From: Candidatus Latescibacterota bacterium
GTDB taxonomy: Bacteria; Latescibacterota; UBA2968; UBA8231
Direction of reading: 5' to 3'
Assembly: GCA_965223905.1 (NCBI GenBank)
Contig: CBDCXV010000001.1
Location: 1,568,001 to 1,632,000, forward strand
DNA: 64,000 bases
Below, piece by piece: positions 1-64,000 of the stretch. The translations under genes and the position numbers were made by a program. A model generated the notes under the pieces. It saw nothing but the letters and a program-made list of their open reading frames with translations, had not been told where the DNA came from and ran no database searches. Each line of letters starts with the position of its first letter. Positions within the stretch are counted from its first letter, which is position 1.

Positions 1-1
1 G

Positions 2-625
2 GTGCGGGCCGAACGCTCTCCCCAGGACTTCCACACCGTGCTGAGAAGCTGGCGCGCTGTCCCGTACGCCGCCCTTGAGAAGGGCGAGCTGGCCGGGTAC
101 GTCGCCGTGAGCCTGGAGGGGAACGAACTGGCGGAGGTGGTGGGACGGGACGGAGACACGGCGTTCGAGATCGCCCGCGCCTGGGTCGAGCAGGGGGACG
201 CGGAGAGCCTGACCCTTGCTGTGGGACCGCTGGCCGGCCGCTTCCTCCACCGGCTCGGTGAGGTCTGCGAGGCGTCGGCGCTGCGCGGCTCGGGGAACTG
301 GCAGGTGTTCGACTGGCCCGGGGTGATCTCCGCCCTGCTCGCCGCCAAGGCCGCCGCAGCCCCTTCCGGTGCGCCGCTGGCGGACGGGCGCGTGACCCTC
401 GGCATAGGGGGCTACGGCGCCGTCGCGATCTCCGCAGCCGCCGGCGAGGTCTCGTGCGAACGGGTAGAGGAGCCGCCGGCGATCTCCTGCGACCCCCATC
501 TCGCCCACCGGCTGCTGTTCGGTCCGCTGGGGCCGTCGCAGTCGCTCCCGTTGCCGAAGGTGGCCGCGGCGCTGGAGTCCTGGTGCCCGCTGCCGCTTTT
601 CTGGCCCAGGCAGGACGCCGTGTGA
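2..625 (+). CDS. 5'-truncated GNAT/Eis-like acetyltransferase, C-terminal part
   Basis: ORF runs off the window edge. It has a GNAT-like core (GELAGYV...ELAEVVG) and an SCP2-like tail ending PLPLFWPRQDAV. Confidence 0.5.
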   Translation: MRAERSPQDFHTVLRSWRAVPYAALEKGELAGYVAVSLEGNELAEVVGRDGDTAFEIARAWVEQGDAESLTLAVGPLAGRFLHRLGEVCEASALRGSGNWQVFDWPGVISALLAAKAAAAPSGAPLADGRVTLGIGGYGAVAISAAAGEVSCERVEEPPAISCDPHLAHRLLFGPLGPSQSLPLPKVAAALESWCPLPLFWPRQDAV

Positions 626-983
626 GCGGCGCCGGCTGGAGGCCGGACCGCACTGTCGCAGGCGGGAGCCAGGATCGGTGGAGGCTTGGCAGCGAAGTAG
701 TGGGGCCGTCATCGAGCGGCGCCCGGGGTAACCGGGGCGCGCATCCGCCGGGTGAAGGCCGTACTCTGTCGGACCAGCTTCTTCCGGCATGGTAAGGGCT
801 TTCCCACACCAGGCGTGGTGACCGCGGCCGCACAGACTCCGCCCCCTTTGCGGTCCCCCACTCACAGCAGTTGGATTTCCGACCGGCAGTCAGGCCGCTT
901 GAGTGCTCCCCAAATGTGCCTGGGAATGCCGCCTGCAACCGACCGCTTCTCGAAGCCCGAAAGACCCCGGGATACGGCCGGCC

Positions 984-1370
984 TCACTTCCCCTTCTTCT
1001 GCCGGTTTTCCGCCTCCGCCTTTCTGATGAGCGCCACCAGCCCCTCGAGCTCCTCTTCCTCGAGCATGCTGCCGAAGCCGGGCATGCCTGCCCGCGGGAT
1101 GCCGGCGGCGATGTTGGTGCGGACGCGGCCGTCATCGCCTCCGTACATCCAGACGCCGTCGACGAGGCTCTTGCTGCGGCCCCCCTCCATGCTCTCGCCG
1201 TGACAGTGGGCGCACAGGTTGGCGTAGGTCGCCATGGCCGCGGCCTCTTGCGCGGCCGTCATGGCCGGGACCTTTGCCGCCGCGGGGGTGGCGTCATCGG
1301 TTTCCTGCGAGCCGTTGTCGCAGCTCGAGGCGAGGAGCGCGGCCCCGAGAATGAGTCCGTACCGGGTCAT
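984..1370 (-). CDS. Mono-heme c-type cytochrome lipoprotein
   Basis: CAHCH heme motif, distal Met (GMPGF) and a lipobox-like signal (LLASSC). Start placed at MTRYG. Confidence 0.8.
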   Translation of the reverse strand: MTRYGLILGAALLASSCDNGSQETDDATPAAAKVPAMTAAQEAAAMATYANLCAHCHGESMEGGRSKSLVDGVWMYGGDDGRVRTNIAAGIPRAGMPGFGSMLEEEELEGLVALIRKAEAENRQKKGK

Positions 1371-1686
1371 TGGCGAAGGTCGACAGGTTGGTGAAGGGGA
1401 TTGCCCTGCCGGGAGATTACCCACGCGATGGCAAGCCGGCCGAGGTTGTCAGACAGGCGCACCGGGCGTGCCGGGAGATTATCCCGGCGACCGCCTGAAT
1501 ATACGGTCCTGTATCCTCGAAATCCGCGAATGGGCCGAGGCTCCATCCTGCCTGTCGGTTTCCCTCGCCCCTCGAGGAACGCCACCCGGGGCGGGTTGGA
1601 CCGGACGCCTGTTTCCTCCCTACTGGTCCCCCACTTCCAGGTAAATGTGCCGATCAACACCGGCCGACAACCGAAAAAGGAAGAGC

Positions 1687-2100
1687 ATGAACCACATCCA
1701 CACCCCCGAAGACCTCGCGCCTTTCGCCGGGTTTCTGCACCGCCCCGAGCCGGAGGGGTTCTCCACCATCATCGCCGGCCCGCCCGGGATCTACGGACCG
1801 GATAAGACCGGGAAGGAGCTGAACCAGTTTCCGACGCGGCGGATTCAGCTCTCCATCCACACCTGGCCTCCCGGCAAGGCGCACGGCAGCCACAGCCACG
1901 AATCCTGGGAGCAGTGCTACTACATCTTCTCAGGACAGGCGAGAATCAGGGTGGGAAAGGAAGAGAGGATGGTCGGTCCGGGCGGCTCCGCCTTCATGCC
2001 CCCCGGGGTTGAGCACGACATCGAGGCGGTCGGGGAGGAGGAGCTGGTCGCCGCGGTCGTCACCTGTCACCTCGACGACCGGGACCTTTCGGGTTCGTGA
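1687..2100 (+). CDS. Cupin domain protein
   Basis: Cupin motifs HSHESWEQCYYIFSG and PPGVEH; AAGGAAG RBS upstream. Confidence 0.85.
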   Translation: MNHIHTPEDLAPFAGFLHRPEPEGFSTIIAGPPGIYGPDKTGKELNQFPTRRIQLSIHTWPPGKAHGSHSHESWEQCYYIFSGQARIRVGKEERMVGPGGSAFMPPGVEHDIEAVGEEELVAAVVTCHLDDRDLSGS

Positions 2101-2317
2101 TGGGAAGGGCTCCGCGGTTCATCTGGTCGCCTGAAGAGCGTTCAACACCGGCCAGCCGGCTGAGTGGAACGCGGGATGGCGTGCCCTCGCGCGGCCGGCA
2201 GGGTGACTTCGCTGAACCGGGCGGGGGACGCCGCCCAAATTGCATCCCGAATCCTGTTGCATGGATCGCCGAGCCCAAGGTCGCGGGTGCAGCCAAATCC
2301 CAACCGCCACTCGCAGT

Positions 2318-3250
2318 TCAGGGCTTCCCCGCGCTCCCGCCCGGGTCGCGCTGTACCAGGGCCACCCCAACCGAGATGACGATGCCGCCGGCCACCGCGG
2401 TGGCGAGGCTGGCCGGCACCCGCAGCCCCAGGCCCGGAGCGGCGGCGTCGACGAACACCTGCAGGGCCACGGTCAGGAACGAGACCGACAGAAAAAGCAC
2501 GGCGCACCGGGAAGCGCCGATCTGCCTCATGGCCGCGTTGTAGGTCGCCCAGGATATCCCGAGCAGCAGGCCGCGGACCACAATCAGCAGGAGGAACAGA
2601 GGCGCGGTGAGCAGGGAAGGCCCCTTCGGAAGGCTGTTGTCGGCGTAGAGAAAGGGCCCCAGGCAGACGGCGCCCGCGATCAGCCCGAGCCCGGAGACGA
2701 AGCGGGCGTCCCGCCGCATCAGCAGCGGCTTCAGGATGACGATGCCGGCGGCCACCGCGAGGGCGGCGGACAGGGTCAGGGCGTCCCCCCAGGAAAGCGC
2801 CGGCTGCAGGACCCCGGGATCGAAGCTGATCAGCGTGGCCCCGGCGAGCGCCAGGAAGGAGGCTGACCAGTGCCGGGCCGACCAGCGTTCTCCGAGAAAG
2901 ATCACGGCGAAAGCGACGACGAAGATCGCCTCGACGCGGCCGAGCAGGATGACCTTGCTGGAGCCGACCCGGGCGATGGCGGCGAACAGCATCACGAACC
3001 CGGCCGCGTAGATCGTCACTCCAGAGATAGCCAAGCGAAGCCAGTCCCCCGCGGGCCAGCCCTGCCAGGGGCGGCCCCCGCGAAGGAACGGGAGGAGCAG
3101 GAAGACCCCGCCGACGATGTTCGCCAGGAAGGCGATCTGCAGGGTGGTCGCCGCGTAGAAGTTGAGGGCGATCTCGGTGAGCAGCAGTCCGGCCGCGGCA
3201 GCCGCGGCCGAGACCAGCACATACAGCGAGCAGCGGAGGTCCGCCTTCAT
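2318..3250 (-). CDS. DMT/EamA family transporter
   Basis: About 10 hydrophobic segments in two repeats; AVIFLGER motif. Confidence 0.85.
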   Translation of the reverse strand: MKADLRCSLYVLVSAAAAAAGLLLTEIALNFYAATTLQIAFLANIVGGVFLLLPFLRGGRPWQGWPAGDWLRLAISGVTIYAAGFVMLFAAIARVGSSKVILLGRVEAIFVVAFAVIFLGERWSARHWSASFLALAGATLISFDPGVLQPALSWGDALTLSAALAVAAGIVILKPLLMRRDARFVSGLGLIAGAVCLGPFLYADNSLPKGPSLLTAPLFLLLIVVRGLLLGISWATYNAAMRQIGASRCAVLFLSVSFLTVALQVFVDAAAPGLGLRVPASLATAVAGGIVISVGVALVQRDPGGSAGKP

Positions 3251-3314
3251 GCAGCGCTGTTGCGATTCACGAGCCGGCCTGTTTGCAGATCAATCGGGGT
3301 GCACTGTGCGGGAG

Positions 3315-5369
3315 TCACTCCAGCAATGCCTTCAGCAGGGCATCCGGGGTGCCGGAGTAGAACTGCACGTTGACGCGCGTCGCCATGTCGTCGGAGAGAT
3401 CGAACAACTGCTTCCGATCCGAGACAGGGATCAGCACCGTTTCCGCCCCTTTCTCGACCGCGGCTTCCACGATGCCGACGGCATTCGCCAATGGCTCCAC
3501 CGAGCCTCCGAGGTTAAGGGCACCCACCACGATCAGGCCGCCCTTCAGGCTCTTCTCCAGCAAGGCGCCACAGAGCGCCAGCAACGCCGGCAGTCCGAGA
3601 GACGCCCCCGAACGATCATTGTCCATGGCGCGAAGCTGCACGGAGAATTCATGGCTTCGGGGGTCGCGGTCTCCAACCAGCTCCCTCGCCCGGGTGTACA
3701 GGTTCTGCTCGGCGTACCGGGTGCTCTCGCGAAACGCCTGAGGGACGGGCGAATTCAGAATCCTTACCCCGCTGCCCCGGCCCGTCGTAACCTCGATTCG
3801 ATACAGGGAGGGGCCCGTCTCCTGCCCGCCCGGACCGATTCCCCACACCTGGCCCGGAGGCAACGGGTCCGGATCGATGGCGTCGTCGCTGCGCAGCTCC
3901 GGCGTGGCGACGAACTTCTCTATTCCGTCTTCGCCCATCGCGTAACTGAACTGGGTGTTGCGGAACTCGCTCTTGAACACCCGCTTCTGCTGCTCCTTGA
4001 CCCGGCGGCGGGTCTCCATAGCCAGGCGCACCAGCGGCTCCAACTCATCGTCCGGAACCGACATCTCCGGGTCCGGGTACAACAGCTTGAGCAGGCCGCT
4101 CACGGTCTTGTTGACCGCGGTGATGTCCCGTCCGCTGAGCGCGCCGCCGTAGTTCACTCTTCCCTGCAATTGCTGAACGCGGCTGCCGGTGCGCAACCGG
4201 CTCCAGCACTCCGAGAGGAAATCGCTGACCAGGCCGAAGTGGCTGGTGAAGTGCTCGTTCGGGTTGAGCTTGGGGAAGTCCCATCCGGGCACGTAGGCAT
4301 GGATGCGATCCATGAAGGCCGTATCGTCGCGCATGTCCGCGGACAGGGGACTGAACAGGTGCCCGACCCGTTGCTGGTGCTCGACCTCCACGTCGAGGTT
4401 GCCGACCATGACTACGCCGCCATCTGCGCGAATGCTCTCCTTGCCGCGCGAGAACTCGCCTGACTCCATGTACCCCTTGAGAATGTTGACGCCGTCCTTC
4501 TGATCGAAGGAGACGCTGGCAATCTCGTCGAAACAGACCACGTCGTATTGGCAGACGAGGCCGCGCTGCCCCGTGGCGTTGTTGACGAACATCTTGGCAA
4601 CCGTCGCCTTGCCGCCGGAGATCAAGTGGGCGTAGGGGGAGATCTGCTGGAACAGGTGGCTCTTGCCGGTCCCGCGCGGCCCCAGCTCGACCATGTTGTA
4701 GTTGCGCTCGACGAACGGCGTCATCCGGATCAGCGCGACCATCTGCGCTCTTTCGGAGAGCGCGGCGGGCTCCAGTCCGATGCTGCGCAGCAGGATTCGC
4801 TTCCACTCCTCGCTGGTAAACTGGCTGCGGCCGTGCCGGAGGGTATCCAGCGTGTCGGCTTTGGAGAGCTGAATGGCGCGGAGACCATCTACGGCAAAGG
4901 GGCGCCCGTTCTTCTCCTGGGCGATGGCGGCGTCGTAGCTCAGCGTCACCTCGGCGTAGAAGCCGTCGGTCAGCATGCGCTCGTGCTGCTTGACCAGACT
5001 GTCGTCGATACGGACATCCTTGAGCGCGAGGCTGGGAAGCTCGGCAATCAGCGAATCAGTCCTGGCGTCCAACCTCGCCTTGACGATGTCGATCAGCTTG
5101 ATGGAACCGAGGTCGCGCGCCCGCGCCTTGAACAGCTCTTCTTCCCCGCTCCGTACCGTGCGGTCGGCCAGCTGCCGCTCCACGATTTCGAGCCCTTCCT
5201 CGATTTCCCGCTCGTCGGTGGTGGCGCAGTAGCGCCCGAGCAGGAACTCGACGACGTAGGTGGGAACCGGGTACTGGCGACTGTACTTGCGCACAAGGTC
5301 CTTGCGGACCAGGTAGCCGTCGAAGGCCTTTGCCGCCCGCTGGTCGAGTTCGTCGAGTTCCAGTCTCAC
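3315..5369 (-). CDS. brxL: BREX Lon-like protease/ATPase BrxL
   Basis: N-terminal VRKDLV..YPVPTYVVEFLLGRYC, Walker A GPRGTGKS, Walker B VCFDE, Lon-like C-terminus; overlaps the pglZ stop. Confidence 0.95.
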   Translation of the reverse strand: MRLELDELDQRAAKAFDGYLVRKDLVRKYSRQYPVPTYVVEFLLGRYCATTDEREIEEGLEIVERQLADRTVRSGEEELFKARARDLGSIKLIDIVKARLDARTDSLIAELPSLALKDVRIDDSLVKQHERMLTDGFYAEVTLSYDAAIAQEKNGRPFAVDGLRAIQLSKADTLDTLRHGRSQFTSEEWKRILLRSIGLEPAALSERAQMVALIRMTPFVERNYNMVELGPRGTGKSHLFQQISPYAHLISGGKATVAKMFVNNATGQRGLVCQYDVVCFDEIASVSFDQKDGVNILKGYMESGEFSRGKESIRADGGVVMVGNLDVEVEHQQRVGHLFSPLSADMRDDTAFMDRIHAYVPGWDFPKLNPNEHFTSHFGLVSDFLSECWSRLRTGSRVQQLQGRVNYGGALSGRDITAVNKTVSGLLKLLYPDPEMSVPDDELEPLVRLAMETRRRVKEQQKRVFKSEFRNTQFSYAMGEDGIEKFVATPELRSDDAIDPDPLPPGQVWGIGPGGQETGPSLYRIEVTTGRGSGVRILNSPVPQAFRESTRYAEQNLYTRARELVGDRDPRSHEFSVQLRAMDNDRSGASLGLPALLALCGALLEKSLKGGLIVVGALNLGGSVEPLANAVGIVEAAVEKGAETVLIPVSDRKQLFDLSDDMATRVNVQFYSGTPDALLKALLE

Positions 5370-7696
5370 TGTTCACCTCCGATGATCGTCGACTGCTGCG
5401 CGATGACTTGACCGCCGGCATCGAGGACGACAATCGCCGCGGTTGTTCCCTCGAGCTCATCGTCGCCGACCAACAGGCTTGCGGCGCCATCGCCATCCAC
5501 GGGACGCGCGGTGCTGACGCTCGAATTCGCGTCTCCTATGCGGGTCCTCAGATCGACCGAGAGTCCCGGAAGGACGGGCTCGACCCGCACCCGGCACCGG
5601 AAGCCGACCCAGGAGAGGTCGGCAATGCGAATGTCGACCGTTCCAGAGCCCGCCCCCCCGGTGATCCGAATAACCGGGACCAGGCTCTCCTGGAGACTCA
5701 AGCCTCCGTGGGCGTACTCGTGGCCCTCTACGAAGCAGGCGATTCCGGGCGCAACTGCGATACGTTCCTGGGGGTTCCAATCCCAACTCACGACCGGCGT
5801 CTCGACGTTGGAGCCGCCCTCGATGGCCGCGCAGCGCGCCCAACGGCTGATGGTCAGATACCTGGGCAGGTCGACCTTCGGCAGGCCGCCCGGAAGCCAC
5901 AGCCAACCGTGATCCGTCACCACGCGAACCTCCTTCCACCCTTCATCCAACAGCATCGCAACCCGTTCGCGCAGCAGCTCGATCTGGTCGTCGATTCGGG
6001 GGGCCAGTCCCGCTTTCAGCAAATGGCCCAGCTTGTCTATCTCTCCATGCTCGGTCCAGGCCCGGCCCGAAGGATCTCCCGTCTCGTTCGATCCGAGGCA
6101 CTGGTATCCGGCAGCCTCCAGGAGCCCGCGAAATCGATCGGTGGTCAAGGGGCGTTCGGTGTCCGCGGTTACCGGCTGGAATTGCTCCCCCAGGGAAAGG
6201 CCCGTGATGCCCTTGATCACCGGCGAGACCGCCGGCTTCGAGGTCGCGGTAACTGTGGGGTGAGCGGACCATTGCGTTGCCGTCGACACGGAACGGCCCC
6301 CTGTCCGCAGCAGCTCAACGAGGCGCTGGGACACGTCGAAACGCAGGCCGTCCGCGAAGAGAATCACCGTCCCGGGTTCAATCCGCGAATCATAGGATTC
6401 CTGCCGGTCGCGTACCACAACCGGCCGTTCCAGCGCCTGCAGATGCCGGGCGGCGGACTCCAGCCAGGGACGGTAGATCGCGTCCAGGGCCCGGCTTACG
6501 GCATGGGTATCCGCGGCCGACTTCACCGCGGCCATGCTGCGGAGGGCCGCATCGTCGATTTTCCAGGCCTCCTCGGCGTACAGCTCTGCCATCTGCTCAA
6601 TGGAGGCACCGCCCAGCTCGCTGGAAGCGCCCGACGCCAAAACGGCCAAGTGCTCGAGAGCATCCGCCAGAGGTGCCTTGCCCAGCTTCGCCCAGACCCA
6701 GCCGCGTCGTTCTCCGTGCTTCTTTTCGAGCTCGATGACTTTTTTCCGGGCTGCGGCCGGTGGGCCTTCGAGTTTCTGAAGAGCCTCCCGCAGGACGTTT
6801 TCGTCCGCTTCGTTGTTCTGGGGCCAGGAAGAACGCTGGGCGAACAGGTCGTTCGGCATGGCCTTGCCCAACAACTCGGGCACACCCGCGAACGGCGCCG
6901 GGGACTCGGCAAAACGGTTCCATACCGGTTCCCAGGTCCCTTCGCGCTTCCCGAGCAGCTCCGCCGCGGCCAGGTCACCGTCCTTCTGCGGGTCGAAGCC
7001 GAAATCCGCCTGGCAACGCGACCGGAAGGCATTCCACCTCGCACCAGTCCAGCGGCCCTTCACCTGCTCGGAGTCGCTCATCCAGGTCAGCACGTCCCTG
7101 ACCGGATCGTCGGAGAAGAGGCGGTCGAAATCCTCCGCTTCGAGGCGCCGGCCTTGCAGGGACTGCACCGGGGTGGCAGCCAGCTCCGCGAGAGCGCGGT
7201 GCATGGCATCACGAGTGGCCGCGTCCTTGGCGATGTCCAGTCCAAGGCCGCCGTCCGGGGATGCGAGGAAGGCTTCCACCGTCCAGTCCCTGCCGTTCCT
7301 CTGTTTCCAGCAGGCTCCTCGGTACTGGAGCTCGACCAGGGGTTTCAGGTGATGCGGGCAGGATTCCGCGGCGCCCAGTTCCCCGCGGCCCACACCGGGC
7401 AGGTAGAGGACCGGCGTCGACCCGTCGGGGATCTGGGGAGGCACCGGAGCCCTCTCGATGACGCAACGCAGCCAGATCGCGGGTCCGCTGCGGTTCTCAG
7501 GATCGTACTCGCCCAGGAGCAGCAGGTGCGGCATGAGGGGGAGCAGCTGCGGGATGATGGGCTGCCAGCGCGCGTCGGGGTCCGTCCACAAGATGGCTGC
7601 CGGCTGCACGGCGTCGTTCGGGTTGTGGGCGGCAGCGGTTTCGAGGGACGCCTTCAGTCTCTCTACTACGGTCAGCGCAGGGTCGACGTCATGCAT
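5366..7696 (-). CDS. pglZ: BREX PglZ alkaline-phosphatase-domain protein (type B-like)
   Basis: FADGLRFD, VVTDHG and YAHGGLSLQE PglZ motifs; lies directly upstream of brxL. Confidence 0.93.
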   Translation of the reverse strand: MHDVDPALTVVERLKASLETAAAHNPNDAVQPAAILWTDPDARWQPIIPQLLPLMPHLLLLGEYDPENRSGPAIWLRCVIERAPVPPQIPDGSTPVLYLPGVGRGELGAAESCPHHLKPLVELQYRGACWKQRNGRDWTVEAFLASPDGGLGLDIAKDAATRDAMHRALAELAATPVQSLQGRRLEAEDFDRLFSDDPVRDVLTWMSDSEQVKGRWTGARWNAFRSRCQADFGFDPQKDGDLAAAELLGKREGTWEPVWNRFAESPAPFAGVPELLGKAMPNDLFAQRSSWPQNNEADENVLREALQKLEGPPAAARKKVIELEKKHGERRGWVWAKLGKAPLADALEHLAVLASGASSELGGASIEQMAELYAEEAWKIDDAALRSMAAVKSAADTHAVSRALDAIYRPWLESAARHLQALERPVVVRDRQESYDSRIEPGTVILFADGLRFDVSQRLVELLRTGGRSVSTATQWSAHPTVTATSKPAVSPVIKGITGLSLGEQFQPVTADTERPLTTDRFRGLLEAAGYQCLGSNETGDPSGRAWTEHGEIDKLGHLLKAGLAPRIDDQIELLRERVAMLLDEGWKEVRVVTDHGWLWLPGGLPKVDLPRYLTISRWARCAAIEGGSNVETPVVSWDWNPQERIAVAPGIACFVEGHEYAHGGLSLQESLVPVIRITGGAGSGTVDIRIADLSWVGFRCRVRVEPVLPGLSVDLRTRIGDANSSVSTARPVDGDGAASLLVGDDELEGTTAAIVVLDAGGQVIAQQSTIIGGEQ

Positions 7697-8927
7697 GGGC
7701 GCTTCTGCGCAGTGTCAACCTCAAATGGTCCTCAGTCGCCTCGAACTCCGGGTCGACCCCGTTATGCGCCCGCATCAGCGGGATAATCTTGTTTCGGACC
7801 CCCATACCGCGGGCGTCCGCGTAGTTGTAGTCGCGCAACACTTCGGAGATGAGCAGATTCCGCGGCACCCGCTGGCCCGCCACCATCTTGTCGACCGTCA
7901 TGCCGTTTTGGAGGGCTCCGGGGCTCAGAATCTCCACGCGGTCCTCATATCGGAATACTTCGGCCTCCTGGTAGCGCGTCCAGTCCCGGTGGGCAAGCGC
8001 ATTGACGATACCTTCGCGCAAGGCTTCCAATGGGTAGTGCCAATGCCGTTCCCTGCGGAGGGATTCATCCACTTCGCTGCTTTCTTCGGATACGAACGGC
8101 CGCATGGCGTCCATGAGGCGGTCGATGAGACCCTTTTCAACCAGTTCCCGGCCGCCGGACAATACGCGCCACAGACCGACGAGCGGTCCCTCGATCACCT
8201 GATCGTCCAGGGCATCGTAGGCCTTGTCCCGATCCTTGAAGCATATCCAGCGGACGCCGGCGTGACGCAACAGGCGGCGGGGCCGGTAGCCGAACAGGAT
8301 CAGACCCGCAATCGTGCAGGCGGGCGGCGCGTCTTCCCGCTCGACCATGAAGCCGAGTGCGCAAAGGCGCTCGTGCCACGCAGCATCGGTCTGGGGCGCG
8401 TTCGCATCGCCCGTGAAGGCGGTGAGGTAGTCCGCCAGCCGTTCACGGCTGAGGTCGGCGAGACCGCTGCCGGAGACGGGCAGCAGCTCCGTGTGGATCA
8501 GCCCTCCGGCCGCGAACAGCCGCGCCTGTTGTTCGCGGCTGGCGAGCCGCGAAGTGCTGCCGACTCGCACGTAGATTTCCTCGCGACCCCGATGCCGGAC
8601 GACATACGGTTTGGTAACGCCTTGGCTGACCGTGATGACCGCGACCCGGCGAGCGCCGTCTATCGCGACTTCTTCATAGAACGGCAGCATTACCGGATGG
8701 ACCGCCTGTCCGAACACGGCATCCATTACCCAGTGTTCGAGACCTTCGCGACGGATACCGGTAATGGCGCCATCGTCCTCCACGCCGAGAAGAATGCGGC
8801 CGCCTTGGAAGTTGGCGAGGGCGACGACCTCCCGAGCCAGTTGCTCGGGGCGCAGATCGTCGCGCTTGAACTCGACTCCGGAGTTCTCGCCATTGGCAAT
8901 CAGCTCCATGAGCGTGGCCTTGTTCAT
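7689..8927 (-). CDS. AlbA_2 (Schlafen-like) + HATPase_c_4 (RecG-C-like) ATP-binding protein
   Basis: GENSGVEFK, VALANFQGG and LGVEDDG (AlbA_2); REGIVNALAHRD, SPG and RGMG (HATPase_c_4). Confidence 0.88.
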   Translation of the reverse strand: MNKATLMELIANGENSGVEFKRDDLRPEQLAREVVALANFQGGRILLGVEDDGAITGIRREGLEHWVMDAVFGQAVHPVMLPFYEEVAIDGARRVAVITVSQGVTKPYVVRHRGREEIYVRVGSTSRLASREQQARLFAAGGLIHTELLPVSGSGLADLSRERLADYLTAFTGDANAPQTDAAWHERLCALGFMVEREDAPPACTIAGLILFGYRPRRLLRHAGVRWICFKDRDKAYDALDDQVIEGPLVGLWRVLSGGRELVEKGLIDRLMDAMRPFVSEESSEVDESLRRERHWHYPLEALREGIVNALAHRDWTRYQEAEVFRYEDRVEILSPGALQNGMTVDKMVAGQRVPRNLLISEVLRDYNYADARGMGVRNKIIPLMRAHNGVDPEFEATEDHLRLTLRRSAHA

Positions 8928-9766
8928 GGGGCCGATCCCCCGGGTGCCGCGTAGATCGTCAGGAGAAGCTCGGCATCGCCGAACAGCCGGTATTCCGGCT
9001 CCCTTCCGGAGATCTCTGCGCTCCGATCGAAGATCGCCGCCACGCCCTCGCCGCGGCGATCCATCAATCTGTCGCTTTGCGTGTCGAGACCGGCGATGCA
9101 CGGGACAGCGCATCGGGTCAGCAGGGCTGCGATCGCTTCGTTGCGGGTCGCCTGGCGGTAAGCGAGCGTTTCGACGGTCAGCGATCCCGCCAGTCCACCC
9201 GGCGAATACAGATCGATGCGATCCGCGAACATCTTAAGCCGGATCTTCGACCCATACGCGGAATAGTCGCGGTGGGCCACGGCATTGACCACCGCCTCGA
9301 AGACCGCGGTCATGTCGTATTGCGGATAGTCCACCCGGCCCATGGTCTTTCGCGCCGCCACCTTCTGGTTCTTGAGGACGAAGTGGCAGGCGTCAGCCAC
9401 CTGCACGTCAAGCGGCCCGAAGAGGTCTCGGGCATCTACCTGGTAGTAGTGGAACTGCATCGATTCCGAGACGCTCTTGCCCCGGTAGGCCACCGCCTGG
9501 ATGAAGGCGTTGCGCACCCAGCGTTCCGGGTGACGGGTGCAAAGCAGGATGCCCGCGACCGTCGGCCTCAGCTCGCCGTCCTCATCGGGTGAGGCGATGG
9601 CCAGCTTCTGCGCGAGGGCTTCCCGGTCATCCCGGGCGCGCGGCGCGCGGAAACGCTCGATCAGGGCCGGGTCGATGTCGTCGAAGGCGGCGTCTGCGAC
9701 GACCTCCTCATCGAAAGGGGCAAGCTGCTGGATCAGCTGCCGGAGTTGGTCGGGTGACTCAGGCAT
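8924..9766 (-). CDS. HATPase_c_4 ATP-binding protein lacking the AlbA_2 N-terminus
   Basis: EAVVNAVAHRDYS, SPGG and RGEG motifs; N-terminal AlbA_2 motifs absent. Confidence 0.8.
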   Translation of the reverse strand: MPESPDQLRQLIQQLAPFDEEVVADAAFDDIDPALIERFRAPRARDDREALAQKLAIASPDEDGELRPTVAGILLCTRHPERWVRNAFIQAVAYRGKSVSESMQFHYYQVDARDLFGPLDVQVADACHFVLKNQKVAARKTMGRVDYPQYDMTAVFEAVVNAVAHRDYSAYGSKIRLKMFADRIDLYSPGGLAGSLTVETLAYRQATRNEAIAALLTRCAVPCIAGLDTQSDRLMDRRGEGVAAIFDRSAEISGREPEYRLFGDAELLLTIYAAPGGSAP

Positions 9767-9800
9767 TCCGTTGGACCGTTCTTACCATGCCGTATCAGGG

Positions 9801-10016
9801 TCAACCAACCCGTGAATATGGATAGAAATCGCGGATGTACATGTTGAGGAATCGCCCCTTGGAGGAAGCCTCCATCATCTGGTCATGAATGTGGCCAGGC
9901 ACACCGTAGTATTGGTATACCCAACCACTCAGAAATTCGACCTCGAGGGTTTGGGTCTGGGGGTCATATCCCATTGATCTCACGGTCGACGACGCAGCAA
10001 CTGGATGCTTGTCCAT
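9801..10016 (-). CDS. KTSC domain protein
   Basis: SSTVRSMGYD..TLEVEF..G.VYQYYGVP..ASSKGRF signature. Confidence 0.9.
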   Translation of the reverse strand: MDKHPVAASSTVRSMGYDPQTQTLEVEFLSGWVYQYYGVPGHIHDQMMEASSKGRFLNMYIRDFYPYSRVG

Positions 10017-10053
10017 GGTCTGCACCATTCGTTTGTCGAATCCAAATAGCATT

Positions 10054-10679
10054 CTACTTCTGCAGCAATCGATTCGTCCATTCCTGATCTATTTTGGCGA
10101 GCCTCTTCTTGTCAATTCCAATTCGTGATCCAAAACGCTTGTACTCCGCGTTTCGGAGGAAACGACATAGCACCCAGGATAGAACTGGAATCGCCGATCT
10201 GTTTAGTCTCTTGCACTCATTTCTCAACCTTTCCCGGTTAATCCTTCCGGTTCGGATTTTTGCTTCTGCGGCGGTCAAGAGGTCCGAGGGCGGCAAATCC
10301 TCTAGTCTTGCGGCCTCGGCCCAAAGAAGATCTATCAAGATGAGACATCTACGCCGAATACCATCGTGGTAAATCAGCCAATTTTGAACCTCTTTCCTGA
10401 TCCTCGTGTGTTGAGGGCAAGAAAATTGTGCATCGGACGGGTATGTTTTGACTGACTCTCTATCTCGTCTCGGCCAAGGACTTGATAGTATTCGTCCTCG
10501 TCGCGCCCAATAAAGACGACGATACCCCAGGCCCCTATGTTATCCCTCCATCTCCGGCGGTACTCCTCTATCAGTGCAAGCTGGCTCTGGCGGCGCTGGG
10601 CTCGGAGTATCCCAATCTGCGCAATTCCCACAATTACCAGGAGAGTTGTCGACAACGCTGTGATTGTGCTGCTATTCAT
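10054..10679 (-). pseudogene. Low-GC hypothetical membrane-anchored protein split into two frames
   Basis: ORF 10374-10691 has an N-terminal TM. The frame of ORF 10054-10338 stays open upstream (RKEVQNWLIYHDGIRRRCLILIDLLW) and overlaps the first ORF, consistent with a frameshift or deletion. Confidence 0.5.
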
Positions 10680-10696
10680 CCCAATTTCCACTTCGG

Positions 10697-11070
10697 GCGC
10701 ACGATTCCGGGCTCATTTCGCACGTTTCTGCGGAGGAAACCTCGATCTCAAACCTGCGGGTCATCTGCCACAAGCTGCCGGGTGCGCTCATCAAGGGCTC
10801 GGATCGCTCCCTGGATCGCATCGACCTCCCGCTCCTCGAAGTAGGGCTCACCGCATTGGCCGCAAACCCAGGCCGGGACGCCATCAAAGGCCAGGTGGTA
10901 GCCGTTCCGGTCAACACGGAACGGGGCCGTCAAGCGGTTCATTGCCGCGCGACAGTGGATGCACTCCATGAATCAATTGGTCCTCGTCCGCGTGCATTGA
11001 TCTTGCTCGCACCGGAACAGGGAACAAGCAAGCGGTAATTGTGCGCACGTTTCCGGGCTCATTTCGCACG
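10697..11070. repeat. 28-bp direct repeat (10697-10724 and 11043-11070) flanking the YgiT gene
   Basis: GCGCACG(A/T)TTCCGGGCTCATTTCGCACG, 27/28 identical. The 11043-11070 copy contains the stop of the HTH-coding frame (RAK*). Confidence 0.85.
10748..10969 (-). CDS. YgiT-type (MqsA-like) zinc finger protein
   Basis: MECIHC...VPAWVCGQCGEPYF, 73 aa. Confidence 0.88.
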   Translation of the reverse strand: MECIHCRAAMNRLTAPFRVDRNGYHLAFDGVPAWVCGQCGEPYFEEREVDAIQGAIRALDERTRQLVADDPQV

Positions 11071-12211
11071 ATTTCCGGGCACGTCGAAGGACGCCTCGGG
11101 GAGATAGTGGACGCCCCTGCCCTTTCCCTCCATACGCAGGAGACCGCTCTCGACGAGTCGCCGCAGCTCGCGGGCGGCGGTATAGCGGCTGACCTCGAAG
11201 ATCTTGCGGTAGTCGGCGTTGGTCAGGCTCGGGTGCCGGAGGAAGTGCTCGCGCAGGCGGGCAAGACGCGAGGTGGCGAATTGGGCGGTCCCGGGGATTG
11301 CATCCAGCGGCCCAGCCAACCGGCTCGTTGTAGAGACGGACGGAGAACACGCCGTCCTCCATCTCGACCTCCGGCTCCCGCAGGGAGCTCGCCGCCATCT
11401 CTTCGAAGATCCGCGCGACGCCCTCTCCTTCGCGCATGACCCCGGCATCGGCCAGCACGCGCACGATGAGCGGATTGCGAGTGGCGTGGGCAGGAAGGCG
11501 CTCCCGAAGCCTGGCGAGGGTCACCGGGGGGAGGAGGTCTCCAGGGCTCGACACCTCCATTCCGTCTTCATAGAACCAGGCTTCCACTTCGCGGCCCTGA
11601 TACTCGTAGTCCCGGTGAGCGAAGGCATTGACGATCGCCTCCTGCCACGCGAAGTCGGGATATTCGGGCACCTCTTCGAAATAGAGGCCGTTGAGCTTTT
11701 CGGAGCGGCGAACCTGCTGCCCGGCGAGCCGGTGGGCTTCGGCGATTGCGCTCGCGAGCGGCGGGTCGGCGCGGCCGGTCCGCGTCACGTTTCTTCGCCG
11801 GCCATGCTGGCGGCTCGTCCCGGCGATCCGAAACAGCCGCAGTCCGGCGCGCGGATGCCACCGGAGCGCGGGGGCCCTGGCGAACAGCAGGAGCGCGGCG
11901 TTCGTGACCCGCCACTCCTGCGCGGCCTGCTCGATCAGGCCGTAGTAGCTGAGTGCTTCCGTGACCGGGCGCGCTCCGAATGGGGTCCGGGCCAAGAATT
12001 CCCGGGCAAGCTCCAGGTCGAGGTCGTCCAGGGTCGCGTCCGCGCGGAAGCGTTGCTCGTAACCGACCCGGCGGTAGACTTGCTTGCGTTCGTTGATGAC
12101 TTCCTGCGGCTCTCGCGTCACGTGGTCGCCGCCTCTCGACAGCAGATGTCCGATTGCGTGCAGGTCGTCCTTGCCCTCCACCCACAGAATGGAGGTTTCC
12201 GGCTGAGGCAT
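11059..12211 (-). pseudogene. Chimera of a DUF3226/TOPRIM-like N-terminus and a HATPase_c_4-wHTH protein, frameshifted near 11320
   Basis: Begins ILWVEGKDDLHAI, then switches to EAIVNAFAHRDY/SSPG. The C-terminal wHTH (LTNADYRKIFEVSRYTAARELRRLV..GKGRGVHY) lies in another frame ending at 11059. Confidence 0.72.
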
Positions 12212-13305
12212 CAGCGAACCTCGATCTCCTGCTCCACGGCGATCCCGATCTGCTCGCCCCGTAGAGGCACGGCATGATCGAGGTCAGCATGCACCTTTTG
12301 CAGGGAGACCTTCTCCGCAAGGCCGGGTCGAGACCTGACCAGTGTTCCGAGTCCGCGAATGCAGTCATGGCTGTGCGTCGTTGCGAATATCTGCACGTTG
12401 CATCTGTCCGCCACCTCAACGAGGAGCCGCCATACATCCTCGATAACAGTCCAGTGCAGGCCGGCGTCGATCTCGTCGATCAGCAGGTATCCGTCCGTCG
12501 CCGAGACCAGGGCCAGCCGCAAAGCCAGCAGGCGGCGCAGGCCATCGCCGTAACTGCCGATCGGCATCCGGCGTCCTCCGCCTCGAAGCCCGACCAGGAT
12601 CCCCCCGGGGCCGGGTCTGCCAGTCAGAAAGTGAATTGAGTCGATTTCCGGCACGAGAAGCCGCATGTCTTTCGCGATTTCATCTTCTAGGCCGTCAGCA
12701 AGAACCTTGTCCCATGCGTCTCCCATACGCTCGGATGCAAAGGACTCCAGCCCGAGAAAGCGAACCGGGGACAAGGAGACGCCATTGCGCCAAGATGATC
12801 TCCGCCAGAAGTCATGCAGGATCGTCCCGTCTTCGGCCATCGGTAGAGCGATGGCCTCCTCCTCTGCGCCGGGCGCAATGCGCAGGCCGAAGGCGGGCTC
12901 GGTTTCTTCGTCCTCATCGAGTTCCCGCCGCCGCTCACGATTCCTTCCGGTCTCCCATAGATCGGCGTCTTCTCCCACTTCATCGAGGGACAGTATCGTC
13001 GTAGACAATTCGCGACCATCGTCGGAAGACAACTCGAAAGAGGCGCCGGGTTCGCAAGTGTGGCCGAAGAACAAGTGGGAGGCGTTCACTTCATGCCGTC
13101 GCCGATAGGAGATCCCTTCGTCATGGCGCTGGGCGACCTCGGAGAAAACAGAAAGGTGGCCGTTGGAAACGAGGAGCTCGACCGCTTCGAGAAGGGACGT
13201 CTTGCCGCAGTTGTTCTTGCCGACGAGAAGGTTCACGGTTGCCAGTTCGGCCAACTCGTAGGATTCGAAGGCGCGGAATCCACGCAGCGCGAGGGATTTC
13301 AGCAT
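12211..13305 (-). CDS. ABC-type AAA_15/AAA_21 ATPase
   Basis: GKNNCGKTS Walker A, YGDG signature, LLIDEID Walker B, TTHS H-loop. Confidence 0.9.
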   Translation of the reverse strand: MLKSLALRGFRAFESYELAELATVNLLVGKNNCGKTSLLEAVELLVSNGHLSVFSEVAQRHDEGISYRRRHEVNASHLFFGHTCEPGASFELSSDDGRELSTTILSLDEVGEDADLWETGRNRERRRELDEDEETEPAFGLRIAPGAEEEAIALPMAEDGTILHDFWRRSSWRNGVSLSPVRFLGLESFASERMGDAWDKVLADGLEDEIAKDMRLLVPEIDSIHFLTGRPGPGGILVGLRGGGRRMPIGSYGDGLRRLLALRLALVSATDGYLLIDEIDAGLHWTVIEDVWRLLVEVADRCNVQIFATTHSHDCIRGLGTLVRSRPGLAEKVSLQKVHADLDHAVPLRGEQIGIAVEQEIEVR

Positions 13306-13417
13306 CCTGGTGCTACCTCGTTTCGGATCACGCAGGATCCGGGAGAGTCGACCCTCATGTTGAGGACTCCCCAAGGGTACCGGGGGGGCCGCGCCTCGAT
13401 CAAGACGCTGAAGGTCC

Positions 13418-16400
13418 TCAGAGACACGGGTTCGCTTCGTCTCTGGCGCGCTGCTTGTGCGCCATGGTCAGATGCAGGTCGTTGACCCGGTCGCCGGTGA
13501 ACTCGCCGTTGCGCCAGAACCAGGGGAACTCCCCCCTTGGACGCAGCTCCTCGTCGGCGTCCGGGTCCCAGACATCGTCTTCGAGCCAAGGAGGCTTCGA
13601 CCGTTTGCCGCGAGTCAGAGGTTCTTTGCCGCGGTCCTTGCGCCAGTGAAGGTTCGGCTTGGAGCGCAGGATACCCGCACCCCTCTTGCCGCCGGGGAGG
13701 TCCTCCGCAATGAAGGGCCGGATGTTGATACGCACGCCGTCGTTGATGTCCGGCTGCCAGCCGATGGCCTGCTCTTTGAGGGGCTTCCAGCGGACGAAGA
13801 TGTCGAAGGGGGGCTCACCTTCGAGGATGGCGGCAAGACGCTGTTGCAGCTCAAGCGCAGCGAGGAGACGGTCGTCCGCGCCGCCTTCGCCGCGTTTCCT
13901 GCCGTCCTCCTGGCGGGTGATCCAGTCGCCGAGATAGCTGTAGGTCAGAGTTTCGAGAAGCTGGCGGCCCTTGCCTCCGCCCTCTACCAGTTTGTGATAA
14001 TTAACCAGGGCTTGGAAGCCGTCGCGCCGGCCGTCATGGATGTGCCAGACGAAGGGGCGGTGGTGGAACAGCTTGCAGTGGTCGTTGAAGAAACGATTGC
14101 GCAGCCAGTCATCGAGAGTCGCGCTTCCTGCCTCGGCGAGGAGTTTGCTGAGCACGCCGTCGTTCCAGGCGTCGCCGAAGGCGGCTGCCAGCAGTCCGAG
14201 GAGCCGGTCTCCCGCGGGCGGCTCGCCGCGTACGGAAGGGATGCAGACGATGCCGTCCTCGTCGGCGTGGTCAAGCAATTTGTCGCAACGGCGCACCCAT
14301 TCGCGCTGCTCGTCGGCTAGCTCCATGCCGGCATCCTGCTCCGCTGGCCACCGGTAGCCGAGCAGGCGGGTAACCGCGACTTGCAATACAGTGGGGTCGG
14401 TGCGGAGCGGACCATGTGCGGTCCACTTCTTGGTTTCGTCCCAGACAACCGAGCCGCAAGGGTGGCCGTGAAAGATCCATTGGGTGGGATCGTCGGAGTA
14501 GGGGTGGGGAAGGCCGTAAGGAAACCGTTCGGCGGCATTGGTTTGCCAACGGCACGGATCGAATCTCACCTGATTCAGGGTGCCCGGAGTAGTGTTGATT
14601 TTCGCCGTCAGCTTTCGAACTTCCCCGCGAAATTCCTCACTACTACAGAAAGACCAGACCATTGGTAATTGATCTTCAAAATGGCTCTCATTGAAAACAA
14701 GTGGCGCTACCGTGTCACCGAAGATTTCTCCATCGTACAAAGTTGCCGACAAGTTCCCCATTCTCTGAATTGCAACGCCTTTCCTGCCAACTACATATTT
14801 GGGCGGGAAATTGTGGGCTTTAGAATCATGGTGCAAAGTCCCTTTGCCTTGTTCCCAACGGATAAGTCTTGATCTTCCGGTCCAATGTTCGGTAATCTGC
14901 GGGGGAAGTATGAGGGCTTCCCATATAATTTGCCAACGACACGAGATTTCCCAAAAACACACTACGAACCGATTATCATCGCCAGTAACAATACCTTGCC
15001 ATGCTTTGCAACTTTCGGACAGAGATTTACCACACGTTATCTCATCAAAGGATATAATAGAACTTGGATGATCAGCCTGGATTATTTGGCTCGAGCTTTG
15101 TAATGTTCCATCACGCAACGTCGACGCTTTCTCCTCGGCTGTGCAAAACTCTGAAACGTCTAGGCCGTACATCTTGCGGGTTGCCGTAGCCCCGTTGAAC
15201 CGGCCACCCGAACCGTCGAGCGGGCTCCCGCAGCCCAGAGTGAGAAGGATCGCCTTAACGACTTCTCCGCTGATTGTCTCAAAGGCTCCTGGTCCCAGCC
15301 GGGCAAGCAGATGCCAAGTCTCCGTTTCCAGAAGTTTCTCCCGAAGCTTTCGGTAGCTGGCGAGGAACAGCCAGTTCTGCGGCAGTACGAGGCTGACGGT
15401 TCCGCCCTCGGCGCACAGCTCCAGGCAGCGCTCAAGGAACACCGTGGCCAGATCGTTCTTTGCGGCGGGGTATTTCGCCTGGCAGAAGTCGCGCAGCGTC
15501 TTGCCCTGCTTGCCGCGGGCGAGATACGGAACGTTGGTGATCACGAGGTGATAGTTGCCTGCCAGCAACTCCGCGGCGCGCGCCATCCCCTGCGCGGCTA
15601 CGGCCCGTTCCGCCTGCTCGTCGGAGGTCAGCTCCTGTTCGAGGACCGCGGCGAAGAGCGACCGCACCGACTCGTAGTCGTGCTGGAAGAGGTCCCCCTT
15701 CAGCTCGCGCGGGTCGATCAGGGAGCCGCGCTCCGGCGCCTTCCCGAAGAGATCGTGGAGCTCTTCCAGGCTGTTGCGGACCTGCGTCGATAGCAGGTTG
15801 TCATCGACCCCGAAGAGGTTGCGGTCGGCCGGCATCCCGCCGGCCTCCGCGGCCTGCTGCGCCAGCTCGATCCACTGTTCCTTGGTCGCGTTGGGGGCGA
15901 GGCCGGAGCAGGCGAGGCGCATATCCGGCAGGGGACGGTACCCGCCCGCCCCGGGGTACGTCCAGGCGGCGAGAGCGAGGGCGAAGGCCGCCAGCTCGAC
16001 GCAGCGGGGGTCGATCTCGAGTCCGTGCAGGTTATCCCGCAACACCTCGTCGACGGCGTCGCGTACGGAAAGCCCTTCCCGCTCCATGCGCATGGGAACC
16101 ATCATGGAAAGGGCGGCGACCAGGAAGTGTCCCGAGCCGCAGCAGGGGTCGAGAACCTTCAAGTCTCCAAGGTGTTCCGGCCAGCTGTCGAAGGCACCGG
16201 CGGCAGGGCGCCAACTTTCCTGCTCCGCAGTGTCCTCACTTCGCACGAAGCGCAGGAAATCGAGGGGCGCGCCGGGGACCGCCGCCTTCCGGCGCAGAGC
16301 GGCTTCGGTGTCAGCTTCCCGCAGATCGGCTTCGCTCAGGAGGCGTGACGCCCACCACGCTCCGAGGGTGTTGTCGAGCAGGAAGCTCACCATGTAGGGC

Positions 16401-17077
16401 TCAGTGAAGAGTTGCGTCACTGCGGGCAACTCGTCGGCGCCGACCTTGACCTCGGAACGGTTGACCTCGGCTTTCTTCCTCGACTGCCAGAACTGGTAGA
16501 CCCAGCCGAGGGAATCGGTCGCCGCGAACACCTCGGGGGGAAGACCCTCGACAAGCCCTTCCAGCTTCAGCCGGTGTTCCCGCGCCATGCTGACCTCGAA
16601 GGCCGGGTGATCTGGCCGAAATACCTGGGGCAGCATGCCATGGGCGAACCGCGCGGCCATCGTCCACTTGTCGGCGCCCTCCTCCTTGCCCAGCTCCTCG
16701 CACTCTTCCAGCGTGACCGCGACGCCAAGCTCCGGCTCGATGAGCAGTTGGTTCTCGGCGAGGAAGCGGGCGAACAGCATGCCGTGCCAGTGCTCGTACG
16801 CGCATTCGTGCGCCAAGTGCCCGATCTCATGGCTTCCGGAGCGAGGGTCGCGGGAGTCGCCGAGTTGCCGGGCGCGGGCGCGCAGCCGCTTGCGCAGGGC
16901 GCGCTGGGCGGCGCTCATGTGGGCGTACGGTTCCCGGTGGTCAACGGCGAGCGTTTCCAGGGCAACGCGGGCGCCGGTTTCCGCGACGTCTCGTGCATCC
17001 GCGATCGTCCGCTCAAGCTGCTTTCGAAGGTTTGGGGGAAGCGGCTTCACGTGTGCGTCAGCCCTCACGGGGTTCAA
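13418..17077 (-). CDS. pglX: BREX adenine DNA methyltransferase PglX
   Basis: TQLFTEPYMV, motif I VLDPCCGSGHF, motif IV ITNVPY; 1219 aa in BREX context. Confidence 0.92.
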   Translation of the reverse strand: MNPVRADAHVKPLPPNLRKQLERTIADARDVAETGARVALETLAVDHREPYAHMSAAQRALRKRLRARARQLGDSRDPRSGSHEIGHLAHECAYEHWHGMLFARFLAENQLLIEPELGVAVTLEECEELGKEEGADKWTMAARFAHGMLPQVFRPDHPAFEVSMAREHRLKLEGLVEGLPPEVFAATDSLGWVYQFWQSRKKAEVNRSEVKVGADELPAVTQLFTEPYMVSFLLDNTLGAWWASRLLSEADLREADTEAALRRKAAVPGAPLDFLRFVRSEDTAEQESWRPAAGAFDSWPEHLGDLKVLDPCCGSGHFLVAALSMMVPMRMEREGLSVRDAVDEVLRDNLHGLEIDPRCVELAAFALALAAWTYPGAGGYRPLPDMRLACSGLAPNATKEQWIELAQQAAEAGGMPADRNLFGVDDNLLSTQVRNSLEELHDLFGKAPERGSLIDPRELKGDLFQHDYESVRSLFAAVLEQELTSDEQAERAVAAQGMARAAELLAGNYHLVITNVPYLARGKQGKTLRDFCQAKYPAAKNDLATVFLERCLELCAEGGTVSLVLPQNWLFLASYRKLREKLLETETWHLLARLGPGAFETISGEVVKAILLTLGCGSPLDGSGGRFNGATATRKMYGLDVSEFCTAEEKASTLRDGTLQSSSQIIQADHPSSIISFDEITCGKSLSESCKAWQGIVTGDDNRFVVCFWEISCRWQIIWEALILPPQITEHWTGRSRLIRWEQGKGTLHHDSKAHNFPPKYVVGRKGVAIQRMGNLSATLYDGEIFGDTVAPLVFNESHFEDQLPMVWSFCSSEEFRGEVRKLTAKINTTPGTLNQVRFDPCRWQTNAAERFPYGLPHPYSDDPTQWIFHGHPCGSVVWDETKKWTAHGPLRTDPTVLQVAVTRLLGYRWPAEQDAGMELADEQREWVRRCDKLLDHADEDGIVCIPSVRGEPPAGDRLLGLLAAAFGDAWNDGVLSKLLAEAGSATLDDWLRNRFFNDHCKLFHHRPFVWHIHDGRRDGFQALVNYHKLVEGGGKGRQLLETLTYSYLGDWITRQEDGRKRGEGGADDRLLAALELQQRLAAILEGEPPFDIFVRWKPLKEQAIGWQPDINDGVRINIRPFIAEDLPGGKRGAGILRSKPNLHWRKDRGKEPLTRGKRSKPPWLEDDVWDPDADEELRPRGEFPWFWRNGEFTGDRVNDLHLTMAHKQRARDEANPCL

Positions 17078-17151
17078 CTTGGGTCACGCGGTTCATCGCT
17101 TGCTCCACCTGTTGCGCGCTCGCTCATGGTACCCGCCGCCGTTTCCGGCCT

Positions 17152-18744
17152 TCACATGCCCCACACAGTGATCTTCGCATTCCCCATGCCCTCCTCGCGA
17201 CGAAACAGCTTTTCATCCCACGACTTGCCGGCAGTGCGGTCAAAGACGATGAGGTGGCCTTCTGCCGCGTCGCAGCGATCCATGTAGGCGCGCGTCTGGT
17301 CGAGACCCGCGCGCACGGTCTCTTCCAGGCCCCTGTAAAGCAATTTGCATTCGACCACCGCCTTCTGAACCGCTTGATCCGGTTGGCCATCGCTTGGTGC
17401 CGGCCACAAGATCAACAGGTCGGTACGCATCCGACCCAGGCCATACTCGCGTTCGATCCGGCCGCCGCTGTTGACGATGCGCTGGAGAAACGCCTGCAAC
17501 AGCAACTGCGGACCGGCCTCCTTGTATTGGAACCGCTCGACCCAGTGTTCCGAATGTTCGCGGAAGAATTCCTGAAACGCGGCCAGGAGATCGTCGAGAC
17601 GCAAGCGGCCATCTGCATCGACATACCAGGCCGGGTCTTGAACGAGGTATTCCTGCGTGGTATAGGTCAGGTCTCGGGGAATGACCTCCTGATAGATCGG
17701 ATTGGCGATGGCGACAGGGCGTTGACGGCTCACAAGGCCCAGATCGCGCGCATATTCCAGATCGTCCTGGGGAATCGCCTCATCCGCTGCAGCACCGCTC
17801 AACAGGGGTTCAACCACGCGCCGCACCCGCTCCTCCTGTAATTTGTCGGTCAGTTGGTCGAGGTGGGTCTCGCGGCGCAGGATGAGTTGCTCTCTGGCGT
17901 CGCATATTGCGTTGGCCGTGATGGGTTGGTTGCGATCTCGCCCGGCCTTGTTATCAAAACAAGCTTCGTAAGCCAGGGCGTTGACGAGCCAGGGCTGGCC
18001 CTGGGTCAGTTCCCAAACCTTGTTCTGCGCATCTTCGGAAAAGACCTGTCCTGTCGCCTCGGTGTGTTGCGCCAGGAGCGTATGCACTTCGTCCGGTGTG
18101 AAATCGTCTAGGCGCAGGGACTTGGCGCGAATGTTGAACGCGCTGCCACCGGCAATCATCGCGTTTTCTGCGGTGGATCGGATGCGGTAATCGCGCACGT
18201 CGCGCACGCCGCACAGGATGACGGTCTGCGGGTAGTGGCGCGGGCGGGCGGGATAGCCCGCCCTGAGTTGGCGCAACACCGACAGCAGAGAATCGCCGAT
18301 CAAGGAATCGATCTCATCGACAAGCAGCACCAGCGGTCTCGGATCGGCCTGTGTCCAGCGCGTCAAGGCCTCGCGCAACGCTCCCGCACCGAACTCGGCG
18401 AGGATGCCAGACCAGGTCTTGGTCAAGAATTCGTCGTCCAGCGTCAACCGCGCCCACGAAGCCAAATCGCCTAAAATGACCTGCATCGCCCGTTCCACGT
18501 CTTCGCGCATGGCCTGGGCACCCTCGATATTGACGTACACACATCGGTAATTGCCCTCGGCATTGAGCAGGTCGCGCAGTGCCAGCAGGGCAGAGGTCTT
18601 GCCCGTCTGCCGGGGCGCGTGCAGGACAAAGTACCTCTGCTGCTCGATCAGCATCAGCACCTCGTCCAGGTCAATCCGTTCCAATGGCGGGACATGGTAG
18701 TGAATATCCGGCTTGATGGGACCGGCCGTGTTGAAGAAACGCAT
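17152..18744 (-). CDS. AAA-like ATPase with C-terminal PD-(D/E)XK-like domain
   Basis: MRFFNTAGP start, APRQTGKTS, LLVDEID, C-terminal RTDLLI..VVECK; paralog at 57012. Confidence 0.85.
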   Translation of the reverse strand: MRFFNTAGPIKPDIHYHVPPLERIDLDEVLMLIEQQRYFVLHAPRQTGKTSALLALRDLLNAEGNYRCVYVNIEGAQAMREDVERAMQVILGDLASWARLTLDDEFLTKTWSGILAEFGAGALREALTRWTQADPRPLVLLVDEIDSLIGDSLLSVLRQLRAGYPARPRHYPQTVILCGVRDVRDYRIRSTAENAMIAGGSAFNIRAKSLRLDDFTPDEVHTLLAQHTEATGQVFSEDAQNKVWELTQGQPWLVNALAYEACFDNKAGRDRNQPITANAICDAREQLILRRETHLDQLTDKLQEERVRRVVEPLLSGAAADEAIPQDDLEYARDLGLVSRQRPVAIANPIYQEVIPRDLTYTTQEYLVQDPAWYVDADGRLRLDDLLAAFQEFFREHSEHWVERFQYKEAGPQLLLQAFLQRIVNSGGRIEREYGLGRMRTDLLILWPAPSDGQPDQAVQKAVVECKLLYRGLEETVRAGLDQTRAYMDRCDAAEGHLIVFDRTAGKSWDEKLFRREEGMGNAKITVWGM

Positions 18745-18779
18745 GCCTCCGTATCCTTTCCCTCCCATTGTGACCGTCG

Positions 18780-19385
18780 TTACGAGGTCTTGTTTAGCAG
18801 CGTGTTGATGAACCGCTTGGCTTGCGGCGAGGCGCCTGTCACCTTGTCAGGATCCAGCTCAGCAAGGATTCCGAACGAGTGGCTGCCTTTGTCGTATTGA
18901 CCCTTCTTGCACTGCCGGGTTGCCGCCTTCAGGCCGGCTTCGATGTCACTCTTCGAAATGGCTTCTACCTCCAGTCGGCCCGGCAGCGATTTCATGTTGA
19001 AGTCGTCTCCAAAATACCCCGCCAGTGCCTCCTTGTCGGCGAGGAACCAGGCTTCCATGCACTGAACCATCAGATGGGCGTTTTCGTCCATGGCGCCGGC
19101 GGGCTTGTCCCAATTGTCGCGGTTCTCCAAGTGCAGCCAAGGTCCGGTTTTCTGGGCAACTGGGGCTTCGCTGTCGACAAGAAGGACGATAAAGTTGTTA
19201 TCCGTGGCTTTGGTCAACGCTGAACGGAACTTGTCGAAGGTTATTTCCCTGCTTCCACAGGCGATGACGTTCGGCATCCGGCCTTCCAAATGTGCCTTCT
19301 GGAAAAAAGATCTAAATCCCTGGCGGCACCTTGCCTTGAGCTCCCCTCTGTCTCCACCCCCTTCTACATAAATCCTGACGTTCAC
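18780..19385 (-). CDS. DUF4276-family TOPRIM-like protein
   Basis: IYVEGGG, LLVDSE and MVQCMEAWFLAD motifs; GTGA overlap with the upstream ATPase. Confidence 0.85.
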   Translation of the reverse strand: MNVRIYVEGGGDRGELKARCRQGFRSFFQKAHLEGRMPNVIACGSREITFDKFRSALTKATDNNFIVLLVDSEAPVAQKTGPWLHLENRDNWDKPAGAMDENAHLMVQCMEAWFLADKEALAGYFGDDFNMKSLPGRLEVEAISKSDIEAGLKAATRQCKKGQYDKGSHSFGILAELDPDKVTGASPQAKRFINTLLNKTS

Positions 19386-20554
19386 CACCGATTCCCTCCC
19401 AATTCCCCGGAGGTCCACAAGTCTCCGAGACGGTACTTATCCAGCCAGTGGGCAAGGTCGTCTTTGTCCAGACGCTTCATCGTCGTTTGTCCCTCATGTT
19501 TCTCGCACACGACAATGCTTTCCGGAGTTTCGGTAAGTGCGTCGACGAGAACATCAGAATGGGTGGTGACAATCAACTGGCAGCGCTCCGATGCTTCGCG
19601 CAGAAGGTCTGCGAGGCCTGGGAGGATGTCGGGATGGAGGCCCAGTTCGGGTTCCTCGATGCAAACCAGGGGCGGTGGGTTCGGGTGGCAAAGAATGACC
19701 AGCAGGCAGAGGTATCGAAGGGTACCATCGGACAAACGTGTCGCCGGGACCGCGACCTTCCCCTCTTGGAGAAAAACCTGGACCGTGCCGTACTCGATGT
19801 TGACGTGGAAATCGGATACACCCTCGTAAAGGTCCCGCAGGGCCTTGAGGAGGCGCTGTTTGACCTCGAACTCTCGCATCAGACGGTTCAGTACCAATCC
19901 CAGGTTCTGCAAGCTCTCAAGAAGAAAGTTGTTAGGTAGATCTGGCTTCTGGGGTAGGCGGACCGGAGTGATCCTGCCGAGAGACCACTCTCGATAGAGA
20001 TGTATCCGGTCAAATTCGTTGCCGATATAAGTTATCTCAGGGTAGCTGTTTGGATCTTTCAGCTTCGACAGAACGGACTTGCCATCGTGGCCCAGTTCCC
20101 ACTGCTTGGGTCCGTTTCCGTCGCCCGACGCCAGATCGTTGATCGTGGCCCCCATTTCGTCAGCTTCAAAGCAGACCCGTGGATCGTCCCCTTCAGGGCA
20201 GGTTCCTTCCTCCTCAAGCCGTTCACCGGCCATCCAGAAATTGTGGTTGCGTTGGGCGAATTCGAACCCGTAACGAAGGGGTAGTCGCCCTTGAGGACTA
20301 TCTACAGTGACCTCGACACGCGCAGACATGGCCTCGGGTTCCCCTCGCCAGATCCAGTCAGCGACACCCCCTCCCTCCAGTATCGGTTCCCGTATATCGC
20401 GAGGCGCGGCCTTCAACAGTCCCAATACCTCCATGAAATTCGACTTTCCCGAGCCGTTCGGACCGATCAATACATTTAGGGGCTTTAGTTCCAGCTCCAG
20501 TCCTTTCGGACCGAACGAAAGAATGTTCTTAAGCCTGATTCGGTGAATAAACAT
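19382..20554 (-). CDS. AAA_21/SMC-like ABC ATPase
   Basis: GPNGSGKSN, LSDGT, IEEPELGLHP and TTHS motifs. Confidence 0.92.
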   Translation of the reverse strand: MFIHRIRLKNILSFGPKGLELELKPLNVLIGPNGSGKSNFMEVLGLLKAAPRDIREPILEGGGVADWIWRGEPEAMSARVEVTVDSPQGRLPLRYGFEFAQRNHNFWMAGERLEEEGTCPEGDDPRVCFEADEMGATINDLASGDGNGPKQWELGHDGKSVLSKLKDPNSYPEITYIGNEFDRIHLYREWSLGRITPVRLPQKPDLPNNFLLESLQNLGLVLNRLMREFEVKQRLLKALRDLYEGVSDFHVNIEYGTVQVFLQEGKVAVPATRLSDGTLRYLCLLVILCHPNPPPLVCIEEPELGLHPDILPGLADLLREASERCQLIVTTHSDVLVDALTETPESIVVCEKHEGQTTMKRLDKDDLAHWLDKYRLGDLWTSGELGGNRW

Positions 20555-20566
20555 CGCCTGTCTCCT

Positions 20567-20905
20567 TCACCTGATTACGATTGGGCACTGCTTTACCTGC
20601 TGCCAACCGGGGAGCGATAACCTTCTCACCTGGGCTGCCGAATCAGCGCCACCAGCGCCGCCGTGAATCCCGCGATCTCTTCCGGGGTTCCTTCGTTCAC
20701 GACTTTTCGCAGCGCCTTCCCGATTTTCTCGTCATCGTATCTGTGCTCTTGTACGTATGCCACCGCAGTTTGCAGGTCCAGCGATTTTGACCCTGAAGGT
20801 GTCTCCGGCACCGGCTGCGGGGCGGTCTGATCCGGCATACGGTTGCTATCCGTTTGTTGGCGGTTCGCCTACCTGATCACGATGGGCCCCTGCTCTACCT
20901 GCCGC
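20567..20905 (-). repeat. Duplicated brxC 3' end (20869-20905 and 20567-20603)
   Basis: 29/37 nt identical; the copies encode RQVEQGPIVIR* and QQVKQCPIVIR*. Confidence 0.8.
20626..20838 (-). CDS. Small hypothetical protein (70 aa)
   Basis: ORF fills the gap between the two brxC 3'-end copies; no family recognised. Confidence 0.5.
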   Translation of the reverse strand: MPDQTAPQPVPETPSGSKSLDLQTAVAYVQEHRYDDEKIGKALRKVVNEGTPEEIAGFTAALVALIRQPR

Positions 20906-23900
20906 AGGAGATCCTCCTCCGTCTTCCTCACCCATGCGTCCACATCCTCCGCCGTCCGCAGGGTGGGGCTCTCCAGTTTCACATGACAGATCTCCGGTTC
21001 GACCAGCTTGTCCGCCTCGGCCCGGGCCTGCGCGAACAAGCTGGGGAGGGCGGCAATGCGCGTCCGCCAGGCGTCGAGGGAAATCCGTTCGAGGGATTCC
21101 ACCACTTCCTGTTCGCTGCCGGTCGCGCCCGTAGATGCCTTCGAGATGTGCATTCGCGCGAAAATCGCTTCCCGATTTTTCGGCTCGATCCGCCTCCAAC
21201 TCTCCGTCTCTTCCAGGCGTTTCTGCTCCTCGTCGTAGGTCTCGTCGTAACGATTCTGAGCCTCCGCCAGCGCACTCCGCAGCGCATTCGTCAGGTTCGC
21301 CGCGAGCCCGGGCACCGGATCCGAGGTGTCCAGCAGTCGCCGGTCCGCGACGATCGCTTCGATCTGGGGTTTTGCCTCCAGCGCGGCGTCCAGGCCATCA
21401 GCGTGGCGCGCGAGAGTCTGTAGCCGCTGAAAATCGGGCAGGCGCTTGGTCGCGAGACTGCCTGCCTTGGTCCAGTCCTTGAAGTTAGCCGCGAGCTCGT
21501 CATGCTGACCCAGGACGGCCAGGAGTTGCTCGTTGCCTGCAAGCGACTGAAGGTCCGACAGATGGCGGGTATCGGGGCGCTCGGGTAGCGGGGCATCCCC
21601 GCCCGCGTTCCGGGCAAACTCCTCTAACCTGTGCAGCAACCGGCCTGCGGCCTCGGACTCCTCGTTCGGCTTGCACTCGATCTCCGCTGTTTGAAAGAGG
21701 CTGCGCAGCTTCAGGCGCTGCCGGGTATCGATGGTAGCGCTCTCGATCCGGAAGTCGGCGTTCGGCACTTTCCCCTGATCGAGCCCTCGTGGCTTCAGCG
21801 ACACGCCGTTCGCGGAGGCCCGTAAGTGCCCGGTTTCAAAGAGACTGATGAGGGCCGCGTCGATGGCGTCGCGCGGCCAGCCGAAGGGCGGACCGGAGAA
21901 GTGCGAACGGACCTCCTTTCCCTTTTTCCCTGACCCCACCGACTCCATCACGGCCGAGCACACCGGGTGCTCCTCGGTCTTGCCGCTGTATTCCAGGGCT
22001 TCCAGCGGGTGCTCCGCGCCCCGGCGGGCGCGCTCGATTACGTTCGGCCACCGGTGGTCGTCGGCGTCGCTGAAGCGGTGGAAAAGCCGGTCGAGGGAAG
22101 CGTTTGCGGCTTCCGTTGTTTTCTCAAACAGGCTCAACTCCAATCGTTCATTGCCGCCGCCCTGGAAAACCTTCGCGCCGTTGATGATTTCGGCCACCAG
22201 CGTCTGCTGAGCGTTCTCCGCCTGGGCGTGGCGGGTCTCCATTCCCTGGCGCGCCTCGGTGCCTTCGTCCCCTGCAGGCACGCCCTTGAAATCAAGCGTC
22301 TCCCTTGCGGCACTGCTTTCGGCGATGCGGCGGGCGAGTTCATCGGCGCGGGTCCTGGGCACGAATACGTGGAGCACGGGGCTGTCGGGTCCGGCCGCGC
22401 GCGCGTCGGCGATCACACTGCTCTCATCGGCCCCCCAGCCATCCCGTATCCACACCGGGATGTCGAGGCCGCTTTCCGGCGGGGGCTCGGCACCGAAGTG
22501 CAGCGAGAGCTTTCGAGGCTCCTTGCACCTTCCGTGCACCAGCCGCACGGATCTTACGGCCTCCTGCACCGCGGCGCCGAGAAGCTGGCTGCGCCTACTG
22601 CTCATGCTCGCCAGATCGTTGGCGAGCCGGTTCTGCCGGTTGCGGAATTCGGCTTCCCATTCGCTGCTCTCCCGCGTCTGCAGGCTGTACTCGTCCTCGA
22701 GCTTCATCAGCGTTCCCGCTTCCACCAGCTCGTCGAGGAGCGCCGGAAGCCTCCCCCGCAGGGCGGCCCCTTCCTTGGCCAGGTCCTCAACCAGCAGATC
22801 CGCCAGCGCCCCGGGGGTTGCCCGTACGCCGATGTCCGCGCCGGCTTCGCGCGGGAGCTTGCGGATCAGGAACACCAGGGCGCAGAGCCGGGACTTGAGC
22901 TCGCCATCGGAGGTGCCGTCCCGCAGCTTGACGATGGTCTCGTGAAGCTCGCGCAGCAGCATGCCGGAGTTCAGCAGGTTGGTCTTCAGCTCCTCGAACA
23001 GGAAGTTCGCCGACACCACCGTACCGAGCGGTTTATCGGCCGTGCGGCGGATGGCTTCGTAGACGATGTGCAGCTGCGTGCGCAACTGGCCCGCCATCCC
23101 CGGGCGGTCGACGGCGCGCAGGGTATGTTCCCAGAAGCGCCGGCGAACGGGAAGCAACGGGTAATCCTCCACCAGGACCTGCTTGTCCTCGCCGCGGGGG
23201 CTGATGCGGCTGCCCACGAGGTGACGGTCGATCTCCCCGGCGCTCGCTTCCAGGGCAGCCTCGATGTCGTTGACACGGTCCGGACGTTTCGCCAGGACGA
23301 CCCGCCGGATCACTGTCTCCACGTCCTGGTCGGACAACTCCACGTTGATCCTGAAACGGCCCTGGAGACGCTGCAGCGCCGCGGTGCCCGACAGCGCCGT
23401 CTGTCCGGTGCCCACGAAGAGCAGGCGGTCGCCGAACCGCTTGCTGCAGGCTTCGACCAGATCCTGGACGATATAGGAGCGGTCGGTGCCCTCTCCGATG
23501 TACTGCTGCACCTCGTCGAGGACGATGACGCTGCAGGGCATCCCGCCGTCGGGAGCCAAGGTGTCCTGCAATGCGGCGATGAATCCGTCCGTGGTGATGT
23601 CATTTGGCTTTGGAAACTGGGCGCGCAACGCCGCCCTGGCTTCCCTTTCGCTGTTGGCGAAGCCGGGGTCGGCGGCGAGCAGTGCCTTGGCGATCACCGG
23701 GCTCACATACAGGTCGTTCAGCTCACGCCGAAACTCCCGGCCTTCCGCCTCGACCGTGTCATGCACCTGGTCGTAGATGTTGTTTTTCTTGAGCCAGAGG
23801 CAGAACTGCGCCTGGGGGTAGCTCTCGGGGAGCCCCGCGGATTTGAACACGATCCCGAGCAACGCGAGCCGGACGCTATCCCCGGCGCCGTCGAGCGTTC

Positions 23901-24309
23901 CGGCGGCGGCGTGCAGTCCATTCCCCCGCCGGCCGAGGGTGGAGATCTCGGTCAACAGTTCCTGCACGTCGGCCGGCAACCGGGCGAGGCCCCGGGCGTT
24001 GGCGCCGTCCTCGGGGAAGGTGTGGTCCGACCACAGGAAGCGCAGCATCTTCGCCAGGTGCGACTTGCCGCTGCCGAAGAAGCCGCTGATCCAGGCAGCC
24101 GGCTGCTCCGGCTGACCTTGGTGGCTGATGTAGGATTCCAGGATGCGAACGAGCCCGCTGCGGTACTGTCCTTCGCAGACGAAATGCTCCAGCTCGAAGC
24201 GGAGCGTGCGGCGCTCCTCGTCGGTGGCCGCATCGGTCACGGCCGCGACGCCGTTGTTCAGGAGCGTGATCTTGTCGGGATCTTTCTGGTAGACCGCCCG
24301 GTTCTTCAT
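20869..24309 (-). CDS. brxC: BREX P-loop ATPase BrxC
   Basis: WISGFFGSGKSH Walker A, VLDEVQQYIG Walker B; 1146 aa. Confidence 0.95.
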   Translation of the reverse strand: MKNRAVYQKDPDKITLLNNGVAAVTDAATDEERRTLRFELEHFVCEGQYRSGLVRILESYISHQGQPEQPAAWISGFFGSGKSHLAKMLRFLWSDHTFPEDGANARGLARLPADVQELLTEISTLGRRGNGLHAAAGTLDGAGDSVRLALLGIVFKSAGLPESYPQAQFCLWLKKNNIYDQVHDTVEAEGREFRRELNDLYVSPVIAKALLAADPGFANSEREARAALRAQFPKPNDITTDGFIAALQDTLAPDGGMPCSVIVLDEVQQYIGEGTDRSYIVQDLVEACSKRFGDRLLFVGTGQTALSGTAALQRLQGRFRINVELSDQDVETVIRRVVLAKRPDRVNDIEAALEASAGEIDRHLVGSRISPRGEDKQVLVEDYPLLPVRRRFWEHTLRAVDRPGMAGQLRTQLHIVYEAIRRTADKPLGTVVSANFLFEELKTNLLNSGMLLRELHETIVKLRDGTSDGELKSRLCALVFLIRKLPREAGADIGVRATPGALADLLVEDLAKEGAALRGRLPALLDELVEAGTLMKLEDEYSLQTRESSEWEAEFRNRQNRLANDLASMSSRRSQLLGAAVQEAVRSVRLVHGRCKEPRKLSLHFGAEPPPESGLDIPVWIRDGWGADESSVIADARAAGPDSPVLHVFVPRTRADELARRIAESSAARETLDFKGVPAGDEGTEARQGMETRHAQAENAQQTLVAEIINGAKVFQGGGNERLELSLFEKTTEAANASLDRLFHRFSDADDHRWPNVIERARRGAEHPLEALEYSGKTEEHPVCSAVMESVGSGKKGKEVRSHFSGPPFGWPRDAIDAALISLFETGHLRASANGVSLKPRGLDQGKVPNADFRIESATIDTRQRLKLRSLFQTAEIECKPNEESEAAGRLLHRLEEFARNAGGDAPLPERPDTRHLSDLQSLAGNEQLLAVLGQHDELAANFKDWTKAGSLATKRLPDFQRLQTLARHADGLDAALEAKPQIEAIVADRRLLDTSDPVPGLAANLTNALRSALAEAQNRYDETYDEEQKRLEETESWRRIEPKNREAIFARMHISKASTGATGSEQEVVESLERISLDAWRTRIAALPSLFAQARAEADKLVEPEICHVKLESPTLRTAEDVDAWVRKTEEDLLRQVEQGPIVIR

Positions 24310-24323
24310 TGCTGATATCCTTC

Positions 24324-24881
24324 TCAGTCTTGCTGCGCAGTAATCGGAACCGCGAGGTAGTTCCAGCCGTCCCGTGCGTCCAGCAGGCGATAGTTGCCGT
24401 CTTCATACTCGCCGGGGAAGAACACAGCGATCCGGCCTCTGACATCCCCCTCTACCGTCTTCATCAGCTCCGACACCCGGACGAAACCGAAAAGGGAAGC
24501 AATGCCGTAGACCCCGACGACCGTGTGGTCATCCGCTTCCGGCCCTGTCAGCTTCTGGCGTACAAGTCCGGCCACATGCGCCAGGAATTCGTCGTCGAGC
24601 TTGAGCTCCAGGTCTTGAGGGGACTCGAAGTAGCTGTCCCGATATTCCAGGCCCGCCATCCACTCGGCGAAGGCAGCCGTCAGGTCGCACTCGATCCAGC
24701 GGTGCCCCGCCTCCTTGGTCGCCAGCTCGAAGCGGGGCATGCGCACCCGCAGCCGCCGCTCGTCGGTCCTGTCGTACTGGATGAATATGGTGCGCTGCGC
24801 CCCGGCCAGATCCTTCTGCCATGGAAGGGCGATGTAGCGTTTGTAGCACTCGGCGAGTCTGTCGATGCGCCCCACGATCAA
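24324..24881 (-). CDS. brxB: BREX BrxB (DUF1788)
   Basis: GIASLFGF...VFFPGEYE..YRLL..DGWNYLA motif, directly upstream of brxC. Confidence 0.88.
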   Translation of the reverse strand: MIVGRIDRLAECYKRYIALPWQKDLAGAQRTIFIQYDRTDERRLRVRMPRFELATKEAGHRWIECDLTAAFAEWMAGLEYRDSYFESPQDLELKLDDEFLAHVAGLVRQKLTGPEADDHTVVGVYGIASLFGFVRVSELMKTVEGDVRGRIAVFFPGEYEDGNYRLLDARDGWNYLAVPITAQQD

Positions 24882-25726
24882 TGCTCCCTGACGGTGCCGG
24901 CGATCCCGGTTGGAAAAGATACGTCGATCATGGCGCCGGACTGCTTGAGGTCGAGCAGTCCCAGGCGTTTTGCTGCCCAGGCCAGTTCAACAAGCTCATC
25001 GGCTCCTGCGTCCAGGACCGCGCACCAGGGCGTCTCGAACAGGAGGCGGCCTCGACGGCCCGACCCGAATCCGATCAGGAGCGCGTACACGGTGGCGGCG
25101 GGAGTCGCCTGGACGCGCTGCCTGGTCTTTCTGCTCCTGCCCTGCAGATGGCCGGATTGAGTCCACGAGGAAGAGGCGTTGCGCACGACCTTGTCGAGGA
25201 TGTCTTCGTTAAGACGCTCCTCCGCGATTTCGGACAGGGAGTCCTTCATGGGTTGCCTGGCAAACTCGTGGCCGTGCGGTGTGCGCAGCACGGCTTCCGC
25301 AGTGGCTCGAAGCAGCGGGTCGCGCGCCAGGGCAAGGAGCAGTGCGAGGAGAGGGCGGCTCGATTCGTGACGCGGCCACAAGTCCTTCAGGGCTCGGAAC
25401 AGAAGCAGCCGCGGGTCGAGGCCGTATAGCTCGCTGAGTCGCTGGAGCGAGAGCTTGCGGGTTGCCGAAGTGAGCTTGCCCAGGCAGTTCTCCGCCATGA
25501 TGGCGTGCGCATAGTCCCGGCGGGAGGCCTCGATAGGAGCCGCATCCAGCAGATCCGACAGCTCATCGAGCATGATCGTACGGCTCGTATGGGTTCCCCG
25601 CTCACCACTGCGGAATCCCCAGAGAGCCGTCTGGTTCGGTGGGAGCTTGGCGATATCACGCTCGAAATCAAGGGCGGAAATCGCATTCATGAATGGGGAA
25701 GATACCGTTTGATTTGAGAGCGTCAA
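24878..25726 (-). CDS. brxA: BrxA-like first gene of the BREX operon
   Basis: Position and size. GTHTSRT..ENCLGK..LYGLD..SSWTQSGHL motifs are typical of this BREX subtype; start codon uncertain. Confidence 0.6.
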   Translation of the reverse strand: MTLSNQTVSSPFMNAISALDFERDIAKLPPNQTALWGFRSGERGTHTSRTIMLDELSDLLDAAPIEASRRDYAHAIMAENCLGKLTSATRKLSLQRLSELYGLDPRLLLFRALKDLWPRHESSRPLLALLLALARDPLLRATAEAVLRTPHGHEFARQPMKDSLSEIAEERLNEDILDKVVRNASSSWTQSGHLQGRSRKTRQRVQATPAATVYALLIGFGSGRRGRLLFETPWCAVLDAGADELVELAWAAKRLGLLDLKQSGAMIDVSFPTGIAGTVREH

Positions 25727-25727
25727 C

Positions 25728-25753
25728 TTTCGCCGGCTGGTTTGCCGGCGAAA
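25728..25753. promoter_or_regulatory. 10-bp perfect inverted repeat immediately upstream of the BREX operon
   Basis: TTTCGCCGGC-N6-GCCGGCGAAA. Confidence 0.4.
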
Positions 25754-25950
25754 ATATGCTTTCGATTCGCTCTTTGTGGGTCGGTTTTTCTTCAGCTCGG
25801 AAAGCTAGACCTATTTGCCGTGGTCCAACTACATTTAGATAAGGCAAGGCACCCGGAATGGGTTGCATGGGATCGCATCCGAATTTCTCTTCCCTCCCCC
25901 GGAAATGGCCCAACCACTGCCGAAGGCCTCCCCAACCGGAGCAAATCCCC

Positions 25951-26970
25951 ATGAACCCTGAAATACCTCACACCGTCGCAACCGACCCGGGCATCGCCTG
26001 GACAAAGGACGAGGCGGTCGCCATCGACGCCCCTCCGGACAACGACACAGACCCCGCTCCCGAGGCGCGCTGGCCTCCCGCAGCCGTCCGCACCGGGTTG
26101 TGCGGGGCCGTGTCGCCCAACGTGGTCCCTCTTCCCGGGGGCGGCTACCGCATGTACTACACCCAGTTAACCCCGCGGCCCGGGTACCCTGCCGGCGCAA
26201 ACGACTACGACAACTGCACCGCGCGGATTCTCAGCGCCGTCTCCGCGGACGGGTCTTCCTGGACCCCGGAGCCTGGGGTGCGCCTTTCACCGAGGGACGG
26301 CGGGGCAGGGGAGTTCCGCGTCGTCAGCTCGGACGTCGTTCCGATCCCCGGGGGCGGCGGCAGGCTGCGGATGTATTTCGAGTGTTGCCCGGGGACCCAG
26401 GAGGGCGGCAGCACCATTCGCAGCGCCGTCTCCGACGACGGCCTCGACTGGAAGCTGGAACCCGGCGAGCGCCTGGAGTCCGGCAGCTTCAACTCCCCCC
26501 GCCTGCTCCACCTCGACGGCGGCACCTGCCGGCTCTACTGCAGCGACCGCTCAGGCGGCATCGCCAGCGCCCTCTCCGGCGACGGCGGCCTCACCTTCCG
26601 CATGGAACCGGGCAAGCGGATCGAGCAGGAGCTGCCGTACGAAGCGGCCACCGCGTTCGCCCCGGAGGTCCTGCGCATCGACAGCGGAGGCTACCGCATG
26701 TACTACGCCGGGTACAGCGACCGGACCCGGGCTTACGTCCTGACCGCGGCGTCGGAAGACGGCCTGGAATGGACCAAGGAGCCGGAGCCGGTCGTCGCCC
26801 CGGGCAGCCCGCTGGACCGCGCCAAGTGCTCGGAGATGTGCGTCGCTCAGCTGCCGGGGGTTGCCGGCGAGCCTCCGCGCTACCGCCTGTTCTACGAGGC
26901 CTGCGACGGCACCGCCCCTGAGGACCGGGGCGTCTGGCGTATCCTCAGCGCCACTTCCGCAATCGCCTGA
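25951..26970 (+). CDS. Five-bladed beta-propeller glycoside-hydrolase-like protein
   Basis: Repeated YRMYY...SAxSxDGxxW blades. Confidence 0.7.
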   Translation: MNPEIPHTVATDPGIAWTKDEAVAIDAPPDNDTDPAPEARWPPAAVRTGLCGAVSPNVVPLPGGGYRMYYTQLTPRPGYPAGANDYDNCTARILSAVSADGSSWTPEPGVRLSPRDGGAGEFRVVSSDVVPIPGGGGRLRMYFECCPGTQEGGSTIRSAVSDDGLDWKLEPGERLESGSFNSPRLLHLDGGTCRLYCSDRSGGIASALSGDGGLTFRMEPGKRIEQELPYEAATAFAPEVLRIDSGGYRMYYAGYSDRTRAYVLTAASEDGLEWTKEPEPVVAPGSPLDRAKCSEMCVAQLPGVAGEPPRYRLFYEACDGTAPEDRGVWRILSATSAIA

Positions 26971-27258
26971 GGGGGCCCCTCCCGAGCTGCCGGGATTCCC
27001 GAGGCCGTCCGCGCCAGAAGGGAGGCGAGCCGAGCTGGTGAGAGTCCGAACCCGTGGCCGCCCGCCCGACCCGGTCTGAGGGGATGCCAGGAACTGCGGG
27101 ATTCCCCGTGCCTTTCGACCCGACCAGCCCCGGCCTCAGGACCGGGTTCAGCAATCACGACCGCAGCTGATTTACCCGCCGACCCGCCCGGGAACGCCGC
27201 CCGCCAACCAGGCCTGAAACGGGCCCCCAGACCCGGCCCGCAGAACCGCCCCCCATCC

Positions 27259-28359
27259 TCAAGACCACGCCTGCCGAAAAAAGCGCAGCGCGTTCCCGTG
27301 CAGGATGCCCTCGACCTCCGCGCCCCCGATCCCGGCCTCGCCCAGCACCCCGGAAAACCCCTGCAGGTCGGCGATGGTGTCGATCCCGATCGGGGTCAGC
27401 TCGGCGCCGAAGCCCCCGTCCATGTCGGTGCCGATGGCGACGTTGGCGAGCGAGCCCCCGGCCAGCTCCGAGATCCTCTCGATATGGGGCAGCAACCCCT
27501 CCATCCCGTACTTCGCCTCCCGCGGCACCTCGAACAGCTCCTCGGTCCATTCGAACTCCGGGTTCATGAAGTACTGGCAGAACACCAGCCCGATGATCCC
27601 GCCGCGCCTTGCCAACTCGGCGATCATGTCGTCGGTGAGGTGCCGCTGCCCGGGAACGACGGCGCGGCTGACGCAGTGGGATGCCATCACCGGGCCGTCC
27701 CAGAGGTCGAACGACTCCCACACCGCCCGGTCGGCCATGTGGGTGATGTCGAGGATGATCCCCGCCTCGCGCATCGCCCGGAACAGCTCCGCCGCCGGCG
27801 GCTTCAGCCCGCCCTCGGTGAAGGTCCCGTGGATGTAGGTATTGTGCCCGAAGTGGGCGGGCCCGACGACGCGCAGCCCGGCGTCCCACCAGAAGCCGAC
27901 GTCCTCCGGGCCGGCGATCGGGTCGGCGCTCTCCATCGACAGGATGTGGTACACCGGGGTGCCGGGCGCCGGGTTTTTCCAAGCCTCGACCGCGGCTTCG
28001 AGATCGCCGAGCGAGGTCACCGGGGCGATCTCCCCTCGGCGCGCCATGGCCCGGTAGTACTCGAGATGGCCGCGGCCCATGGCGATCGCCTGCTCCTGGG
28101 TGCGCATGCCGTCGCGGCGCTTGCGGTAGCGCGGCTCGGTGCGCGACATGATGGTGCTGAGCATGATGCCGACCGAGCCCCGCCGCATCTCGGGAAAGGT
28201 CACCGTGCAGGAACCGGTGTCGTAGTCGTCGGCGACCTGCGGGATCTCGCTCCTCTCCTGCTCGCGGACCTCGTGCGCCGTCAGGGTCAGGTCGCGGTTC
28301 CAGAAGAGGGCGTCCCACGCCAGGTCGAGATGCAGGTCGATGATCAGTGGTTGTGACAT
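27259..28359 (-). CDS. Membrane dipeptidase (peptidase M19) family protein
   Basis: DLHLD, LSMESAD, DITH, ASH and IGTDMDGG motifs. Confidence 0.9.
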   Translation of the reverse strand: MSQPLIIDLHLDLAWDALFWNRDLTLTAHEVREQERSEIPQVADDYDTGSCTVTFPEMRRGSVGIMLSTIMSRTEPRYRKRRDGMRTQEQAIAMGRGHLEYYRAMARRGEIAPVTSLGDLEAAVEAWKNPAPGTPVYHILSMESADPIAGPEDVGFWWDAGLRVVGPAHFGHNTYIHGTFTEGGLKPPAAELFRAMREAGIILDITHMADRAVWESFDLWDGPVMASHCVSRAVVPGQRHLTDDMIAELARRGGIIGLVFCQYFMNPEFEWTEELFEVPREAKYGMEGLLPHIERISELAGGSLANVAIGTDMDGGFGAELTPIGIDTIADLQGFSGVLGEAGIGGAEVEGILHGNALRFFRQAWS

Positions 28360-28499
28360 GCGCTGCCCTCCGTTAGTATGTGCGCTCCGCCAGTTGGAGC
28401 CGGCAATATATGAAGTCCCGCGAACCGGGCGCTTCTTCCGCTCGAGCCGCCATTTCCTCCTGACAGGACCCTCGCAATCCGCAGCGGAAAGTTCCCCCC

Positions 28500-28808
28500 G
28501 TGAACCCAAGGTACCAGATCGTCATCTACTGGAGCGACAACGACCGCAGCTTCGTCGCCGAAGTGCCGGAGCTCGACGGCCTCGAGGTCCTCGGGGAGAG
28601 CTACGAGGAGGCGCTCGCAAAGGCCAGGACCGCGATGGCGGAATGGATCGACAGGGCCCGCGCCGACGGAGAGGAAATCCCCGAGCCGCTGGGCCGCGTC
28701 GAGGTCGCCCCGAAGACCGGCCGCGCCGGCCGGCGGCAGGAGCGCATCGACAAGCGCCGCCGCCGAAGGGAGAAGGGGCGCCGGGAGCGGCGCGACGCCG
28801 CGGAGTAG
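28500..28808 (+). CDS. hicB: HicB-family antitoxin with Arg-rich tail, no hicA
   Basis: YQIVIYWSD.D..FVAEVPEL.G...GESYEEAL....GEEIPEP. Confidence 0.85.
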   Translation: MNPRYQIVIYWSDNDRSFVAEVPELDGLEVLGESYEEALAKARTAMAEWIDRARADGEEIPEPLGRVEVAPKTGRAGRRQERIDKRRRRREKGRRERRDAAE

Positions 28809-28833
28809 TGCCTGTCCGCACACATTCTGCGCG

Positions 28834-28975
28834 AATCCGGCTCGCCGATACAGTCCGTCCCGCGGCGATGCTTTCGCTCGCGGTCACAGTACGGCTCGGG
28901 CGCCTTGCCGGCCGGAGGCATCGGCAAAAGGACGCAGTTTGTCCTCGCCCTCGTCCGTACGCTTGCCGGCGCGCA
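28834..28975 (+). repeat. Palindromic MITE/REP-like element, copy 1
   Basis: Shares the blocks AATCCGGCTCGCCG, GCG(A/T)TGC(T/C)TTCGCTCGC and CGCCCTCGT(C/T)CGTACGCTT, in order, with the reverse complement of 35095-35185. Confidence 0.6.
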
Positions 28976-29161
28976 GCAGGCTTGGACCCGGTTGAAGGCT
29001 CCCCGGCGCCGGGAGCGGCGCGAACGCAACGGGCAAGGAATGCTGCCTCCCCGCGCAGGCACCAGGTTGAATGCTGCACTGCCCCGGGGCCTCGCGGCTT
29101 CGCCGCAGTGTCGCTGCCGAGGGCCCATGAATTCCCAAGTCAATAACCGAAGGAGACCGCC

Positions 29162-30076
29162 ATGGCCAGCAGGCCGATCCAGATTCTCATCGTAGCCGCC
29201 CACCCGGCCGACAGCTTCGACCAGGCCGGAGGCACCGCCGCCCACCACGTCGCCCAGGGAGACAGGGTGACCGCCCTGGTCGCCACCACCGGGGTGCGCT
29301 CCCACCACTGGCAGCTCGCCGAGGAGAAGCGCCGGAAGGGGGGCGGCCTCGACATCGAGGAGCGCGTACAGGCCGCTGTCGAGGAGAAGCTCGAGGAGAC
29401 GCGCCGCGCCTGCCGCATCCTCGGGTTCGACGACGTGCGCGACCTCGGCTTCGAGGACGACGACATCCTCGTCACCCAGGACAAGGTCGAGGCGATCGCT
29501 TCGGCGATCCGCGAGGTCAGGCCGGACGTCATCATCACCCACCACCCGTACGAGACCGCCGGCCTCAAGATGCACGGCACTATCGGCCAGTGCACGGTCT
29601 ACGCCTCGCAGCTGGCCAGCGGCACCGGCCGCGGCACCGAGCAGCGGCACGTGGTCCCGGCCATCTATTTCATGAACCCGATCGCCTACGTCGGCAGCAA
29701 CAGCCTCGAGTACGCGAGCACCTGCCGCGTCGATCTCTACGTCGACATCAGCGACGTCATCGACCTCAAGGTCCGGGCCCTCGACCAGATCGGCAGCCAG
29801 TACTACGGCGGCCCGTACGCGCGCAAGCGCTCCGAGACCTCGGACGGGGCCTACGGGCAGAAGGCGTCGGTCGCCTACGCCGAGCCTTTCCAGCGCTACA
29901 CGCCGATGGTCCGCTACACCCTGCCGGTGACCGACGCCGAGCTCACCGCCAACGACACCGCCCCCGGGGAGACGATGGGCCGCCGCAGCGAAATCGTCGG
30001 CGGGCTGATGCCCCTGGAAGGCGGGGATGCCTACACCTCGGAGCACCGCTTCAGCAAAGAGCAGTACGATGACTGA
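29162..30076 (+). CDS. PIG-L/LmbE family deacetylase
   Basis: AAHPADS (HPDD variant), IREVRPDVIITHHP, YVDISDVIDLK, YAEPF. Confidence 0.85.
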   Translation: MASRPIQILIVAAHPADSFDQAGGTAAHHVAQGDRVTALVATTGVRSHHWQLAEEKRRKGGGLDIEERVQAAVEEKLEETRRACRILGFDDVRDLGFEDDDILVTQDKVEAIASAIREVRPDVIITHHPYETAGLKMHGTIGQCTVYASQLASGTGRGTEQRHVVPAIYFMNPIAYVGSNSLEYASTCRVDLYVDISDVIDLKVRALDQIGSQYYGGPYARKRSETSDGAYGQKASVAYAEPFQRYTPMVRYTLPVTDAELTANDTAPGETMGRRSEIVGGLMPLEGGDAYTSEHRFSKEQYDD

Positions 30077-31508
30077 CACGCCATCGTCGTCCCTGCACTT
30101 CTTCGACGATTGGCGGCTGCGGCTGCGCGAGGGTTTCGACCGCGAGCAGGGGAGCCCCGAGCCGCTGCGCGAGATCCCGCTGGGCACCCGCCCGGAGCTC
30201 AAGATTCTGCGCGGCCTGGTCGGCACCCAGTACGATGAGCGCCGCGAGTGCTGGTTCAGTATCGTCGACTGTCACCCGGCCGACGGCAGCCCGCGGTTCG
30301 CGCTGCGCATGGAAACGGACGACCCCTGCCATTGGGAAGCGCCGGCGTGGTCGGAGGGCGGCGACCCGATCTGGCGCCGCACCGACAGCCTCGTGGTAGA
30401 TCAGTACGACGAGCCGATCGCCTGCTTCAACATCCTGCCGCTGGCCGGCACCCCGCACGAAGAGCGCGGCTATTTCATGAACATGTACCGCTACATCGCC
30501 GCCGACGGCACCCGAACTCCGGGCGCCGTCGCCTTCTCGCAGGATGGGTTCCGATTCGAAGTCGACGTGAACACCCGGTGGATCGACTATCTGAGCGACA
30601 CCGGAAATCCCACGATCTACGACCCCGTCATCGGCCAGTACCGCATCTACTGCCGGCCCCATTTCGTCGATCGGCGCGCCGCCATGCTGCTTTCACCGGA
30701 CCTGAACAGCTTTGGCGAGCCGACCGTCATCCTGCAGCCGGACGCATCGGACCCGCCAAACCGCGAGTTCTACGGCATCGAGCCGATACCCCTCGACGAC
30801 ATGTACGTTGCCCACCTGGCTGTTTACGATACCGAGCCTTCCGAAATCGAGTCGCCGGGCAAGATGCAGGGCACCACCCAGACCGAGCTCGCCTACAGTT
30901 ACAACGGCCAGAACTGGTACCGCGCCCGCCGCGAGCCGTTCCTGGCGCGCACCGGGGCGGGCAGCTTCTTCGGAGGCTCGGTCTATCCCTCCGCGCCGAT
31001 GCGCACGGCAGACGACCGCCTGCTTTTTCACTGTATGGGTCAGGGCGTTGAGCACGGCGCCCACGACGAAGAGATCCCGGAAGAGCGCCGCACCAAAGCG
31101 ACTGCCTGGAAGACGTTTCAGTACGAGATGCGCCTCGACGGTTGGAACTACCTGAGGACGCGGGCGAGGTACGGACGCATCCAGACGAAGGCCTTGATAC
31201 CCGCAGGCGGTCGGTTGATCGCCAATGTCCGCACCGCGCCCACCGGTGAGGCAAGGGCGGCGTTGCTCGACTACCGGACGCTGGAGCCGCTGCCCCACTA
31301 TACCCTGGACGAATGCGTGCCGATCAACGGCGACGCGGTGGCCGGGGTGGTGCGCTGGCAGGAACGGGAGGATCTCGAGGAGCTGAAGGACCGGCCCGTA
31401 ATACTGGAGGTGCAAGTGCGCGAGGGGGAGCTGTACTCGCTCCGCTTCGACTACCGCATGGCGGAGTTTACGTATACCGCTGAAGGGCCGGCGCTGCTGG
31501 AGAAATAG
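30069..31508 (+). CDS. GH32-like beta-propeller protein
   Basis: AFSQDG and LAYSYNGQNW blades, C-terminal RLDG...ELYS sandwich; overlaps the upstream stop. Confidence 0.6.
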   Translation: MTDTPSSSLHFFDDWRLRLREGFDREQGSPEPLREIPLGTRPELKILRGLVGTQYDERRECWFSIVDCHPADGSPRFALRMETDDPCHWEAPAWSEGGDPIWRRTDSLVVDQYDEPIACFNILPLAGTPHEERGYFMNMYRYIAADGTRTPGAVAFSQDGFRFEVDVNTRWIDYLSDTGNPTIYDPVIGQYRIYCRPHFVDRRAAMLLSPDLNSFGEPTVILQPDASDPPNREFYGIEPIPLDDMYVAHLAVYDTEPSEIESPGKMQGTTQTELAYSYNGQNWYRARREPFLARTGAGSFFGGSVYPSAPMRTADDRLLFHCMGQGVEHGAHDEEIPEERRTKATAWKTFQYEMRLDGWNYLRTRARYGRIQTKALIPAGGRLIANVRTAPTGEARAALLDYRTLEPLPHYTLDECVPINGDAVAGVVRWQEREDLEELKDRPVILEVQVREGELYSLRFDYRMAEFTYTAEGPALLEK

Positions 31509-31517
31509 CAGCGCCGG

Positions 31518-32324
31518 CTATGCGATCAGCCCCTTGAGATATCGAACCGCGTCCGCGGTGCTCTGCGGCCCCAGGTGCTCGGGGACGATCACCCCGTCGT
31601 ACTGGTTCTCCACCAGGGCGCGCACGCAGCGGGCCATGTCGACGTCGCCGCTTTCCAACGGCACCTCGTCGTGGTCCATCAGCCCCGGGCCGGTTCTGAC
31701 CTGGTTGCGGGCGTGGGCGAAGAAGATCCGGTCCATGCCCCAGGTCTCGGCCGGGGTGTGCGGCTCCTCGCCGATCAGCCACATCCCCTGGCAGTAGGTC
31801 ACCCCGTTGTTGGGACTGGGCGCCGCCTCCCAGATCGAGTGCACGACGTCGACCGCCCACAGGTGATTCCCCAGCCTGAGGCCGGCCTCGTCCGCGGCGG
31901 CGACCACCTCCCTGAAGAAGCCGATCACGGCCCCCCAGTCCTCGTCTCCCGGCATCACCATCAGGGGCCGGCCCTCGTGGTATTCGTTGAAGTGCAGGAA
32001 CCGGTCCAGCGGGTAGAAGAGGGAGGCGTCGATGCCGGCCCGCCCCGCGGCTCGAATGGTTTCGCAGAGAGCCTTGCGCTCCTCCGCGGCGGTCCCGAGC
32101 ACAACCTCCTGCGAGGGGGGCGCCAGTATCACCCCGGAGACGAGGACGTCCCTCGCCCGCAGCTCCTCGATGACCCGGGTGAACTCCCCGGCCGTCGCAT
32201 GGCCGCGCTCGTCGAATCCGGGGACCGTGTTGGCGCTGAGGAAGATCTCGTCGACGCCGCAGGCGCGGCACTCCGCGGCGACCTGGTCGGCGCTGCTGTA
32301 CCCCATGTGAATTCCGATTCTCAT
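31518..32324 (-). CDS. Sugar-phosphate isomerase / mannonate dehydratase-like TIM barrel
   Basis: RLGNH, YCQG, FAHARN, GDVDM and VPEH motifs. Confidence 0.75.
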   Translation of the reverse strand: MRIGIHMGYSSADQVAAECRACGVDEIFLSANTVPGFDERGHATAGEFTRVIEELRARDVLVSGVILAPPSQEVVLGTAAEERKALCETIRAAGRAGIDASLFYPLDRFLHFNEYHEGRPLMVMPGDEDWGAVIGFFREVVAAADEAGLRLGNHLWAVDVVHSIWEAAPSPNNGVTYCQGMWLIGEEPHTPAETWGMDRIFFAHARNQVRTGPGLMDHDEVPLESGDVDMARCVRALVENQYDGVIVPEHLGPQSTADAVRYLKGLIA

Positions 32325-32347
32325 ATGTTCCTCTCTTTCCGCGCCGG

Positions 32348-33313
32348 TCAGGCCGGCGACTCCTTGGAAACCGCCTGAATCAGGGCGATGATGTAGCCGA
32401 ACTGGAACGCCCACCCCTGCCGGACGCGGCCGGAAACACCCTCGGGCGCGACGTCGTCCGGGTGAACGGGGGAGTGGTCGGGCATCAACATGTACGGATA
32501 CCCGGTCCTGTGAAAGATCCTCGCCAGCTCGTGCATGTCGACGTCCCCTTCGTCCGGCCAGACCTCGACGAAGTCGCCGAGACCGCCGCGGATGTTACGG
32601 AAGTGGACGTTGAAGATCTTCCTTTTCGAGGAGAAGTACTCGACGATCGGCGGCAGCTCCTTCCCCGGGTCATCGAGACCTTCCGAGGCGACCCCGCAGC
32701 AGAAGTTGAACCCGTGGTACGGGCTGTCGACCAGCTCGCTGAACCGCTTGAGGCCCTCGAAGACCGGGTAGTTCCAGCGCTCCTCCCCGCGCAGCACCGG
32801 CGCCGGCGGGTCGGGAAGGTGGCAGGCCATCTGGACCCCGTACTCCTCGGCCACCGGGATCACCCCTTCCAGGAAGTACTGGATGCGGGCGAAGATTTCG
32901 TCGAGGTCGACGCGCCCGGCCTCGTGCGGCTCGTCGTTGTCGTACTTCGAGAACTCGAACGAGCTGTACCCCGACCCCCCGCGGCCGTAGCGCATCTCCG
33001 TCCGCTGGTATCCGACCGGAGTGAAGTTGTAGTTGAGGCCGCGCAGCCCGGCCTTTCCCGCGTTGGCGATCCAGCCGCGGATGGCGTCGATGTCGCGGTC
33101 CCGCTGCGGGTCGCGGGCAAACGGGATGCTTTCCGGCATCGGGATGTGGATCATTTCCAGCTCCACCCCCTCGGCCGCGGCCTCCTCCCGCTGCCTGACG
33201 ATCCGGTCGAGATCGTCGGGATCGATCGAGGTGTCCATGTGGGTGACGCCGTGACGCCTGAGGAACTCCAGCTCCGTCTTCGATGTTCCTATGCCCTGCA
33301 CTCCTACGTACAT
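32348..33313 (-). CDS. uxuA: Mannonate dehydratase
   Basis: YNF, IPVAEEYGVQMACHLPDPP, NFCCG, VHFRN, DEGDVDM and MPDH motifs. Confidence 0.85.
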   Translation of the reverse strand: MYVGVQGIGTSKTELEFLRRHGVTHMDTSIDPDDLDRIVRQREEAAAEGVELEMIHIPMPESIPFARDPQRDRDIDAIRGWIANAGKAGLRGLNYNFTPVGYQRTEMRYGRGGSGYSSFEFSKYDNDEPHEAGRVDLDEIFARIQYFLEGVIPVAEEYGVQMACHLPDPPAPVLRGEERWNYPVFEGLKRFSELVDSPYHGFNFCCGVASEGLDDPGKELPPIVEYFSSKRKIFNVHFRNIRGGLGDFVEVWPDEGDVDMHELARIFHRTGYPYMLMPDHSPVHPDDVAPEGVSGRVRQGWAFQFGYIIALIQAVSKESPA

Positions 33314-33584
33314 GCAAGTTGCTCCTTTTCTTCCTTAATGTGATGTCGCCCCAAGATCCCGATTTCAGGTGGTGCAGCCGTCATGTCGAGAGGCTCGCCT
33401 TGATACGCCCCCACGAGTCGTGCGCTGCCCCGGTGCCTCGGCTGCCGATGTCGTTCGACGGAAGCAGGATGCCATGGAGACCCGAAAATGTCACGACCCT
33501 CGTTTCCGGGGAAATCCGAATTGCCCCTCCGTCCATCGCCTCGGGGTGAAAAGAACGGCCTGGTCTCCTGGTGATCGAATCCCA

Positions 33585-35036
33585 TCAGACATTGTAGGAG
33601 GTCGACGCCGTAGTTCCCCCGCGGCCGGTCCAGTTGGTGTGGAAGAACTCGCCGCGGGGCCTGTCGACGCGCTCGTAGGTGTGGGCGCCGAAGTAGTCCC
33701 GCTGCGCCTGCAGCAGGTTGGCCGGCAGGATCTCGCTGCGGTAGCCGTCGTAGTAGGCCAGGGCGCTGCCGAAGGCCGGCACCGGCACTCCGAGCTGCAC
33801 CGCGGCAGCGACCACCCGGCGCCAGGATTCCTGGCTCTCGGCGAGGGCCGCGGAGAAATGGGGCGCCAGCAAAAGGTTGGCGAGGCCGGGGTCGGCGTCG
33901 AAGGCCTCCTTGATGCGCCCGAGAAAGCGCGCCCTGATGATGCAGCCGCCGCGCCACATCAAGGCGATGCTGCCGTAGTCGAGCGGCCATCCGTGCTCGG
34001 CCGCGGCGGCCCTGAGCAGCTGAAACCCCTGGGCGTAGGAGCAGATCTTGGAGGCGTACAGGGAGCGGCGCACGTCCTCGACGAAGGCGGCGGGGTCGCC
34101 GTCGAAACCGCGGTCCGCGCCCTTGAGAACCGCGGCCGCCCGCATCCGCTCTTCCTTGAGGGCGGAGAGGCAGCGGGCGAAGACCGCCTCGGTGATGGTC
34201 GCCGCGGGCGCCCCGAGCTGCAGCGCCTCGATCCCCGTCCACTTGCCCGTCCCTTTCTGTCCGGCCGTGTCGAGGATGACGTCGACCATCGGCCGCCCGG
34301 TCTCCTCGTCGGTGCGCGCCAGGATGTCGCCGGTGATCTCGATCAGGTAGCTGTCGAGCTCCCCCTGGTTCCACTGGCGGAAGACGGCGCTCATCTCCTG
34401 CGGGCTCATCTCGCAGACCCGGCGCAGCAGCGAGTAGGCCTCGCAGATCAGCTGCATGTCGCCGTACTCGATGCCGTTGTGGATCATCTTGACGTAATGG
34501 CCGGCCCCGTCCGGGCCGATCCAGTCGCAGCAGGGGGAGCCGCCGTCGACCTTGGCGGCGATGCCGCGGAAGATCTCGCGGACGTGCGGCCACGCCTTCT
34601 CGTTGCCGCCCGGCATGATGCTCGGTCCCTTGAGGGCCCCTTCCTCGCCGCCGGACACCCCGGTGCCGATGTAGAGGATCCCCTTTTGCGCGAGGTCGCG
34701 GGTCCGCCTCGTCGTGTCCCCGAAGTTCGAGTTGCCGCCGTCGATCAGGATGTCCCCCTTGTCGAGCAGGGGGAGGAACTCGGCGATCACCCTGTCGACC
34801 GCGGCCCCGGCCTGCACCATCAACATGACGCGGCGGGGGCGCGCGAGCCGGGAGACCAGCTCCGCGGGGGAGCGGGCGCCTAGGATCGGCAGACCCTTTG
34901 CCCTGCCCTCGAGAAAGGCGTCGACCTTGGAGGTGGTGCGGTTGTACACCGCCACGGTGAAGCCGTGATTGGCCATGTTCAGCACGAGGTTTTCCCCCAT
35001 TACCGCCAGTCCTGTGAGACCGATGTCGGCCTGCAT
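33585..35036 (-). CDS. gnd: NADP-dependent 6-phosphogluconate dehydrogenase
   Basis: [54 protein letters not shown]. Confidence 0.98.
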
Positions 35037-35069
35037 CCGCATTCCTTTCTGTTCAACCATTCTGGTCAT

Positions 35070-35239
35070 CAATCCGGCTCTTCATTGTGGCTGGGCGCGT
35101 AAGTAAGCGTACGAACGAGGGCGCCGAGGCGCCCTGCTTACCGGGGGTGTACGGCGAGCGAAGGCAACGCGGCGAGCCGGGATTGAGGGAAAAATCGCAC
35201 AGATGAAGGGTTTGGATTGAACCGCGATTTTTCCCTCAA
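35070..35239 (-). repeat. Palindromic MITE/REP-like element copy 2, with an adjacent 16-bp perfect inverted repeat
   Basis: Ends are CAATCCGGCT and AGCCGGGATTG; TTGAGGGAAAAATCGC (35183-35198) pairs with GCGATTTTTCCCTCAA (35224-35239). Confidence 0.65.
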
Positions 35240-35345
35240 GATGCAGCGGCAACCGGATTCACGCGGATTGCGCGCCCAGGCACCAGGTTGACGGGTTCCC
35301 CCTGGAGTTGCGCGAACCAGCAGCGACTACCGGCCACCCGGCCCC

Positions 35346-36485
35346 TCACGGCTCGAGATGCCAGAACAACCCGTTGACCGCCAGTTCATCCCCCCCGCCC
35401 GGATACCAGCCGTACACGGTGAGGAAATGGCGCGGCTCGAACTCGATGGTCGGGGTCGTGAACGAATGGCCCGGGGGGTCGGGCACGAGCGCGAACTTCT
35501 GCGCGGCGAGCAGCTCGTCGGTGCCCTCTGCGCTGCCGTCCTGCCAGGCGCCGGCCCCGTCCAGGCTGACGCGGGCGAGGACCCTGCGGTCCCGGTACCC
35601 GCCCGAGTGCGTGACAACGACGGTACGGCTGGGAGCGAAATAAACATTCCCGCGGTGTCCATACCAGTTGGTCCACCCCGCCGCCCTGAAGGTGCGGCCG
35701 GCGTCGGTCGATTCGAAAAGGACCCCCTGCTTGATCGCGGGCCCGGGATTCCCTGTTCTCGCCATGAACTCCTCCGGATCCTCGTTGGGGACGGACGGGC
35801 GCTGGCAGCGCGTCATCAGCAGGATGCGCTTCCCGTCGCCGGGATCGACGGCGAGATTGGACTCGTGGGGGTTGAGGAAGGGATCCACCCGGGCGGCATC
35901 CCCCCAGGTACGGCCGCGGTCGCTGCTGCGCAGGATCAGATCCCCGAAGAGATCTCCGGGCCGCCCGCCGTACGCCTCCCCGGAAGCAGAGGGGAAGCTG
36001 TCCGCGTAAGGAGGGGCGGGAACGACCGTCGTCGAGAACATCAGGGTGCCGTCGGGCAGCTCGACGAAGGTGCGGTTTCCGTCTTCGTGGAAGCAGAGGT
36101 CGGGAATGCCGGGCGGGATTGTGCTGAAGTCGGTGGCCGACCGCTGCCAGGTGACCCCTCCGTCCGCCGAGTGCGAGACGTGGAGGTCCTGGCCGTACAG
36201 ACCTCCGGGGTGCTCCCGGTCGGAACCGTGGCTCAGCCACAGGCGGCCGTCTCCGCCGATGCCGATGCCGTGCAGCACCTGCGGGTGGGCGAGATCCGGC
36301 ATCTCCACCGGGACGGGGATCCACGAACGGCCCCGGTCCGCGCTCCGGTAGAGGGGGCCGGTCTGGGTGTTGAGGTAGACGGCGCCATCCGGGTGCCGGG
36401 CCATGCTCATCATCGACCGCCTGAGTATCCCGGGCGGGACTATTTCAACTTCGCCGTCGAGGGCGACGGCAACCGGGCAGTTCAC
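35346..36485 (-). CDS. Sialidase/BNR (Asp-box) beta-propeller protein
   Basis: Asp boxes SADRGRSW, SADGGVTW, SSDRGRTW and STDAGRTF; strong RBS before GTG at 36485. Confidence 0.8.
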   Translation of the reverse strand: MNCPVAVALDGEVEIVPPGILRRSMMSMARHPDGAVYLNTQTGPLYRSADRGRSWIPVPVEMPDLAHPQVLHGIGIGGDGRLWLSHGSDREHPGGLYGQDLHVSHSADGGVTWQRSATDFSTIPPGIPDLCFHEDGNRTFVELPDGTLMFSTTVVPAPPYADSFPSASGEAYGGRPGDLFGDLILRSSDRGRTWGDAARVDPFLNPHESNLAVDPGDGKRILLMTRCQRPSVPNEDPEEFMARTGNPGPAIKQGVLFESTDAGRTFRAAGWTNWYGHRGNVYFAPSRTVVVTHSGGYRDRRVLARVSLDGAGAWQDGSAEGTDELLAAQKFALVPDPPGHSFTTPTIEFEPRHFLTVYGWYPGGGDELAVNGLFWHLEP

Positions 36486-36659
36486 CTCTCCTCCTCTCCT
36501 TCGCCGCGATCCATCGACACCGCTCGACGACAGGATGCTCGACTCCAGGCGCAACATCGCGCGGCGTTCCGCAACCCCCAGCTGCTCGGCGCCGACCTGA
36601 CGCTGGAAGGCTCCCCGGCGGGCGGAGAGGAGCTGGCGCGCATCCCTCGGGCCGCGGCC

Positions 36660-37747
36660 CTACTCGATGCGGTGGTCGAGGACGACTTCCCGGCGCTCGC
36701 GGGCCGACAGCTCGATCCCGCGGCACATGCGCACGATCCGCTTCCCCTCTTCGGCGGTCAGCCGCGGCTGCCTGCCGGCGGCGATGCAGTCGGCGAACTC
36801 GTTGCATCCGGCGACGAAGCTGGAGGACCAGTCGGTCTTCATGTCGGAGTAGCCGGTGGTCTCGCCGTCCCTGTAGACGACGACCGGGGGAGCGTCGAGC
36901 AGCTGCGCGCTGCAGCGGTTGACCCAGATGAAGCCGCGGCTGCCGGTTATCTCGAACCACTCGTCCTCCGGCACGTACTTCGACCGCACCAGCATCTCGT
37001 CCGCACCAGCATCTCGTCCGACTGCACCACCTCGAAGCTGCCGTACTTCTCCGCGTCAATGTACTTCCATATGACCACGGCCGGGCTGTCGATCTTCCAG
37101 CCGTGCTGGATCGTCGTGTGGCTGATCCAGGAGAAGACCTTCTCGACGTCGCCGAGGAAGAAGAAGGCCAGCGCGAAGATGTGGGAGCCGTAGTCGAGCA
37201 TGACGCGGCCGCCGCCCCCTTTCTCCGGATCGAAGCGCCAGGACCAGCGCTCGTACGGGATCTCCCACCCCTCCCGTGTTCCGAGGGTCACCTTCATGCG
37301 CATCGACAGCGGCTCTCCGATTGCCCCCGACTCGAGGATATTCCTGGCCCGTACCAGCGGCGGGTAGTACTGGAAGTTCTCGAAGGTGCGGAAGATCCCG
37401 TCCGCCCGGTCCGCCGCGGCGATCAACTCGTCGCATTCCGCCACGGTCACCGCCATCGGCTTCTGCATGGAGACGTGCTTGCCCGCGGCGAGGGCGTCGA
37501 CCCCTATGCGCGCGTGCAGGTGGTGGGGGGTGATGACGTCGACGGCGTCGACCTCGGGGTCGTCGAGCAGGTCGCGGTAGTCGGTGCAGGCCTTCGCCGC
37601 CCCCCATTGCGCGGCGCGCTCGCGGGCCCGCTCCCCGTTGACGTCGCAGACGGCGTGAAGGTTTGCGTTGGGGGCGTTGGCGTACCCGAGGGCGTGGAGC
37701 CTGGCGATGTTGCCGGCCCCGATGATGCCGACGCGGACCTTGCTCAT
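36660..37747 (-). pseudogene. Gfo/Idh/MocA oxidoreductase frameshifted by a 17-bp tandem duplication
   Basis: GIIGAGNIA, GKHVSMQKP and DYGSH motifs. CCGCACCAGCATCTCGT occurs twice at 36984-37017 and the C-terminus is in ORF 36660-36995. Confidence 0.88.
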
Positions 37748-37879
37748 GCCGGGATTACCGGGCCCGGCTGCCCCGGGAGAATCTCCCGTTCCCACTGGGC
37801 AGCCTGAGGTTGGGGCACCCGCCCCGGCGGCGCCCGCGGCTGCCCAAGCCAAGGCAGGCCGCCCCGCGGAAGCGGGTCC

Positions 37880-38668
37880 TCAAACCAAGTACTCCCCAGG
37901 GATCCGCGAACCCTTGTACTCCCCCTCCGGGTCGCGGCTTGCGATGACCTCTGGGATCTCCTCCTCCCAGTTGTCCGGCACCGTCAGCGGCCGCCGGTGC
38001 CAGGCCAGGATCAGGGTGCGGCGCACATCGGTCAGGTTGCGGTGCGCCGAGTGCAGGAGGCGGGCGTCGGCGATGGTCAGCGACCCGGCCTTCACCATCA
38101 CGTCCAACTGGTCGGGGTGGTCGCTGAACATCACCGGGTGGTCCTCGTCGATGAAGCGGGCCCCCTGCTCGTGGGCCGGCACCAGCTCATCGTGCAGCTC
38201 GTGGCGTTTGAGGTGCGACCCGGGGATCACCTTGAGGCAGCCGTTCTCGACCGAGGTGTCGGACAGGTAGTACGACAGGAACACGATCTGCGGCCACGGG
38301 GAGCAGCTGAACGGGTCGTTCCACTGCATCCAGTCCTGGTGCCAGTAGAGGGCCGGCTCCCCGGGATCCTTGGTCAGGATGATGATGCCCCCGGTGCTCT
38401 CGAAGTCGCCGAAGCCGAGCTGCTCCAGCACCCGCCGCGAGGCCGGCCACTCGAGCAGCCGCCGGATGACCTCGTTGTCGCTGCCCTGGGCGACGACGTG
38501 CTGCCCCTGGTAGCGGAACTCCTCGGCCATGACGTGGTGCTCCATCAGCCGGTCCGACTCGGCGCGCAGCTCCTGCAGGAATTCATCCGTCAGCACATCG
38601 TCGACCACGCAGCAGCCGTCGCCGATCATCTGCCGGCGCTTCGCCGCGGCCTCTTCCGGTGTCATCAT
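37880..38668 (-). CDS. Phytanoyl-CoA dioxygenase (PhyH) family
   Basis: WHQD, NGCLKVIPGSH and LLHSA motifs. Confidence 0.9.
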   Translation of the reverse strand: MMTPEEAAAKRRQMIGDGCCVVDDVLTDEFLQELRAESDRLMEHHVMAEEFRYQGQHVVAQGSDNEVIRRLLEWPASRRVLEQLGFGDFESTGGIIILTKDPGEPALYWHQDWMQWNDPFSCSPWPQIVFLSYYLSDTSVENGCLKVIPGSHLKRHELHDELVPAHEQGARFIDEDHPVMFSDHPDQLDVMVKAGSLTIADARLLHSAHRNLTDVRRTLILAWHRRPLTVPDNWEEEIPEVIASRDPEGEYKGSRIPGEYLV

Positions 38669-38791
38669 CAAGCTCTCCTTCCCGGTTCGGTTTCGGGGGC
38701 TCAAAATCGCCATTTGCAGCGGCGCAAACCAGCGGGGATATTTGCCGCATCAGCCACGAAAAACCTCCACCCGACACCGGAGAAACCCGTC

Positions 38792-40429
38792 ATGCCCTCT
38801 TCCCGGACCGAGGCCGTCCTGCTCGACGACGAGCAGGTGCGCAGCTACATCGCCAACGGCTACATCCGAATCGACCTCTCCGTGCCCGCCGAGGTGCACG
38901 AGTCGATCGCCGTCAAGCTCGACCGCATGCTCGAGCTGGGACCGAACCTCGGCAACAACGTGCTGCCCCATACCCCGGAGTTCCGCCACGTCCTCAACTC
39001 GCCGGAGGTGCGCGGGGCGCTGAGCAGCCTGCTCGGACCGGACTACATCGAGCACCCGCACCGGTACTGCCACAACATGGCCCCCTTGGACGAGGCCCCC
39101 GAGGACATCGCCGCGGCGGTCGGCAAGCGCTGCCACCAGGATTCGTACACGCCGATGTCGCGGCCGCGGCAGCACTACCCGCGCTACGCCCGCATCATCT
39201 ACTACCCCCGGGCCACGCCGGAGAAGCACGGGCCGACGCACGTCACCCCGGGCTCGCAGTTCCACAAGACGGTTACCGACGAGGACCGCGCCGCGGCCCT
39301 CCCGATGGAGGGGCCGGCCGGCTCCCTGTGGATCACCCACTTCGACGTCATCCACGGCGCCGGGATCAACCTGTCGGACCGGACGCGGCACATGATCAAG
39401 TTCATCTACCTGCGCCGCGGCGGGCTGAAGGGTCCTGCCTGGAAGTGCCAGGACATCCAGTGGAAGACCCCTGAGGGCCTGCAGGCGCCGTGGGATCTCG
39501 AGGTCGCTTGGTCGCACATGTGGGACTGGATGTGCGGAAAGGAGGACCGCTGGGACAGCTTCAGGTCCGCACACGGGACCGGGAACGGCAACGGCGAGGA
39601 CCTCGCCGCAGCCCTGGAAGGGGACCGGCCCACCGCCGAGATGCTGGCCGCCATCCGCCGGGCCGCTGCCCTGGGTCCGCGCGCCGCCGGGGCGGTGCCG
39701 GCCCTGATCGGACTCCTGAAACCGGGGCACCAGGCGGTGCGCGCCGCGGCCACCTACGCGTTGGGCGCCATCGGGGAGCCCGCGGTTCCCGGGCTGGTTT
39801 CGAGACTGGAGGAGGCCGGACGCCGCGGCTGGGTCGAGGGGGAGCCGGCTACCTGGGGGGAGGGAACCGTGCAGATGATGGACGAGGCCCACGCCCTCGG
39901 GGCCGTCGGCAAGCCCGCGGTCGCCGCGCTGACCGGGCTGCTCGAGTCCGCCGGGGAGTGGGGGCGGATCAACGCCGCCTTCGCGCTCGGGGAGATGGAC
40001 TCGAGGGCCGCCGAGGCGGTGCCGGCCCTGAGCCGCTGCCTCGAGGACGACTCGCACCGCATCGTGCGCACCGCCATCGACGCCCTCGGCATGATCGGGG
40101 AGGACCCCGGCCGCTACCTGCCGCGCCTGCGCCGGTTTCTCGTCGAAACCCGCCCCGACTGGGGGGAGGTGCTGACCGGAAAGCGGGCCTGGATCGCGCG
40201 CGACCAGGTGCGCGTGAACGCCGCCACCGCCATGGCCCGCCTGGGGGCGCAGGCCGGCTCGGCCGAGGAGGAGCTGGTGCAGGCGCTCGACGACCCCTGC
40301 GGCTACGTCGGGCTGGTGGCGACCGACGCCCTGCGGCAACTCGGCTCGCCGAGCGCCAACCAGGCGGTGACCGACCTGGTCATGGCCCAGCGCTGGGACT
40401 CCTCCCTGTACCCCGAGCGGCCCTGGTAA
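38792..40429 (+). CDS. PhyH dioxygenase fused to HEAT repeats
   Basis: CHQD, GPTHVTPGSQ, IHGAG.N, followed by VRAAATYALG, RINAAFALG and VRVNAATAMA repeats. Confidence 0.88.
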   Translation: MPSSRTEAVLLDDEQVRSYIANGYIRIDLSVPAEVHESIAVKLDRMLELGPNLGNNVLPHTPEFRHVLNSPEVRGALSSLLGPDYIEHPHRYCHNMAPLDEAPEDIAAAVGKRCHQDSYTPMSRPRQHYPRYARIIYYPRATPEKHGPTHVTPGSQFHKTVTDEDRAAALPMEGPAGSLWITHFDVIHGAGINLSDRTRHMIKFIYLRRGGLKGPAWKCQDIQWKTPEGLQAPWDLEVAWSHMWDWMCGKEDRWDSFRSAHGTGNGNGEDLAAALEGDRPTAEMLAAIRRAAALGPRAAGAVPALIGLLKPGHQAVRAAATYALGAIGEPAVPGLVSRLEEAGRRGWVEGEPATWGEGTVQMMDEAHALGAVGKPAVAALTGLLESAGEWGRINAAFALGEMDSRAAEAVPALSRCLEDDSHRIVRTAIDALGMIGEDPGRYLPRLRRFLVETRPDWGEVLTGKRAWIARDQVRVNAATAMARLGAQAGSAEEELVQALDDPCGYVGLVATDALRQLGSPSANQAVTDLVMAQRWDSSLYPERPW

Positions 40430-40445
40430 GCGGGCGGAGGCCGAA

Positions 40446-41255
40446 ATGCAGCTCGACGACAGCCATTACGAGGCCTTCATGGAGCAGGGGTACGTGGTGG
40501 TCGAGGGATTCTACCCCGAGGAGAAGCGGGCCCGCATAGCCGCCCTCCTCCGCCGCATCATGCCCCCCTGGGAGGAGATTCGAGAGAACCCGCCCGAGGG
40601 GGGCCTGCTCAAGGACGACTTCCCGTACGAGGAGCAGTACTTCAACCACCTCATCCTCGACCCCGACCTGGTCGGCTTCGTGCGGCGGGTGCTCGACACG
40701 GAGAAGATCCACTTCCGCTACGCCCACAACTGGACCCGCTACCCCAACGGCCCGAAGGATAACCGCATGCACCGCGACAACGGCAACAACTCGCTGCTGC
40801 CGCCGTGCGGCGACGTCCGCTACGGGCAGATCAGCTCCTGGTACTTCCCCGAGGACGTGCCGGAAGACCAGGCGCCGATGATGGTCATCCCCAAGAAGTT
40901 CGGGGACGACGCCGGCAAGGGGGTGATGCTGGCGGTGCCGGGGGGCACGCAGATGATCTTCAACACCTATCTGTGGCACTCGGCCACCCCGTTCATGGGG
41001 AGCGAGGGGCAGCGCTACTCGGTGACCCGGATCTACGGCCGGGCGGATCATTACTGGGAAGGGGTCCGCAGCTACACCAACCTGGCGTCGGTGGAGCATT
41101 TCCGGGAGTTCATCGGCTCGATCAGCGCCGAGCAGCGGGAGCTGTTCCGGTTTCCCCCGGCAGGGCATTCGTACTACGACACCGAGACGCTGGCTGCGCT
41201 GGAGGAGCATTACCCTGGGTGGGGTGCCGGGGGGGAGTACACGGAGGCAGGGTAG
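40446..41255 (+). CDS. PhyH family dioxygenase
   Basis: EQGYVVV, MHRD and LWHSA motifs. Confidence 0.85.
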   Translation: MQLDDSHYEAFMEQGYVVVEGFYPEEKRARIAALLRRIMPPWEEIRENPPEGGLLKDDFPYEEQYFNHLILDPDLVGFVRRVLDTEKIHFRYAHNWTRYPNGPKDNRMHRDNGNNSLLPPCGDVRYGQISSWYFPEDVPEDQAPMMVIPKKFGDDAGKGVMLAVPGGTQMIFNTYLWHSATPFMGSEGQRYSVTRIYGRADHYWEGVRSYTNLASVEHFREFIGSISAEQRELFRFPPAGHSYYDTETLAALEEHYPGWGAGGEYTEAG

Positions 41256-41439
41256 GCTGGAGATGTAGGGGTAGGGAGTGAATGGCCAAGGTGAAGGCTT
41301 TGAACTTTCCCGGTTTGCAATGCCAGGGGATCTTTGTCAGGAGTAACTCCCCGCAGCCATTACCCGAACCATTTGTTCGGACGCTATCAGTAATGTGCCA
41401 TGGCATGAGAATTCGACCTGATACCGAGATGCTTTTTCC

Positions 41440-41772
41440 ATGAAATTGCCCGATGGCGAAAATGCGCTGGTACCAATCCAAAAAATTGAACAATATCTGC
41501 TTTCCGAGGTGCATGCCATAGGTCGAGCAAAGGCGCGATTCTTCCAAAGTGTCGGATATCAACCACGAGATGCTTCTGTTCTCGCCGCTGATTTAGCATC
41601 CATTGCCCGCAATGAGCAGGTCTCCGACGTTGCGGAGACACGTCATGGCACCAAGTATGTTGTGGATGGCAACCTGAAAACCCCATCGGGTTCGAGTGTT
41701 CGCATACGGACGGTCTGGATTGTTGAGGCAAGTCTGGATAGGCCGCGTTTGGTGACAGCGTATCCAGGCTGA
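41440..41772 (+). CDS. DUF6883-like putative toxin
   Basis: MKLP..ENA.V..KIEQYLLS..H..GRAKARFF...TVWI...PRLVTAYP. Confidence 0.75.
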   Translation: MKLPDGENALVPIQKIEQYLLSEVHAIGRAKARFFQSVGYQPRDASVLAADLASIARNEQVSDVAETRHGTKYVVDGNLKTPSGSSVRIRTVWIVEASLDRPRLVTAYPG

Positions 41773-41792
41773 TCAAGGAGGATTGAGTTGAG

Positions 41793-42026
41793 ATGACTGA
41801 ATTGGATCTGGTAGTTCTCGAGGAGTCCATTGTAGAGCACGGTCTGGTGGCGGGCGATGTGGGGACGGTCGTCCATAGATATGCAGATGAGAAGGCGTCG
41901 GAGGTAGAGTTCGTGGATACCCAAGGTACCACCATTGCTGTTCTGACTCTGGAAGATTCGGTAGTGCGTACTCCCATGGCGGGTGAAATTCTACACGTTA
42001 GAGATGTATCGCCCGCGGGCTCCTGA
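41793..42026 (+). CDS. DUF4926 protein (putative antitoxin/immunity)
   Basis: ELDLVVL....HGLVAGDVGTVVH....EVEF....G.TIAVLTL. Confidence 0.85.
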   Translation: MTELDLVVLEESIVEHGLVAGDVGTVVHRYADEKASEVEFVDTQGTTIAVLTLEDSVVRTPMAGEILHVRDVSPAGS

Positions 42027-42034
42027 CCTTTCTA

Positions 42035-42478
42035 GCAGATCAGCTCATGGTACTTCCCCGGACGTGCCGGAGGACCGGGCGCCGATGGCCGATGATGGTC
42101 GTCCCCAAGAAGTTCGGGGACGACGCCGGCAAGGGGGTGCTGCTGGCGGTGCCGGGGGGCACGCAGATGATCTTCAATACCTACCTGTGGCACTCGGCCA
42201 CCCCATTCAGAGCGAGCGAGGGGCAGCGCTACTCGGTAACCCGGATCTACGGCCGCGCCGACCATTACTGGGAAGGGGTCCGCAGCTACACCAACCTGGC
42301 GTTGGTGGAGCCGTTCCGGGAGTTCATCGGCTCGATCAGCGCCGAGCAGCGGGAGCTGTTCCGGTTTCCCCCGGCGGGGGACTCGTACTACAACGGGGTG
42401 ACGCTGGCTGGGTTGGAGGAGCATTATCCTGGGTGGAAGGCGGGTGGAGAGTACACGGAGTGGGGCAACTTAGATTAA
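42035..42478 (+). pseudogene. Diverged duplicate of the 3' half of the PhyH gene at 40446-41255
   Basis: Aligns with 40826-41246 with small indels at its start; no 5' half present. Confidence 0.92.
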
Positions 42479-42588
42479 CATGGGAAGTAAAACGATAACA
42501 GCAAATAATACTGTGAAGGAAAGTTTGGGGGAAAGGTTTCTAAAGGTGTCTTTATCTTGTTGTTGATTACGATAAAGAAACAGGGGCT

Positions 42589-43605
42589 ATGAAACGATAC
42601 TGGACCACTGATGAATTTGTACTAAGGCAGAAACGTCGAATACGAAAATCAGAACGCCTAAAGCAGAAAAGGAGAAAACAGTATAGGAGACCGCGCAAGG
42701 AATCACCGAAACCCCGAGCGACACGCTCGGGTCTGGAAGAACAAACCCTGGTTGCACCAGAAGTACTTAATCTTTTTGTAGAACCTAATGAAACTCTCAA
42801 CTACTGTAACACATTGCGATATCACCTTAACAAACGGGAAATTAAAGTCGATCTTGATCTTCGCAATATCCGTAGTTTTTCAAGTGATGCGCTTCTTTTA
42901 ATGCGGGCAATCATTTTGAACTCAAGAAGCCCCACTCGATCAGTCGGTGGAAATCTGCCGGTGGATCCGAAGGTGGCTTCCGAATTCAAAGCATCTGGTT
43001 TTTTCCAGGGGTTTGATCAGCCACCTGCTGATCTTCCTCCTGCCAAGGGGTTGATGTTGGACAAATCAAATTTTCGGGTGTATGCGAAAACTGCTTCGGA
43101 GTTGGTGGATTTCGCTGAAAATCACGTTGCAATCACTAGAGAATGCACTAACGCATGTTTTCAGACTCTTGTTGAGGTCATGACGAATACACACAACCAC
43201 GCGGGTGACAAGAAGCCCGGCATGCGTGAAGAAAAATGGTTTGTCAGTGTTTACTGCATAGAAGGATTGGCTTACTTCAATTTTGTTGATCTTGGAATTG
43301 GCATTTTAAAGAGCGCCCAAGCTATCAATTTCCTGAAAAGATTCGGTTCATCGCTTTTTGCGTTTGGCCGAATCAGCCTACTAAAAGAGGCCTTCAATGG
43401 TACAATCGGGTCTGTTACCGGTAATCCAGGCAGGGGTCTCGGGCTTCCAAGAATGAAATGGGATGCGGAAAACGATAAGCTGTCTGATCTCCAGGTATTG
43501 ACTTCTAATGTAATCGGATCTGTTGCTGATTTAGATTTCAAATCAATTCACCCTTCATTACATGGCACATTGTTTCGTTGGTGCGCCGGACCCAAAGGAG
43601 TCTGA
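42589..43605 (+). CDS. GHKL (histidine-kinase-like) ATPase with basic N-terminus and probable STAS-like domain
   Basis: N box EVMTNTHNHA, G1 DLGIGI, G2 GRGLGL; low GC. Confidence 0.8.
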   Translation: MKRYWTTDEFVLRQKRRIRKSERLKQKRRKQYRRPRKESPKPRATRSGLEEQTLVAPEVLNLFVEPNETLNYCNTLRYHLNKREIKVDLDLRNIRSFSSDALLLMRAIILNSRSPTRSVGGNLPVDPKVASEFKASGFFQGFDQPPADLPPAKGLMLDKSNFRVYAKTASELVDFAENHVAITRECTNACFQTLVEVMTNTHNHAGDKKPGMREEKWFVSVYCIEGLAYFNFVDLGIGILKSAQAINFLKRFGSSLFAFGRISLLKEAFNGTIGSVTGNPGRGLGLPRMKWDAENDKLSDLQVLTSNVIGSVADLDFKSIHPSLHGTLFRWCAGPKGV

Positions 43606-43608
43606 GGA

Positions 43609-43962
43609 ATGATAAAAATCAATATAGCTAAAGATTTCACTCAATTTCCTGGTCCTCGATACAAAAATCAGGGACCGGGGTCCGGACAGGAGTTCCGGGA
43701 AAACCACTTAGAACCTGCGTTCCTGAAAGCCAGAGAGACTAGTGGGCAAGTCACAATCGAACTCGATGGTCTAAAATACAGTTACCCCACGTCCTTTCTT
43801 GAAGAGGCATTTGGGGGCCTTGCCAGGCAGTACGGAATAGATGAAGTTGAGCGAATCTTACGCTTCGTGTCGGCTAATGAACCATTACTCGACACCGAAT
43901 GTCGCCACTACATAAAGCATGCACACGATACGCCCGGGACAAGTTTTAGGGGGGAGAAATGA
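43609..43962 (+). CDS. STAS-like DUF4325 protein
   Basis: DFTQFPGPRY..GPGSGQEFRE...IELDG..YPTSFLEEAFGGL. Confidence 0.85.
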   Translation: MIKINIAKDFTQFPGPRYKNQGPGSGQEFRENHLEPAFLKARETSGQVTIELDGLKYSYPTSFLEEAFGGLARQYGIDEVERILRFVSANEPLLDTECRHYIKHAHDTPGTSFRGEK

Positions 43963-44507
43963 AAATACCAAAAAAAATAATCCTTCCCTTAGTGATCGGC
44001 GTTCTCATTGGAACCTTTGTAATGTCGTGGGTGGATACACCTCACATTTCAATTTGCTTGATAAATGCGGGGGTAACCTTGGTGGTCGGCTGGTGGATCC
44101 ACAGCGCTGTTCGACGCAGGGGGGAATCAGAGCGCGTTTCGACCGATTACTTATCAAATCTTAGCCGCCGGATTGACGAGTTGATAATGACGTGTCAAGG
44201 CGTTACAAACAGGGGGCCCGACGGTACTATTGAATTCACACGGCTCTCGAATGAGATATATTGGTTATGCATTGTTGCGGAGAAAATGAAACCCAGTCTG
44301 ACTTCATCGGTAGAAAAACTCCGTACACATTTCTTTATTTTCAAAACGCACTTGACCGGGGATGCTAATCCAGAAATTGGATTGGCATTGATGGAAGCAA
44401 ACGAAATGCGAATGACAGTTTTGAAAATCCATTGGGATCTGTGTCGATGTGTCTTAGATCGAAGGACTGATACGGGCCTTTTTCCCGGTTTCGAGGATGA
44501 TGTTTGA
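43959..44507 (+). CDS. Hypothetical protein with two N-terminal TM helices
   Basis: Two hydrophobic segments followed by a helical domain; ATGA overlap with the upstream gene. Confidence 0.7.
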   Translation: MKIPKKIILPLVIGVLIGTFVMSWVDTPHISICLINAGVTLVVGWWIHSAVRRRGESERVSTDYLSNLSRRIDELIMTCQGVTNRGPDGTIEFTRLSNEIYWLCIVAEKMKPSLTSSVEKLRTHFFIFKTHLTGDANPEIGLALMEANEMRMTVLKIHWDLCRCVLDRRTDTGLFPGFEDDV

Positions 44508-44532
44508 AGTGGTCCGAAAGTAGGTGCTGGGT

Positions 44533-45243
44533 TTAAATTTTTTGCAGCGCCAGCCAGCGTTCCCACCAGACTCGCACCAGGTCGGGCAGGGCCGGCCCGA
44601 TGTTCTCCGCCACGCGCCACTGGAAGCAGTTGTCGGGCTCCAGCTTGGGTTCGTCCGGGTCGTACTTGCACAGCCCTCCTCTCAACACGAGCCGCTCGTT
44701 CACCCCCGGGGGCAGCTTGCCGCGGTGGATGGTGTTGCCGTCCCAGAACAGGGTCTGGCCCCGCTTGAGGACGACGTTCTCCATGCCGGGGAGATCCCTG
44801 TGCCTGTCGGAGACGAGGGCGTCCCGCTCCTCGTCGGTGCGGTAGCGGCTCTGGCTCCAGGGGACCAGCCACAGGCAGGGGTCGTCGATCAGGGCCGGCT
44901 GCCAGCGGAAGTTGGTCTTCGGCTTGTTGAGGAGGGCCATCTCCCCGTCGTAGGGGAGGTCGCGGTTCGTCCCCCCAACGTCCCGGTGCCAGCCGGTGTC
45001 GTAGGTCTCCCGGGCGTTGCGCAGGTGGACGTAGCCCAGCCGTAACTCCTTGCCCAGGAAGGCCTCGACGTATTGCAGCAGCTTCGGGGTCAGGAAATGC
45101 TCGCCGAATACGGGCTCGCCGAACTCGGGGGCGATCAGCCCGAAAATCGCCCCGGCGTCGGGCCCCATGCCGGGGACGTCCACCTCTCCGGACCGCACCT
45201 TGTTCCAGACGTTCCAGGAGGCGGTCTCGAGCCGTTTCAGCAT
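44533..45243 (-). pseudogene. PhyH family dioxygenase, 5'-truncated
   Basis: GWHRD, LWLVPWSQ and TIHRG motifs. The frame extends upstream only to DVFGPDM and lacks the usual N-terminal GY segment. Confidence 0.7.
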
Positions 45244-45273
45244 ATCCGGGCCGAAGACGTCGTAAGATGCACC

Positions 45274-45534
45274 CTAATTTGACTCGCCGACTTGAATCGA
45301 GCCACAGTTGTTTTGGGTGTTCGACTCTCCTGCGACCGCATCCACACAGGCAATGTAGTACGTGCCCTCACTCGGCTGGGTGGTTAGATCGATCTGCTCA
45401 TTCCTGATGACGGCAGGCGCCAGGGCGTCCACGGTGTCCGTGCCGACTTCCGTATCGTCTGGAGAAAACGTCGCGTCTGCCGACCGGTAGTAGCGCAGGG
45501 TTGTAGCCGCCGACGTAACATCGCCATCATTTTG
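45274..45534 (-). pseudogene. Last CARDB domain of the surface-protein gene, cut off by the IS
   Basis: ATTLRYYRS...YYIACVDAVAGES..NNC. Joins in frame to 47005-47095 once the IS is removed. Confidence 0.85.
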
Positions 45535-46997
45535 GGCTATATACGGGTTTTTCAACGTGGTATTTATAGCGTTTCCCCAATGAGATTTTTAGGGTTTCAT
45601 ACTGTACGGAATCGGGCCGGAATCTGCGCAGGGATATCGAGGTCTCCGACGCACAGGTAAATCAGGTCGGCAAAGGCATCCAGAGTTTTAAATCCACTGG
45701 CTCGATTCTTGACCATGCGGATAATGCGATTGAGCCCTTCGGCGGCGGCGTTGGTCAGGTGCGTGTCGACGAAGGCGGTGATGCCGGCCGCCTGCTTGCG
45801 CACCGTGTTGACGAACTTGCGCAGGGGCTGCAGGCGGCTGCGCAGGGCCGCCGTCGTCCACTTCTTGAGGAAGCGTTCGGCGGCCCAGCGCGCCTTGTAG
45901 CGCCAGAAGTGCTCGAACTCGTCCTTCAGGCTTAGGCGCGGTAGATGCGGCGGTTGGCCTTCTCCAGGGTTTGGAGCGTGCGCCGATCCTTTCGCGAGCG
46001 CTGGGCGGAGTGATGCAGCAGCACCCAGCGCAGGCCCTTGAGCAGCTTGCGGTCCTCGCCACAGGCTTGCCGCCACTGCTCCTTGCGCACCTCGTCGACG
46101 GCTTCGTTGAGGGCCTTGACGACGTGGAATCGGTCCAGGACCAACTCGGCGTTGGGACAATGCTGCCGGATGGCGCCGATGAAGGTCTCGCTCAGGTCGC
46201 AGCAGGCCCAGCGGATGCGGTCCTTCTGGAAGTCGCTGAGATGGTCCCGGAAAAACGCGTCGATGGTCTTCCGTGCCTTGCCCTTGCCGACCCAGACGAC
46301 ACGGGAGCGTTCCAGGTCGTAGACCAGGGTAGCGTATTTATGGCCCTTGGCGTAGGAGATCTCGTCGATGCCGAGGGTCTTCAGCCGGCGGATGCGGTGC
46401 CCCGTACGCCGGCGCTCGATGAGCCGGTGCAGCTGGTCGGACAGGGTCGACGGGGCCAGACCCAGCAGGCGCGCGGCGGCGGCCTGCGTCATCCACTGGC
46501 AGTACCTCAGCAGCAGGTATTCGAAGCGGTAGCTGACCTGGGCCGAGGGCGCCGCCCAGGGCACCTCCTCGACGCGACGGCCGTGGGTCGGGCAGCGGAT
46601 CTCCCGAGGGGCGTGGTGCAACCAGAGGGTACGGCCGCAAACGCGGACGTCGCGCCAGCGGCGGAACTCCATGACCTGTACGATCTTGCCGCGGCGCCCA
46701 CACTCGGGACACCGGCACCCGTTCCTTTGGGGCTTCACCGCGATCACGACGGCCGCTTCTTCCCCGTGTCCTTCGAACCACACGCCCACCGCGCGAAATC
46801 CCTTGAATTGGAACAGCTTGGAGACGAACTTCATAGCGGTCATAGGTCGCCTTCCCTTCCCTTTCTTGGGGAGTGCTTGATGGGGATACACCAAGCATAG
46901 GGAACGACCTATGGCCTTGTCATGTACTCAGATGGACAGCAAGGGCTCAGGTACTTTCCGTACTTACGTTTCGGCGTTGAAAAACCCGGATAGACCC
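45535..46997 (-). mobile_element. ISL3-family insertion sequence (1463 bp)
   Basis: 23-bp terminal inverted repeats (20/23: GGCTATATACGGGTTTTTCAACG vs GGGTCTATCCGGGTTTTTCAACG) and an 8-bp target duplication TCATTTTG at 45527-45534 and 46998-47005. Confidence 0.95.
45597..46843 (-). pseudogene. ISL3 transposase, frameshifted near 45930
   Basis: CPECG zinc finger, LGIDE, DRFHV, then LKDEF..TNAAAEGLN..GF in another frame. Confidence 0.9.
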
Positions 46998-47095
46998 TCA
47001 TTTTGAACCCCTACCTCCAGCGAAAAACCAAATGCGCCCTCGGGATTGACCCAAGGACTATGGGACACCACAAGAGCATGGATGTCCAAGTCTGG

Positions 47096-48976
47096 TTAAT
47101 TCCCGGGTGGCGGCGGTGGCGCACTGACGGTCACTTGCACCCCGCTGGAGCAGTTGTTGCCGGTGGCGGATTCTTCAGAAACCGCATCAACGCAAGCCCC
47201 GTAGTAGTACGTGCCCGCCGTCGCCGGTGCCGTCAGACGAATCGTTGCCGCGTAGTTTTGCAGAGGGCCTTTCTCCCCCACTACATCCGTGCCCTCCAAC
47301 ATGTCGGATGTCGTGATCGTCGCGTCCGTCGAGCGGAAGTACCGCACCGTTGTGGTTGCCGACTGTGCATCTCCCTGGTTGTGCACCGTCACAATTAGCC
47401 TGAACGTCCCGCCCGTCTCCGGGGTGCTGTCGCTCACATTTGGCCCTAGCACAATCAAGTCCGGCGCAGGCCCCTCCCCCTCCACCGTGACCGTCACTTG
47501 CACCCCGCTGGAACAGTTGTTCCCGGTGGCGGATTCTCCAGAAACCGCATCAACGCACACCCCGTAGTAGTAGGTGCCCGCGTCCGTCGGTGCCGTCAGA
47601 CTGATCTCGATCTCTTCACTGTTAGTACCGGAGGCCGTAAGGGCGCCTACCTCACCCGTGCCCACCTGCGTATCGCTCGAAGAGATCGACCTGTCCGTTG
47701 AACGGTAGTAGCGTAGCGTCGTCGCCGACGACGAACCATTGCCCTGGTTGTGCACCGTCGGAAATAGCCCGAACGTCTCGCCCGTCTCCAGGGTGCTGTC
47801 GCTCACATTTAGCCCTAGCACAACCAAGTCCGGCGCAGGCCCCTCCCCCTCCACCGTGACCGTCACTTGCACCCCGCTGGAACAGTTGTTCCCAGTGGCG
47901 GATTCTCCAGAAACCGCATCAACGCAAGCCCCGTAGTAGTACGTGCCCGCCGTCGCCGGTGCCGTCAGACGAATCGTTGCCGCGTAGTTTTGCAGAGGGC
48001 CTTTCTCCCCCACTACATCCGTGCCCTCCAACATGTCGGATGTCGTGATCGTCGCGTCCGTCGAGCGGAAGTACCGCACCGTTGTGGTTGCCGACTGTGC
48101 ATCTCCCTGGTTGTGCACCGTCACAATTAGCCTGAACGTCCCGCCCGTCTCCGGGGTGCTGTCGCTCACATTTGGCCCTAGCACAATCAAGTCCGGCGCA
48201 GGCCCCTCCCCCTCCACCGTGACCGTCACTTGCACCCCGCTGGAACAGTTGTTCCCGGTGGCGGATTCTCCAGAAACCGCATCAACGCACACCCCGTAGT
48301 AGTAGGTGCCCGCGTCCGTCGGTGCCGTCAGACTGATCTCGATCTCTTCACTGTTAGTACCGGAGGCCGTAAGGGCGCCTACCTCACCCGTGCCCACCTG
48401 CGTATCGCTCGAAGAGATCGACCTGTCCGTTGAACGGTAGTAGCGTAGCGTCGTCGCCGACGACGAACCATTGCCCTGGTTGTGCACCGTCGGAAATAGC
48501 CCGAACGTCTCGCCCGTCTCCAGGGTGCTGTCGCTCACATTTAGCCCTAGCACAACCAAGTCCGGCGCAGGCCCCTCCCCCTCCACCGTGACCGTCACTT
48601 GCACCCCGCTGGAACAGTTGTTCCCAGTGGCGGATTCTCCAGAAACCGCATCAACGCAAGCCCCGTAGTAGTAGGTGCCCGCGCCCGTCGGTGCCGTCAG
48701 ACTGATCTCCTCACTGCTAGTACCGGAGGCCGTAAGGGCGCCTACCTCACCCGTGCCCACCTGCGTATCGCTCGAAGAGATCGACCTGTCCGTTGAACGG
48801 TAGTAGTGCAGCGTCGTCGACGCTGACGAGCCATTGCCGCTGTTGCGTACCGTAACGCTCAATGTGAAGGATGTTGCGGCATCCGGGCTGCTGTTGCTGA
48901 CCGAAGGAGACTCAATTACCAGATCAGGTGCATTGTTCTGCGTTGGTGGTGGAGTGCCTCCAGTTGCTACCGCCAC
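47096..48976 (-). CDS. CARDB-repeat region (5 domains), frameshifted continuation of the upstream surface protein
   Basis: Five PDL...TLRYYRS...YYYGACVDAVSGES.TGNNCS units. Confidence 0.85.
   Translation of the reverse strand: MAVATGGTPPPTQNNAPDLVIESPSVSNSSPDAATSFTLSVTVRNSGNGSSASTTLHYYRSTDRSISSSDTQVGTGEVGALTASGTSSEEISLTAPTGAGTYYYGACVDAVSGESATGNNCSSGVQVTVTVEGEGPAPDLVVLGLNVSDSTLETGETFGLFPTVHNQGNGSSSATTLRYYRSTDRSISSSDTQVGTGEVGALTASGTNSEEIEISLTAPTDAGTYYYGVCVDAVSGESATGNNCSSGVQVTVTVEGEGPAPDLIVLGPNVSDSTPETGGTFRLIVTVHNQGDAQSATTTVRYFRSTDATITTSDMLEGTDVVGEKGPLQNYAATIRLTAPATAGTYYYGACVDAVSGESATGNNCSSGVQVTVTVEGEGPAPDLVVLGLNVSDSTLETGETFGLFPTVHNQGNGSSSATTLRYYRSTDRSISSSDTQVGTGEVGALTASGTNSEEIEISLTAPTDAGTYYYGVCVDAVSGESATGNNCSSGVQVTVTVEGEGPAPDLIVLGPNVSDSTPETGGTFRLIVTVHNQGDAQSATTTVRYFRSTDATITTSDMLEGTDVVGEKGPLQNYAATIRLTAPATAGTYYYGACVDAVSEESATGNNCSSGVQVTVSAPPPPPGN
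47130..48690. repeat. Near-perfect tandem duplication with a 732-bp period (CARDB pair)
   Basis: Identical antisense ORFs at 47289/48021, 47498/48230 and 47739/48471, each offset by 732. Edges are approximate. Confidence 0.9.
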
Positions 48977-51900
48977 CGCCAGATTTTGTCGGTGTCTCCG
49001 GTTCCACGGTCACGGCCCCACCGCCTGATGTTTCCGGTGTCTTCGGTTCCACGGTCACGGCGCCATCGCTTGATGTTGCCAGCGTCTCCGGTTCCACGGT
49101 CACCGCCACCGGCAGGGTGGTTTCCAGGCCCCCTTCATCGCGGGCGGTAACCGCGACCGTCACCCGGCCGGTGGAGACCGGCGTGATGGTCAGCTCCGAG
49201 TCCATCAGACTCGCGGTGGCGACCGCCTCGTCGCTCGACGAGACCGTGTAGGTCAGCGTCCCTCCTTCCGGGTCGCGGAAGCGGCCGGCCAGGTTCAGGG
49301 CCGCCGCCTCACCTTCCACCTTGAGGATCTGCGCCGGCAGGCCGGTGCCCAGGGTCAGGCCGTACGGCTCCTTCAGGCCTTCGGTGATCAGGTCTTCCAC
49401 GTCGCTGCCGTCCAGGTTGGCCCGCTGGATCTTGTCGGTGCCGTAGTCGGTCCAGTAGATCTTGCCGCCTCCCAGGTCGAGGGCGATCGCCTGGGAGGTT
49501 CGCAGGCCTTCGGTGACCAGGTCTTCTACCTGTGAGCCGTCGAGATTGGCCCGCTGGATTTTGTCGGTGCCCCAGTCGGGCCAGTACATCTTGCCCCCTG
49601 CCAGGTCGAGGGCGATACCCCGGGGTTGATTGAGGCCGGTGACCAGGTCCTCGACCTCGGAGCCGTCGAGGTTGGCCCGCTGGATCTTGTCGGCGCCCCA
49701 GTCGGTCCAGTACATCTTGCCGCCGGCCACGTCGAGGGCGAGGCCGTAGGGCTCGTTCAACCCGTCGGTGACCAGGTCCTCGATTTCGGAGCCGTCGAGG
49801 TTGGCGCGCTGGATTTTGTCGATTCCCCAGTCGGTCCAGTACATCTTGCCCCTGGCCAGATCGAGGGCGACGCCGAACGGCGCCTTCAAGCCCTCGACGA
49901 CCAGGTCCTCTGCGTGGCTGCCGTCCAAGTTGGCGCGCCGGATCTTGTCGACGACGCTGTCGGTCCAGTACATGCGGCCGCCGTCCCGGTCCAGGGCGAT
50001 GCCCCGGGGCTGCTTGAGTCCGGTTACCAGGGTGCGGATGTCGCTGCCGTCGAGGTTGGACCGCTGAATGCGGTCGGTGCGGGCGTCGGTCCAATAGAGC
50101 AGGGGCACGGCTACGGGAGGGTGGTTGTCCGCAGCGGTCGGAGTCCGGGTCAGGGCCAGGCCCCGCGGGCTCTGCAAGCCCTCGCTCACCAGGTCTTCCA
50201 CCTCGGAACCGTCGAGGTTGGACCGCTGGATCATGTCGGTGCCGCTGTCGGTCCAGTAGAGCTTGCCCGCAGCCGCGTCCACGATGAGACCCCGGGGAGT
50301 GTGCAGGCCGATGGTGACCAGGTCTTCGACTTCCGTGCCGTCGAGGTTGGCGCGTTGGATCTTGTCGGTGCCGTTGTCGGTCCAGTAGAGCTTGCCGCCG
50401 GTTGCGTCGAGGGCCAGCCCCCGGGGAATGCTCAGGCCGGTGGTGACGAGGTCCTCGATCTCGCTGCCGTCGAGGTTGGCGCGCTGGATTTTGTCGGTGC
50501 CGCTGTCGGTCCAGTAGAGCTTGCCGCCGGCTACATCGAGAGCCAGGCTCAACGGCGACTGCAGGCCGGTGACGAGGTCTTCCACCTCGGAGCCGTCGAG
50601 ATTGGCGCGCTGGATTTTGTCGGTGCCGTTGTCGGACCAATAGAGTTTGCCCGCAACCGCGTCGAGGGCCAGGGCCAAAGGGGTCTGCAGACCGTTGGTG
50701 ACCAGGTCTTCGATTTCGGAGCCGTCGAGGTTGGCGCGCTGGATCTTGTCGGTGCCGTAGTCGGTCCAGTACAGCTTGGAGGCCGCCGCGTCCACGACCA
50801 AGCCGCGCGGATAGACCAGGCCGCTGTCGACGACGTCCTCGACCCCGGAGCCGTCGAGGTGAGCCCGTTGAATCCGGTCGCTGCCCGCGTCCGTCCAGTA
50901 GAGCCGCGGTCCTTCGTCATCTGCCCCCACCGGGGCGCCGATCCCATCCGGAAGCGACAGGTCGGACGGGTCCGCATGGTACGCAACGATGAAGCGGGCG
51001 TCGGCCAGATCCACCTGACCGTCCCGGTTGACGTCCCCCAGGGTGATATCCCCGTTGGGAATGGAAAGGGAGGGGTCCTCGCTGTACGAGGCGACCAGCA
51101 GGGCGTCGGCGAGATCGACCTGGCCGTTGTTGTCGACATCTCCCAGGAGGCCGCCTGCGGCCACCTTTCCGCGAGGCAAGCTGGCCAGCGTTTCCACCCG
51201 GATTTCGACCGGACCGTCCTCCACCCGGAATGCCGGGTCGACGTAGGGGATGAGTCCCGGGCCAGTGACCGTCAACCCGTAGACCTGCCCTTGGTCGCCG
51301 GGGGGGACCCACGACCCTGATGCTATCGCTCCCGCAGTCCTGCTTGATGGATCCGCTGCACCGTCGGTGCCCGGGCTGGCTGAGGTCCCGCCACCGGAGG
51401 GAGCTATTCCCGCCGAGCCCACCGGCCCGTCCAGCAGCACCATCGACCGGGTCAGGCGCTCCCCGCCGGCCAGCAGCCGGTACAAGTACACCCCTGTAGC
51501 CACGCCCCGCCCCGAGGCATCGGTCGCGTGCCATGTCGCCGTGTGAAAACCAGCCGCCTGTTTCCCGTCGACCAGGGTGGCAACCCGCTGCCCCAGGATG
51601 TTGAACACCTCCAGCCGCACCCGAGTCGGGGCGGGCAGCTGGTACGGGATGATCGTCGAGGGATTGAACGGGTTGGGGTAGTTCTGGCCCAGGTGCATGT
51701 GCGCCGGCCGGGGGGCGGCCTGGCGCAGGGCGTTCAGGGGAAAGGCGAAGTAGCCGCTCTCATCGGCGGTGGCCCGTAGCGAGCGCCCCAGCTCGGCGAA
51801 CAGCCGCACCCGCGCCCCGGCCGCCGGGGCGCCCGAAGACAGAAGCACACGCCCCTCCAGAAGCGGCTCGGCGCCGGCGCCTGACCCCGGTGCCGCGAGG

Positions 51901-52010
51901 CAGCCGAGCACCGCCAGCAGCCATCCGAAACCGCCGGCCCCCGGGAAAGAGGCCCAGGAGCGTCGGGCGGACAGGGTGCGGGAAGTGGACAGGGTGCGGG
52001 AAGTATCCAT
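48924..52010 (-). CDS. Surface protein: signal peptide, FlgD-Ig/T9SS-CTD-like domain, dockerin, two YWTD (LDL-receptor class B) propellers, Ig-like domain
   Basis: LGQNYPNPFNPST..GVYLYRL; GDVDNNGQVDLAD and GDVNRDGQVDLAD; 12 KxYWTD..DKIQRANLDGS repeats. Confidence 0.9.
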   Translation of the reverse strand: MDTSRTLSTSRTLSARRSWASFPGAGGFGWLLAVLGCLAAPGSGAGAEPLLEGRVLLSSGAPAAGARVRLFAELGRSLRATADESGYFAFPLNALRQAAPRPAHMHLGQNYPNPFNPSTIIPYQLPAPTRVRLEVFNILGQRVATLVDGKQAAGFHTATWHATDASGRGVATGVYLYRLLAGGERLTRSMVLLDGPVGSAGIAPSGGGTSASPGTDGAADPSSRTAGAIASGSWVPPGDQGQVYGLTVTGPGLIPYVDPAFRVEDGPVEIRVETLASLPRGKVAAGGLLGDVDNNGQVDLADALLVASYSEDPSLSIPNGDITLGDVNRDGQVDLADARFIVAYHADPSDLSLPDGIGAPVGADDEGPRLYWTDAGSDRIQRAHLDGSGVEDVVDSGLVYPRGLVVDAAASKLYWTDYGTDKIQRANLDGSEIEDLVTNGLQTPLALALDAVAGKLYWSDNGTDKIQRANLDGSEVEDLVTGLQSPLSLALDVAGGKLYWTDSGTDKIQRANLDGSEIEDLVTTGLSIPRGLALDATGGKLYWTDNGTDKIQRANLDGTEVEDLVTIGLHTPRGLIVDAAAGKLYWTDSGTDMIQRSNLDGSEVEDLVSEGLQSPRGLALTRTPTAADNHPPVAVPLLYWTDARTDRIQRSNLDGSDIRTLVTGLKQPRGIALDRDGGRMYWTDSVVDKIRRANLDGSHAEDLVVEGLKAPFGVALDLARGKMYWTDWGIDKIQRANLDGSEIEDLVTDGLNEPYGLALDVAGGKMYWTDWGADKIQRANLDGSEVEDLVTGLNQPRGIALDLAGGKMYWPDWGTDKIQRANLDGSQVEDLVTEGLRTSQAIALDLGGGKIYWTDYGTDKIQRANLDGSDVEDLITEGLKEPYGLTLGTGLPAQILKVEGEAAALNLAGRFRDPEGGTLTYTVSSSDEAVATASLMDSELTITPVSTGRVTVAVTARDEGGLETTLPVAVTVEPETLATSSDGAVTVEPKTPETSGGGAVTVEPETPTKSGGGGSNWRHSTTNAEQCT

Positions 52011-52112
52011 GGGGTTCTCCAGTCGCAAGGTCGGCCGCATGCAGGACCGGGGTTGCCGAAGCCCCGGCAGGAACGCACCGGGGGCCCCGCGCGTTCGGAT
52101 CCTGTGGATGTA

Positions 52113-52128
52113 TGCAAAGACTGTGCCA
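52113..52128 (-). promoter_or_regulatory. Sigma54 (-24/-12) promoter
   Basis: TGGCAC-AGTCT-TTGCA is a perfect consensus match about 100 bp upstream of the surface-protein start. Confidence 0.8.
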
Positions 52129-52207
52129 TCTGGAAAGAAATGGAGCTAACTACTTGCAGATAAAGGGGTTAACCCATATGGAGTGAAGCGAGGAAAAAGG
52201 GGTCGAG

Positions 52208-52361
52208 TGTCGCATTTTGGAACACTTCTGCGCCTGCTCCAGGGGTCGACTGAAGGGGAGTCAACTGTTCAACCAACTGTTTATAAACGGGTTATATAAA
52301 CCCAGGGGGCGGCAGTGAGGCCGTGTGTCGCGATGTGCGACGCCTGTCTCATTTTGCGACA
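52208..52361. promoter_or_regulatory. Three palindromic enhancer-like boxes (consensus TGTCGCA-N3-TGCGACA)
   Basis: TGTCGCATTTTGGAACA (52208), TGTCGCGATGTGCGACG (52326), TGTCTCATTTTGCGACA (52345). Confidence 0.65.
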
Positions 52362-53033
52362 CAAAGGGCAACGGCAGGAAATGGGCCCGTGCGATCGGAT
52401 CTCCGGCGCGGAGGGCCCGCATCCGCAGCCCGCCGACAGCCAGAAAAACCCGAGAGGAACAGCGGCAGCAACCAGCCAAGGGGGCCGGTGTCGCACCCGG
52501 CCGGACGGCGGTACCCGGACCCGCCAACCGGCCGCAAGGGCCAGGACGATGGCCACGAGTGGGCTGAGGATCGGGCGGCTCACTCGCTCTCGGTGGTGCT
52601 CTTTACTTCAAGGACGATGGTCGCAGGCTTGTCAGGGATGGCGTCGGGATGCGCTATGACGGCACCCCCGTTCGTCAGCCTTCACCGGGAAGGACGGGGG
52701 ACTTATCGTGGCGGGGGTCAACGCGAAAAAGTGGGATCGGTGGACGACACGGTCCGGGCACTCCTGCTTCCGGCTCCCGCCCGCCGTGCCCTTCGCGCGG
52801 GCGTGGCCGGCCGCAGGTTCCAGCCGTTCTCGGTCACCTCGTAGCGGATGTAGCTGTCCCTGCGCACGGGCCCATAGCGCGCGGAGGCCGCCTCATGGCA
52901 GCCCATCCCCGATTCGCTTCACCCTCAAGTGAGGGAGCGGAAGATTTGCAACCAAGAATCGCAGCTTGTCGAGCTCCACGGGAGCCGGGGAGCCCGTAGT
53001 CCCTCGCACCGCCCCTGCACCGCGACTCCGCTG

Positions 53034-53912
53034 TCAGATATATCCCGAGGAGGAGAGCAGATCGATCTCGTCGCTCAGCCGTTCGAGCACGTGGTCGAGG
53101 TAGATGGACATGCGCTGGAAAGGCAGGTTGTCGCGTCCGATCGCCGGCATGTAGTTGAAGAAAACAGAACGCCTGATCGAGTCGTTGGTGACGGGATAGG
53201 CGTTGTGGGTCATCCCCTCCGAGAAGACGACGACGTCCCCGGGCGCGGCCAGCACCGGCACCGCCATCGGGTTCCTTCTCGCGTCCGTCATGTCGAAAGG
53301 ACAGGGGAAGTTCGCCTTGTGGCTCCCCGGGATCGCGGCGAAGGGGCCGTTCTCCACCCGGGTCATGTCGGACAGGATCACCACGCTCTTGGTGCTCCTG
53401 CAGGCGAACCGCTGCTGCGTGTGGTCGTAGGCGTAGTAGATGTCGCGGTCGAGAGGAAAGCCGCCGTTGTGGAGCCCGCCCCCTGAAACGGGTCCCACCT
53501 TCTCGATGTAGTAGGTCGCCGAGATGTAGACCGGGCCGCCCGCCAGCTCGCGGTGGATGGACTTCATCACCGGATCGCGCACAATGCGGTCGAACTTCGC
53601 GGTGCCGCACAGGGCGTGGTCGACCCGCCCGATGCCGCCGGTCCCGGGGTTGGGGCGCCGGTCGGGGCGGTGCTCCCCCTTCCAGAACGGATGCTCCGGG
53701 TCGGACATCGCCGGGGCCAGGAAATAGCTGGCGACCCCGATCCGGGTGTAGGTCTCGTAGTCGACGGGAATCGCCTGAAGCTCGTCGATGCCGGCGTGGA
53801 ACTCCGCCACCGCCTCCTCGTCGTAGTGCCCTTTCAGAACGATGTACCCCCGCAGGTCGAACTCGTACTTCTGCTCCGGGGTCAGGGCGAAAGCGGAATC
53901 AGTGGAGGTCAT
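53034..53912 (-). CDS. PhyH family dioxygenase
   Basis: DLRGYIVL, GLHNGG, NGPFAAIPGSHK and GDVVVFSEGMTH motifs. Confidence 0.85.
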   Translation of the reverse strand: MTSTDSAFALTPEQKYEFDLRGYIVLKGHYDEEAVAEFHAGIDELQAIPVDYETYTRIGVASYFLAPAMSDPEHPFWKGEHRPDRRPNPGTGGIGRVDHALCGTAKFDRIVRDPVMKSIHRELAGGPVYISATYYIEKVGPVSGGGLHNGGFPLDRDIYYAYDHTQQRFACRSTKSVVILSDMTRVENGPFAAIPGSHKANFPCPFDMTDARRNPMAVPVLAAPGDVVVFSEGMTHNAYPVTNDSIRRSVFFNYMPAIGRDNLPFQRMSIYLDHVLERLSDEIDLLSSSGYI

Positions 53913-53998
53913 TTTCCGGGTGCTCCTCTTTGCCGCCCGGGGTCAGGAGGTGCAGCGGTTTGCCCTTCGCGTCAGGATCGTCGGCACGCGGCGCTGCC

Positions 53999-55282
53999 CT
54001 ACAGGTCGTATCCTGCTTCGCCGTGCTCGTTCAGATCGAGTCCACTGGTCTCGGTATCCTCATCTACTCGCAGGCCGATGGCCAGGTCGATGACCTTGAG
54101 AATCACAAACGAGACGATCAGGGTATAAACCGCTGCGCCGACAGCAGCAAAAGCCTGGATACCCAACTGTTTTCCCATGTTCAGGCCCTCGACGGTGCCG
54201 CCCAGGGAGGTCGAGGCGAAGAAGGACACCAGCAGAACCCCGACCAGGCCGCCGAAGCCGTGAACCCCCACTACGTCGAGCGCGTCGTCGTACCCGCAGG
54301 TGCGCTTGAGCCAGGTGGCGGCCCAATAGGCTACCAGACCGGAGCACAGGCCGATGGCAAAGGCGCCGAGCGGCCCCACTGTGCCCGAGGCCGGGGTAAT
54401 GGCCGCCAGTCCCGCGATGGCCCCGGTGGCAAAACCGAGCGCACTGGGTTTCCCGTTTTTGATCCAATCGAGGAAAATCCAGGTCAGCGCTGCGACGCTG
54501 GGGGAGATCTGGGTGACCACGACTGCCATGGCGGCCTGCCCGTTCGCCGCCAGGGCGCTGCCGCCATTGAAACCGAACCACCCAACCCAGAGCATGGCCG
54601 TGCCGACGAGGTTCATGGTCATGTTGTGCGGGGGCATCGGCTGCTTGGGATAGCCGGCGCGCTTGCCGACGAGGATCGCCGCCACCAGGGCGGCCGCCCC
54701 CGCGGTGATGTGGACGACGATGCCGCCGGCAAAGTCGAATACCCCCATGGCGCCCAGGTACCCGCCCTCTCCCCAGACCATGTGGGTGATGGGCAGATAA
54801 ACCAGAACGCACCACAGCCCGCTGAACCACAACACCGCCGAAAACTTCATGCGCTCGGCAAAGGCACCGACGATAAGCCCGGGAGTGATGATGGCGAACG
54901 TCATCTGGAAAACGAAGAAGAGCGGTTCGGGGATGGTGCCGGAAAGGCTGTCCGGGGAGACCCCGCTGAGAAAGACCTTGGACAGGCTGCCGATGAAGGG
55001 ATTGCCGGCTGTAAAGGCCAGGCTGTATCCGAAAAGGGTCCACAAGACCGTGATCAGGGCGGCAATCCCGAAACAGCTCATATAGACCGAGAGCACGTTG
55101 CGCGTGCGCACCAAGCCGGCGTAGAACATGGCCAGGCCCGGTATCATCATGAAGAGCACCAGGCCGGTGGAAATCAGGATCCAGGCCGTGTCTCCGGTGT
55201 CGAGCTTGTCCTGGGCTGAAGCGGAATTCGGTGCCCAGACCAGCAACAGAGGGAGGATTCCCCACACTCTGCGAAACTTCAT
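53999..55282 (-). CDS. amtB: Ammonium transporter
   Basis: DFAGGIVVH, LWVGWFGFNGGS, GLAAITP and DDALDVVGVHG motifs. Confidence 0.97.
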   Translation of the reverse strand: MKFRRVWGILPLLLVWAPNSASAQDKLDTGDTAWILISTGLVLFMMIPGLAMFYAGLVRTRNVLSVYMSCFGIAALITVLWTLFGYSLAFTAGNPFIGSLSKVFLSGVSPDSLSGTIPEPLFFVFQMTFAIITPGLIVGAFAERMKFSAVLWFSGLWCVLVYLPITHMVWGEGGYLGAMGVFDFAGGIVVHITAGAAALVAAILVGKRAGYPKQPMPPHNMTMNLVGTAMLWVGWFGFNGGSALAANGQAAMAVVVTQISPSVAALTWIFLDWIKNGKPSALGFATGAIAGLAAITPASGTVGPLGAFAIGLCSGLVAYWAATWLKRTCGYDDALDVVGVHGFGGLVGVLLVSFFASTSLGGTVEGLNMGKQLGIQAFAAVGAAVYTLIVSFVILKVIDLAIGLRVDEDTETSGLDLNEHGEAGYDL

Positions 55283-55584
55283 AATGAACCTCCTATGGGT
55301 GCGAACTACGTGGAATGCGTCAGGGGCCCTCGCGGTCTGCACCGGGAAATGGGGGTCGGTCCCATGCTCTCGCTGGCTCTCCGATCACGAACCGGGCCCC
55401 GCACGGATGACGAGGACCTCCATCCCCTGCACAACGCGGGCAAATTCCCTTTACCCCCTGTCCGAGTCAAGGCGGTCCGGGATCATCGGCTTCGCTTGCA
55501 CGACATCGATACACTGCGCTTGTTAATCCTGTCTCCAGGACCGCTGCCCCGCCGACTCCGGCACCAACCGCGAGGTAAAACCGC

Positions 55585-56424
55585 ATGCTGACCCGGGAAC
55601 AGATCGACGCCTACCGCCGCGACGGCTTCGTCAAGGTCGAAGGCCTGTTCACCCCGGACGAGGTCGCCGACCTCGCCGGCGACATGGTGCGCATCATCGA
55701 GGAGTGGGGGGAGGAGACCATCGGCTGGAGGGGGCCGTGGAGGAAGGGCTACCTGCCCGACGACGAACAGGAGAGCACCAAGGCGGTGTTCCTCCACAAC
55801 CCGCAGCATTACTCCGCGGTCTGGGGGCGGGTCATCTTCCACGAGCGCCTGCTCGCCTGCATCACCGCCCTGATCGGCGACAGCATCCAGTGGCATCACA
55901 CCGTCCTCCACGCCAAGCCGCCGGAAAGGGGCACCCCCTTCCCGATGCACCAGGACTTCCCCTTCTACCCGCACGACGGCGCCGGCTTCGTCGACTGCCT
56001 GCTGCACCTCGACGACGCCCCGTTCGAGTCGGGCGCCCTGCACGTCGTTCCCGGAAGCCACAGGCAGGGGCCGCTCGAGCACGTCCTCGGCCCCGACACG
56101 GCGCCGCACCTGCCGCTCGACCAGTATCACCCCGACAAGGTCGACAGCGTGGCCATCCCGGCGCGGGCGGGGGACGTCGTCTTCTTCAGCTACATGGCCG
56201 TGCACTGGTCCGACTGCAACCGCACCGGTCAGTGGCGCAAGGCGGTGCGCTTCGGCTACCACCACACCGGCCTGCGCCCCGTCGGGCGCGCCGAGGACGA
56301 CCCCTACAGCATCGACCTCGACAACCTGCTCGAACGCAACAGCAACACCGTCGTATCCGGCTTCCGCTCCAACCACGAAGAGCTGAAGCAGGCTCCGACC
56401 GCTTCCGTCCAGGCCCGCGCATGA
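55585..56424 (+). CDS. PhyH family dioxygenase
   Basis: RDGFV, HAKPP, MHQD, GALHVVPGSH and VHWS..N motifs. Confidence 0.9.
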   Translation: MLTREQIDAYRRDGFVKVEGLFTPDEVADLAGDMVRIIEEWGEETIGWRGPWRKGYLPDDEQESTKAVFLHNPQHYSAVWGRVIFHERLLACITALIGDSIQWHHTVLHAKPPERGTPFPMHQDFPFYPHDGAGFVDCLLHLDDAPFESGALHVVPGSHRQGPLEHVLGPDTAPHLPLDQYHPDKVDSVAIPARAGDVVFFSYMAVHWSDCNRTGQWRKAVRFGYHHTGLRPVGRAEDDPYSIDLDNLLERNSNTVVSGFRSNHEELKQAPTASVQARA

Positions 56425-56442
56425 CCCGCATCGAGGCCGGCG

Positions 56443-56964
56443 ATGGCGGGGGCTGAACCGGGGCCGCGGGCAGGTGCCGCGCGCCGCCTCTGCACCGTCG
56501 AGATTGCCAAGGACTACCTCTCTTTCTCGGCGGCGCACTTCACCATCTTCTCCGGGGAGAGGCGGGAGAACCTGCACGGCCACAACTTCGCCGTGCAGGG
56601 CCGGGCCACCGGCTGGGTCGGGGAGAACGGTCTCACCTTCGATTACGAGCTGCTGAAGTCGGGAATCGGGAAGCTGTGCACCCGCCTCGACGAGAAGCTG
56701 CTGCTCCCCTCCGGCTCCCCGCACCTCGACATCCGCAGCGGCACCGAAGGGGTGGAGGTCCGCTTCGGAGAGGAGCGCCTGCATTTCCTCGAAAGGGACG
56801 TCCTGCTGATTCCGGTCGCCAACGTTACCGTGGAAGAGCTCTCCGGGTGGTTCCTCGACCTCCTGCTCGCCGACCGGGAGATCGACGCCCTAGCCCTGGA
56901 AGAGCTCGAGGTCCGCGTCTCCAGCGGACCCGGCCAATGGGGGATCAGCCGCTGGCGGCGCTGA
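56443..56964 (+). CDS. 6-pyruvoyl-tetrahydropterin synthase / QueD-like protein
   Basis: FSAAHF..ENLHGHNF and NVTVEELS motifs. Confidence 0.85.
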   Translation: MAGAEPGPRAGAARRLCTVEIAKDYLSFSAAHFTIFSGERRENLHGHNFAVQGRATGWVGENGLTFDYELLKSGIGKLCTRLDEKLLLPSGSPHLDIRSGTEGVEVRFGEERLHFLERDVLLIPVANVTVEELSGWFLDLLLADREIDALALEELEVRVSSGPGQWGISRWRR

Positions 56965-57011
56965 TCGGCCGCTGCTCAGTCCTTTCGGTTGACCTGAAGA
57001 GGAGCTTTCCG

Positions 57012-58589
57012 ATGCGCTTTTTCAACACGGCAGGTCCGGTCAAGCCCGCAAAGCACTACTGCATCGCGCCCTTGGATCGGCTGAACCTGGCCGGGGTGAT
57101 CGCGCTGGTGCGGGACGAGAAGTATTTCGTGCTGCACGCGCCGCGTCAGACCGGCAAGACCTCGACGCTGCTGGCGTTGCGCGACCTGCTCAATGCCAAA
57201 GGGCGCTATCGCTGCGTGTACGTCAATGTCGAGGTCGGGCAGGCGGCCCGTGAAGACACCCAGCGAGCCATGCGGGCGATCCTCAGCCAACTGGCCTTGC
57301 GCGCCCGGCATGCCCTGCAAGACGAGTTCGTCGAGGAAATCTGGTTCGATGTGTTGCAACGATCCGGTCCCGATGCCGCTCTCCAGCAAGTGCTCAGCCG
57401 CTGGGCGGCAGCCGACTCGACGCCGCTGGTGCTGCTGATCGACGAGATCGACGCACTGGTGGGCGACACCCTCGTGTCGGTGCTGCGGCAGTTGCGCGCC
57501 GGCTACGACCTGCGGCCAGAGGGGTTTCCGCAGAGCTTGGTGCTGTGCGGCGTGCGCGACGTGCGCGACTACCGCATTCAATCGACCGCGGAGAACGCCA
57601 TCATCACCGGCGGTAGCGCGTTCAACATCAAGGCCCGGTCGTTGCGTCTGGACGACTTTCCGCGGGCGGAGGTGCTGGCGCTGCTGGGGCAGCACACCGA
57701 GGAGACCGGCCAGGTCTTCACCGCCGAGGCGCTGAAGACGGTCTGGACGCAGACCCAGGGGCAGCCGTGGCTGGTCAACGCGCTGGCCGACGAAGCCTGT
57801 TTTGCGGGCGAATTCGCCGAGGAGTGGCATCGTCCGGTTGCCGCCGAGGCCATCCACGCCGCGAAAGAGCGGCTCATCGCGCGGCGCGAGACGCATCTGG
57901 ATCAGTTGGCCGACAAGCTCAGGGAGGATCGGGTGCGAGGGGTGGTCGAGCCGCTGCTGAGTGGTGGCGAAGCGCGCTCGCTTCCACCGGACGACTTGAT
58001 GTACGCCCGCGATCTGGGCCTCATCAGCATCGACGACCCCATGCGCATCGCCAATCCGATGTACCGCGAAGTCATTCCGCGGGAACTGACCTATACCACT
58101 CAAGCGACGTTAGCCCAGGACACGGCGTGGTATGTGGATGCCGAGGGCGGCTTGGACCTGGGCAAGCTGCTGCCGGCCTTTCAGGCGTTCTTCCGCGAGC
58201 ACTCGGAGCACTGGGCGGAGCGGTTCCAGTACAAGGAAGCCGGTCCGCAACTGCTGTTGCAGGCGTTTCTGCAGCGAATTGTCAATAGCGGCGGGCGGAT
58301 CGAGCGGGAGTATGGGTTGGGGCGGATGCGGACGGATTTGCTGATCGTGTGGCCGCAAGGTGAGCAGACGCGCCGATTCGTCGTCGAGTGCAAAGTGCTG
58401 CACAAGAGCCTGGAGCAGACTATCGGCGCGGGGCTGGAACAGACCGCGGACTACATGGATCGCTGCCAGGCGGAGGCGGGTCATCTGGTGATATTCGACC
58501 GGCGGGCAGGGCGGCGTTGGGACGACAAACTGTTTCACAGCCGCCGGGTGTCGAATGGCGGCGTGGAGGTCCAGGTGTGGGGGATGTGA
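57012..58589 (+). CDS. AAA-like ATPase with C-terminal PD-(D/E)XK-like domain (paralog of 17152-18744)
   Basis: MRFFNTAGP, APRQTGKTS, LIDEID and RTDLLI..VVECK; long identical blocks shared with the BREX-embedded copy. Confidence 0.87.
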   Translation: MRFFNTAGPVKPAKHYCIAPLDRLNLAGVIALVRDEKYFVLHAPRQTGKTSTLLALRDLLNAKGRYRCVYVNVEVGQAAREDTQRAMRAILSQLALRARHALQDEFVEEIWFDVLQRSGPDAALQQVLSRWAAADSTPLVLLIDEIDALVGDTLVSVLRQLRAGYDLRPEGFPQSLVLCGVRDVRDYRIQSTAENAIITGGSAFNIKARSLRLDDFPRAEVLALLGQHTEETGQVFTAEALKTVWTQTQGQPWLVNALADEACFAGEFAEEWHRPVAAEAIHAAKERLIARRETHLDQLADKLREDRVRGVVEPLLSGGEARSLPPDDLMYARDLGLISIDDPMRIANPMYREVIPRELTYTTQATLAQDTAWYVDAEGGLDLGKLLPAFQAFFREHSEHWAERFQYKEAGPQLLLQAFLQRIVNSGGRIEREYGLGRMRTDLLIVWPQGEQTRRFVVECKVLHKSLEQTIGAGLEQTADYMDRCQAEAGHLVIFDRRAGRRWDDKLFHSRRVSNGGVEVQVWGM

Positions 58590-58766
58590 GACCTGCCCCC
58601 TGAACGGGAGCTGCCTGTTTATCCGGTTGCAGCGGCGAACAGAGGTGGTCCCCCTCGCCGAGGCACGGCACGGAATTGCGCCGGGGAACAGCAGCCCTTA
58701 TCGTGCACCGCAACATAGCTCACCTGAACATCGACAAGCAGAAACCGGAAAACAGGAGAGGGATTC

Positions 58767-59420
58767 ATGGCAGACCAGAAACCGACCATCGACGTAATGG
58801 AGAGCGCCCCGTTCCTCGTGAAGGGCCTGAAGAAACTGACCGATTCCGAGGGCCGCCCGGTAGAGTTCCCCGAGTTTGCCAAAAAGAAAGGGGTGCTGGC
58901 GCTCTGCCGCTGCGGGCAGTCGGAAGACAAGCCGTTCTGCGACGGCACCCACAGGGATGTCGGCTTTTCCGGAAAGCGCGAACGCAGCGGAGAAGGGGAG
59001 GTGCGCGAGTTCGCAGGGGCGGAGATCACCGTGGTGGACGATGCCGGAAGCTGCTGCCACGCAGGGGAATGCGTCGCCGGCGCCGAAGCCGTCTTCTTCA
59101 GCTGGCAGGGGGACGAGCGGGTTTCCGAGCCCGACAAGGACAGCCGCGAAGCGATCATCGCCGCGGTCCGCAACTGCCCCTCCGGGGCGCTGGCCTACAA
59201 GCTCGAAGGGAAGCTTCACGACATCTACTTCTCCGAGCCCGAGATCCGCGTTTCGAAGGACGGCCCGCTTGAGGTGCGGGGCGGCGTTGGTCTCAACAAC
59301 CCGGACGGCCCCGGACCGAGGAGCGGGGACCACTACGCCCTGTGCCGCTGCGGCGCCTCGAAGAACAAGCCGTTCTGCGACGGCTCCCACTCCGCCGTCG
59401 GCTTCAGCGACGAGCAGTAG
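58767..59420 (+). CDS. CDGSH iron-sulfur protein (two CDGSH domains flanking a Fer4_19-like domain)
   Basis: LCRCGQS.DKPFCDGTH, CCHAGEC...CPSGAL, LCRCGASKNKPFCDGSH. Confidence 0.92.
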   Translation: MADQKPTIDVMESAPFLVKGLKKLTDSEGRPVEFPEFAKKKGVLALCRCGQSEDKPFCDGTHRDVGFSGKRERSGEGEVREFAGAEITVVDDAGSCCHAGECVAGAEAVFFSWQGDERVSEPDKDSREAIIAAVRNCPSGALAYKLEGKLHDIYFSEPEIRVSKDGPLEVRGGVGLNNPDGPGPRSGDHYALCRCGASKNKPFCDGSHSAVGFSDEQ

Positions 59421-59432
59421 GAGGGGGGAGCC

Positions 59433-60329
59433 ATGTCCGTCGACATCTACGAACGCAGCCCGGTCGGCAGCTTCACCAGGGAGCACTTGATCGAGTACAC
59501 CTCCGACTGGGAGGGGGAGCGCTTTGCCGACGGCCGCCCGCGCGTGCCGGACGAAATCATCGAGCGCATGAGGAACGTCACCCTGACCCAGGCCTGGGGC
59601 ACCTGCAACGGCGCCGGCTACGAGTTCCAGTTCGAAGGCGGCTTCATCAACACCCACCCGGGGCAGGTGCTGTGCGGGCGCGCCGTCACGGCGACCTTCA
59701 TGCCGCGGCGCCCCGACTGCCGCCGCGCCCTCGACGAGCAGGGTGAGAAGGGGGGGCACGAGGGGGACCACATCCACTGGACCATCAACATGCTGGTGAC
59801 AGGGGACGTGTACGTCGCCGACGTCTTCGGCAAGATCGACAAGGGGGCGATCATCGGCGACAACCTCGCCGCCTCCATCAAGGCGAAATCGGGGAACGGC
59901 GTCCTCCACGACAACTCGGTGCGCGACATCGAGGGGATCCGCGGCCTCGAGGACTTCCCCTGTTTCGTGCGCGGCTGGCACCCGTCGATCGCGGCGCCGA
60001 CGATCATGCTGACCGGCATGAACTGCCCGACCCGCATCGGCGGCTGCACGGTGATGCCCGGGGACATCGTCCTCGGCAAGGGGGACGCGGTGGTCTTCAT
60101 TCCCCCGCACCTGGCCGAGCAGACCGTCACCACCGCCGAGATCGTGCACCTGCGCGACATCTTCGGCAAGACCCGCCTCGGCGAGGGGAAGTACCTGCCC
60201 GGGGAGATCGACGGGCGCTGGGGGGACCACATCGAGAAGGACTTCTCCGAGTGGCTGGAGGACCACATCGACGAGCTGCCGGTCCCCAAGAGCGCGATCC
60301 AGGAGTACCTGAAGACAAGGACCTGGTGA
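59433..60329 (+). CDS. RraA family (HMG aldolase-like) protein
   Basis: GRAVTA, IIGDNLA, VRD and TVMPGDIVLG motifs. Confidence 0.88.
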   Translation: MSVDIYERSPVGSFTREHLIEYTSDWEGERFADGRPRVPDEIIERMRNVTLTQAWGTCNGAGYEFQFEGGFINTHPGQVLCGRAVTATFMPRRPDCRRALDEQGEKGGHEGDHIHWTINMLVTGDVYVADVFGKIDKGAIIGDNLAASIKAKSGNGVLHDNSVRDIEGIRGLEDFPCFVRGWHPSIAAPTIMLTGMNCPTRIGGCTVMPGDIVLGKGDAVVFIPPHLAEQTVTTAEIVHLRDIFGKTRLGEGKYLPGEIDGRWGDHIEKDFSEWLEDHIDELPVPKSAIQEYLKTRTW

Positions 60330-60398
60330 AGGTACCCAAGGCTGGGTTCCTGTCTAGGCCTTGACGAGGTTGACCACTAAAAAAGAGAAGACAGAGAA

Positions 60399-61529
60399 GT
60401 GATGGAAATTCAAGGTAAGAACCTTTGGCAGCATGCGGCCGGGGATCCAGCTCACAACCACGTGGATCTGTGCCTTGAATGGGGGGTCATTTTGAATGGC
60501 CCAGGTGGGAAGGGTGAATGGAATGACGGCGCTTGTTATGGTCGGGGCAGAAAACAAACCGATCTCCGCCGATTCTGCGAAGAAACGGAGATGAAGACCG
60601 GCGATATCGTCGTTCTTCGTATAGGCACAACGGCAATCTACGGAGTCGGTGTCGTCGGCGAATACAAATGGTGCGACGAATTCAATGATGTTGACGGGTG
60701 GGACCTTGGACACACGCGCCGCGTGCATTGGTTATGGCGATACGATGTCGATGGCATGATCAATGGCATGCCCTCTCCCCAATCTTTCGACACATACACA
60801 ATGAAGCTTGGAGACACGACGCAGCGTCTCGATGCTCCCGCGGTAATATCCTGGCTGGAGTCACTGGATATTCCAGATGATCAGGCTTCGCATTTACTCC
60901 CTGACCTGCCAAAGGCCGCCGAGGGAGAAGGGTGTAATAAAATCAGTAGCGATAAGATAGCAGAGTTCTTGTTCAAAGAAGGCATTCCAAGCGATTCAAT
61001 TCGAAACCTGTTGGATCCGAACGGCGAATTCATTCGAATCGCCAACTGGTACAGGGGACTAAATCCTTCAGAGAACGAAACAGTGAGCCATCTCGTCGTA
61101 CCACTGGTTCGGATCCTCGGTTGGACCCCTCAAAGGATAGCCCTAGAATGGAGCAGAATCGATATCGCGCTCTTCTCAAGAATGCCTCGGAACAACGACC
61201 ATCTCTCCGTGGTCGTCGAAGCCAAGAAGGTTCACAACGCGTGTTTGTCGTGGGCAGTATCCCAGGCTCAAAACTACGCATCGCCACTTCCGAATTGCCG
61301 CCGTCTGGTCGTAACGGACGGCCTTCGTTACGGGATATTCACTAGAACGAGTAAGGACGAGGAATTTTCGCTGTATGCCTATCTGAACCTTACCAGACTT
61401 CGCAACCAGTATCCGGTCTACGGATGCAACGGCGCCAAAGAAGCAATCCTGGCCATGACTCCCGAATGGGAACCTGATTGGCAAACTGATTCGCAACAGG
61501 CTGCCCTGTCGCGGGAAAACGCGGAGTAG
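60399..61529 (+). CDS. Putative restriction-like nuclease: EVE/PUA-like N-terminus plus HsdR_N-type PD-(D/E)XK domain
   Basis: MKTGDIVVL...GVGVV..Y...HTRRVHW; ENET...LGW...RIDIAL...VEAK...QAQNYA...VTDG. Confidence 0.7.
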   Translation: MMEIQGKNLWQHAAGDPAHNHVDLCLEWGVILNGPGGKGEWNDGACYGRGRKQTDLRRFCEETEMKTGDIVVLRIGTTAIYGVGVVGEYKWCDEFNDVDGWDLGHTRRVHWLWRYDVDGMINGMPSPQSFDTYTMKLGDTTQRLDAPAVISWLESLDIPDDQASHLLPDLPKAAEGEGCNKISSDKIAEFLFKEGIPSDSIRNLLDPNGEFIRIANWYRGLNPSENETVSHLVVPLVRILGWTPQRIALEWSRIDIALFSRMPRNNDHLSVVVEAKKVHNACLSWAVSQAQNYASPLPNCRRLVVTDGLRYGIFTRTSKDEEFSLYAYLNLTRLRNQYPVYGCNGAKEAILAMTPEWEPDWQTDSQQAALSRENAE

Positions 61530-61578
61530 GTGCTGGACGGTCGTTTCCCTTACGAACGGGAATAGAAGGAGACATTTC

Positions 61579-61863
61579 ATGGACGAGGACTATCTAAAGG
61601 GGGTCATCGAGGGATTGGGCGGTGCCAAAGCCTTGATGGATGAGATGGACCAGTATCACGAAATCGTCGCTCGCATGAGAAAGGAGCGCCCCAATCTGTT
61701 GGAGCGTCACCCCGACAAATGGGTGGCGATGGGACAGGAGGGGGTCTTGGCCGTAGGAGACTCCATGGATGAGGTGCTCAGCGAGGTTGAAGGCCGTGGG
61801 TTGCATGGAGCGGACGTAGTGATCGAGTTCATGGACACGGACCCTCCCCTGCTGATCCTGTGA
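61579..61863 (+). CDS. DUF5678-like small protein
   Basis: LLERHPDKWVAM...VLAVGDSMDEVL....PPLLIL. Confidence 0.7.
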   Translation: MDEDYLKGVIEGLGGAKALMDEMDQYHEIVARMRKERPNLLERHPDKWVAMGQEGVLAVGDSMDEVLSEVEGRGLHGADVVIEFMDTDPPLLIL

Positions 61864-61957
61864 TCATCGGCGAGTTTGACGATCAGGGGCGACCATACGT
61901 CGAGGGCCGTGTTTTTTATCATCCCGCGCCTGGATTTCAATGAGATCGTACCGTTCC
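61860..61957 (+). pseudogene. Remnant N-terminus of a retropepsin-like aspartyl protease
   Basis: GTGA overlap, VIIGEFDDQGRPYVEGRV / IIPRLDFNEIVPF, truncated before the expected DTG motif. Confidence 0.55.
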
Positions 61958-62025
61958 AACGAGGGACTGCCGTCGCTGCTCGGGCGTGATGTCATCAACC
62001 ACTGGCATATATACAAATCCAGGCT

Positions 62026-62532
62026 ATGTCCATAGAACCAACCGGATCCGAAAAACCTTCGGTCTATATCGAGTCATCCATAGTCGGCTATTTAGCATCG
62101 CGGCCCAGCCGGGATGTAGTCGGAGCGGCTCGCCAAGCGATTTCTCACGATTGGTGGAGCAACCACCGGCATCGATTTGATCTTCGCATTTCTGCACTGG
62201 TCGAAGAAGAAATCTGCCGTGGGGACGACGAGGCGGCTGAACGGCGTCTGGGTTGGGTAGCCGAGATTCCGAGCTTGAGGATCTCGGACCAAGCTACTGA
62301 ACTGGCAGGACAGTTGCTGGCTGAAGGGGTTATTCCCGCAGGGAGTGAAGACGACGCGTTGCACATCGCAATTGCCGCCGCTCAGGGGGCGGATTTTCTC
62401 CTGACCTGGAATTTCCGTCATATCAACAACGCCGAAACGAAATCGGCTATTTTAAGAGTTGTAGAATCGTGTGGATTTGTATGTCCACACATCTGTTCGC
62501 CCGAAGGATTGGGGGGAGTATCAGATGATTGA
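62026..62532 (+). CDS. vapC: PIN-domain (VapC-like) toxin
   Basis: VYIESSIVGYL, EEEI..GD, DALHIAIA and FLLTWNFRHI motifs. Confidence 0.88.
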   Translation: MSIEPTGSEKPSVYIESSIVGYLASRPSRDVVGAARQAISHDWWSNHRHRFDLRISALVEEEICRGDDEAAERRLGWVAEIPSLRISDQATELAGQLLAEGVIPAGSEDDALHIAIAAAQGADFLLTWNFRHINNAETKSAILRVVESCGFVCPHICSPEGLGGVSDD

Positions 62533-62698
62533 AGATCCTGTTGTTGAAGAAATTCGCCGGCACCGTAAAGTCCATGCTGCCGAACATGGAAATGACCTTG
62601 GGCGCATTGTTCAAGCACTCCGCAAGCGCGAACGGGAATCTGATCGTCCGCTGCTGAATCCAGGGCCAAAGAAGCAACCAAGCCCAACCGAGGGCTGA
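62525..62698 (+). CDS. Small putative antitoxin downstream of the PIN toxin
   Basis: MIEDPVVEEIRRHR..HA...DL; overlaps the PIN stop. Confidence 0.7.
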   Translation: MIEDPVVEEIRRHRKVHAAEHGNDLGRIVQALRKRERESDRPLLNPGPKKQPSPTEG

Positions 62699-62954
62699 TA
62701 TTCGACCGGCCCCTGCTCTACCTGATGGGGGACGGTTCCACCTGCTCGAGCTGGCTCATCGCGGCCGGAAGAGCGCCCCGCCGCCGCCGTTGCGAAAATC
62801 CGGGCCGCGTTCGCCGTCGAAAAGGCGGCGCAGCCTGCGATCCGAAGAGCTTCTCGCGCGGCGGACAACATCCGGACCGATACGAGCCGCCACCTGGCGG
62901 CGCGCTTCGCGACTCGACAGCCACTCCTCCCATTTCCAGGAAACCTTGACCGGC

Positions 62955-63548
62955 TCAGTCGAGCTCACGTTCCACCTCGGCCTTCAGGCCGGTCATCTGT
63001 TCGGCGACGTCGAAAGAGGGCAAGGCCGCCAACCGGTCTACCTCGTCCCAATCGACCGGCGTCCGCCCCGCGAGACAGACCGCGAGCAGCTTCCTCGCCG
63101 CATCGCGCGCCTCGCTGTCGCTCGCTGGATAGAACGCCGAAAGCACCCGCTCCACGAGAACCTGCTCCACGGGAATGATCGATATCCTCCCACAGGGTGT
63201 GTCGATCTCACGACACGCCGTGCGCGCTTCGTTTTCCAGCAAACCGAGTAGATCGACATACAGGTCGCCGACCAGCCAGCTTCGGGGGCCGCCCGTCGCC
63301 TTCAACTTGCCCATGAGATCCTGCGCCTGGCGCAGCGGTACCGGTTGCGGATTCAGACGGCAGAAATCGATATCGCCGGACATGTATGCCCCTTCCGTGT
63401 AGAACTCGACGGCGGAGCCGCCGACGACGACGAGTTCCCAGCCGGCTTCCCGGAAAACACCGGTTACGAGCCCGGCGAGCTTCAGGGCTTTCTCGAGCAG
63501 GTCTTCGGTAGCCTGAATATCCTGCAGGGCTGAATCTATCGAGTCCAT
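62955..63548 (-). CDS. Putative nucleotidyltransferase-fold protein
   Basis: VVVGGSAVEFYT.G.Y.SGDIDF pol-beta-like motif. Confidence 0.65.
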   Translation of the reverse strand: MDSIDSALQDIQATEDLLEKALKLAGLVTGVFREAGWELVVVGGSAVEFYTEGAYMSGDIDFCRLNPQPVPLRQAQDLMGKLKATGGPRSWLVGDLYVDLLGLLENEARTACREIDTPCGRISIIPVEQVLVERVLSAFYPASDSEARDAARKLLAVCLAGRTPVDWDEVDRLAALPSFDVAEQMTGLKAEVERELD

Positions 63549-63729
63549 ACTGACAAGGGTACCGGCGGCAGCGGACGCCGGCAACGCGCTTGGAGTACCA
63601 AGGGCTGCCGGTCCCGAAGCGCGCGATCGAGGAGTACCTGAAGACGCGGACCTGATGGAAGAGTGCGGATGAAGATGGAGCGGCTGGCCCATTCCATCGG
63701 CCAGACAGGCTTTGGCGAGAAGGCGGCTC

Positions 63730-64000
63730 TCAAGCTCTGGAACACGGGTCGCCGCCCGCCTCCGCGCGGCCGCCCGCCTCCGCGCGGCCGCCCGCCTCCG
63801 CGCCGGCGTCCACCTCCTCCCAGGCGACCAGCTCCCAGCCGTGAAACACCATGGCCAGGCCGACGTGGCGCACTGACGGGTAGCGGCGCCGCAAGCCCGG
63901 ATCCGCCAGGTAGCCGCGCACCTGCTGCTCCGCCTCCTGCATCTTCGCCGCCACCAATGAGTCGTCGAGGGACTCGCCCCGCTTCAGATACTTGAGTTCC
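63730..64000 (-). CDS. C-terminal end of an AAA-ATPase/PD-(D/E)XK nuclease (partial)
   Basis: ELKYLKR...AEQQVRGY..D...LAMVFHGWEL; runs off the window edge. Confidence 0.7.
   Translation of the reverse strand, partial: ELKYLKRGESLDDSLVAAKMQEAEQQVRGYLADPGLRRRYPSVRHVGLAMVFHGWELVAWEEVDAGAEAGGRAEAGGRAEAGGDPCSRA
63751..63803. repeat. 18-bp tandem repeat, about 3 copies
   Basis: GCCGCCCGCCTCCGCGCG repeated; encodes AEAGGR on the minus strand. Confidence 0.8.

Follow-up and report, generated by a model that had tools for sequence, protein, structure and literature searches.

Duplicated gene ends around small blocks of foreign cargo in a Candidatus Latescibacterota genome: probable scars of gene gain

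The DNA analysed, hereafter the window, is a stretch of 64,000 nucleotides from a Candidatus Latescibacterota bacterium, and the genome that holds it (G000, a MAG with 5.1% contamination) was compared with three others, G001, G002 and G006. At sites within the window, and at dozens of sites in the genome, the end of a gene is repeated beyond a small block of foreign cargo, often toxin-antitoxin (TA) or defence genes, a layout that we call a scar (Table 1). Five such repeat pairs, at brxC, wHTH, PhyH, RraA and hicB, had been proposed in a first-pass annotation; all are present where it placed them, and its identity counts were reproduced (brxC 29/37, wHTH 27/28, RraA 46/51, hicB 19/19), the PhyH pair being 89.7% identical over 428 columns. 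In a BLAST comparison of the window with itself, the PhyH (E=1e-163) and RraA (E=1e-12) pairs were far above chance, while the short pairs were weak when taken alone (brxC, E=0.023; hicB, E=0.081; wHTH, E=1e-5); in a positional control, 27, 24 and 31 of 4802 probes matched or beat the brxC, wHTH and hicB pairs, respectively. The order claimed for all five sites, a gene, its cargo and a second 3' end, holds at PhyH, RraA and brxC, where the second copies are true displaced gene tails; it is probable at wHTH and fails at hicB, where a non-coding repeat is flanked.

Table 1. Features of the five repeat sites in the window.
Site	Feature	Position	Strand	Basis or remark
wHTH	Second copy of wHTH gene end	10697..10727	-	
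wHTH	Cargo: YgiT-type zinc-finger gene	10748..10969	-	TIGR03831
wHTH	RecG-C/wHTH gene end (stop 11059-11061) plus ~16 nt, copy 1	11043..11073	-	
brxC	HEC-01A/HEC-01B-like ATPase and DUF4276 pair, behind displaced tail	18780..20554	-	PADLOC
brxC	Displaced brxC tail, reads QVKQCPIVIR then stop	20567..20603	-	13 nt ahead of HEC-01A-like start
brxC	C-terminal remnant of 518-aa cargo gene	20626..20838	-	Comparison with G002
brxC	brxC of BREX locus (brxA, B, C, pglX, pglZ, brxL)	20869..24309	-	PADLOC; last 37 nt are copy 1
hicB	hicB tail: 19-nt direct repeat around ~228-nt insert	28777..29023	+	
PhyH	PhyH-family host gene	40446..41255	+	Pfam PF05721; alignment with G001/G002
PhyH	Copy 1 (current tail), last ~430 nt	40826-41255	+	
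PhyH	Cargo A: DUF6883 (41440-41772) and DUF4926 (41793-42026)	41256..42034	+	
PhyH	Displaced old tail, two indels	42035..42477	+	End and flank match G002 gene end
PhyH	Older cargo B: 338-aa ORF, STAS-like DUF4325, 182-aa ORF	42589..44507	+	
RraA	RraA-like host gene	59433..60329	+	Pfam PF03737
RraA	Copy 1, final 54 nt	60275-60328	+	
RraA	Cargo A: HSDR_N-like ORF (weak), DUF5678, PIN-like ORF (weak), nucleotidyltransferase-like ORF (weak)	60330..63603	.	
RraA	Displaced rraA tail	63604..63657	+	
RraA	Cargo B, gene end	63730..64000	-	Gene extends to 65553, outside window

Comparison with the other genomes arranges the PhyH alleles in a series: the site is empty in G001, the gene is followed by cargo B in G002, and in the window cargo A and the displaced tail lie between the gene and cargo B, the outer copy being continuous with the older flank. 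Cargo A, which we take to be a TA-like pair, was not found in G001 or G002; a 69% homologue of cargo B lies directly behind PhyH in G002, and cargo B is missing from the same site in G001. This is the sole site with read support, and the sequencing runs show several strains there. Contigs from runs X12-X14 match much of cargo A (0-7 differences) up to 42034 and then diverge into a 16-nt sequence that had no match in G000 or the compared loci, with no cover over cargo B; judging from these contigs, a donor-type PhyH allele, with cargo A and no second tail, probably exists in those runs. Contigs of run X10, which may be the source sample, showed zero mismatches across the junctions of tail 1 with cargo A and of tail 2 with cargo B, the cover at the joint of cargo A with tail 2 being only 26 nt. 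RraA yields a similar series, in which G006 is empty, G002 has cargo A (largely common to the two genomes) with no second tail, G001 has a homologue of the cargo B gene close behind rraA, again without a second tail, and the window has both cargos with the tail between them. Empty and single-cargo alleles were thus found in relatives, PhyH and RraA giving the very series that the first-pass annotation had predicted.

At brxC, the 70-aa cargo ORF turned out to be the C-terminal remnant of a gene that is intact behind brxC in G002, whose allele has no second tail. On a leave-one-out BrxC-tail profile the displaced copy scored 21.9 bits and the best of 56 controls 9.9, and we therefore regard this copy as a real tail. 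Displaced tails were found at none of the 28 other brxC loci, and brxC as a general tail-displacement hotspot was therefore rejected (1/29 loci); in G002, a sequence suspected to be another BrxC-like remnant gave no score on the profile and was also rejected. The end of the wHTH gene is at 11059 rather than 10973, and the window copy has a 1-nt deletion relative to G002. The repeat takes in its final codons, the stop codon and some 16 nt past it; the second copy is probably a displaced gene tail, and the zinc-finger cargo is not at this site in G002. The exact hicB repeat ends before the stop codon and is single in G002, where the insert is absent. Most of this 228-nt insert is made up of a dispersed non-coding repeat with at least 25 matches, and hicB was rejected as an example of gene cargo. 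With 19 bp, its repeat is also shorter than the >30 bp required for insertion with long target duplication.

Low-copy direct repeats within 20 kb of gene ends were sought throughout G000, with direction and strand as controls; this pipeline replaced a first probe scan (3837/4354 genes), which was swamped by paralogues. Gene 3' ends recurred downstream in 61 cases and upstream in 8 (p=3e-11), the strong directionality that the displaced-tail proposal called for. A mirror form, in which a gene 5' end recurs upstream, was also detected (28 vs 12 downstream, p=0.017); therefore, the duplication first described for 3' ends is not specific to them. The bias persisted in a strict subset (41 vs 5 for the 3' form, 17 vs 4 for the 5' mirror), was absent for internal gene fragments (25 vs 20), and inverted-repeat controls gave 3, 2, 1 and 1. 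The repeats measure 20 to 832 nt (median 95 nt) and involve about 60 unrelated target genes, and the distance from repeat end to stop is at most 20 nt in 31 of the 41 strict cases. Some entries in the genome-wide list are false positives, one being a tandem ABC-permease paralogue (L138). In G002 (2.02 Mb scanned) the 3' bias was weak (10 vs 6, p=0.45), and at least three duplications are common to G000 and this separately assembled, single-contig genome; in E. coli, the same pipeline returned icd/e14 as its single 3' match. A direct repeat of >30 bp around an insert of <20 kb, with a single copy at the empty site of a relative, was found at PhyH, RraA, C10:232612 and C11:1755762; at C10:232612 the insert is 4.9 kb, the 49-bp repeat is perfect and the G002 site is empty.

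The cargo is AT-richer (median GC 0.587 vs 0.643). It had been predicted to be rich in defence and TA genes, and TA, defence or nuclease Pfam domains indeed occurred in 9 of 20 cargos, compared with 2 of 20 random segments (p=0.03). Among the 20 cargos scanned, three have single nuclease domains and none has a methyltransferase, so that no restriction and modification pair was present; transposase Pfam matches were likewise absent from these 20. IS copies are present in some long cargos. In about half of the scanned cargos, neither TA nor defence genes are annotated, and the genes there are therefore candidate new defence genes.

Taken together, these data make it likely that the scars reflect gene gain, in which DNA with the end of a relative's gene and its neighbouring cargo recombined into the resident gene on one side, the joint on the other side needing no homology. 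The idea that an incoming 3' end of a related allele brings new cargo and pushes the old tail downstream is thus supported by the alleles in relatives, the direction bias, the cargo content and the presence of two working alleles. It is reasonable to suppose that a donor fragment with a gene end and cargo would be trimmed and that end-joining would then make it a circle (Ku and LigD, as well as ComEC, are encoded in G000, G001 and G002), and that the circle would enter through one RecA crossover within the gene end; alternatively, a linear invasion keeping the displaced strand would yield an identical product. Microhomology at the PhyH joint is about 1 nt, the donor side being known at three sites (PhyH, RraA and brxC). 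Thirteen of the 41 strict repeats are ≤60 nt, which is short for a single crossover between alleles that are 80-90% identical. Events that include the stop, or in the mirror form the start, leave the gene whole and therefore survive selection, and since nothing resident is lost, the cargos stack; TA and defence cargo would likely persist because it is addictive or useful. The integron-like stacks of the first-pass annotation are upheld only as an outcome, with no cassette-end structure found.

A whole-locus tandem of two alleles, made in a merodiploid or by unequal crossing-over, would, if most of the second gene were later deleted, likewise yield two working alleles and place the tail between cargo A and cargo B. 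Merodiploids made by transformation are known (PMC3784515), and this genome does undergo deletions, as the truncated brxC cargo shows; however, the deletion end-points would have to fall repeatedly within some 100 nt of the stop, and duplicated upstream neighbours were not seen at the window sites, which renders this origin unlikely.

In a rival account, which is how insertion with long target duplication was originally read, the cargo enters at a break, the resident end is copied exactly and the outer copy then decays. In 13 pairs (575 codons), the changes found in the displaced copy alone comprise 46 synonymous and 50 non-synonymous ones, an excess of the former over the ~26% expected from decay (p=3e-6; at 33%, p=0.002), indicating that the displaced copies were working alleles rather than decayed photocopies. 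Between copies, the 272 synonymous differences exceed twice the decay prediction (189), and among non-synonymous differences there is no AT bias (C>T 0.023, A>G 0.027). The pooled pN/pS of the copies (0.28-0.37) is compatible with an identical duplication under strongly AT-biased decay (0.33-0.40) and, since calibration shows that such decay reaches similar values, was rejected as a decisive test; the hybrid signature that a circle would leave, donor letters being placed outermost in copy 1 and innermost in copy 2, reached no more than a trend (p=0.09). The perfect repeat at C10:232612 fits target-site duplication, its 49 bases being identical in both copies and in G002 so that this one clean case cannot show two alleles, and repeats across start or stop codons have been described for such insertions by Furuta et al. 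(PMC2853133). Weighed against the synonymous changes and the donor-type alleles without a second tail at RraA and brxC (G002), and probably at PhyH, exact copying of the resident end appears improbable.

The repeats might also be attL and attR of decayed integrase islands, or bound cassettes moved in trans by the recombinases or IS91 transposases of the genome. G000 has 19 matches to PF00589 (tyrosine recombinase) and one to PF00239 (resolvase/serine recombinase), 4 of 89 sites have a tyrosine recombinase no more than 5 kb away, multi-copy DNA adjoins 13 of 45 junctions (one such fragment is presumably IS91-type), and the E. coli match is itself an island. Nevertheless, PF00589 was detected inside none of the 61 (3' form) or 28 (5' form) cargos, and none of the 19 matches falls in the window, which lacks an integrase as claimed and has no tRNA. 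Neither a shared att core nor an integrase at a cargo end was found (89 cargos; 45 junctions for the motif), no paired cargo ends scored ≥10 (0/45), and attC-like complementary ends were not apparent (own-end inverted score, mean 5.8 vs 5.9 in the null). The reported lack of a repeat consensus was confirmed, no 4-6-mer being enriched at the junctions; a GTACC/CCAAGG motif spotted by eye at RraA was also not enriched and was rejected. With about 60 unrelated targets of such variable repeat length, unique flanks at 32 of 45 junctions, and the integrase missing even from young, nearly identical pairs, this explanation is largely refuted as a general cause and quite improbable overall; it may explain a few sites. 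Finally, assembly chimeras of co-occurring strains, suggested by the MAG contamination and the several strains at PhyH, are hardly credible given the duplications shared with G002, the indels in the displaced PhyH tail and the mismatch-free X10 contigs, even with the short cover at the joint and the possible identity of X10 with the source sample.

Gene gain through a relative's gene end thus remains our preferred reading. The displaced gene end is a simple searchable marker for recent defence and TA acquisitions and their time order. A broader proposal, that circles made by Ku/LigD from imported DNA and one RecA crossover are a main general route for adding defence and TA genes in these bacteria, is tentative and rather doubtful; if true, any gene start or end would serve as a docking site with nothing lost, and stacks of displaced ends would record acquisition order, as a distributed integron without an integrase.

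The process behind the scars is of a kind already described, and it is not an integron: integrons have attC-bounded cassettes with adjacent IntI and attI, and the junction search revealed no such cassette ends, nor did the window contain a PF00589 match. As with e14 in icd, a restored gene is followed by a displaced 3' fragment beyond the insert. Islands that replace a gene 3' end in this way rely on an integrase, and they encode it and have a fixed att core, neither of which was found here. In insertion with long target duplication (Nobusato 2000, as cited elsewhere; Furuta, Abe, Kobayashi 2010, PMC2853133), inserts of <20 kb likewise lack a mobility gene, lie between long direct repeats of variable length that often cross the start or stop, carry defence cargo and correspond to an empty site in a relative. 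It concerns restriction-modification (RM) genes and RM-linked breakage, whereas the cargo here is mostly non-RM (TA and other), with dozens of sites in one genome and copies from two alleles. When E. coli received linear DNA that was homologous at one end, 56 of 60 clones had partial gene duplications, which measured 109-950 bp in the 14 that were sequenced; there, a gene end is partly duplicated around foreign DNA after circularisation and a single crossover, a process that is RecA-dependent and needs no dedicated recombinase (PMC3240628). That was a laboratory plasmid assay with identical homology, at ~4e-9 per recipient, and stops short of showing a natural, genome-wide route. Homology-facilitated illegitimate recombination (HFIR) similarly combines one homologous anchor with one illegitimate joint, but in its classical form has 3-10 bp of microhomology at the joint and removes ~1 kb of recipient DNA (PMC3240628), whereas here the resident tail and older cargo are kept, with no deletion beside the anchor. 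In T6SS/Rhs displacement arrays (Kirchberger 2017, PMC5361080), new modules also shift old ones downstream, integron-like and without an integrase, but these are confined to polymorphic toxin loci, while the anchors here are ordinary genes. Hotspots of horizontal gene transfer, 27% of which lack any mobility gene (Oliveira 2017, PMC5635113), resemble our sites in that cargo next to core genes turns over through housekeeping recombination; the model for them is double homologous recombination, which leaves no duplicated gene end. A double crossover, the usual explanation, only replaces cargo and cannot add it; the scars show an additive route, seen in a single genome at roughly 1% of its genes. 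What is unusual is its scale across ordinary genes, together with the 5' mirror form.

Duplicated 3' ends, which the first-pass annotation had described at a handful of sites, recur throughout the source MAG (G000; 7.9 Mb, 64% GC). From the 891 low-copy members of a set of 3237 local repeats, we counted those pairing part of a gene with non-genic DNA, in a list uncurated by hand that includes some paralogue artefacts: 3' ends were repeated downstream in 61 cases (60 of 4837 genes) versus 8 upstream, and 5' ends upstream in 28 versus 12 downstream. Inverted-repeat controls gave 3, 2, 1 and 1 (3' downstream, 3' upstream, 5' upstream, 5' downstream), and a strict subset (identity of at least 78%, insert of at least 400 nt, repeat of at most 500 nt) kept 41, 5, 17 and 4 in the same order, with internal gene fragments at 25 versus 20. 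Gene calling relied on a self-trained hexamer model, which found host genes and missed many AT-rich cargo genes. Counts for G002, one of two same-genus comparators (G001 and G002), were 10, 6, 4 and 1 over 2.02 of 7.05 Mb, not significant alone, and G035, from another family (0.4 Mb, 296 genes), had one 3' downstream, three 5' upstream and one 5' downstream. The sole 3' match in E. coli K-12 (0.8 Mb, 583 genes) was that of the icd island e14 (Fisher p=0.012 against G000). The displaced-end feature is real and general in G000. In one dense stack, four copies of the end of a 290-aa gene lie downstream of it, and a gene beside it has a displaced end of 717 nt.

All five repeat pairs reported for the window at G000 C1:1568001-1632000 (PhyH, RraA, brxC, wHTH, hicB) were recovered at their positions with the same match counts. 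The PhyH and RraA pairs are unambiguous; the three short pairs are each equalled by 0.5-0.6% of control probes (n=4802). The brxC copy, at 21.9 bits with a tail profile versus a control maximum of 9.9 (n=56), is a true BrxC tail including the stop; the nearest BrxC relatives (93% and 84%) are both Candidatus Latescibacterota. The wHTH repeat extends over the actual end of its gene (11059); the frame shift in that gene reflects a genuine pseudogene or else an error in the assembly. At hicB the repeat stood but not the gene cargo, the repeat flanking a dispersed non-coding element without genes.

Inserts between the BREX core genes comprise an HEC-01A/B-like pair, AAA ATPases, three RecG-C-domain genes and a KTSC gene. 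The G002 backbone is identical in gene set with different inserts, and no BREX set was found in G001 with the window's BREX queries.

Features in the window and elsewhere in G000
Feature	Location	Strand	Remark
BREX set (brxA, B, C, pglX, pglZ, brxL)	window 3315-25726	-	complete
RecG-C/wHTH gene	window 10973-12211	-	1-nt deletion vs G002, frame shifted
AAA_22/AAA_35 ATPase genes	window 17202-18744; 57012-58536	-; +	70% identical over 1.56 kb; mutually inverted, 40 kb apart
Dispersed non-coding repeats, two families	window 28796-29004; ~35140-35290		many copies in G000 or G001/G002
Split ISL3 transposase adjoining repeat-rich genes (LDL-receptor class B, CARDB repeats)	window 45597-52040	-	synteny break vs G001 and G002
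Stray 72-nt fragment in rraA cargo A	window 62701-62771	+	also in G002; 86% like internal part (66085-66156) of conserved gene downstream of rraA cargos
ligD and ku (adjacent) and comEC	G000 C9:92548-95412; C9:108373-109185		~13 kb between the ligD/ku pair and comEC; spacing alike in G001, G002
L145, young-looking 4.9-kb insert	G000 C10:232612-237539		three genes, perfect 49-bp repeat
Dense stack of displaced ends	G000 C10:2130853-2141416

The empty and single-cargo alleles that the annotation had predicted were seen in relatives at two sites. PhyH is followed directly by the next gene in G001 and by the older cargo B alone in G002; in the window, cargo A and a second tail precede cargo B. This second tail has the terminal letters and flank of G002, with two indels, and differs from the end of the working gene. 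At RraA, G006 is empty, G002 carries cargo A and G001 cargo B, these two with one gene end each, and the window holds both cargos with the tail between. In G002, brxC is followed by an intact 518-aa cargo, which has the same end as in the window, with no tail behind, and wHTH is single-copy with a different cargo. At six sites (PhyH, C10:231658, C11:1755779, C2:511759 and two in G002) the outer copy passes without a break into the flank found in the relative. At least three duplications are common to G000 and G002, most G000 sites being without an orthologue in the compared part of G002, and two-deep stacks lie behind one G002 gene and before one G000 gene that we take to be hsdR-like.

Contigs from sequencing runs X12, X13 and X14, two samples at most, largely matched PhyH cargo A with 0-7 differences as far as 42034, with other sequence beyond, its linkage to PhyH coming from low-depth pieces; these runs gave no cover of cargo B. 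The empty form is seen in a single X13 contig, which links 41243 to 44552. Run X10, possibly the source sample, matched the window exactly over tail 1-cargo A and tail 2-cargo B, with only 26 nt beyond the cargo A-tail 2 joint.

Decay of an identical duplication was weighed against descent from two alleles. Between copies pN/pS was 0.28-0.37, versus 0.18 in orthologue pairs (n=433); the identical-duplication null gave medians of 0.52-0.99 under two spectra and 0.33-0.40 under strong AT bias, so that pN/pS alone is not decisive. No AT bias was observed in the non-synonymous spectrum, and the synonymous differences number 272, above the 189 that would be double what decay predicts. With G002 used for polarisation, the displaced copy alone carried 46 synonymous and 50 non-synonymous changes (p=3e-6 against an expected 26% synonymous, optimistic because sites within a pair are non-independent and two pairs share one gene). 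Comparisons with G001 (22:22) and G002 (26:23), drawing in part on the same sites, pointed the same way.

Median inserts were 1.9 kb (3' class) and 3.0 kb (5' class), with cargo GC of 0.587 and 0.597 versus 0.643. As proposed, cargo appears to be gained without an integrase: none of 89 cargos contained a tyrosine recombinase (PF00589), and 4 of 89 sites had one within 5 kb. The suggested enrichment for defence and TA genes also held, such or nuclease families occurring in 9 of 20 cargos chosen by size and clean look (19 3' or 5' non-paralogue, one ABC paralogue) versus 2 of 20 length-matched random G002 segments (p=0.03), namely HigB; HicB; MqsA+REase; PIN+MazE; AbiEii/AbiEi; PIN; AAA_21; PD-(D/E)XK; and GmrSD. 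The L145 insert, a candidate defence system, encodes a PD-(D/E)XK nuclease and two unknown ORFs. The junctions of 45 sites showed no enriched 4-6-mer, cargo-end complementarity was no greater than in random pairs, and 32 had single-copy flanks.

The recombination model of the annotation proved essentially right, with alleles in relatives, genome-wide bias and the two-allele signal in agreement. The resulting structure combines two alleles of a single locus, cut at an arbitrary point within the gene end, and we conclude in favour of homology-anchored capture without a dedicated recombinase. Homology ends within 20 nt of the stop in 31 of 41 cases because alleles diverge past it; the same reasoning accounts for the mirror 5' class. 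Donor DNA would be trimmed, then circularised, presumably by end-joining, and the circle would enter by a single crossover in the gene end; this is the best-documented route to duplication instead of deletion (PMC3240628). ComEC and adjacent Ku and LigD are encoded in G000, G001 and G002. A reciprocal-hybrid signature of both copies showed only as a trend (p=0.09), and a few genes have raised divergence past the repeat, as expected from linear invasion.

Searches of an open-access library gave no genome-wide account of ordinary genes with displaced 3' and 5' ends. RM inserts have long repeats, often across start or stop codons (PMC2853133), HFIR has been put forward for T6SS/Rhs loci with integron-like displacement arrays (PMC5361080), and MGE-free hotspots are documented (PMC5635113). 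Displaced ends are a known kind of process, with no new machine.

Follow-up and report, generated by a model that had tools for sequence, protein, structure and literature searches.

The closest described systems to the locus reported here are operons in which a GHKL kinase controls a small STAS-domain partner. VapKSC is composed of the STAS-GHKL kinase VapK, the STAS antitoxin VapS, and the PIN toxin VapC (Chambers et al., EMBO J 2026, PMC13373217). As described in that paper, VapC is inhibited by bound VapS, whose S48 lies buried at the contact surface; the S48E substitution abolishes the binding, and the operon provides about 2 logs of protection against phage Bas42. The same source describes CapK, which phosphorylates CapS when single-stranded DNA is present, and states that both CapK and VapK are activated by single-stranded DNA (PMC13373217). 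In the older pairs SpoIIAB-SpoIIAA and RsbW-RsbV, a kinase of the same fold acts on a STAS-type substrate. The serine at the corresponding STAS position is a known phospho-acceptor in SpoIIAA, RsbV, and CapS (PMC13373217).

Herein, a three-gene operon is described at positions 42589-44507 on the plus strand of the window, which is the whole 64,000-nucleotide stretch of Candidatus Latescibacterota DNA that was analyzed. The genes encode a predicted kinase, a STAS-like protein, and a membrane protein (K-S-TM). With somewhat better than even confidence, this mobile module is read as a toxin-antitoxin defence system akin to VapKSC but with a membrane effector.

The ORF positions agree with those of a first-pass annotation of the sequence, which had described three tightly coupled genes. 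The coupling was confirmed. Gene 1 and gene 2 are joined by TGA-GGA-ATG with a 3-bp gap, gene 2 and gene 3 share an ATGA overlap, and a purine-rich Shine-Dalgarno-like run is located upstream of each of the two junctions. The GC content of the operon is 0.453; the window as a whole has 0.639, and the PhyH genes on either side have 0.65-0.67. When 1919-bp windows are slid along the sequence, the operon gives the lowest value of all (minimum 0.45, median 0.651), so the earlier statement that its GC lies far below that of the host holds. Homologues of all three genes were found elsewhere, and therefore the genes are real and not chance ORFs.

The unit was also said to be placed as cargo behind a duplicated PhyH tail, and this repeat is real. 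The duplicated 3' part of the PhyH gene (42035-42460, plus strand) is located directly upstream of the module and is 89.7% identical to 40826-41246 over 428 columns. Against the PhyH gene of a syntenic locus (L005), it is 89% identical and the corresponding block of the intact copy 94.9%. The operon itself shares 69% identity with the copy at the same site in L005, compared with 92-95% for the flanks. An AT-rich leader (42479-42588, plus strand, GC 0.373) separates the duplicated tail from gene 1 and is presumed to be the promoter region. A promoter and terminator scan of 41200-44900 with the sigma-70 consensus gave sites no commoner than in shuffled sequences and none within the leader. The downstream neighbour of gene 3 is a convergent PhyH gene. 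The three-gene unit is horizontally acquired, and its arrival by recombination probably left the duplicated PhyH tail as a scar.

Gene 1 (42589-43605, plus strand, 338 aa) is the K component, a predicted Ser/Thr kinase assigned from the ORF, the AF2 model, and Foldseek. The model has a pLDDT of 86.4. The five best Foldseek matches in the PDB are SpoIIAB chains (1th8, 1l0o, and 1til; 1th8_A with E 1.5e-4), followed by UsfX (8jzt, 8ih8) and RsbW (6m36 and 6m37, target-normalised TM 0.75-0.77). Four PDB matches have E<=0.001, and the target-normalised TM-score of the GHKL domain against anti-sigma kinases is 0.58-0.77. The GHKL (Bergerat) ATP-binding domain, residues 163-338 (43075-43602, plus strand), contains the N, G1, and G2 boxes. 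N200, H204, and A205 of the N box, D234-x-G236-x-G238 of the G1 box, and G281-x-G283-x-G285-L286 of the G2 box are invariant in 38 aligned relatives, and the N-box E196 is kept in at least 90% of these sequences. HATPase_c_2 matches 6 of the 38 family members, with a best E of 0.023.

A HisKA or any other Pfam domain was sought in gene 1 up to E<=10, and none was found. A two-component histidine kinase was considered for gene 1 and rejected on the lack of a HisKA match and on the alpha/beta domain that precedes the ATP-binding domain. Sequence searches of the PDB with the single sequence and with the 38-sequence profile gave chance matches or none, and look-ups in NCBIfam and PADLOC returned nothing useful. 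The search of the model against BFVD returned one unnamed viral protein (E 2.4e-6) and nothing informative. Clustered at 90% identity, the homologues of gene 1 fall into 79 groups, all lacking a Pfam domain, and gene 1 matches phrog_3364 with E 2.4e-19. Gene 1-like and gene 2-like parts also occur fused in one natural protein of 377 aa (P0251), which is 33% identical to gene 1 with E 2e-37. The fold and the conserved boxes predict that gene 1 is a SpoIIAB/RsbW-type GHKL serine kinase with extra N-terminal parts. The first-pass annotation had proposed this kinase type, with intact N, G1, and G2 boxes and no HisKA H-box, and each of these points agrees with the results above.

The first extra part is a Lys/Arg-rich leader, residues 1-47 (42589-42729, plus strand), which forms a long helix (residues 8-32) in the model. 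As many as 21 of the 47 residues are Lys or Arg, in accordance with the very basic N-terminus noticed before. M1, K2, W5, R17, and R24 are nearly invariant among the relatives, and similar basic leaders are seen among the plasmid and phage homologues. The leader possibly binds nucleic acid or membrane. The second part is a STAS-like alpha/beta domain, residues 48-162 (42730-43074, plus strand), with the motif LDL..V..F[ST]SDALLL; the first-pass annotation had missed it. The order of its elements in the model is E50-55, H66-80, E85-90, H99-111, E118-121, H127-135, and E154-159. The term STAS-like is based on this topology, on Pfam STAS_2 matches in 3 of 38 family members (weak, best E 5.1e-4), and on an Atlas look-alike cluster that bears the name 'STAS domain-containing protein'. 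The domain was also compared with the gene 2 family as a possible DUF4325 relative by hhalign. The probability of 0.5% was not significant, and therefore such a kinship is not claimed.

Gene 2 (43609-43962, plus strand, 117 aa) is the S component, a predicted antitoxin or adaptor. It belongs to Pfam DUF4325 (PF14213), 'STAS-like', with E 2.8e-12 and 46.6 bits against a gathering cut-off of 23. The candidate phospho-acceptor is Ser62 (codon 43792-43794, plus strand), located at the start of the second helix. The motif TSFLEEAFG had been singled out earlier, and its S62, F63, F68, and G69 are all invariant in 18 of 18 sequences. Within a wider set Ser62 is found in 23 of 24 sequences, and in the exception a serine is located one position earlier. 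Searched against PDB sequences, the family profile scores best with Escherichia VapS (9z7o_A), at a marginal E of 0.12; with the wider profile of 24 sequences the E is 0.15 and an unrelated enzyme scores slightly better. In the HMMER alignment at E 0.12, Ser62 is aligned with Ser66 of chain 9z7o_A, which would be VapS S48 if the chain has 18 extra N-terminal residues. The single-sequence PDB search gave chance matches or none. Gene 2 also matches the C-terminal end of PHROG 5816 (positions 340-438 of 441). The STAS-like assignment made previously is thus upheld by DUF4325, and the invariant serine is aligned with the VapS phospho-site.

Gene 3 (43959-44507, plus strand, 182 aa) is the TM component, a predicted effector or toxin assigned from the ORF and the AF2 model. 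The model (pLDDT 85.3) comprises a membrane hairpin and a helical bundle. The two-helix hairpin, residues 7-51 by hydropathy (43977-44111, plus strand; model helices 5-24 and 28-81), bears out the two transmembrane segments predicted previously. Helix 1 contains G14-x-x-x-G18; of 138 sequences, 92 keep G14 and 96 keep G18. Basic residues are found at the N-terminus and after helix 2 (VRRRGE). Because these residues flank the hairpin, both ends of gene 3 are predicted to be cytoplasmic by the positive-inside rule. Residues 55-170 (44121-44468, plus strand) form a cytoplasmic four-helix bundle in the model. The best-conserved residues among the 138 sequences are T133 (120 Thr and 7 Ser), N98 (112), and K129 (110). 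Position 94 is Arg in 89 of the 138 and Thr in the window copy, and Thr133 is located at a helix end in an exposed loop. Gene 2 is predicted to dock on two conserved patches of the bundle, R/T94-L96-S97-N98 and K129-L132-T133.

No Pfam, NCBIfam, or PADLOC family was found for gene 3, and the Pfam search up to E<=10 gave one chance membrane-helix match. The Foldseek search of the PDB gave 0 matches at E<=1e-3, and the best match was at E 0.092, among generic helical bundles. The Atlas fold search returned unnamed clusters only. A generic helical bundle carries no mark of a pore former or a toxin. The profile search returned 1001 representatives at E<=1e-3, of which 167 have E<=1e-10; lengths among the top 150 range from 82 to 221 aa. 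Gene 3 thus belongs to an unnamed family of about 1000 clusters at 50% identity. Small membrane hairpins with cytoplasmic ends and a charged C-terminal domain, released by a trigger, are found among two-helix membrane Abi effectors and class II holins. Gene 3 has the same predicted layout, but the searches found neither sequence similarity nor significant structural similarity to any such family.

For gene 2 and residues 52-182 of gene 3, the predicted complex scored 0.87, compared with 0.00 for the best of three controls. Approximately 116 of 157 solved complexes attained this mark, as did 2 of 215 mismatched pairs; these benchmark counts are only rough because the alignments for complex prediction were self-made. 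The contact agreement between runs was at least 87%, and the partner pLDDT was at least 78. In the predicted complex, T61 and S62 of gene 2 contact K129 and T133 of gene 3, with Ser62 touching Thr133. The 22 interface residues of gene 3 include 8 of its 18 conserved cytoplasmic positions, where 3.0 are expected (p=0.0027). The conserved positions of gene 2 are not enriched at the interface (4 of 15, compared with 2.8 expected). The STAS protein is thus predicted to bind the cytoplasmic domain of gene 3 via the Ser62-bearing face. No parallel for a complex of a STAS protein with a four-helix bundle was met in the material searched here. The basic K129 and R94 next to Ser62 could favour the phosphorylated form instead.

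The three-gene linkage recurs widely. Of 24 genome loci, which come from six phyla, 21 have this order, and it was also found on plasmids and in temperate phages. In 23 of the 24, the gene immediately after gene 1 is a homologue of gene 2, and the remaining locus stops at a contig end. An ORF of 140-210 aa with at least one predicted membrane helix is third in 21 loci; two of the other three are cut by contig ends, and one is on a 2.5-kb contig. The 4-nt overlap between gene 2 and gene 3 seen in the window is present in 12 of the 21 loci. Similar trios are carried by plasmids of Leptospira, Vibrio, Acinetobacter, and Novosphingobium and by a Pasteurella phage-like plasmid. They also adjoin the Cro/CI genes of Marinobacter phage AS1 and occur in a Helicobacter prophage. 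The plasmids number at least 7, with ParB partition and other toxin-antitoxin genes adjoining, and one plasmid trio is located between two ISAba14 copies. Genome annotation at present labels such DUF4325 genes 'STAS-like domain-containing protein', with a 'hypothetical protein' alongside. None of 10 third genes from the plasmid and phage trios matched the gene 3 profile at E<=10; therefore these third genes share the architecture and are not established as members of the gene 3 family.

The gene neighbourhoods were also compared. A credible PADLOC-model neighbour is present within 6 kb at 11 of the 24 genome loci, a raw count without a background set. The models are AbiE, AbiTii, AbiZ, type I and type II R-M, GmrSD/HEC-06, HEC-09, PDC-S01, and PDC-M05. 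Toxin-antitoxin, Abi, restriction, and mobility genes defined by Pfam are absent at 8 of the 24 loci. At one of these eight (L010), where the module is located between hemX and hemD, the candidate model PDC-S01 alone is nearby. No sigma factor or PP2C phosphatase was found in the operon, in the window ORFs at 37.9-52 kb, or among 241 neighbour ORFs of the 24 loci, and no DNA-binding domain was found in the unit or among the neighbours examined. The absence of a sigma factor from the unit, stated before, is therefore correct. A PADLOC search had been proposed at first pass. Genes 1-3 matched 0 families at E<=1 in PADLOC-DB v2.0.0 (2023), a release that predates VapKSC.

The gene order is the same as that of VapKSC as described, with a kinase without HTH, a STAS protein of roughly 115 aa, and an effector. 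Both systems have a conserved Ser/Thr on the second STAS helix, which is the invariant Ser62 in gene 2, and both place this residue in the effector interface, solved for VapS-VapC and predicted for gene 2-gene 3. Gene 1 is likened to VapK by domain description rather than by sequence comparison. Immune genes are reported within 10 kb of 36% of VapKSC loci, and the 11 of 24 within 6 kb counted here was obtained by a different method. In contrast to VapKSC, the third gene has no PIN match and encodes a membrane protein made of a two-helix hairpin and a four-helix bundle, and gene 1 begins with about 47 residues rich in Lys and Arg. In the main text of PMC13373217 the word 'transmembrane' is absent and no membrane third gene is mentioned. 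The words 'transmembrane', 'membrane', and 'DUF4325' are absent from 12 of its 14 supplementary files. No account of this trio was found in the literature searched on DUF4325, partner switching, and STAS kinases in anti-phage defence.

CapK/CapS, as described, likewise pairs a STAS-GHKL kinase with a STAS partner that is encoded directly downstream and phosphorylated on a conserved serine. CapK carries an HTH at its N-terminus and CapS a winged HTH at its C-terminus, whereas genes 1 and 2 have no HTH by Pfam, and gene 2 consists of the STAS-like domain alone. CapK/CapS is located upstream of an immune operon, whereas here gene 3 and then the convergent PhyH gene follow. With SpoIIAB-SpoIIAA and RsbW-RsbV the locus shares the kinase-domain fold, the N, G1, and G2 boxes, the lack of HisKA, the STAS-type substrate with a serine at the start of helix 2, and probably the mutually exclusive use of the serine face. 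It differs from them in having no sigma factor or PP2C, a 338-aa kinase with extra domains, a membrane target, and a mobile unit. The novelty of the unit as an unnamed system, suggested at first pass, stands in part. The related VapKSC and CapK/CapS are named and share the logic of a STAS-GHKL kinase with a STAS substrate, so this part of the novelty is gone. The replacement of the PIN toxin by a membrane protein is the part that stands.

The following mechanism is proposed. In the resting cell, gene 2 would clamp the four-helix bundle of gene 3 with its Ser62 face, as the predicted complex suggests. Gene 1 would serve as the cytoplasmic sensor kinase. On the model of CapK and VapK, its trigger would be tied to infection or DNA damage, and the active kinase would then phosphorylate Ser62 of gene 2. 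Phosphorylated gene 2 would let go of gene 3, as the S48E variant of VapS leads one to expect. The freed hairpin, with its conserved GxxxG, may self-associate and damage or depolarise the membrane. The outcome would be growth arrest serving abortive infection, and on plasmids and prophages perhaps element addiction or the exclusion of other phages. We infer both the toxicity of gene 3 and the protection against phage.

The first-pass annotation had suggested a partner switch that gates a membrane effector. The gating is consistent with the predicted binding of gene 2 to gene 3 through the serine face. Because no phosphatase is present, nothing points to a reversible switch of the strict SpoIIAA/SpoIIAB kind, and a one-way, kinase-triggered release of a toxin fits better. 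A broader proposal, held with somewhat less than even confidence, is that kinase and STAS-antitoxin pairs are a general chassis for unrelated toxins. This family would then be the first case of a STAS clamp on a membrane-inserted toxin, with a phospho-switch at Ser62-Thr133/Lys129 and the Arg-rich leader as a nucleic-acid-sensing input replacing the HTH of CapK.

Several other explanations were weighed. The logic could be opposite, with phospho-Ser62 read by K129 and R94 so that gene 3 is activated, or Thr133 could be the real kinase substrate. K129 and Arg94 are conserved as given above, the latter replaced by Thr in the window, and adjoin T61 and S62 in the predicted interface. No residue of gene 3 is better conserved than Thr133, which is Thr or Ser in 127 of 138 sequences and is exposed in a loop at a helix end. 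However, the unphosphorylated pair is already predicted with high confidence to bind, and the phosphomimetic S48E of VapS, the only tested relative, is described as losing its binding (PMC13373217). In addition, the serine at this STAS position is the described acceptor in SpoIIAA, RsbV, and CapS (PMC13373217). The opposite logic is thus considered unlikely. A similarly low probability is given to a signalling role, in which gene 3 would anchor the STAS protein or sense the envelope and the stress signal would pass to an unlinked target in the style of the stressosome or RsbW/RsbV. Kinase and STAS pairs are classical regulators, 8 of the 24 loci have none of the Pfam-defined defence or mobility genes, and the fold matches of the gene 3 bundle, none significant, include the periplasmic sensor domains of NarX (3ezh), KinB (4llc), and PcaY (6s18). 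However, the bundle of gene 3 is predicted to be cytoplasmic and not periplasmic, and a sigma factor, a phosphatase, and a DNA-binding domain are all absent from the unit and the neighbours examined. In addition, the low-GC, translationally coupled cassette crosses phyla, plasmids, and temperate phages and inserts among housekeeping genes, as at hemX/hemD. The unit is self-contained, and such mobility would not be expected of a regulator that belongs to a host regulon.

The same mechanism could also serve a selfish role, either in post-segregational killing for plasmids and islands or in superinfection exclusion by prophages. The carriage by at least 7 plasmids next to ParB and toxin-antitoxin genes, the single copy between two ISAba14 elements, and the presence in the immunity region of a temperate phage are in line with this role. 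A sensor kinase that removes the antitoxin is, however, more elaborate than addiction requires, and the one tested relative, VapKSC, is described as protecting against phage (PMC13373217), so a selfish role is rated as quite unlikely. Defence and selfish roles are not exclusive. Finally, gene 1 and gene 2 could be a classical anti-sigma factor and its antagonist, with the sigma factor encoded elsewhere and gene 3 as unrelated cargo, given that gene 1 finds its closest structural matches among anti-sigma factors. This is highly improbable. Gene 3 accompanies the pair at 21 of 24 loci, with stop and start codons that overlap, and its binding to gene 2 is predicted; a sigma factor gene is absent from the neighbours examined, and the extra N-terminal domains of gene 1 are absent from SpoIIAB-sized proteins of 132-141 residues. 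Kinase-triggered release of a membrane effector by the STAS protein remains the preferred reading.

The proposed model is directly testable because the interface names mutable residues, namely S62 of gene 2 and T133, K129, and N98 of gene 3. If the model is true, the kinase and STAS control known for a nuclease toxin in VapKSC and for transcription in CapK/CapS would also gate a membrane effector, and the kinase and STAS module would be a portable trigger. A role would be provided for two families without a Pfam model, the gene 1 kinase (79 clusters, PHROG 3364) and gene 3 (1001 representatives), and for a large share of the DUF4325 proteins. The module is carried by plasmids and temperate phages, and therefore it may influence phage sensitivity and plasmid stability in many bacteria.

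Three ORFs on the + strand of the window form the operon at 42589-44507. Gene 1 (42589-43605, 338 aa), gene 2 (43609-43962, 117 aa) and gene 3 (43959-44507, 182 aa) are predicted to encode a GHKL kinase, a STAS-like protein and a membrane protein, respectively. ORF calling returned exactly the positions assigned to all three genes in the first-pass annotation. The tight coupling described there was read in the sequence: the gene 1/gene 2 junction runs TGA, GGA and then the gene 2 ATG, leaving a 3-bp gap (GGA), and genes 2 and 3 overlap in the sequence ATGA. Purine-rich runs lie upstream of the starts of genes 2 and 3. The GC content was indeed much below that of the host, with 0.453 in the operon, 0.639 in the window and 0.65-0.67 in the flanking PhyH genes. 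The operon is the lowest-GC 1.9-kb stretch in the window (sliding scan: minimum 0.45, median 0.651).

The three-gene linkage was also found elsewhere. A single scan across species-representative genomes yielded 24 loci, in Latescibacterota, Acidobacteriota, Gammaproteobacteria, Bacteroidota, Bdellovibrionota and one Bacilli MAG. In 23/24 loci the gene after gene 1 is a gene 2 homologue, and the remaining locus ends with its contig. The next ORF in 21/24 loci encodes 140-210 aa, with one or more membrane helices predicted; of the other three loci, two run into a contig end and the third is a 2.5-kb contig whose membrane ORF has 78 aa. The 4-nt overlap of genes 2 and 3 recurs in 12 of the 21 loci. 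Gene 3 was detected by tblastn in only 13/24 loci and is therefore evolving fast; its conserved Thr is retained in an 18-sequence alignment. The first two components also occur as a natural fusion, P0251 (377 aa, from a single short contig), with gene 1-like and gene 2-like parts.

Sequence searches of Pfam, NCBIfam, PADLOC and PDB returned no match for gene 1, and none of the 79 clusters of its family carries a Pfam domain. The GHKL ATP-binding motifs, which had been read as intact, are conserved in an alignment of 38 members: the N box (N200, H204 and A205 invariant, E196 nearly so), the G1 box (D234-x-G236-x-G238) and the G2 box (G281-x-G283-x-G285-L286). The HisKA domain is absent, in agreement with the earlier failure to see an H-box. 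AlphaFold2 gave a confident model (pLDDT 86.4, pTM 0.80), which among PDB structures best matches the anti-sigma serine kinases SpoIIAB (1th8, 1l0o, 1til, 1tid), UsfX (8jzt, 8ih8) and RsbW (6m36, 6m37), with the ATP-binding domains of CheA and sensor kinases scoring below them. Residues 48-162 are modelled as an alpha/beta domain, whose strand and helix order is that of a STAS domain. Pfam STAS_2 matches 3/38 family members (best E 5.1e-4), HATPase_c_2 matches 6/38, and the Atlas lead is a cluster named 'STAS domain-containing protein'; a STAS-like nature of this domain is thus weakly supported. Profile comparison of this domain with the gene 2 family was negative. The N-terminus is very basic, as had been noted, with 21 Lys/Arg within residues 1-47, and this leader is modelled as one long helix with nearly invariant M1, K2, W5, R17 and R24. 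Similar basic leaders are present in plasmid and phage homologues, and gene 1 matches PHROG 3364 (E 2.4e-19).

Gene 2 belongs to Pfam DUF4325 ('STAS-like', E 2.8e-12), and its match region in PHROG 5816 is the C-terminal end of that 441-position profile. Residues P14, R17, G22, S25, G26, F29, S62, F63, F68 and G69 are invariant among 18 relatives. In a wider set, Ser62 is present in 23/24, and the exception has a Ser one position earlier. The best PDB match of the family profile is the marginal one to VapS (9z7o_A, E 0.12), in which Ser62 is aligned with Ser66 of the chain. This residue would be VapS S48 if the 134-residue chain has 18 extra N-terminal residues. A separate relative, P0250 (218 aa, single short contig), consists of a gene 2-like domain that is extended at its C-terminus by 110 aa of unrelated, soluble sequence.

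No named family was found for gene 3 in Pfam, NCBIfam and PADLOC. When 1.84 billion representatives were searched with a gene 3 profile, 1001 relatives passed E<=1e-3, of which 167 also passed E<=1e-10 and 8 passed E<=1e-30. Each of the 150 best relatives has a length of 82-221 aa, so fused forms do not appear in this group. The model (pLDDT 85.3) has two membrane helices, the second of which continues into a cytoplasmic four-helix bundle. Because basic residues lie at the N-terminus and after helix 2, the sequence suggests that both termini are cytoplasmic. The fold search gave no match at E<=1e-3, only generic helical bundles. Among 138 sequences, the most conserved residues are T133 (120 Thr, 7 Ser), N98 (112), K129 (110) and L96 (103), and helix 1 carries a GxxxG motif (G14 in 92/138, G18 in 96/138).

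Complex prediction addressed the binding of the STAS protein to the cytoplasmic part of gene 3. The pair scored 0.87, and the best of three controls scored 0.00. A mark of this level was reached by 116/157 solved complexes and 2/215 mismatched pairs, counts that are only rough because our own alignments were used. The runs agreed in at least 87% of contacts, with partner pLDDT of at least 78. These models support the predicted binding of gene 2 to the gene 3 cytoplasmic part. The predicted interface comprises gene 2 residues 13, 15-17, 21, 56-62, 65 and 90-101 and gene 3 residues 87-104 and 122-136, and T61 and S62 of gene 2 are predicted to contact K129 and T133 of gene 3. On the gene 3 side, 8/18 conserved cytoplasmic positions fall among the 22 interface residues (3.0 expected, p=0.0027); conserved positions of gene 2 are not enriched (4/15, 2.8 expected).

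Similar trios are also carried by plasmids and phages. Thirteen plasmid records hold a gene 2 relative, and eight were inspected. A first gene lies upstream of the STAS gene in 7/8; five of these seven match the gene 1 profile, one is IS-cut and one is GHKL-like by eye only. A small ORF lies downstream in 8/8. Two phage records contain the trio, namely Marinobacter phage AS1, where it lies beside Cro/CI genes, and a Helicobacter prophage. The gene 3 profile matches none of the ten plasmid and phage third ORFs; eight have a predicted membrane helix, and the other two have only a weaker hydrophobic N-terminal stretch. In an Acinetobacter wuhouensis plasmid (L027, 2279-6144), the module is flanked by two ISAba14 copies, and its truncated first gene encodes just the last 163 aa of the kinase. 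A Novosphingobium plasmid (L028) has an unannotated gene 3-like ORF after the STAS gene at ~4309-4881, with a membrane helix, 'WVNRRSE' and 'ELTGGNF'. In a Vibrio vulnificus replicon (L029, 2953-3675), a DUF4325 gene precedes a 126-aa two-helix membrane protein; the upstream kinase gene is absent and a divergent ImmA/IrrE peptidase gene occupies its place. Here the pair may exist in a form that lacks the kinase.

The neighbours of the 24 loci were examined as 241 greedily called ORFs within 6 kb. Credible PADLOC-model matches lie near 11/24 loci, a raw count with no background set: AbiE (L002, L004), AbiEi alone (L008, L020), AbiTii (L005), HEC-09 (L002), PDC-S01 (L010), PDC-M05 (L013), a methylase fragment (L012), type II R-M (L018), AbiZ with GmrSD/HEC-06 (L022) and type I R-M with an LmuA-like ORF (L024). 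Matches of pVip on radical-SAM/MoaA genes, mad3 and CARF_LolE on ABC/FtsX genes, PD-T4-6 on a PASTA protein and helicase models on a DEAD-box gene were excluded as generic. PIN or ParE toxins lie near L003 and L009, transposases near L007, L008 and L020, and integrases or recombinases near L015, L016, L018 and L019. By Pfam, 8/24 loci have no toxin-antitoxin, Abi, restriction or mobility gene; among these, L010 has the PDC-S01 match only. In L010, a gammaproteobacterial MAG locus, the module (7900-9757) lies between hemX/hemY and hemD/hemC in an otherwise housekeeping haem-synthesis gene row, and an integrase was not seen within 6 kb of it.

A Latescibacterota chromosome (L005) is syntenic with the window, and its own trio (8001-9926) occupies the same site after the PhyH gene. 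Identity is 92-95% in the flanks but only 69% between the trios, which indicates that the cassette either was replaced or diverged very fast. The PhyH tail is indeed duplicated: a direct duplication of the 3' part of the gene joins 40826-41246 to 42035-42460 at 89.7% identity. The second copy is 89% identical to L005, and the block of the intact gene is 94.9% identical; this lower identity suggests that the downstream copy came in from another lineage along with the three-gene cassette. The space between the intact PhyH gene and the tail holds a DUF6883/DUF4926 pair (41440-42026; 110 aa, E 3.5e-28 and 77 aa, E 5.5e-18; GC 0.523), absent from L005 and with no PADLOC or PHROG match, which resembles a small cassette of its own, either mobile or toxin-antitoxin-like. 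The differences from L005 look like the outcome of recombination that exchanged cassettes. Four PhyH-family dioxygenase genes or parts surround the module: 37880-38713 (-), a PhyH and HEAT-repeat ORF ending at 40429, 40446-41255 and 44533-45243 (-). An ISL3-family element follows at 45535-46997, with 23-nt inverted repeats (87% complementary) and a transposase split into overlapping - strand ORFs (45932-46894 and 45597-46160). Beyond it, a 626-aa protein with repeated CARDB domains (47096-48976, - strand) has long, nearly identical internal DNA repeats, its ORF translations recurring ~730 bases apart; a 93-aa fragment resembling it adjoins the IS at 45274-45555.

The closest known systems were described in 2026. 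CapK (HTH-STAS-GHKL) phosphorylates a conserved Ser of CapS (STAS-wHTH) when given single-stranded DNA (Chambers et al., EMBO J 2026, PMC13373217). The three genes of the VapKSC operon encode a kinase (STAS-GHKL), an antitoxin (STAS, 116 aa) and a toxin (PIN), and the operon gives ~100-fold protection against phage Bas42; the VapS-VapC interface buries S48, and S48E abolishes binding and antitoxin action (PMC13373217). The main text of that paper does not mention a membrane third gene, and 'transmembrane', 'membrane' and 'DUF4325' are absent from 12 of its 14 supplementary files.

By analogy with these relatives, the Ser62 face of gene 2, predicted to bind gene 3, would keep it inactive. The gene 1 kinase, once triggered, would phosphorylate Ser62, and gene 3, once released, would act on the membrane. 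Single-stranded DNA may serve as the trigger, or else a different nucleic acid, which the basic leader of gene 1 possibly helps to read. Several rival readings are less likely. The switch could run with the opposite logic, or the conserved Thr133 of gene 3, itself in the predicted interface, could be the kinase substrate. Genes 1 and 2 could be a classical anti-sigma pair, the class to which the top fold matches of gene 1 belong. The module could be a non-toxic signalling device, or it could play a purely selfish addiction role on the replicons that carry it.

The first-pass observation was confirmed. Its idea of a kinase-STAS partner-switching module, a candidate defence system, was largely right, and its control logic is not new: it is already known from VapKSC and CapK/CapS, named in 2026. 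In contrast to VapKSC, whose third component is a PIN toxin, the third component of the window trio is a membrane protein. The new part is this membrane component, together with the docking onto the STAS protein that is predicted for it.
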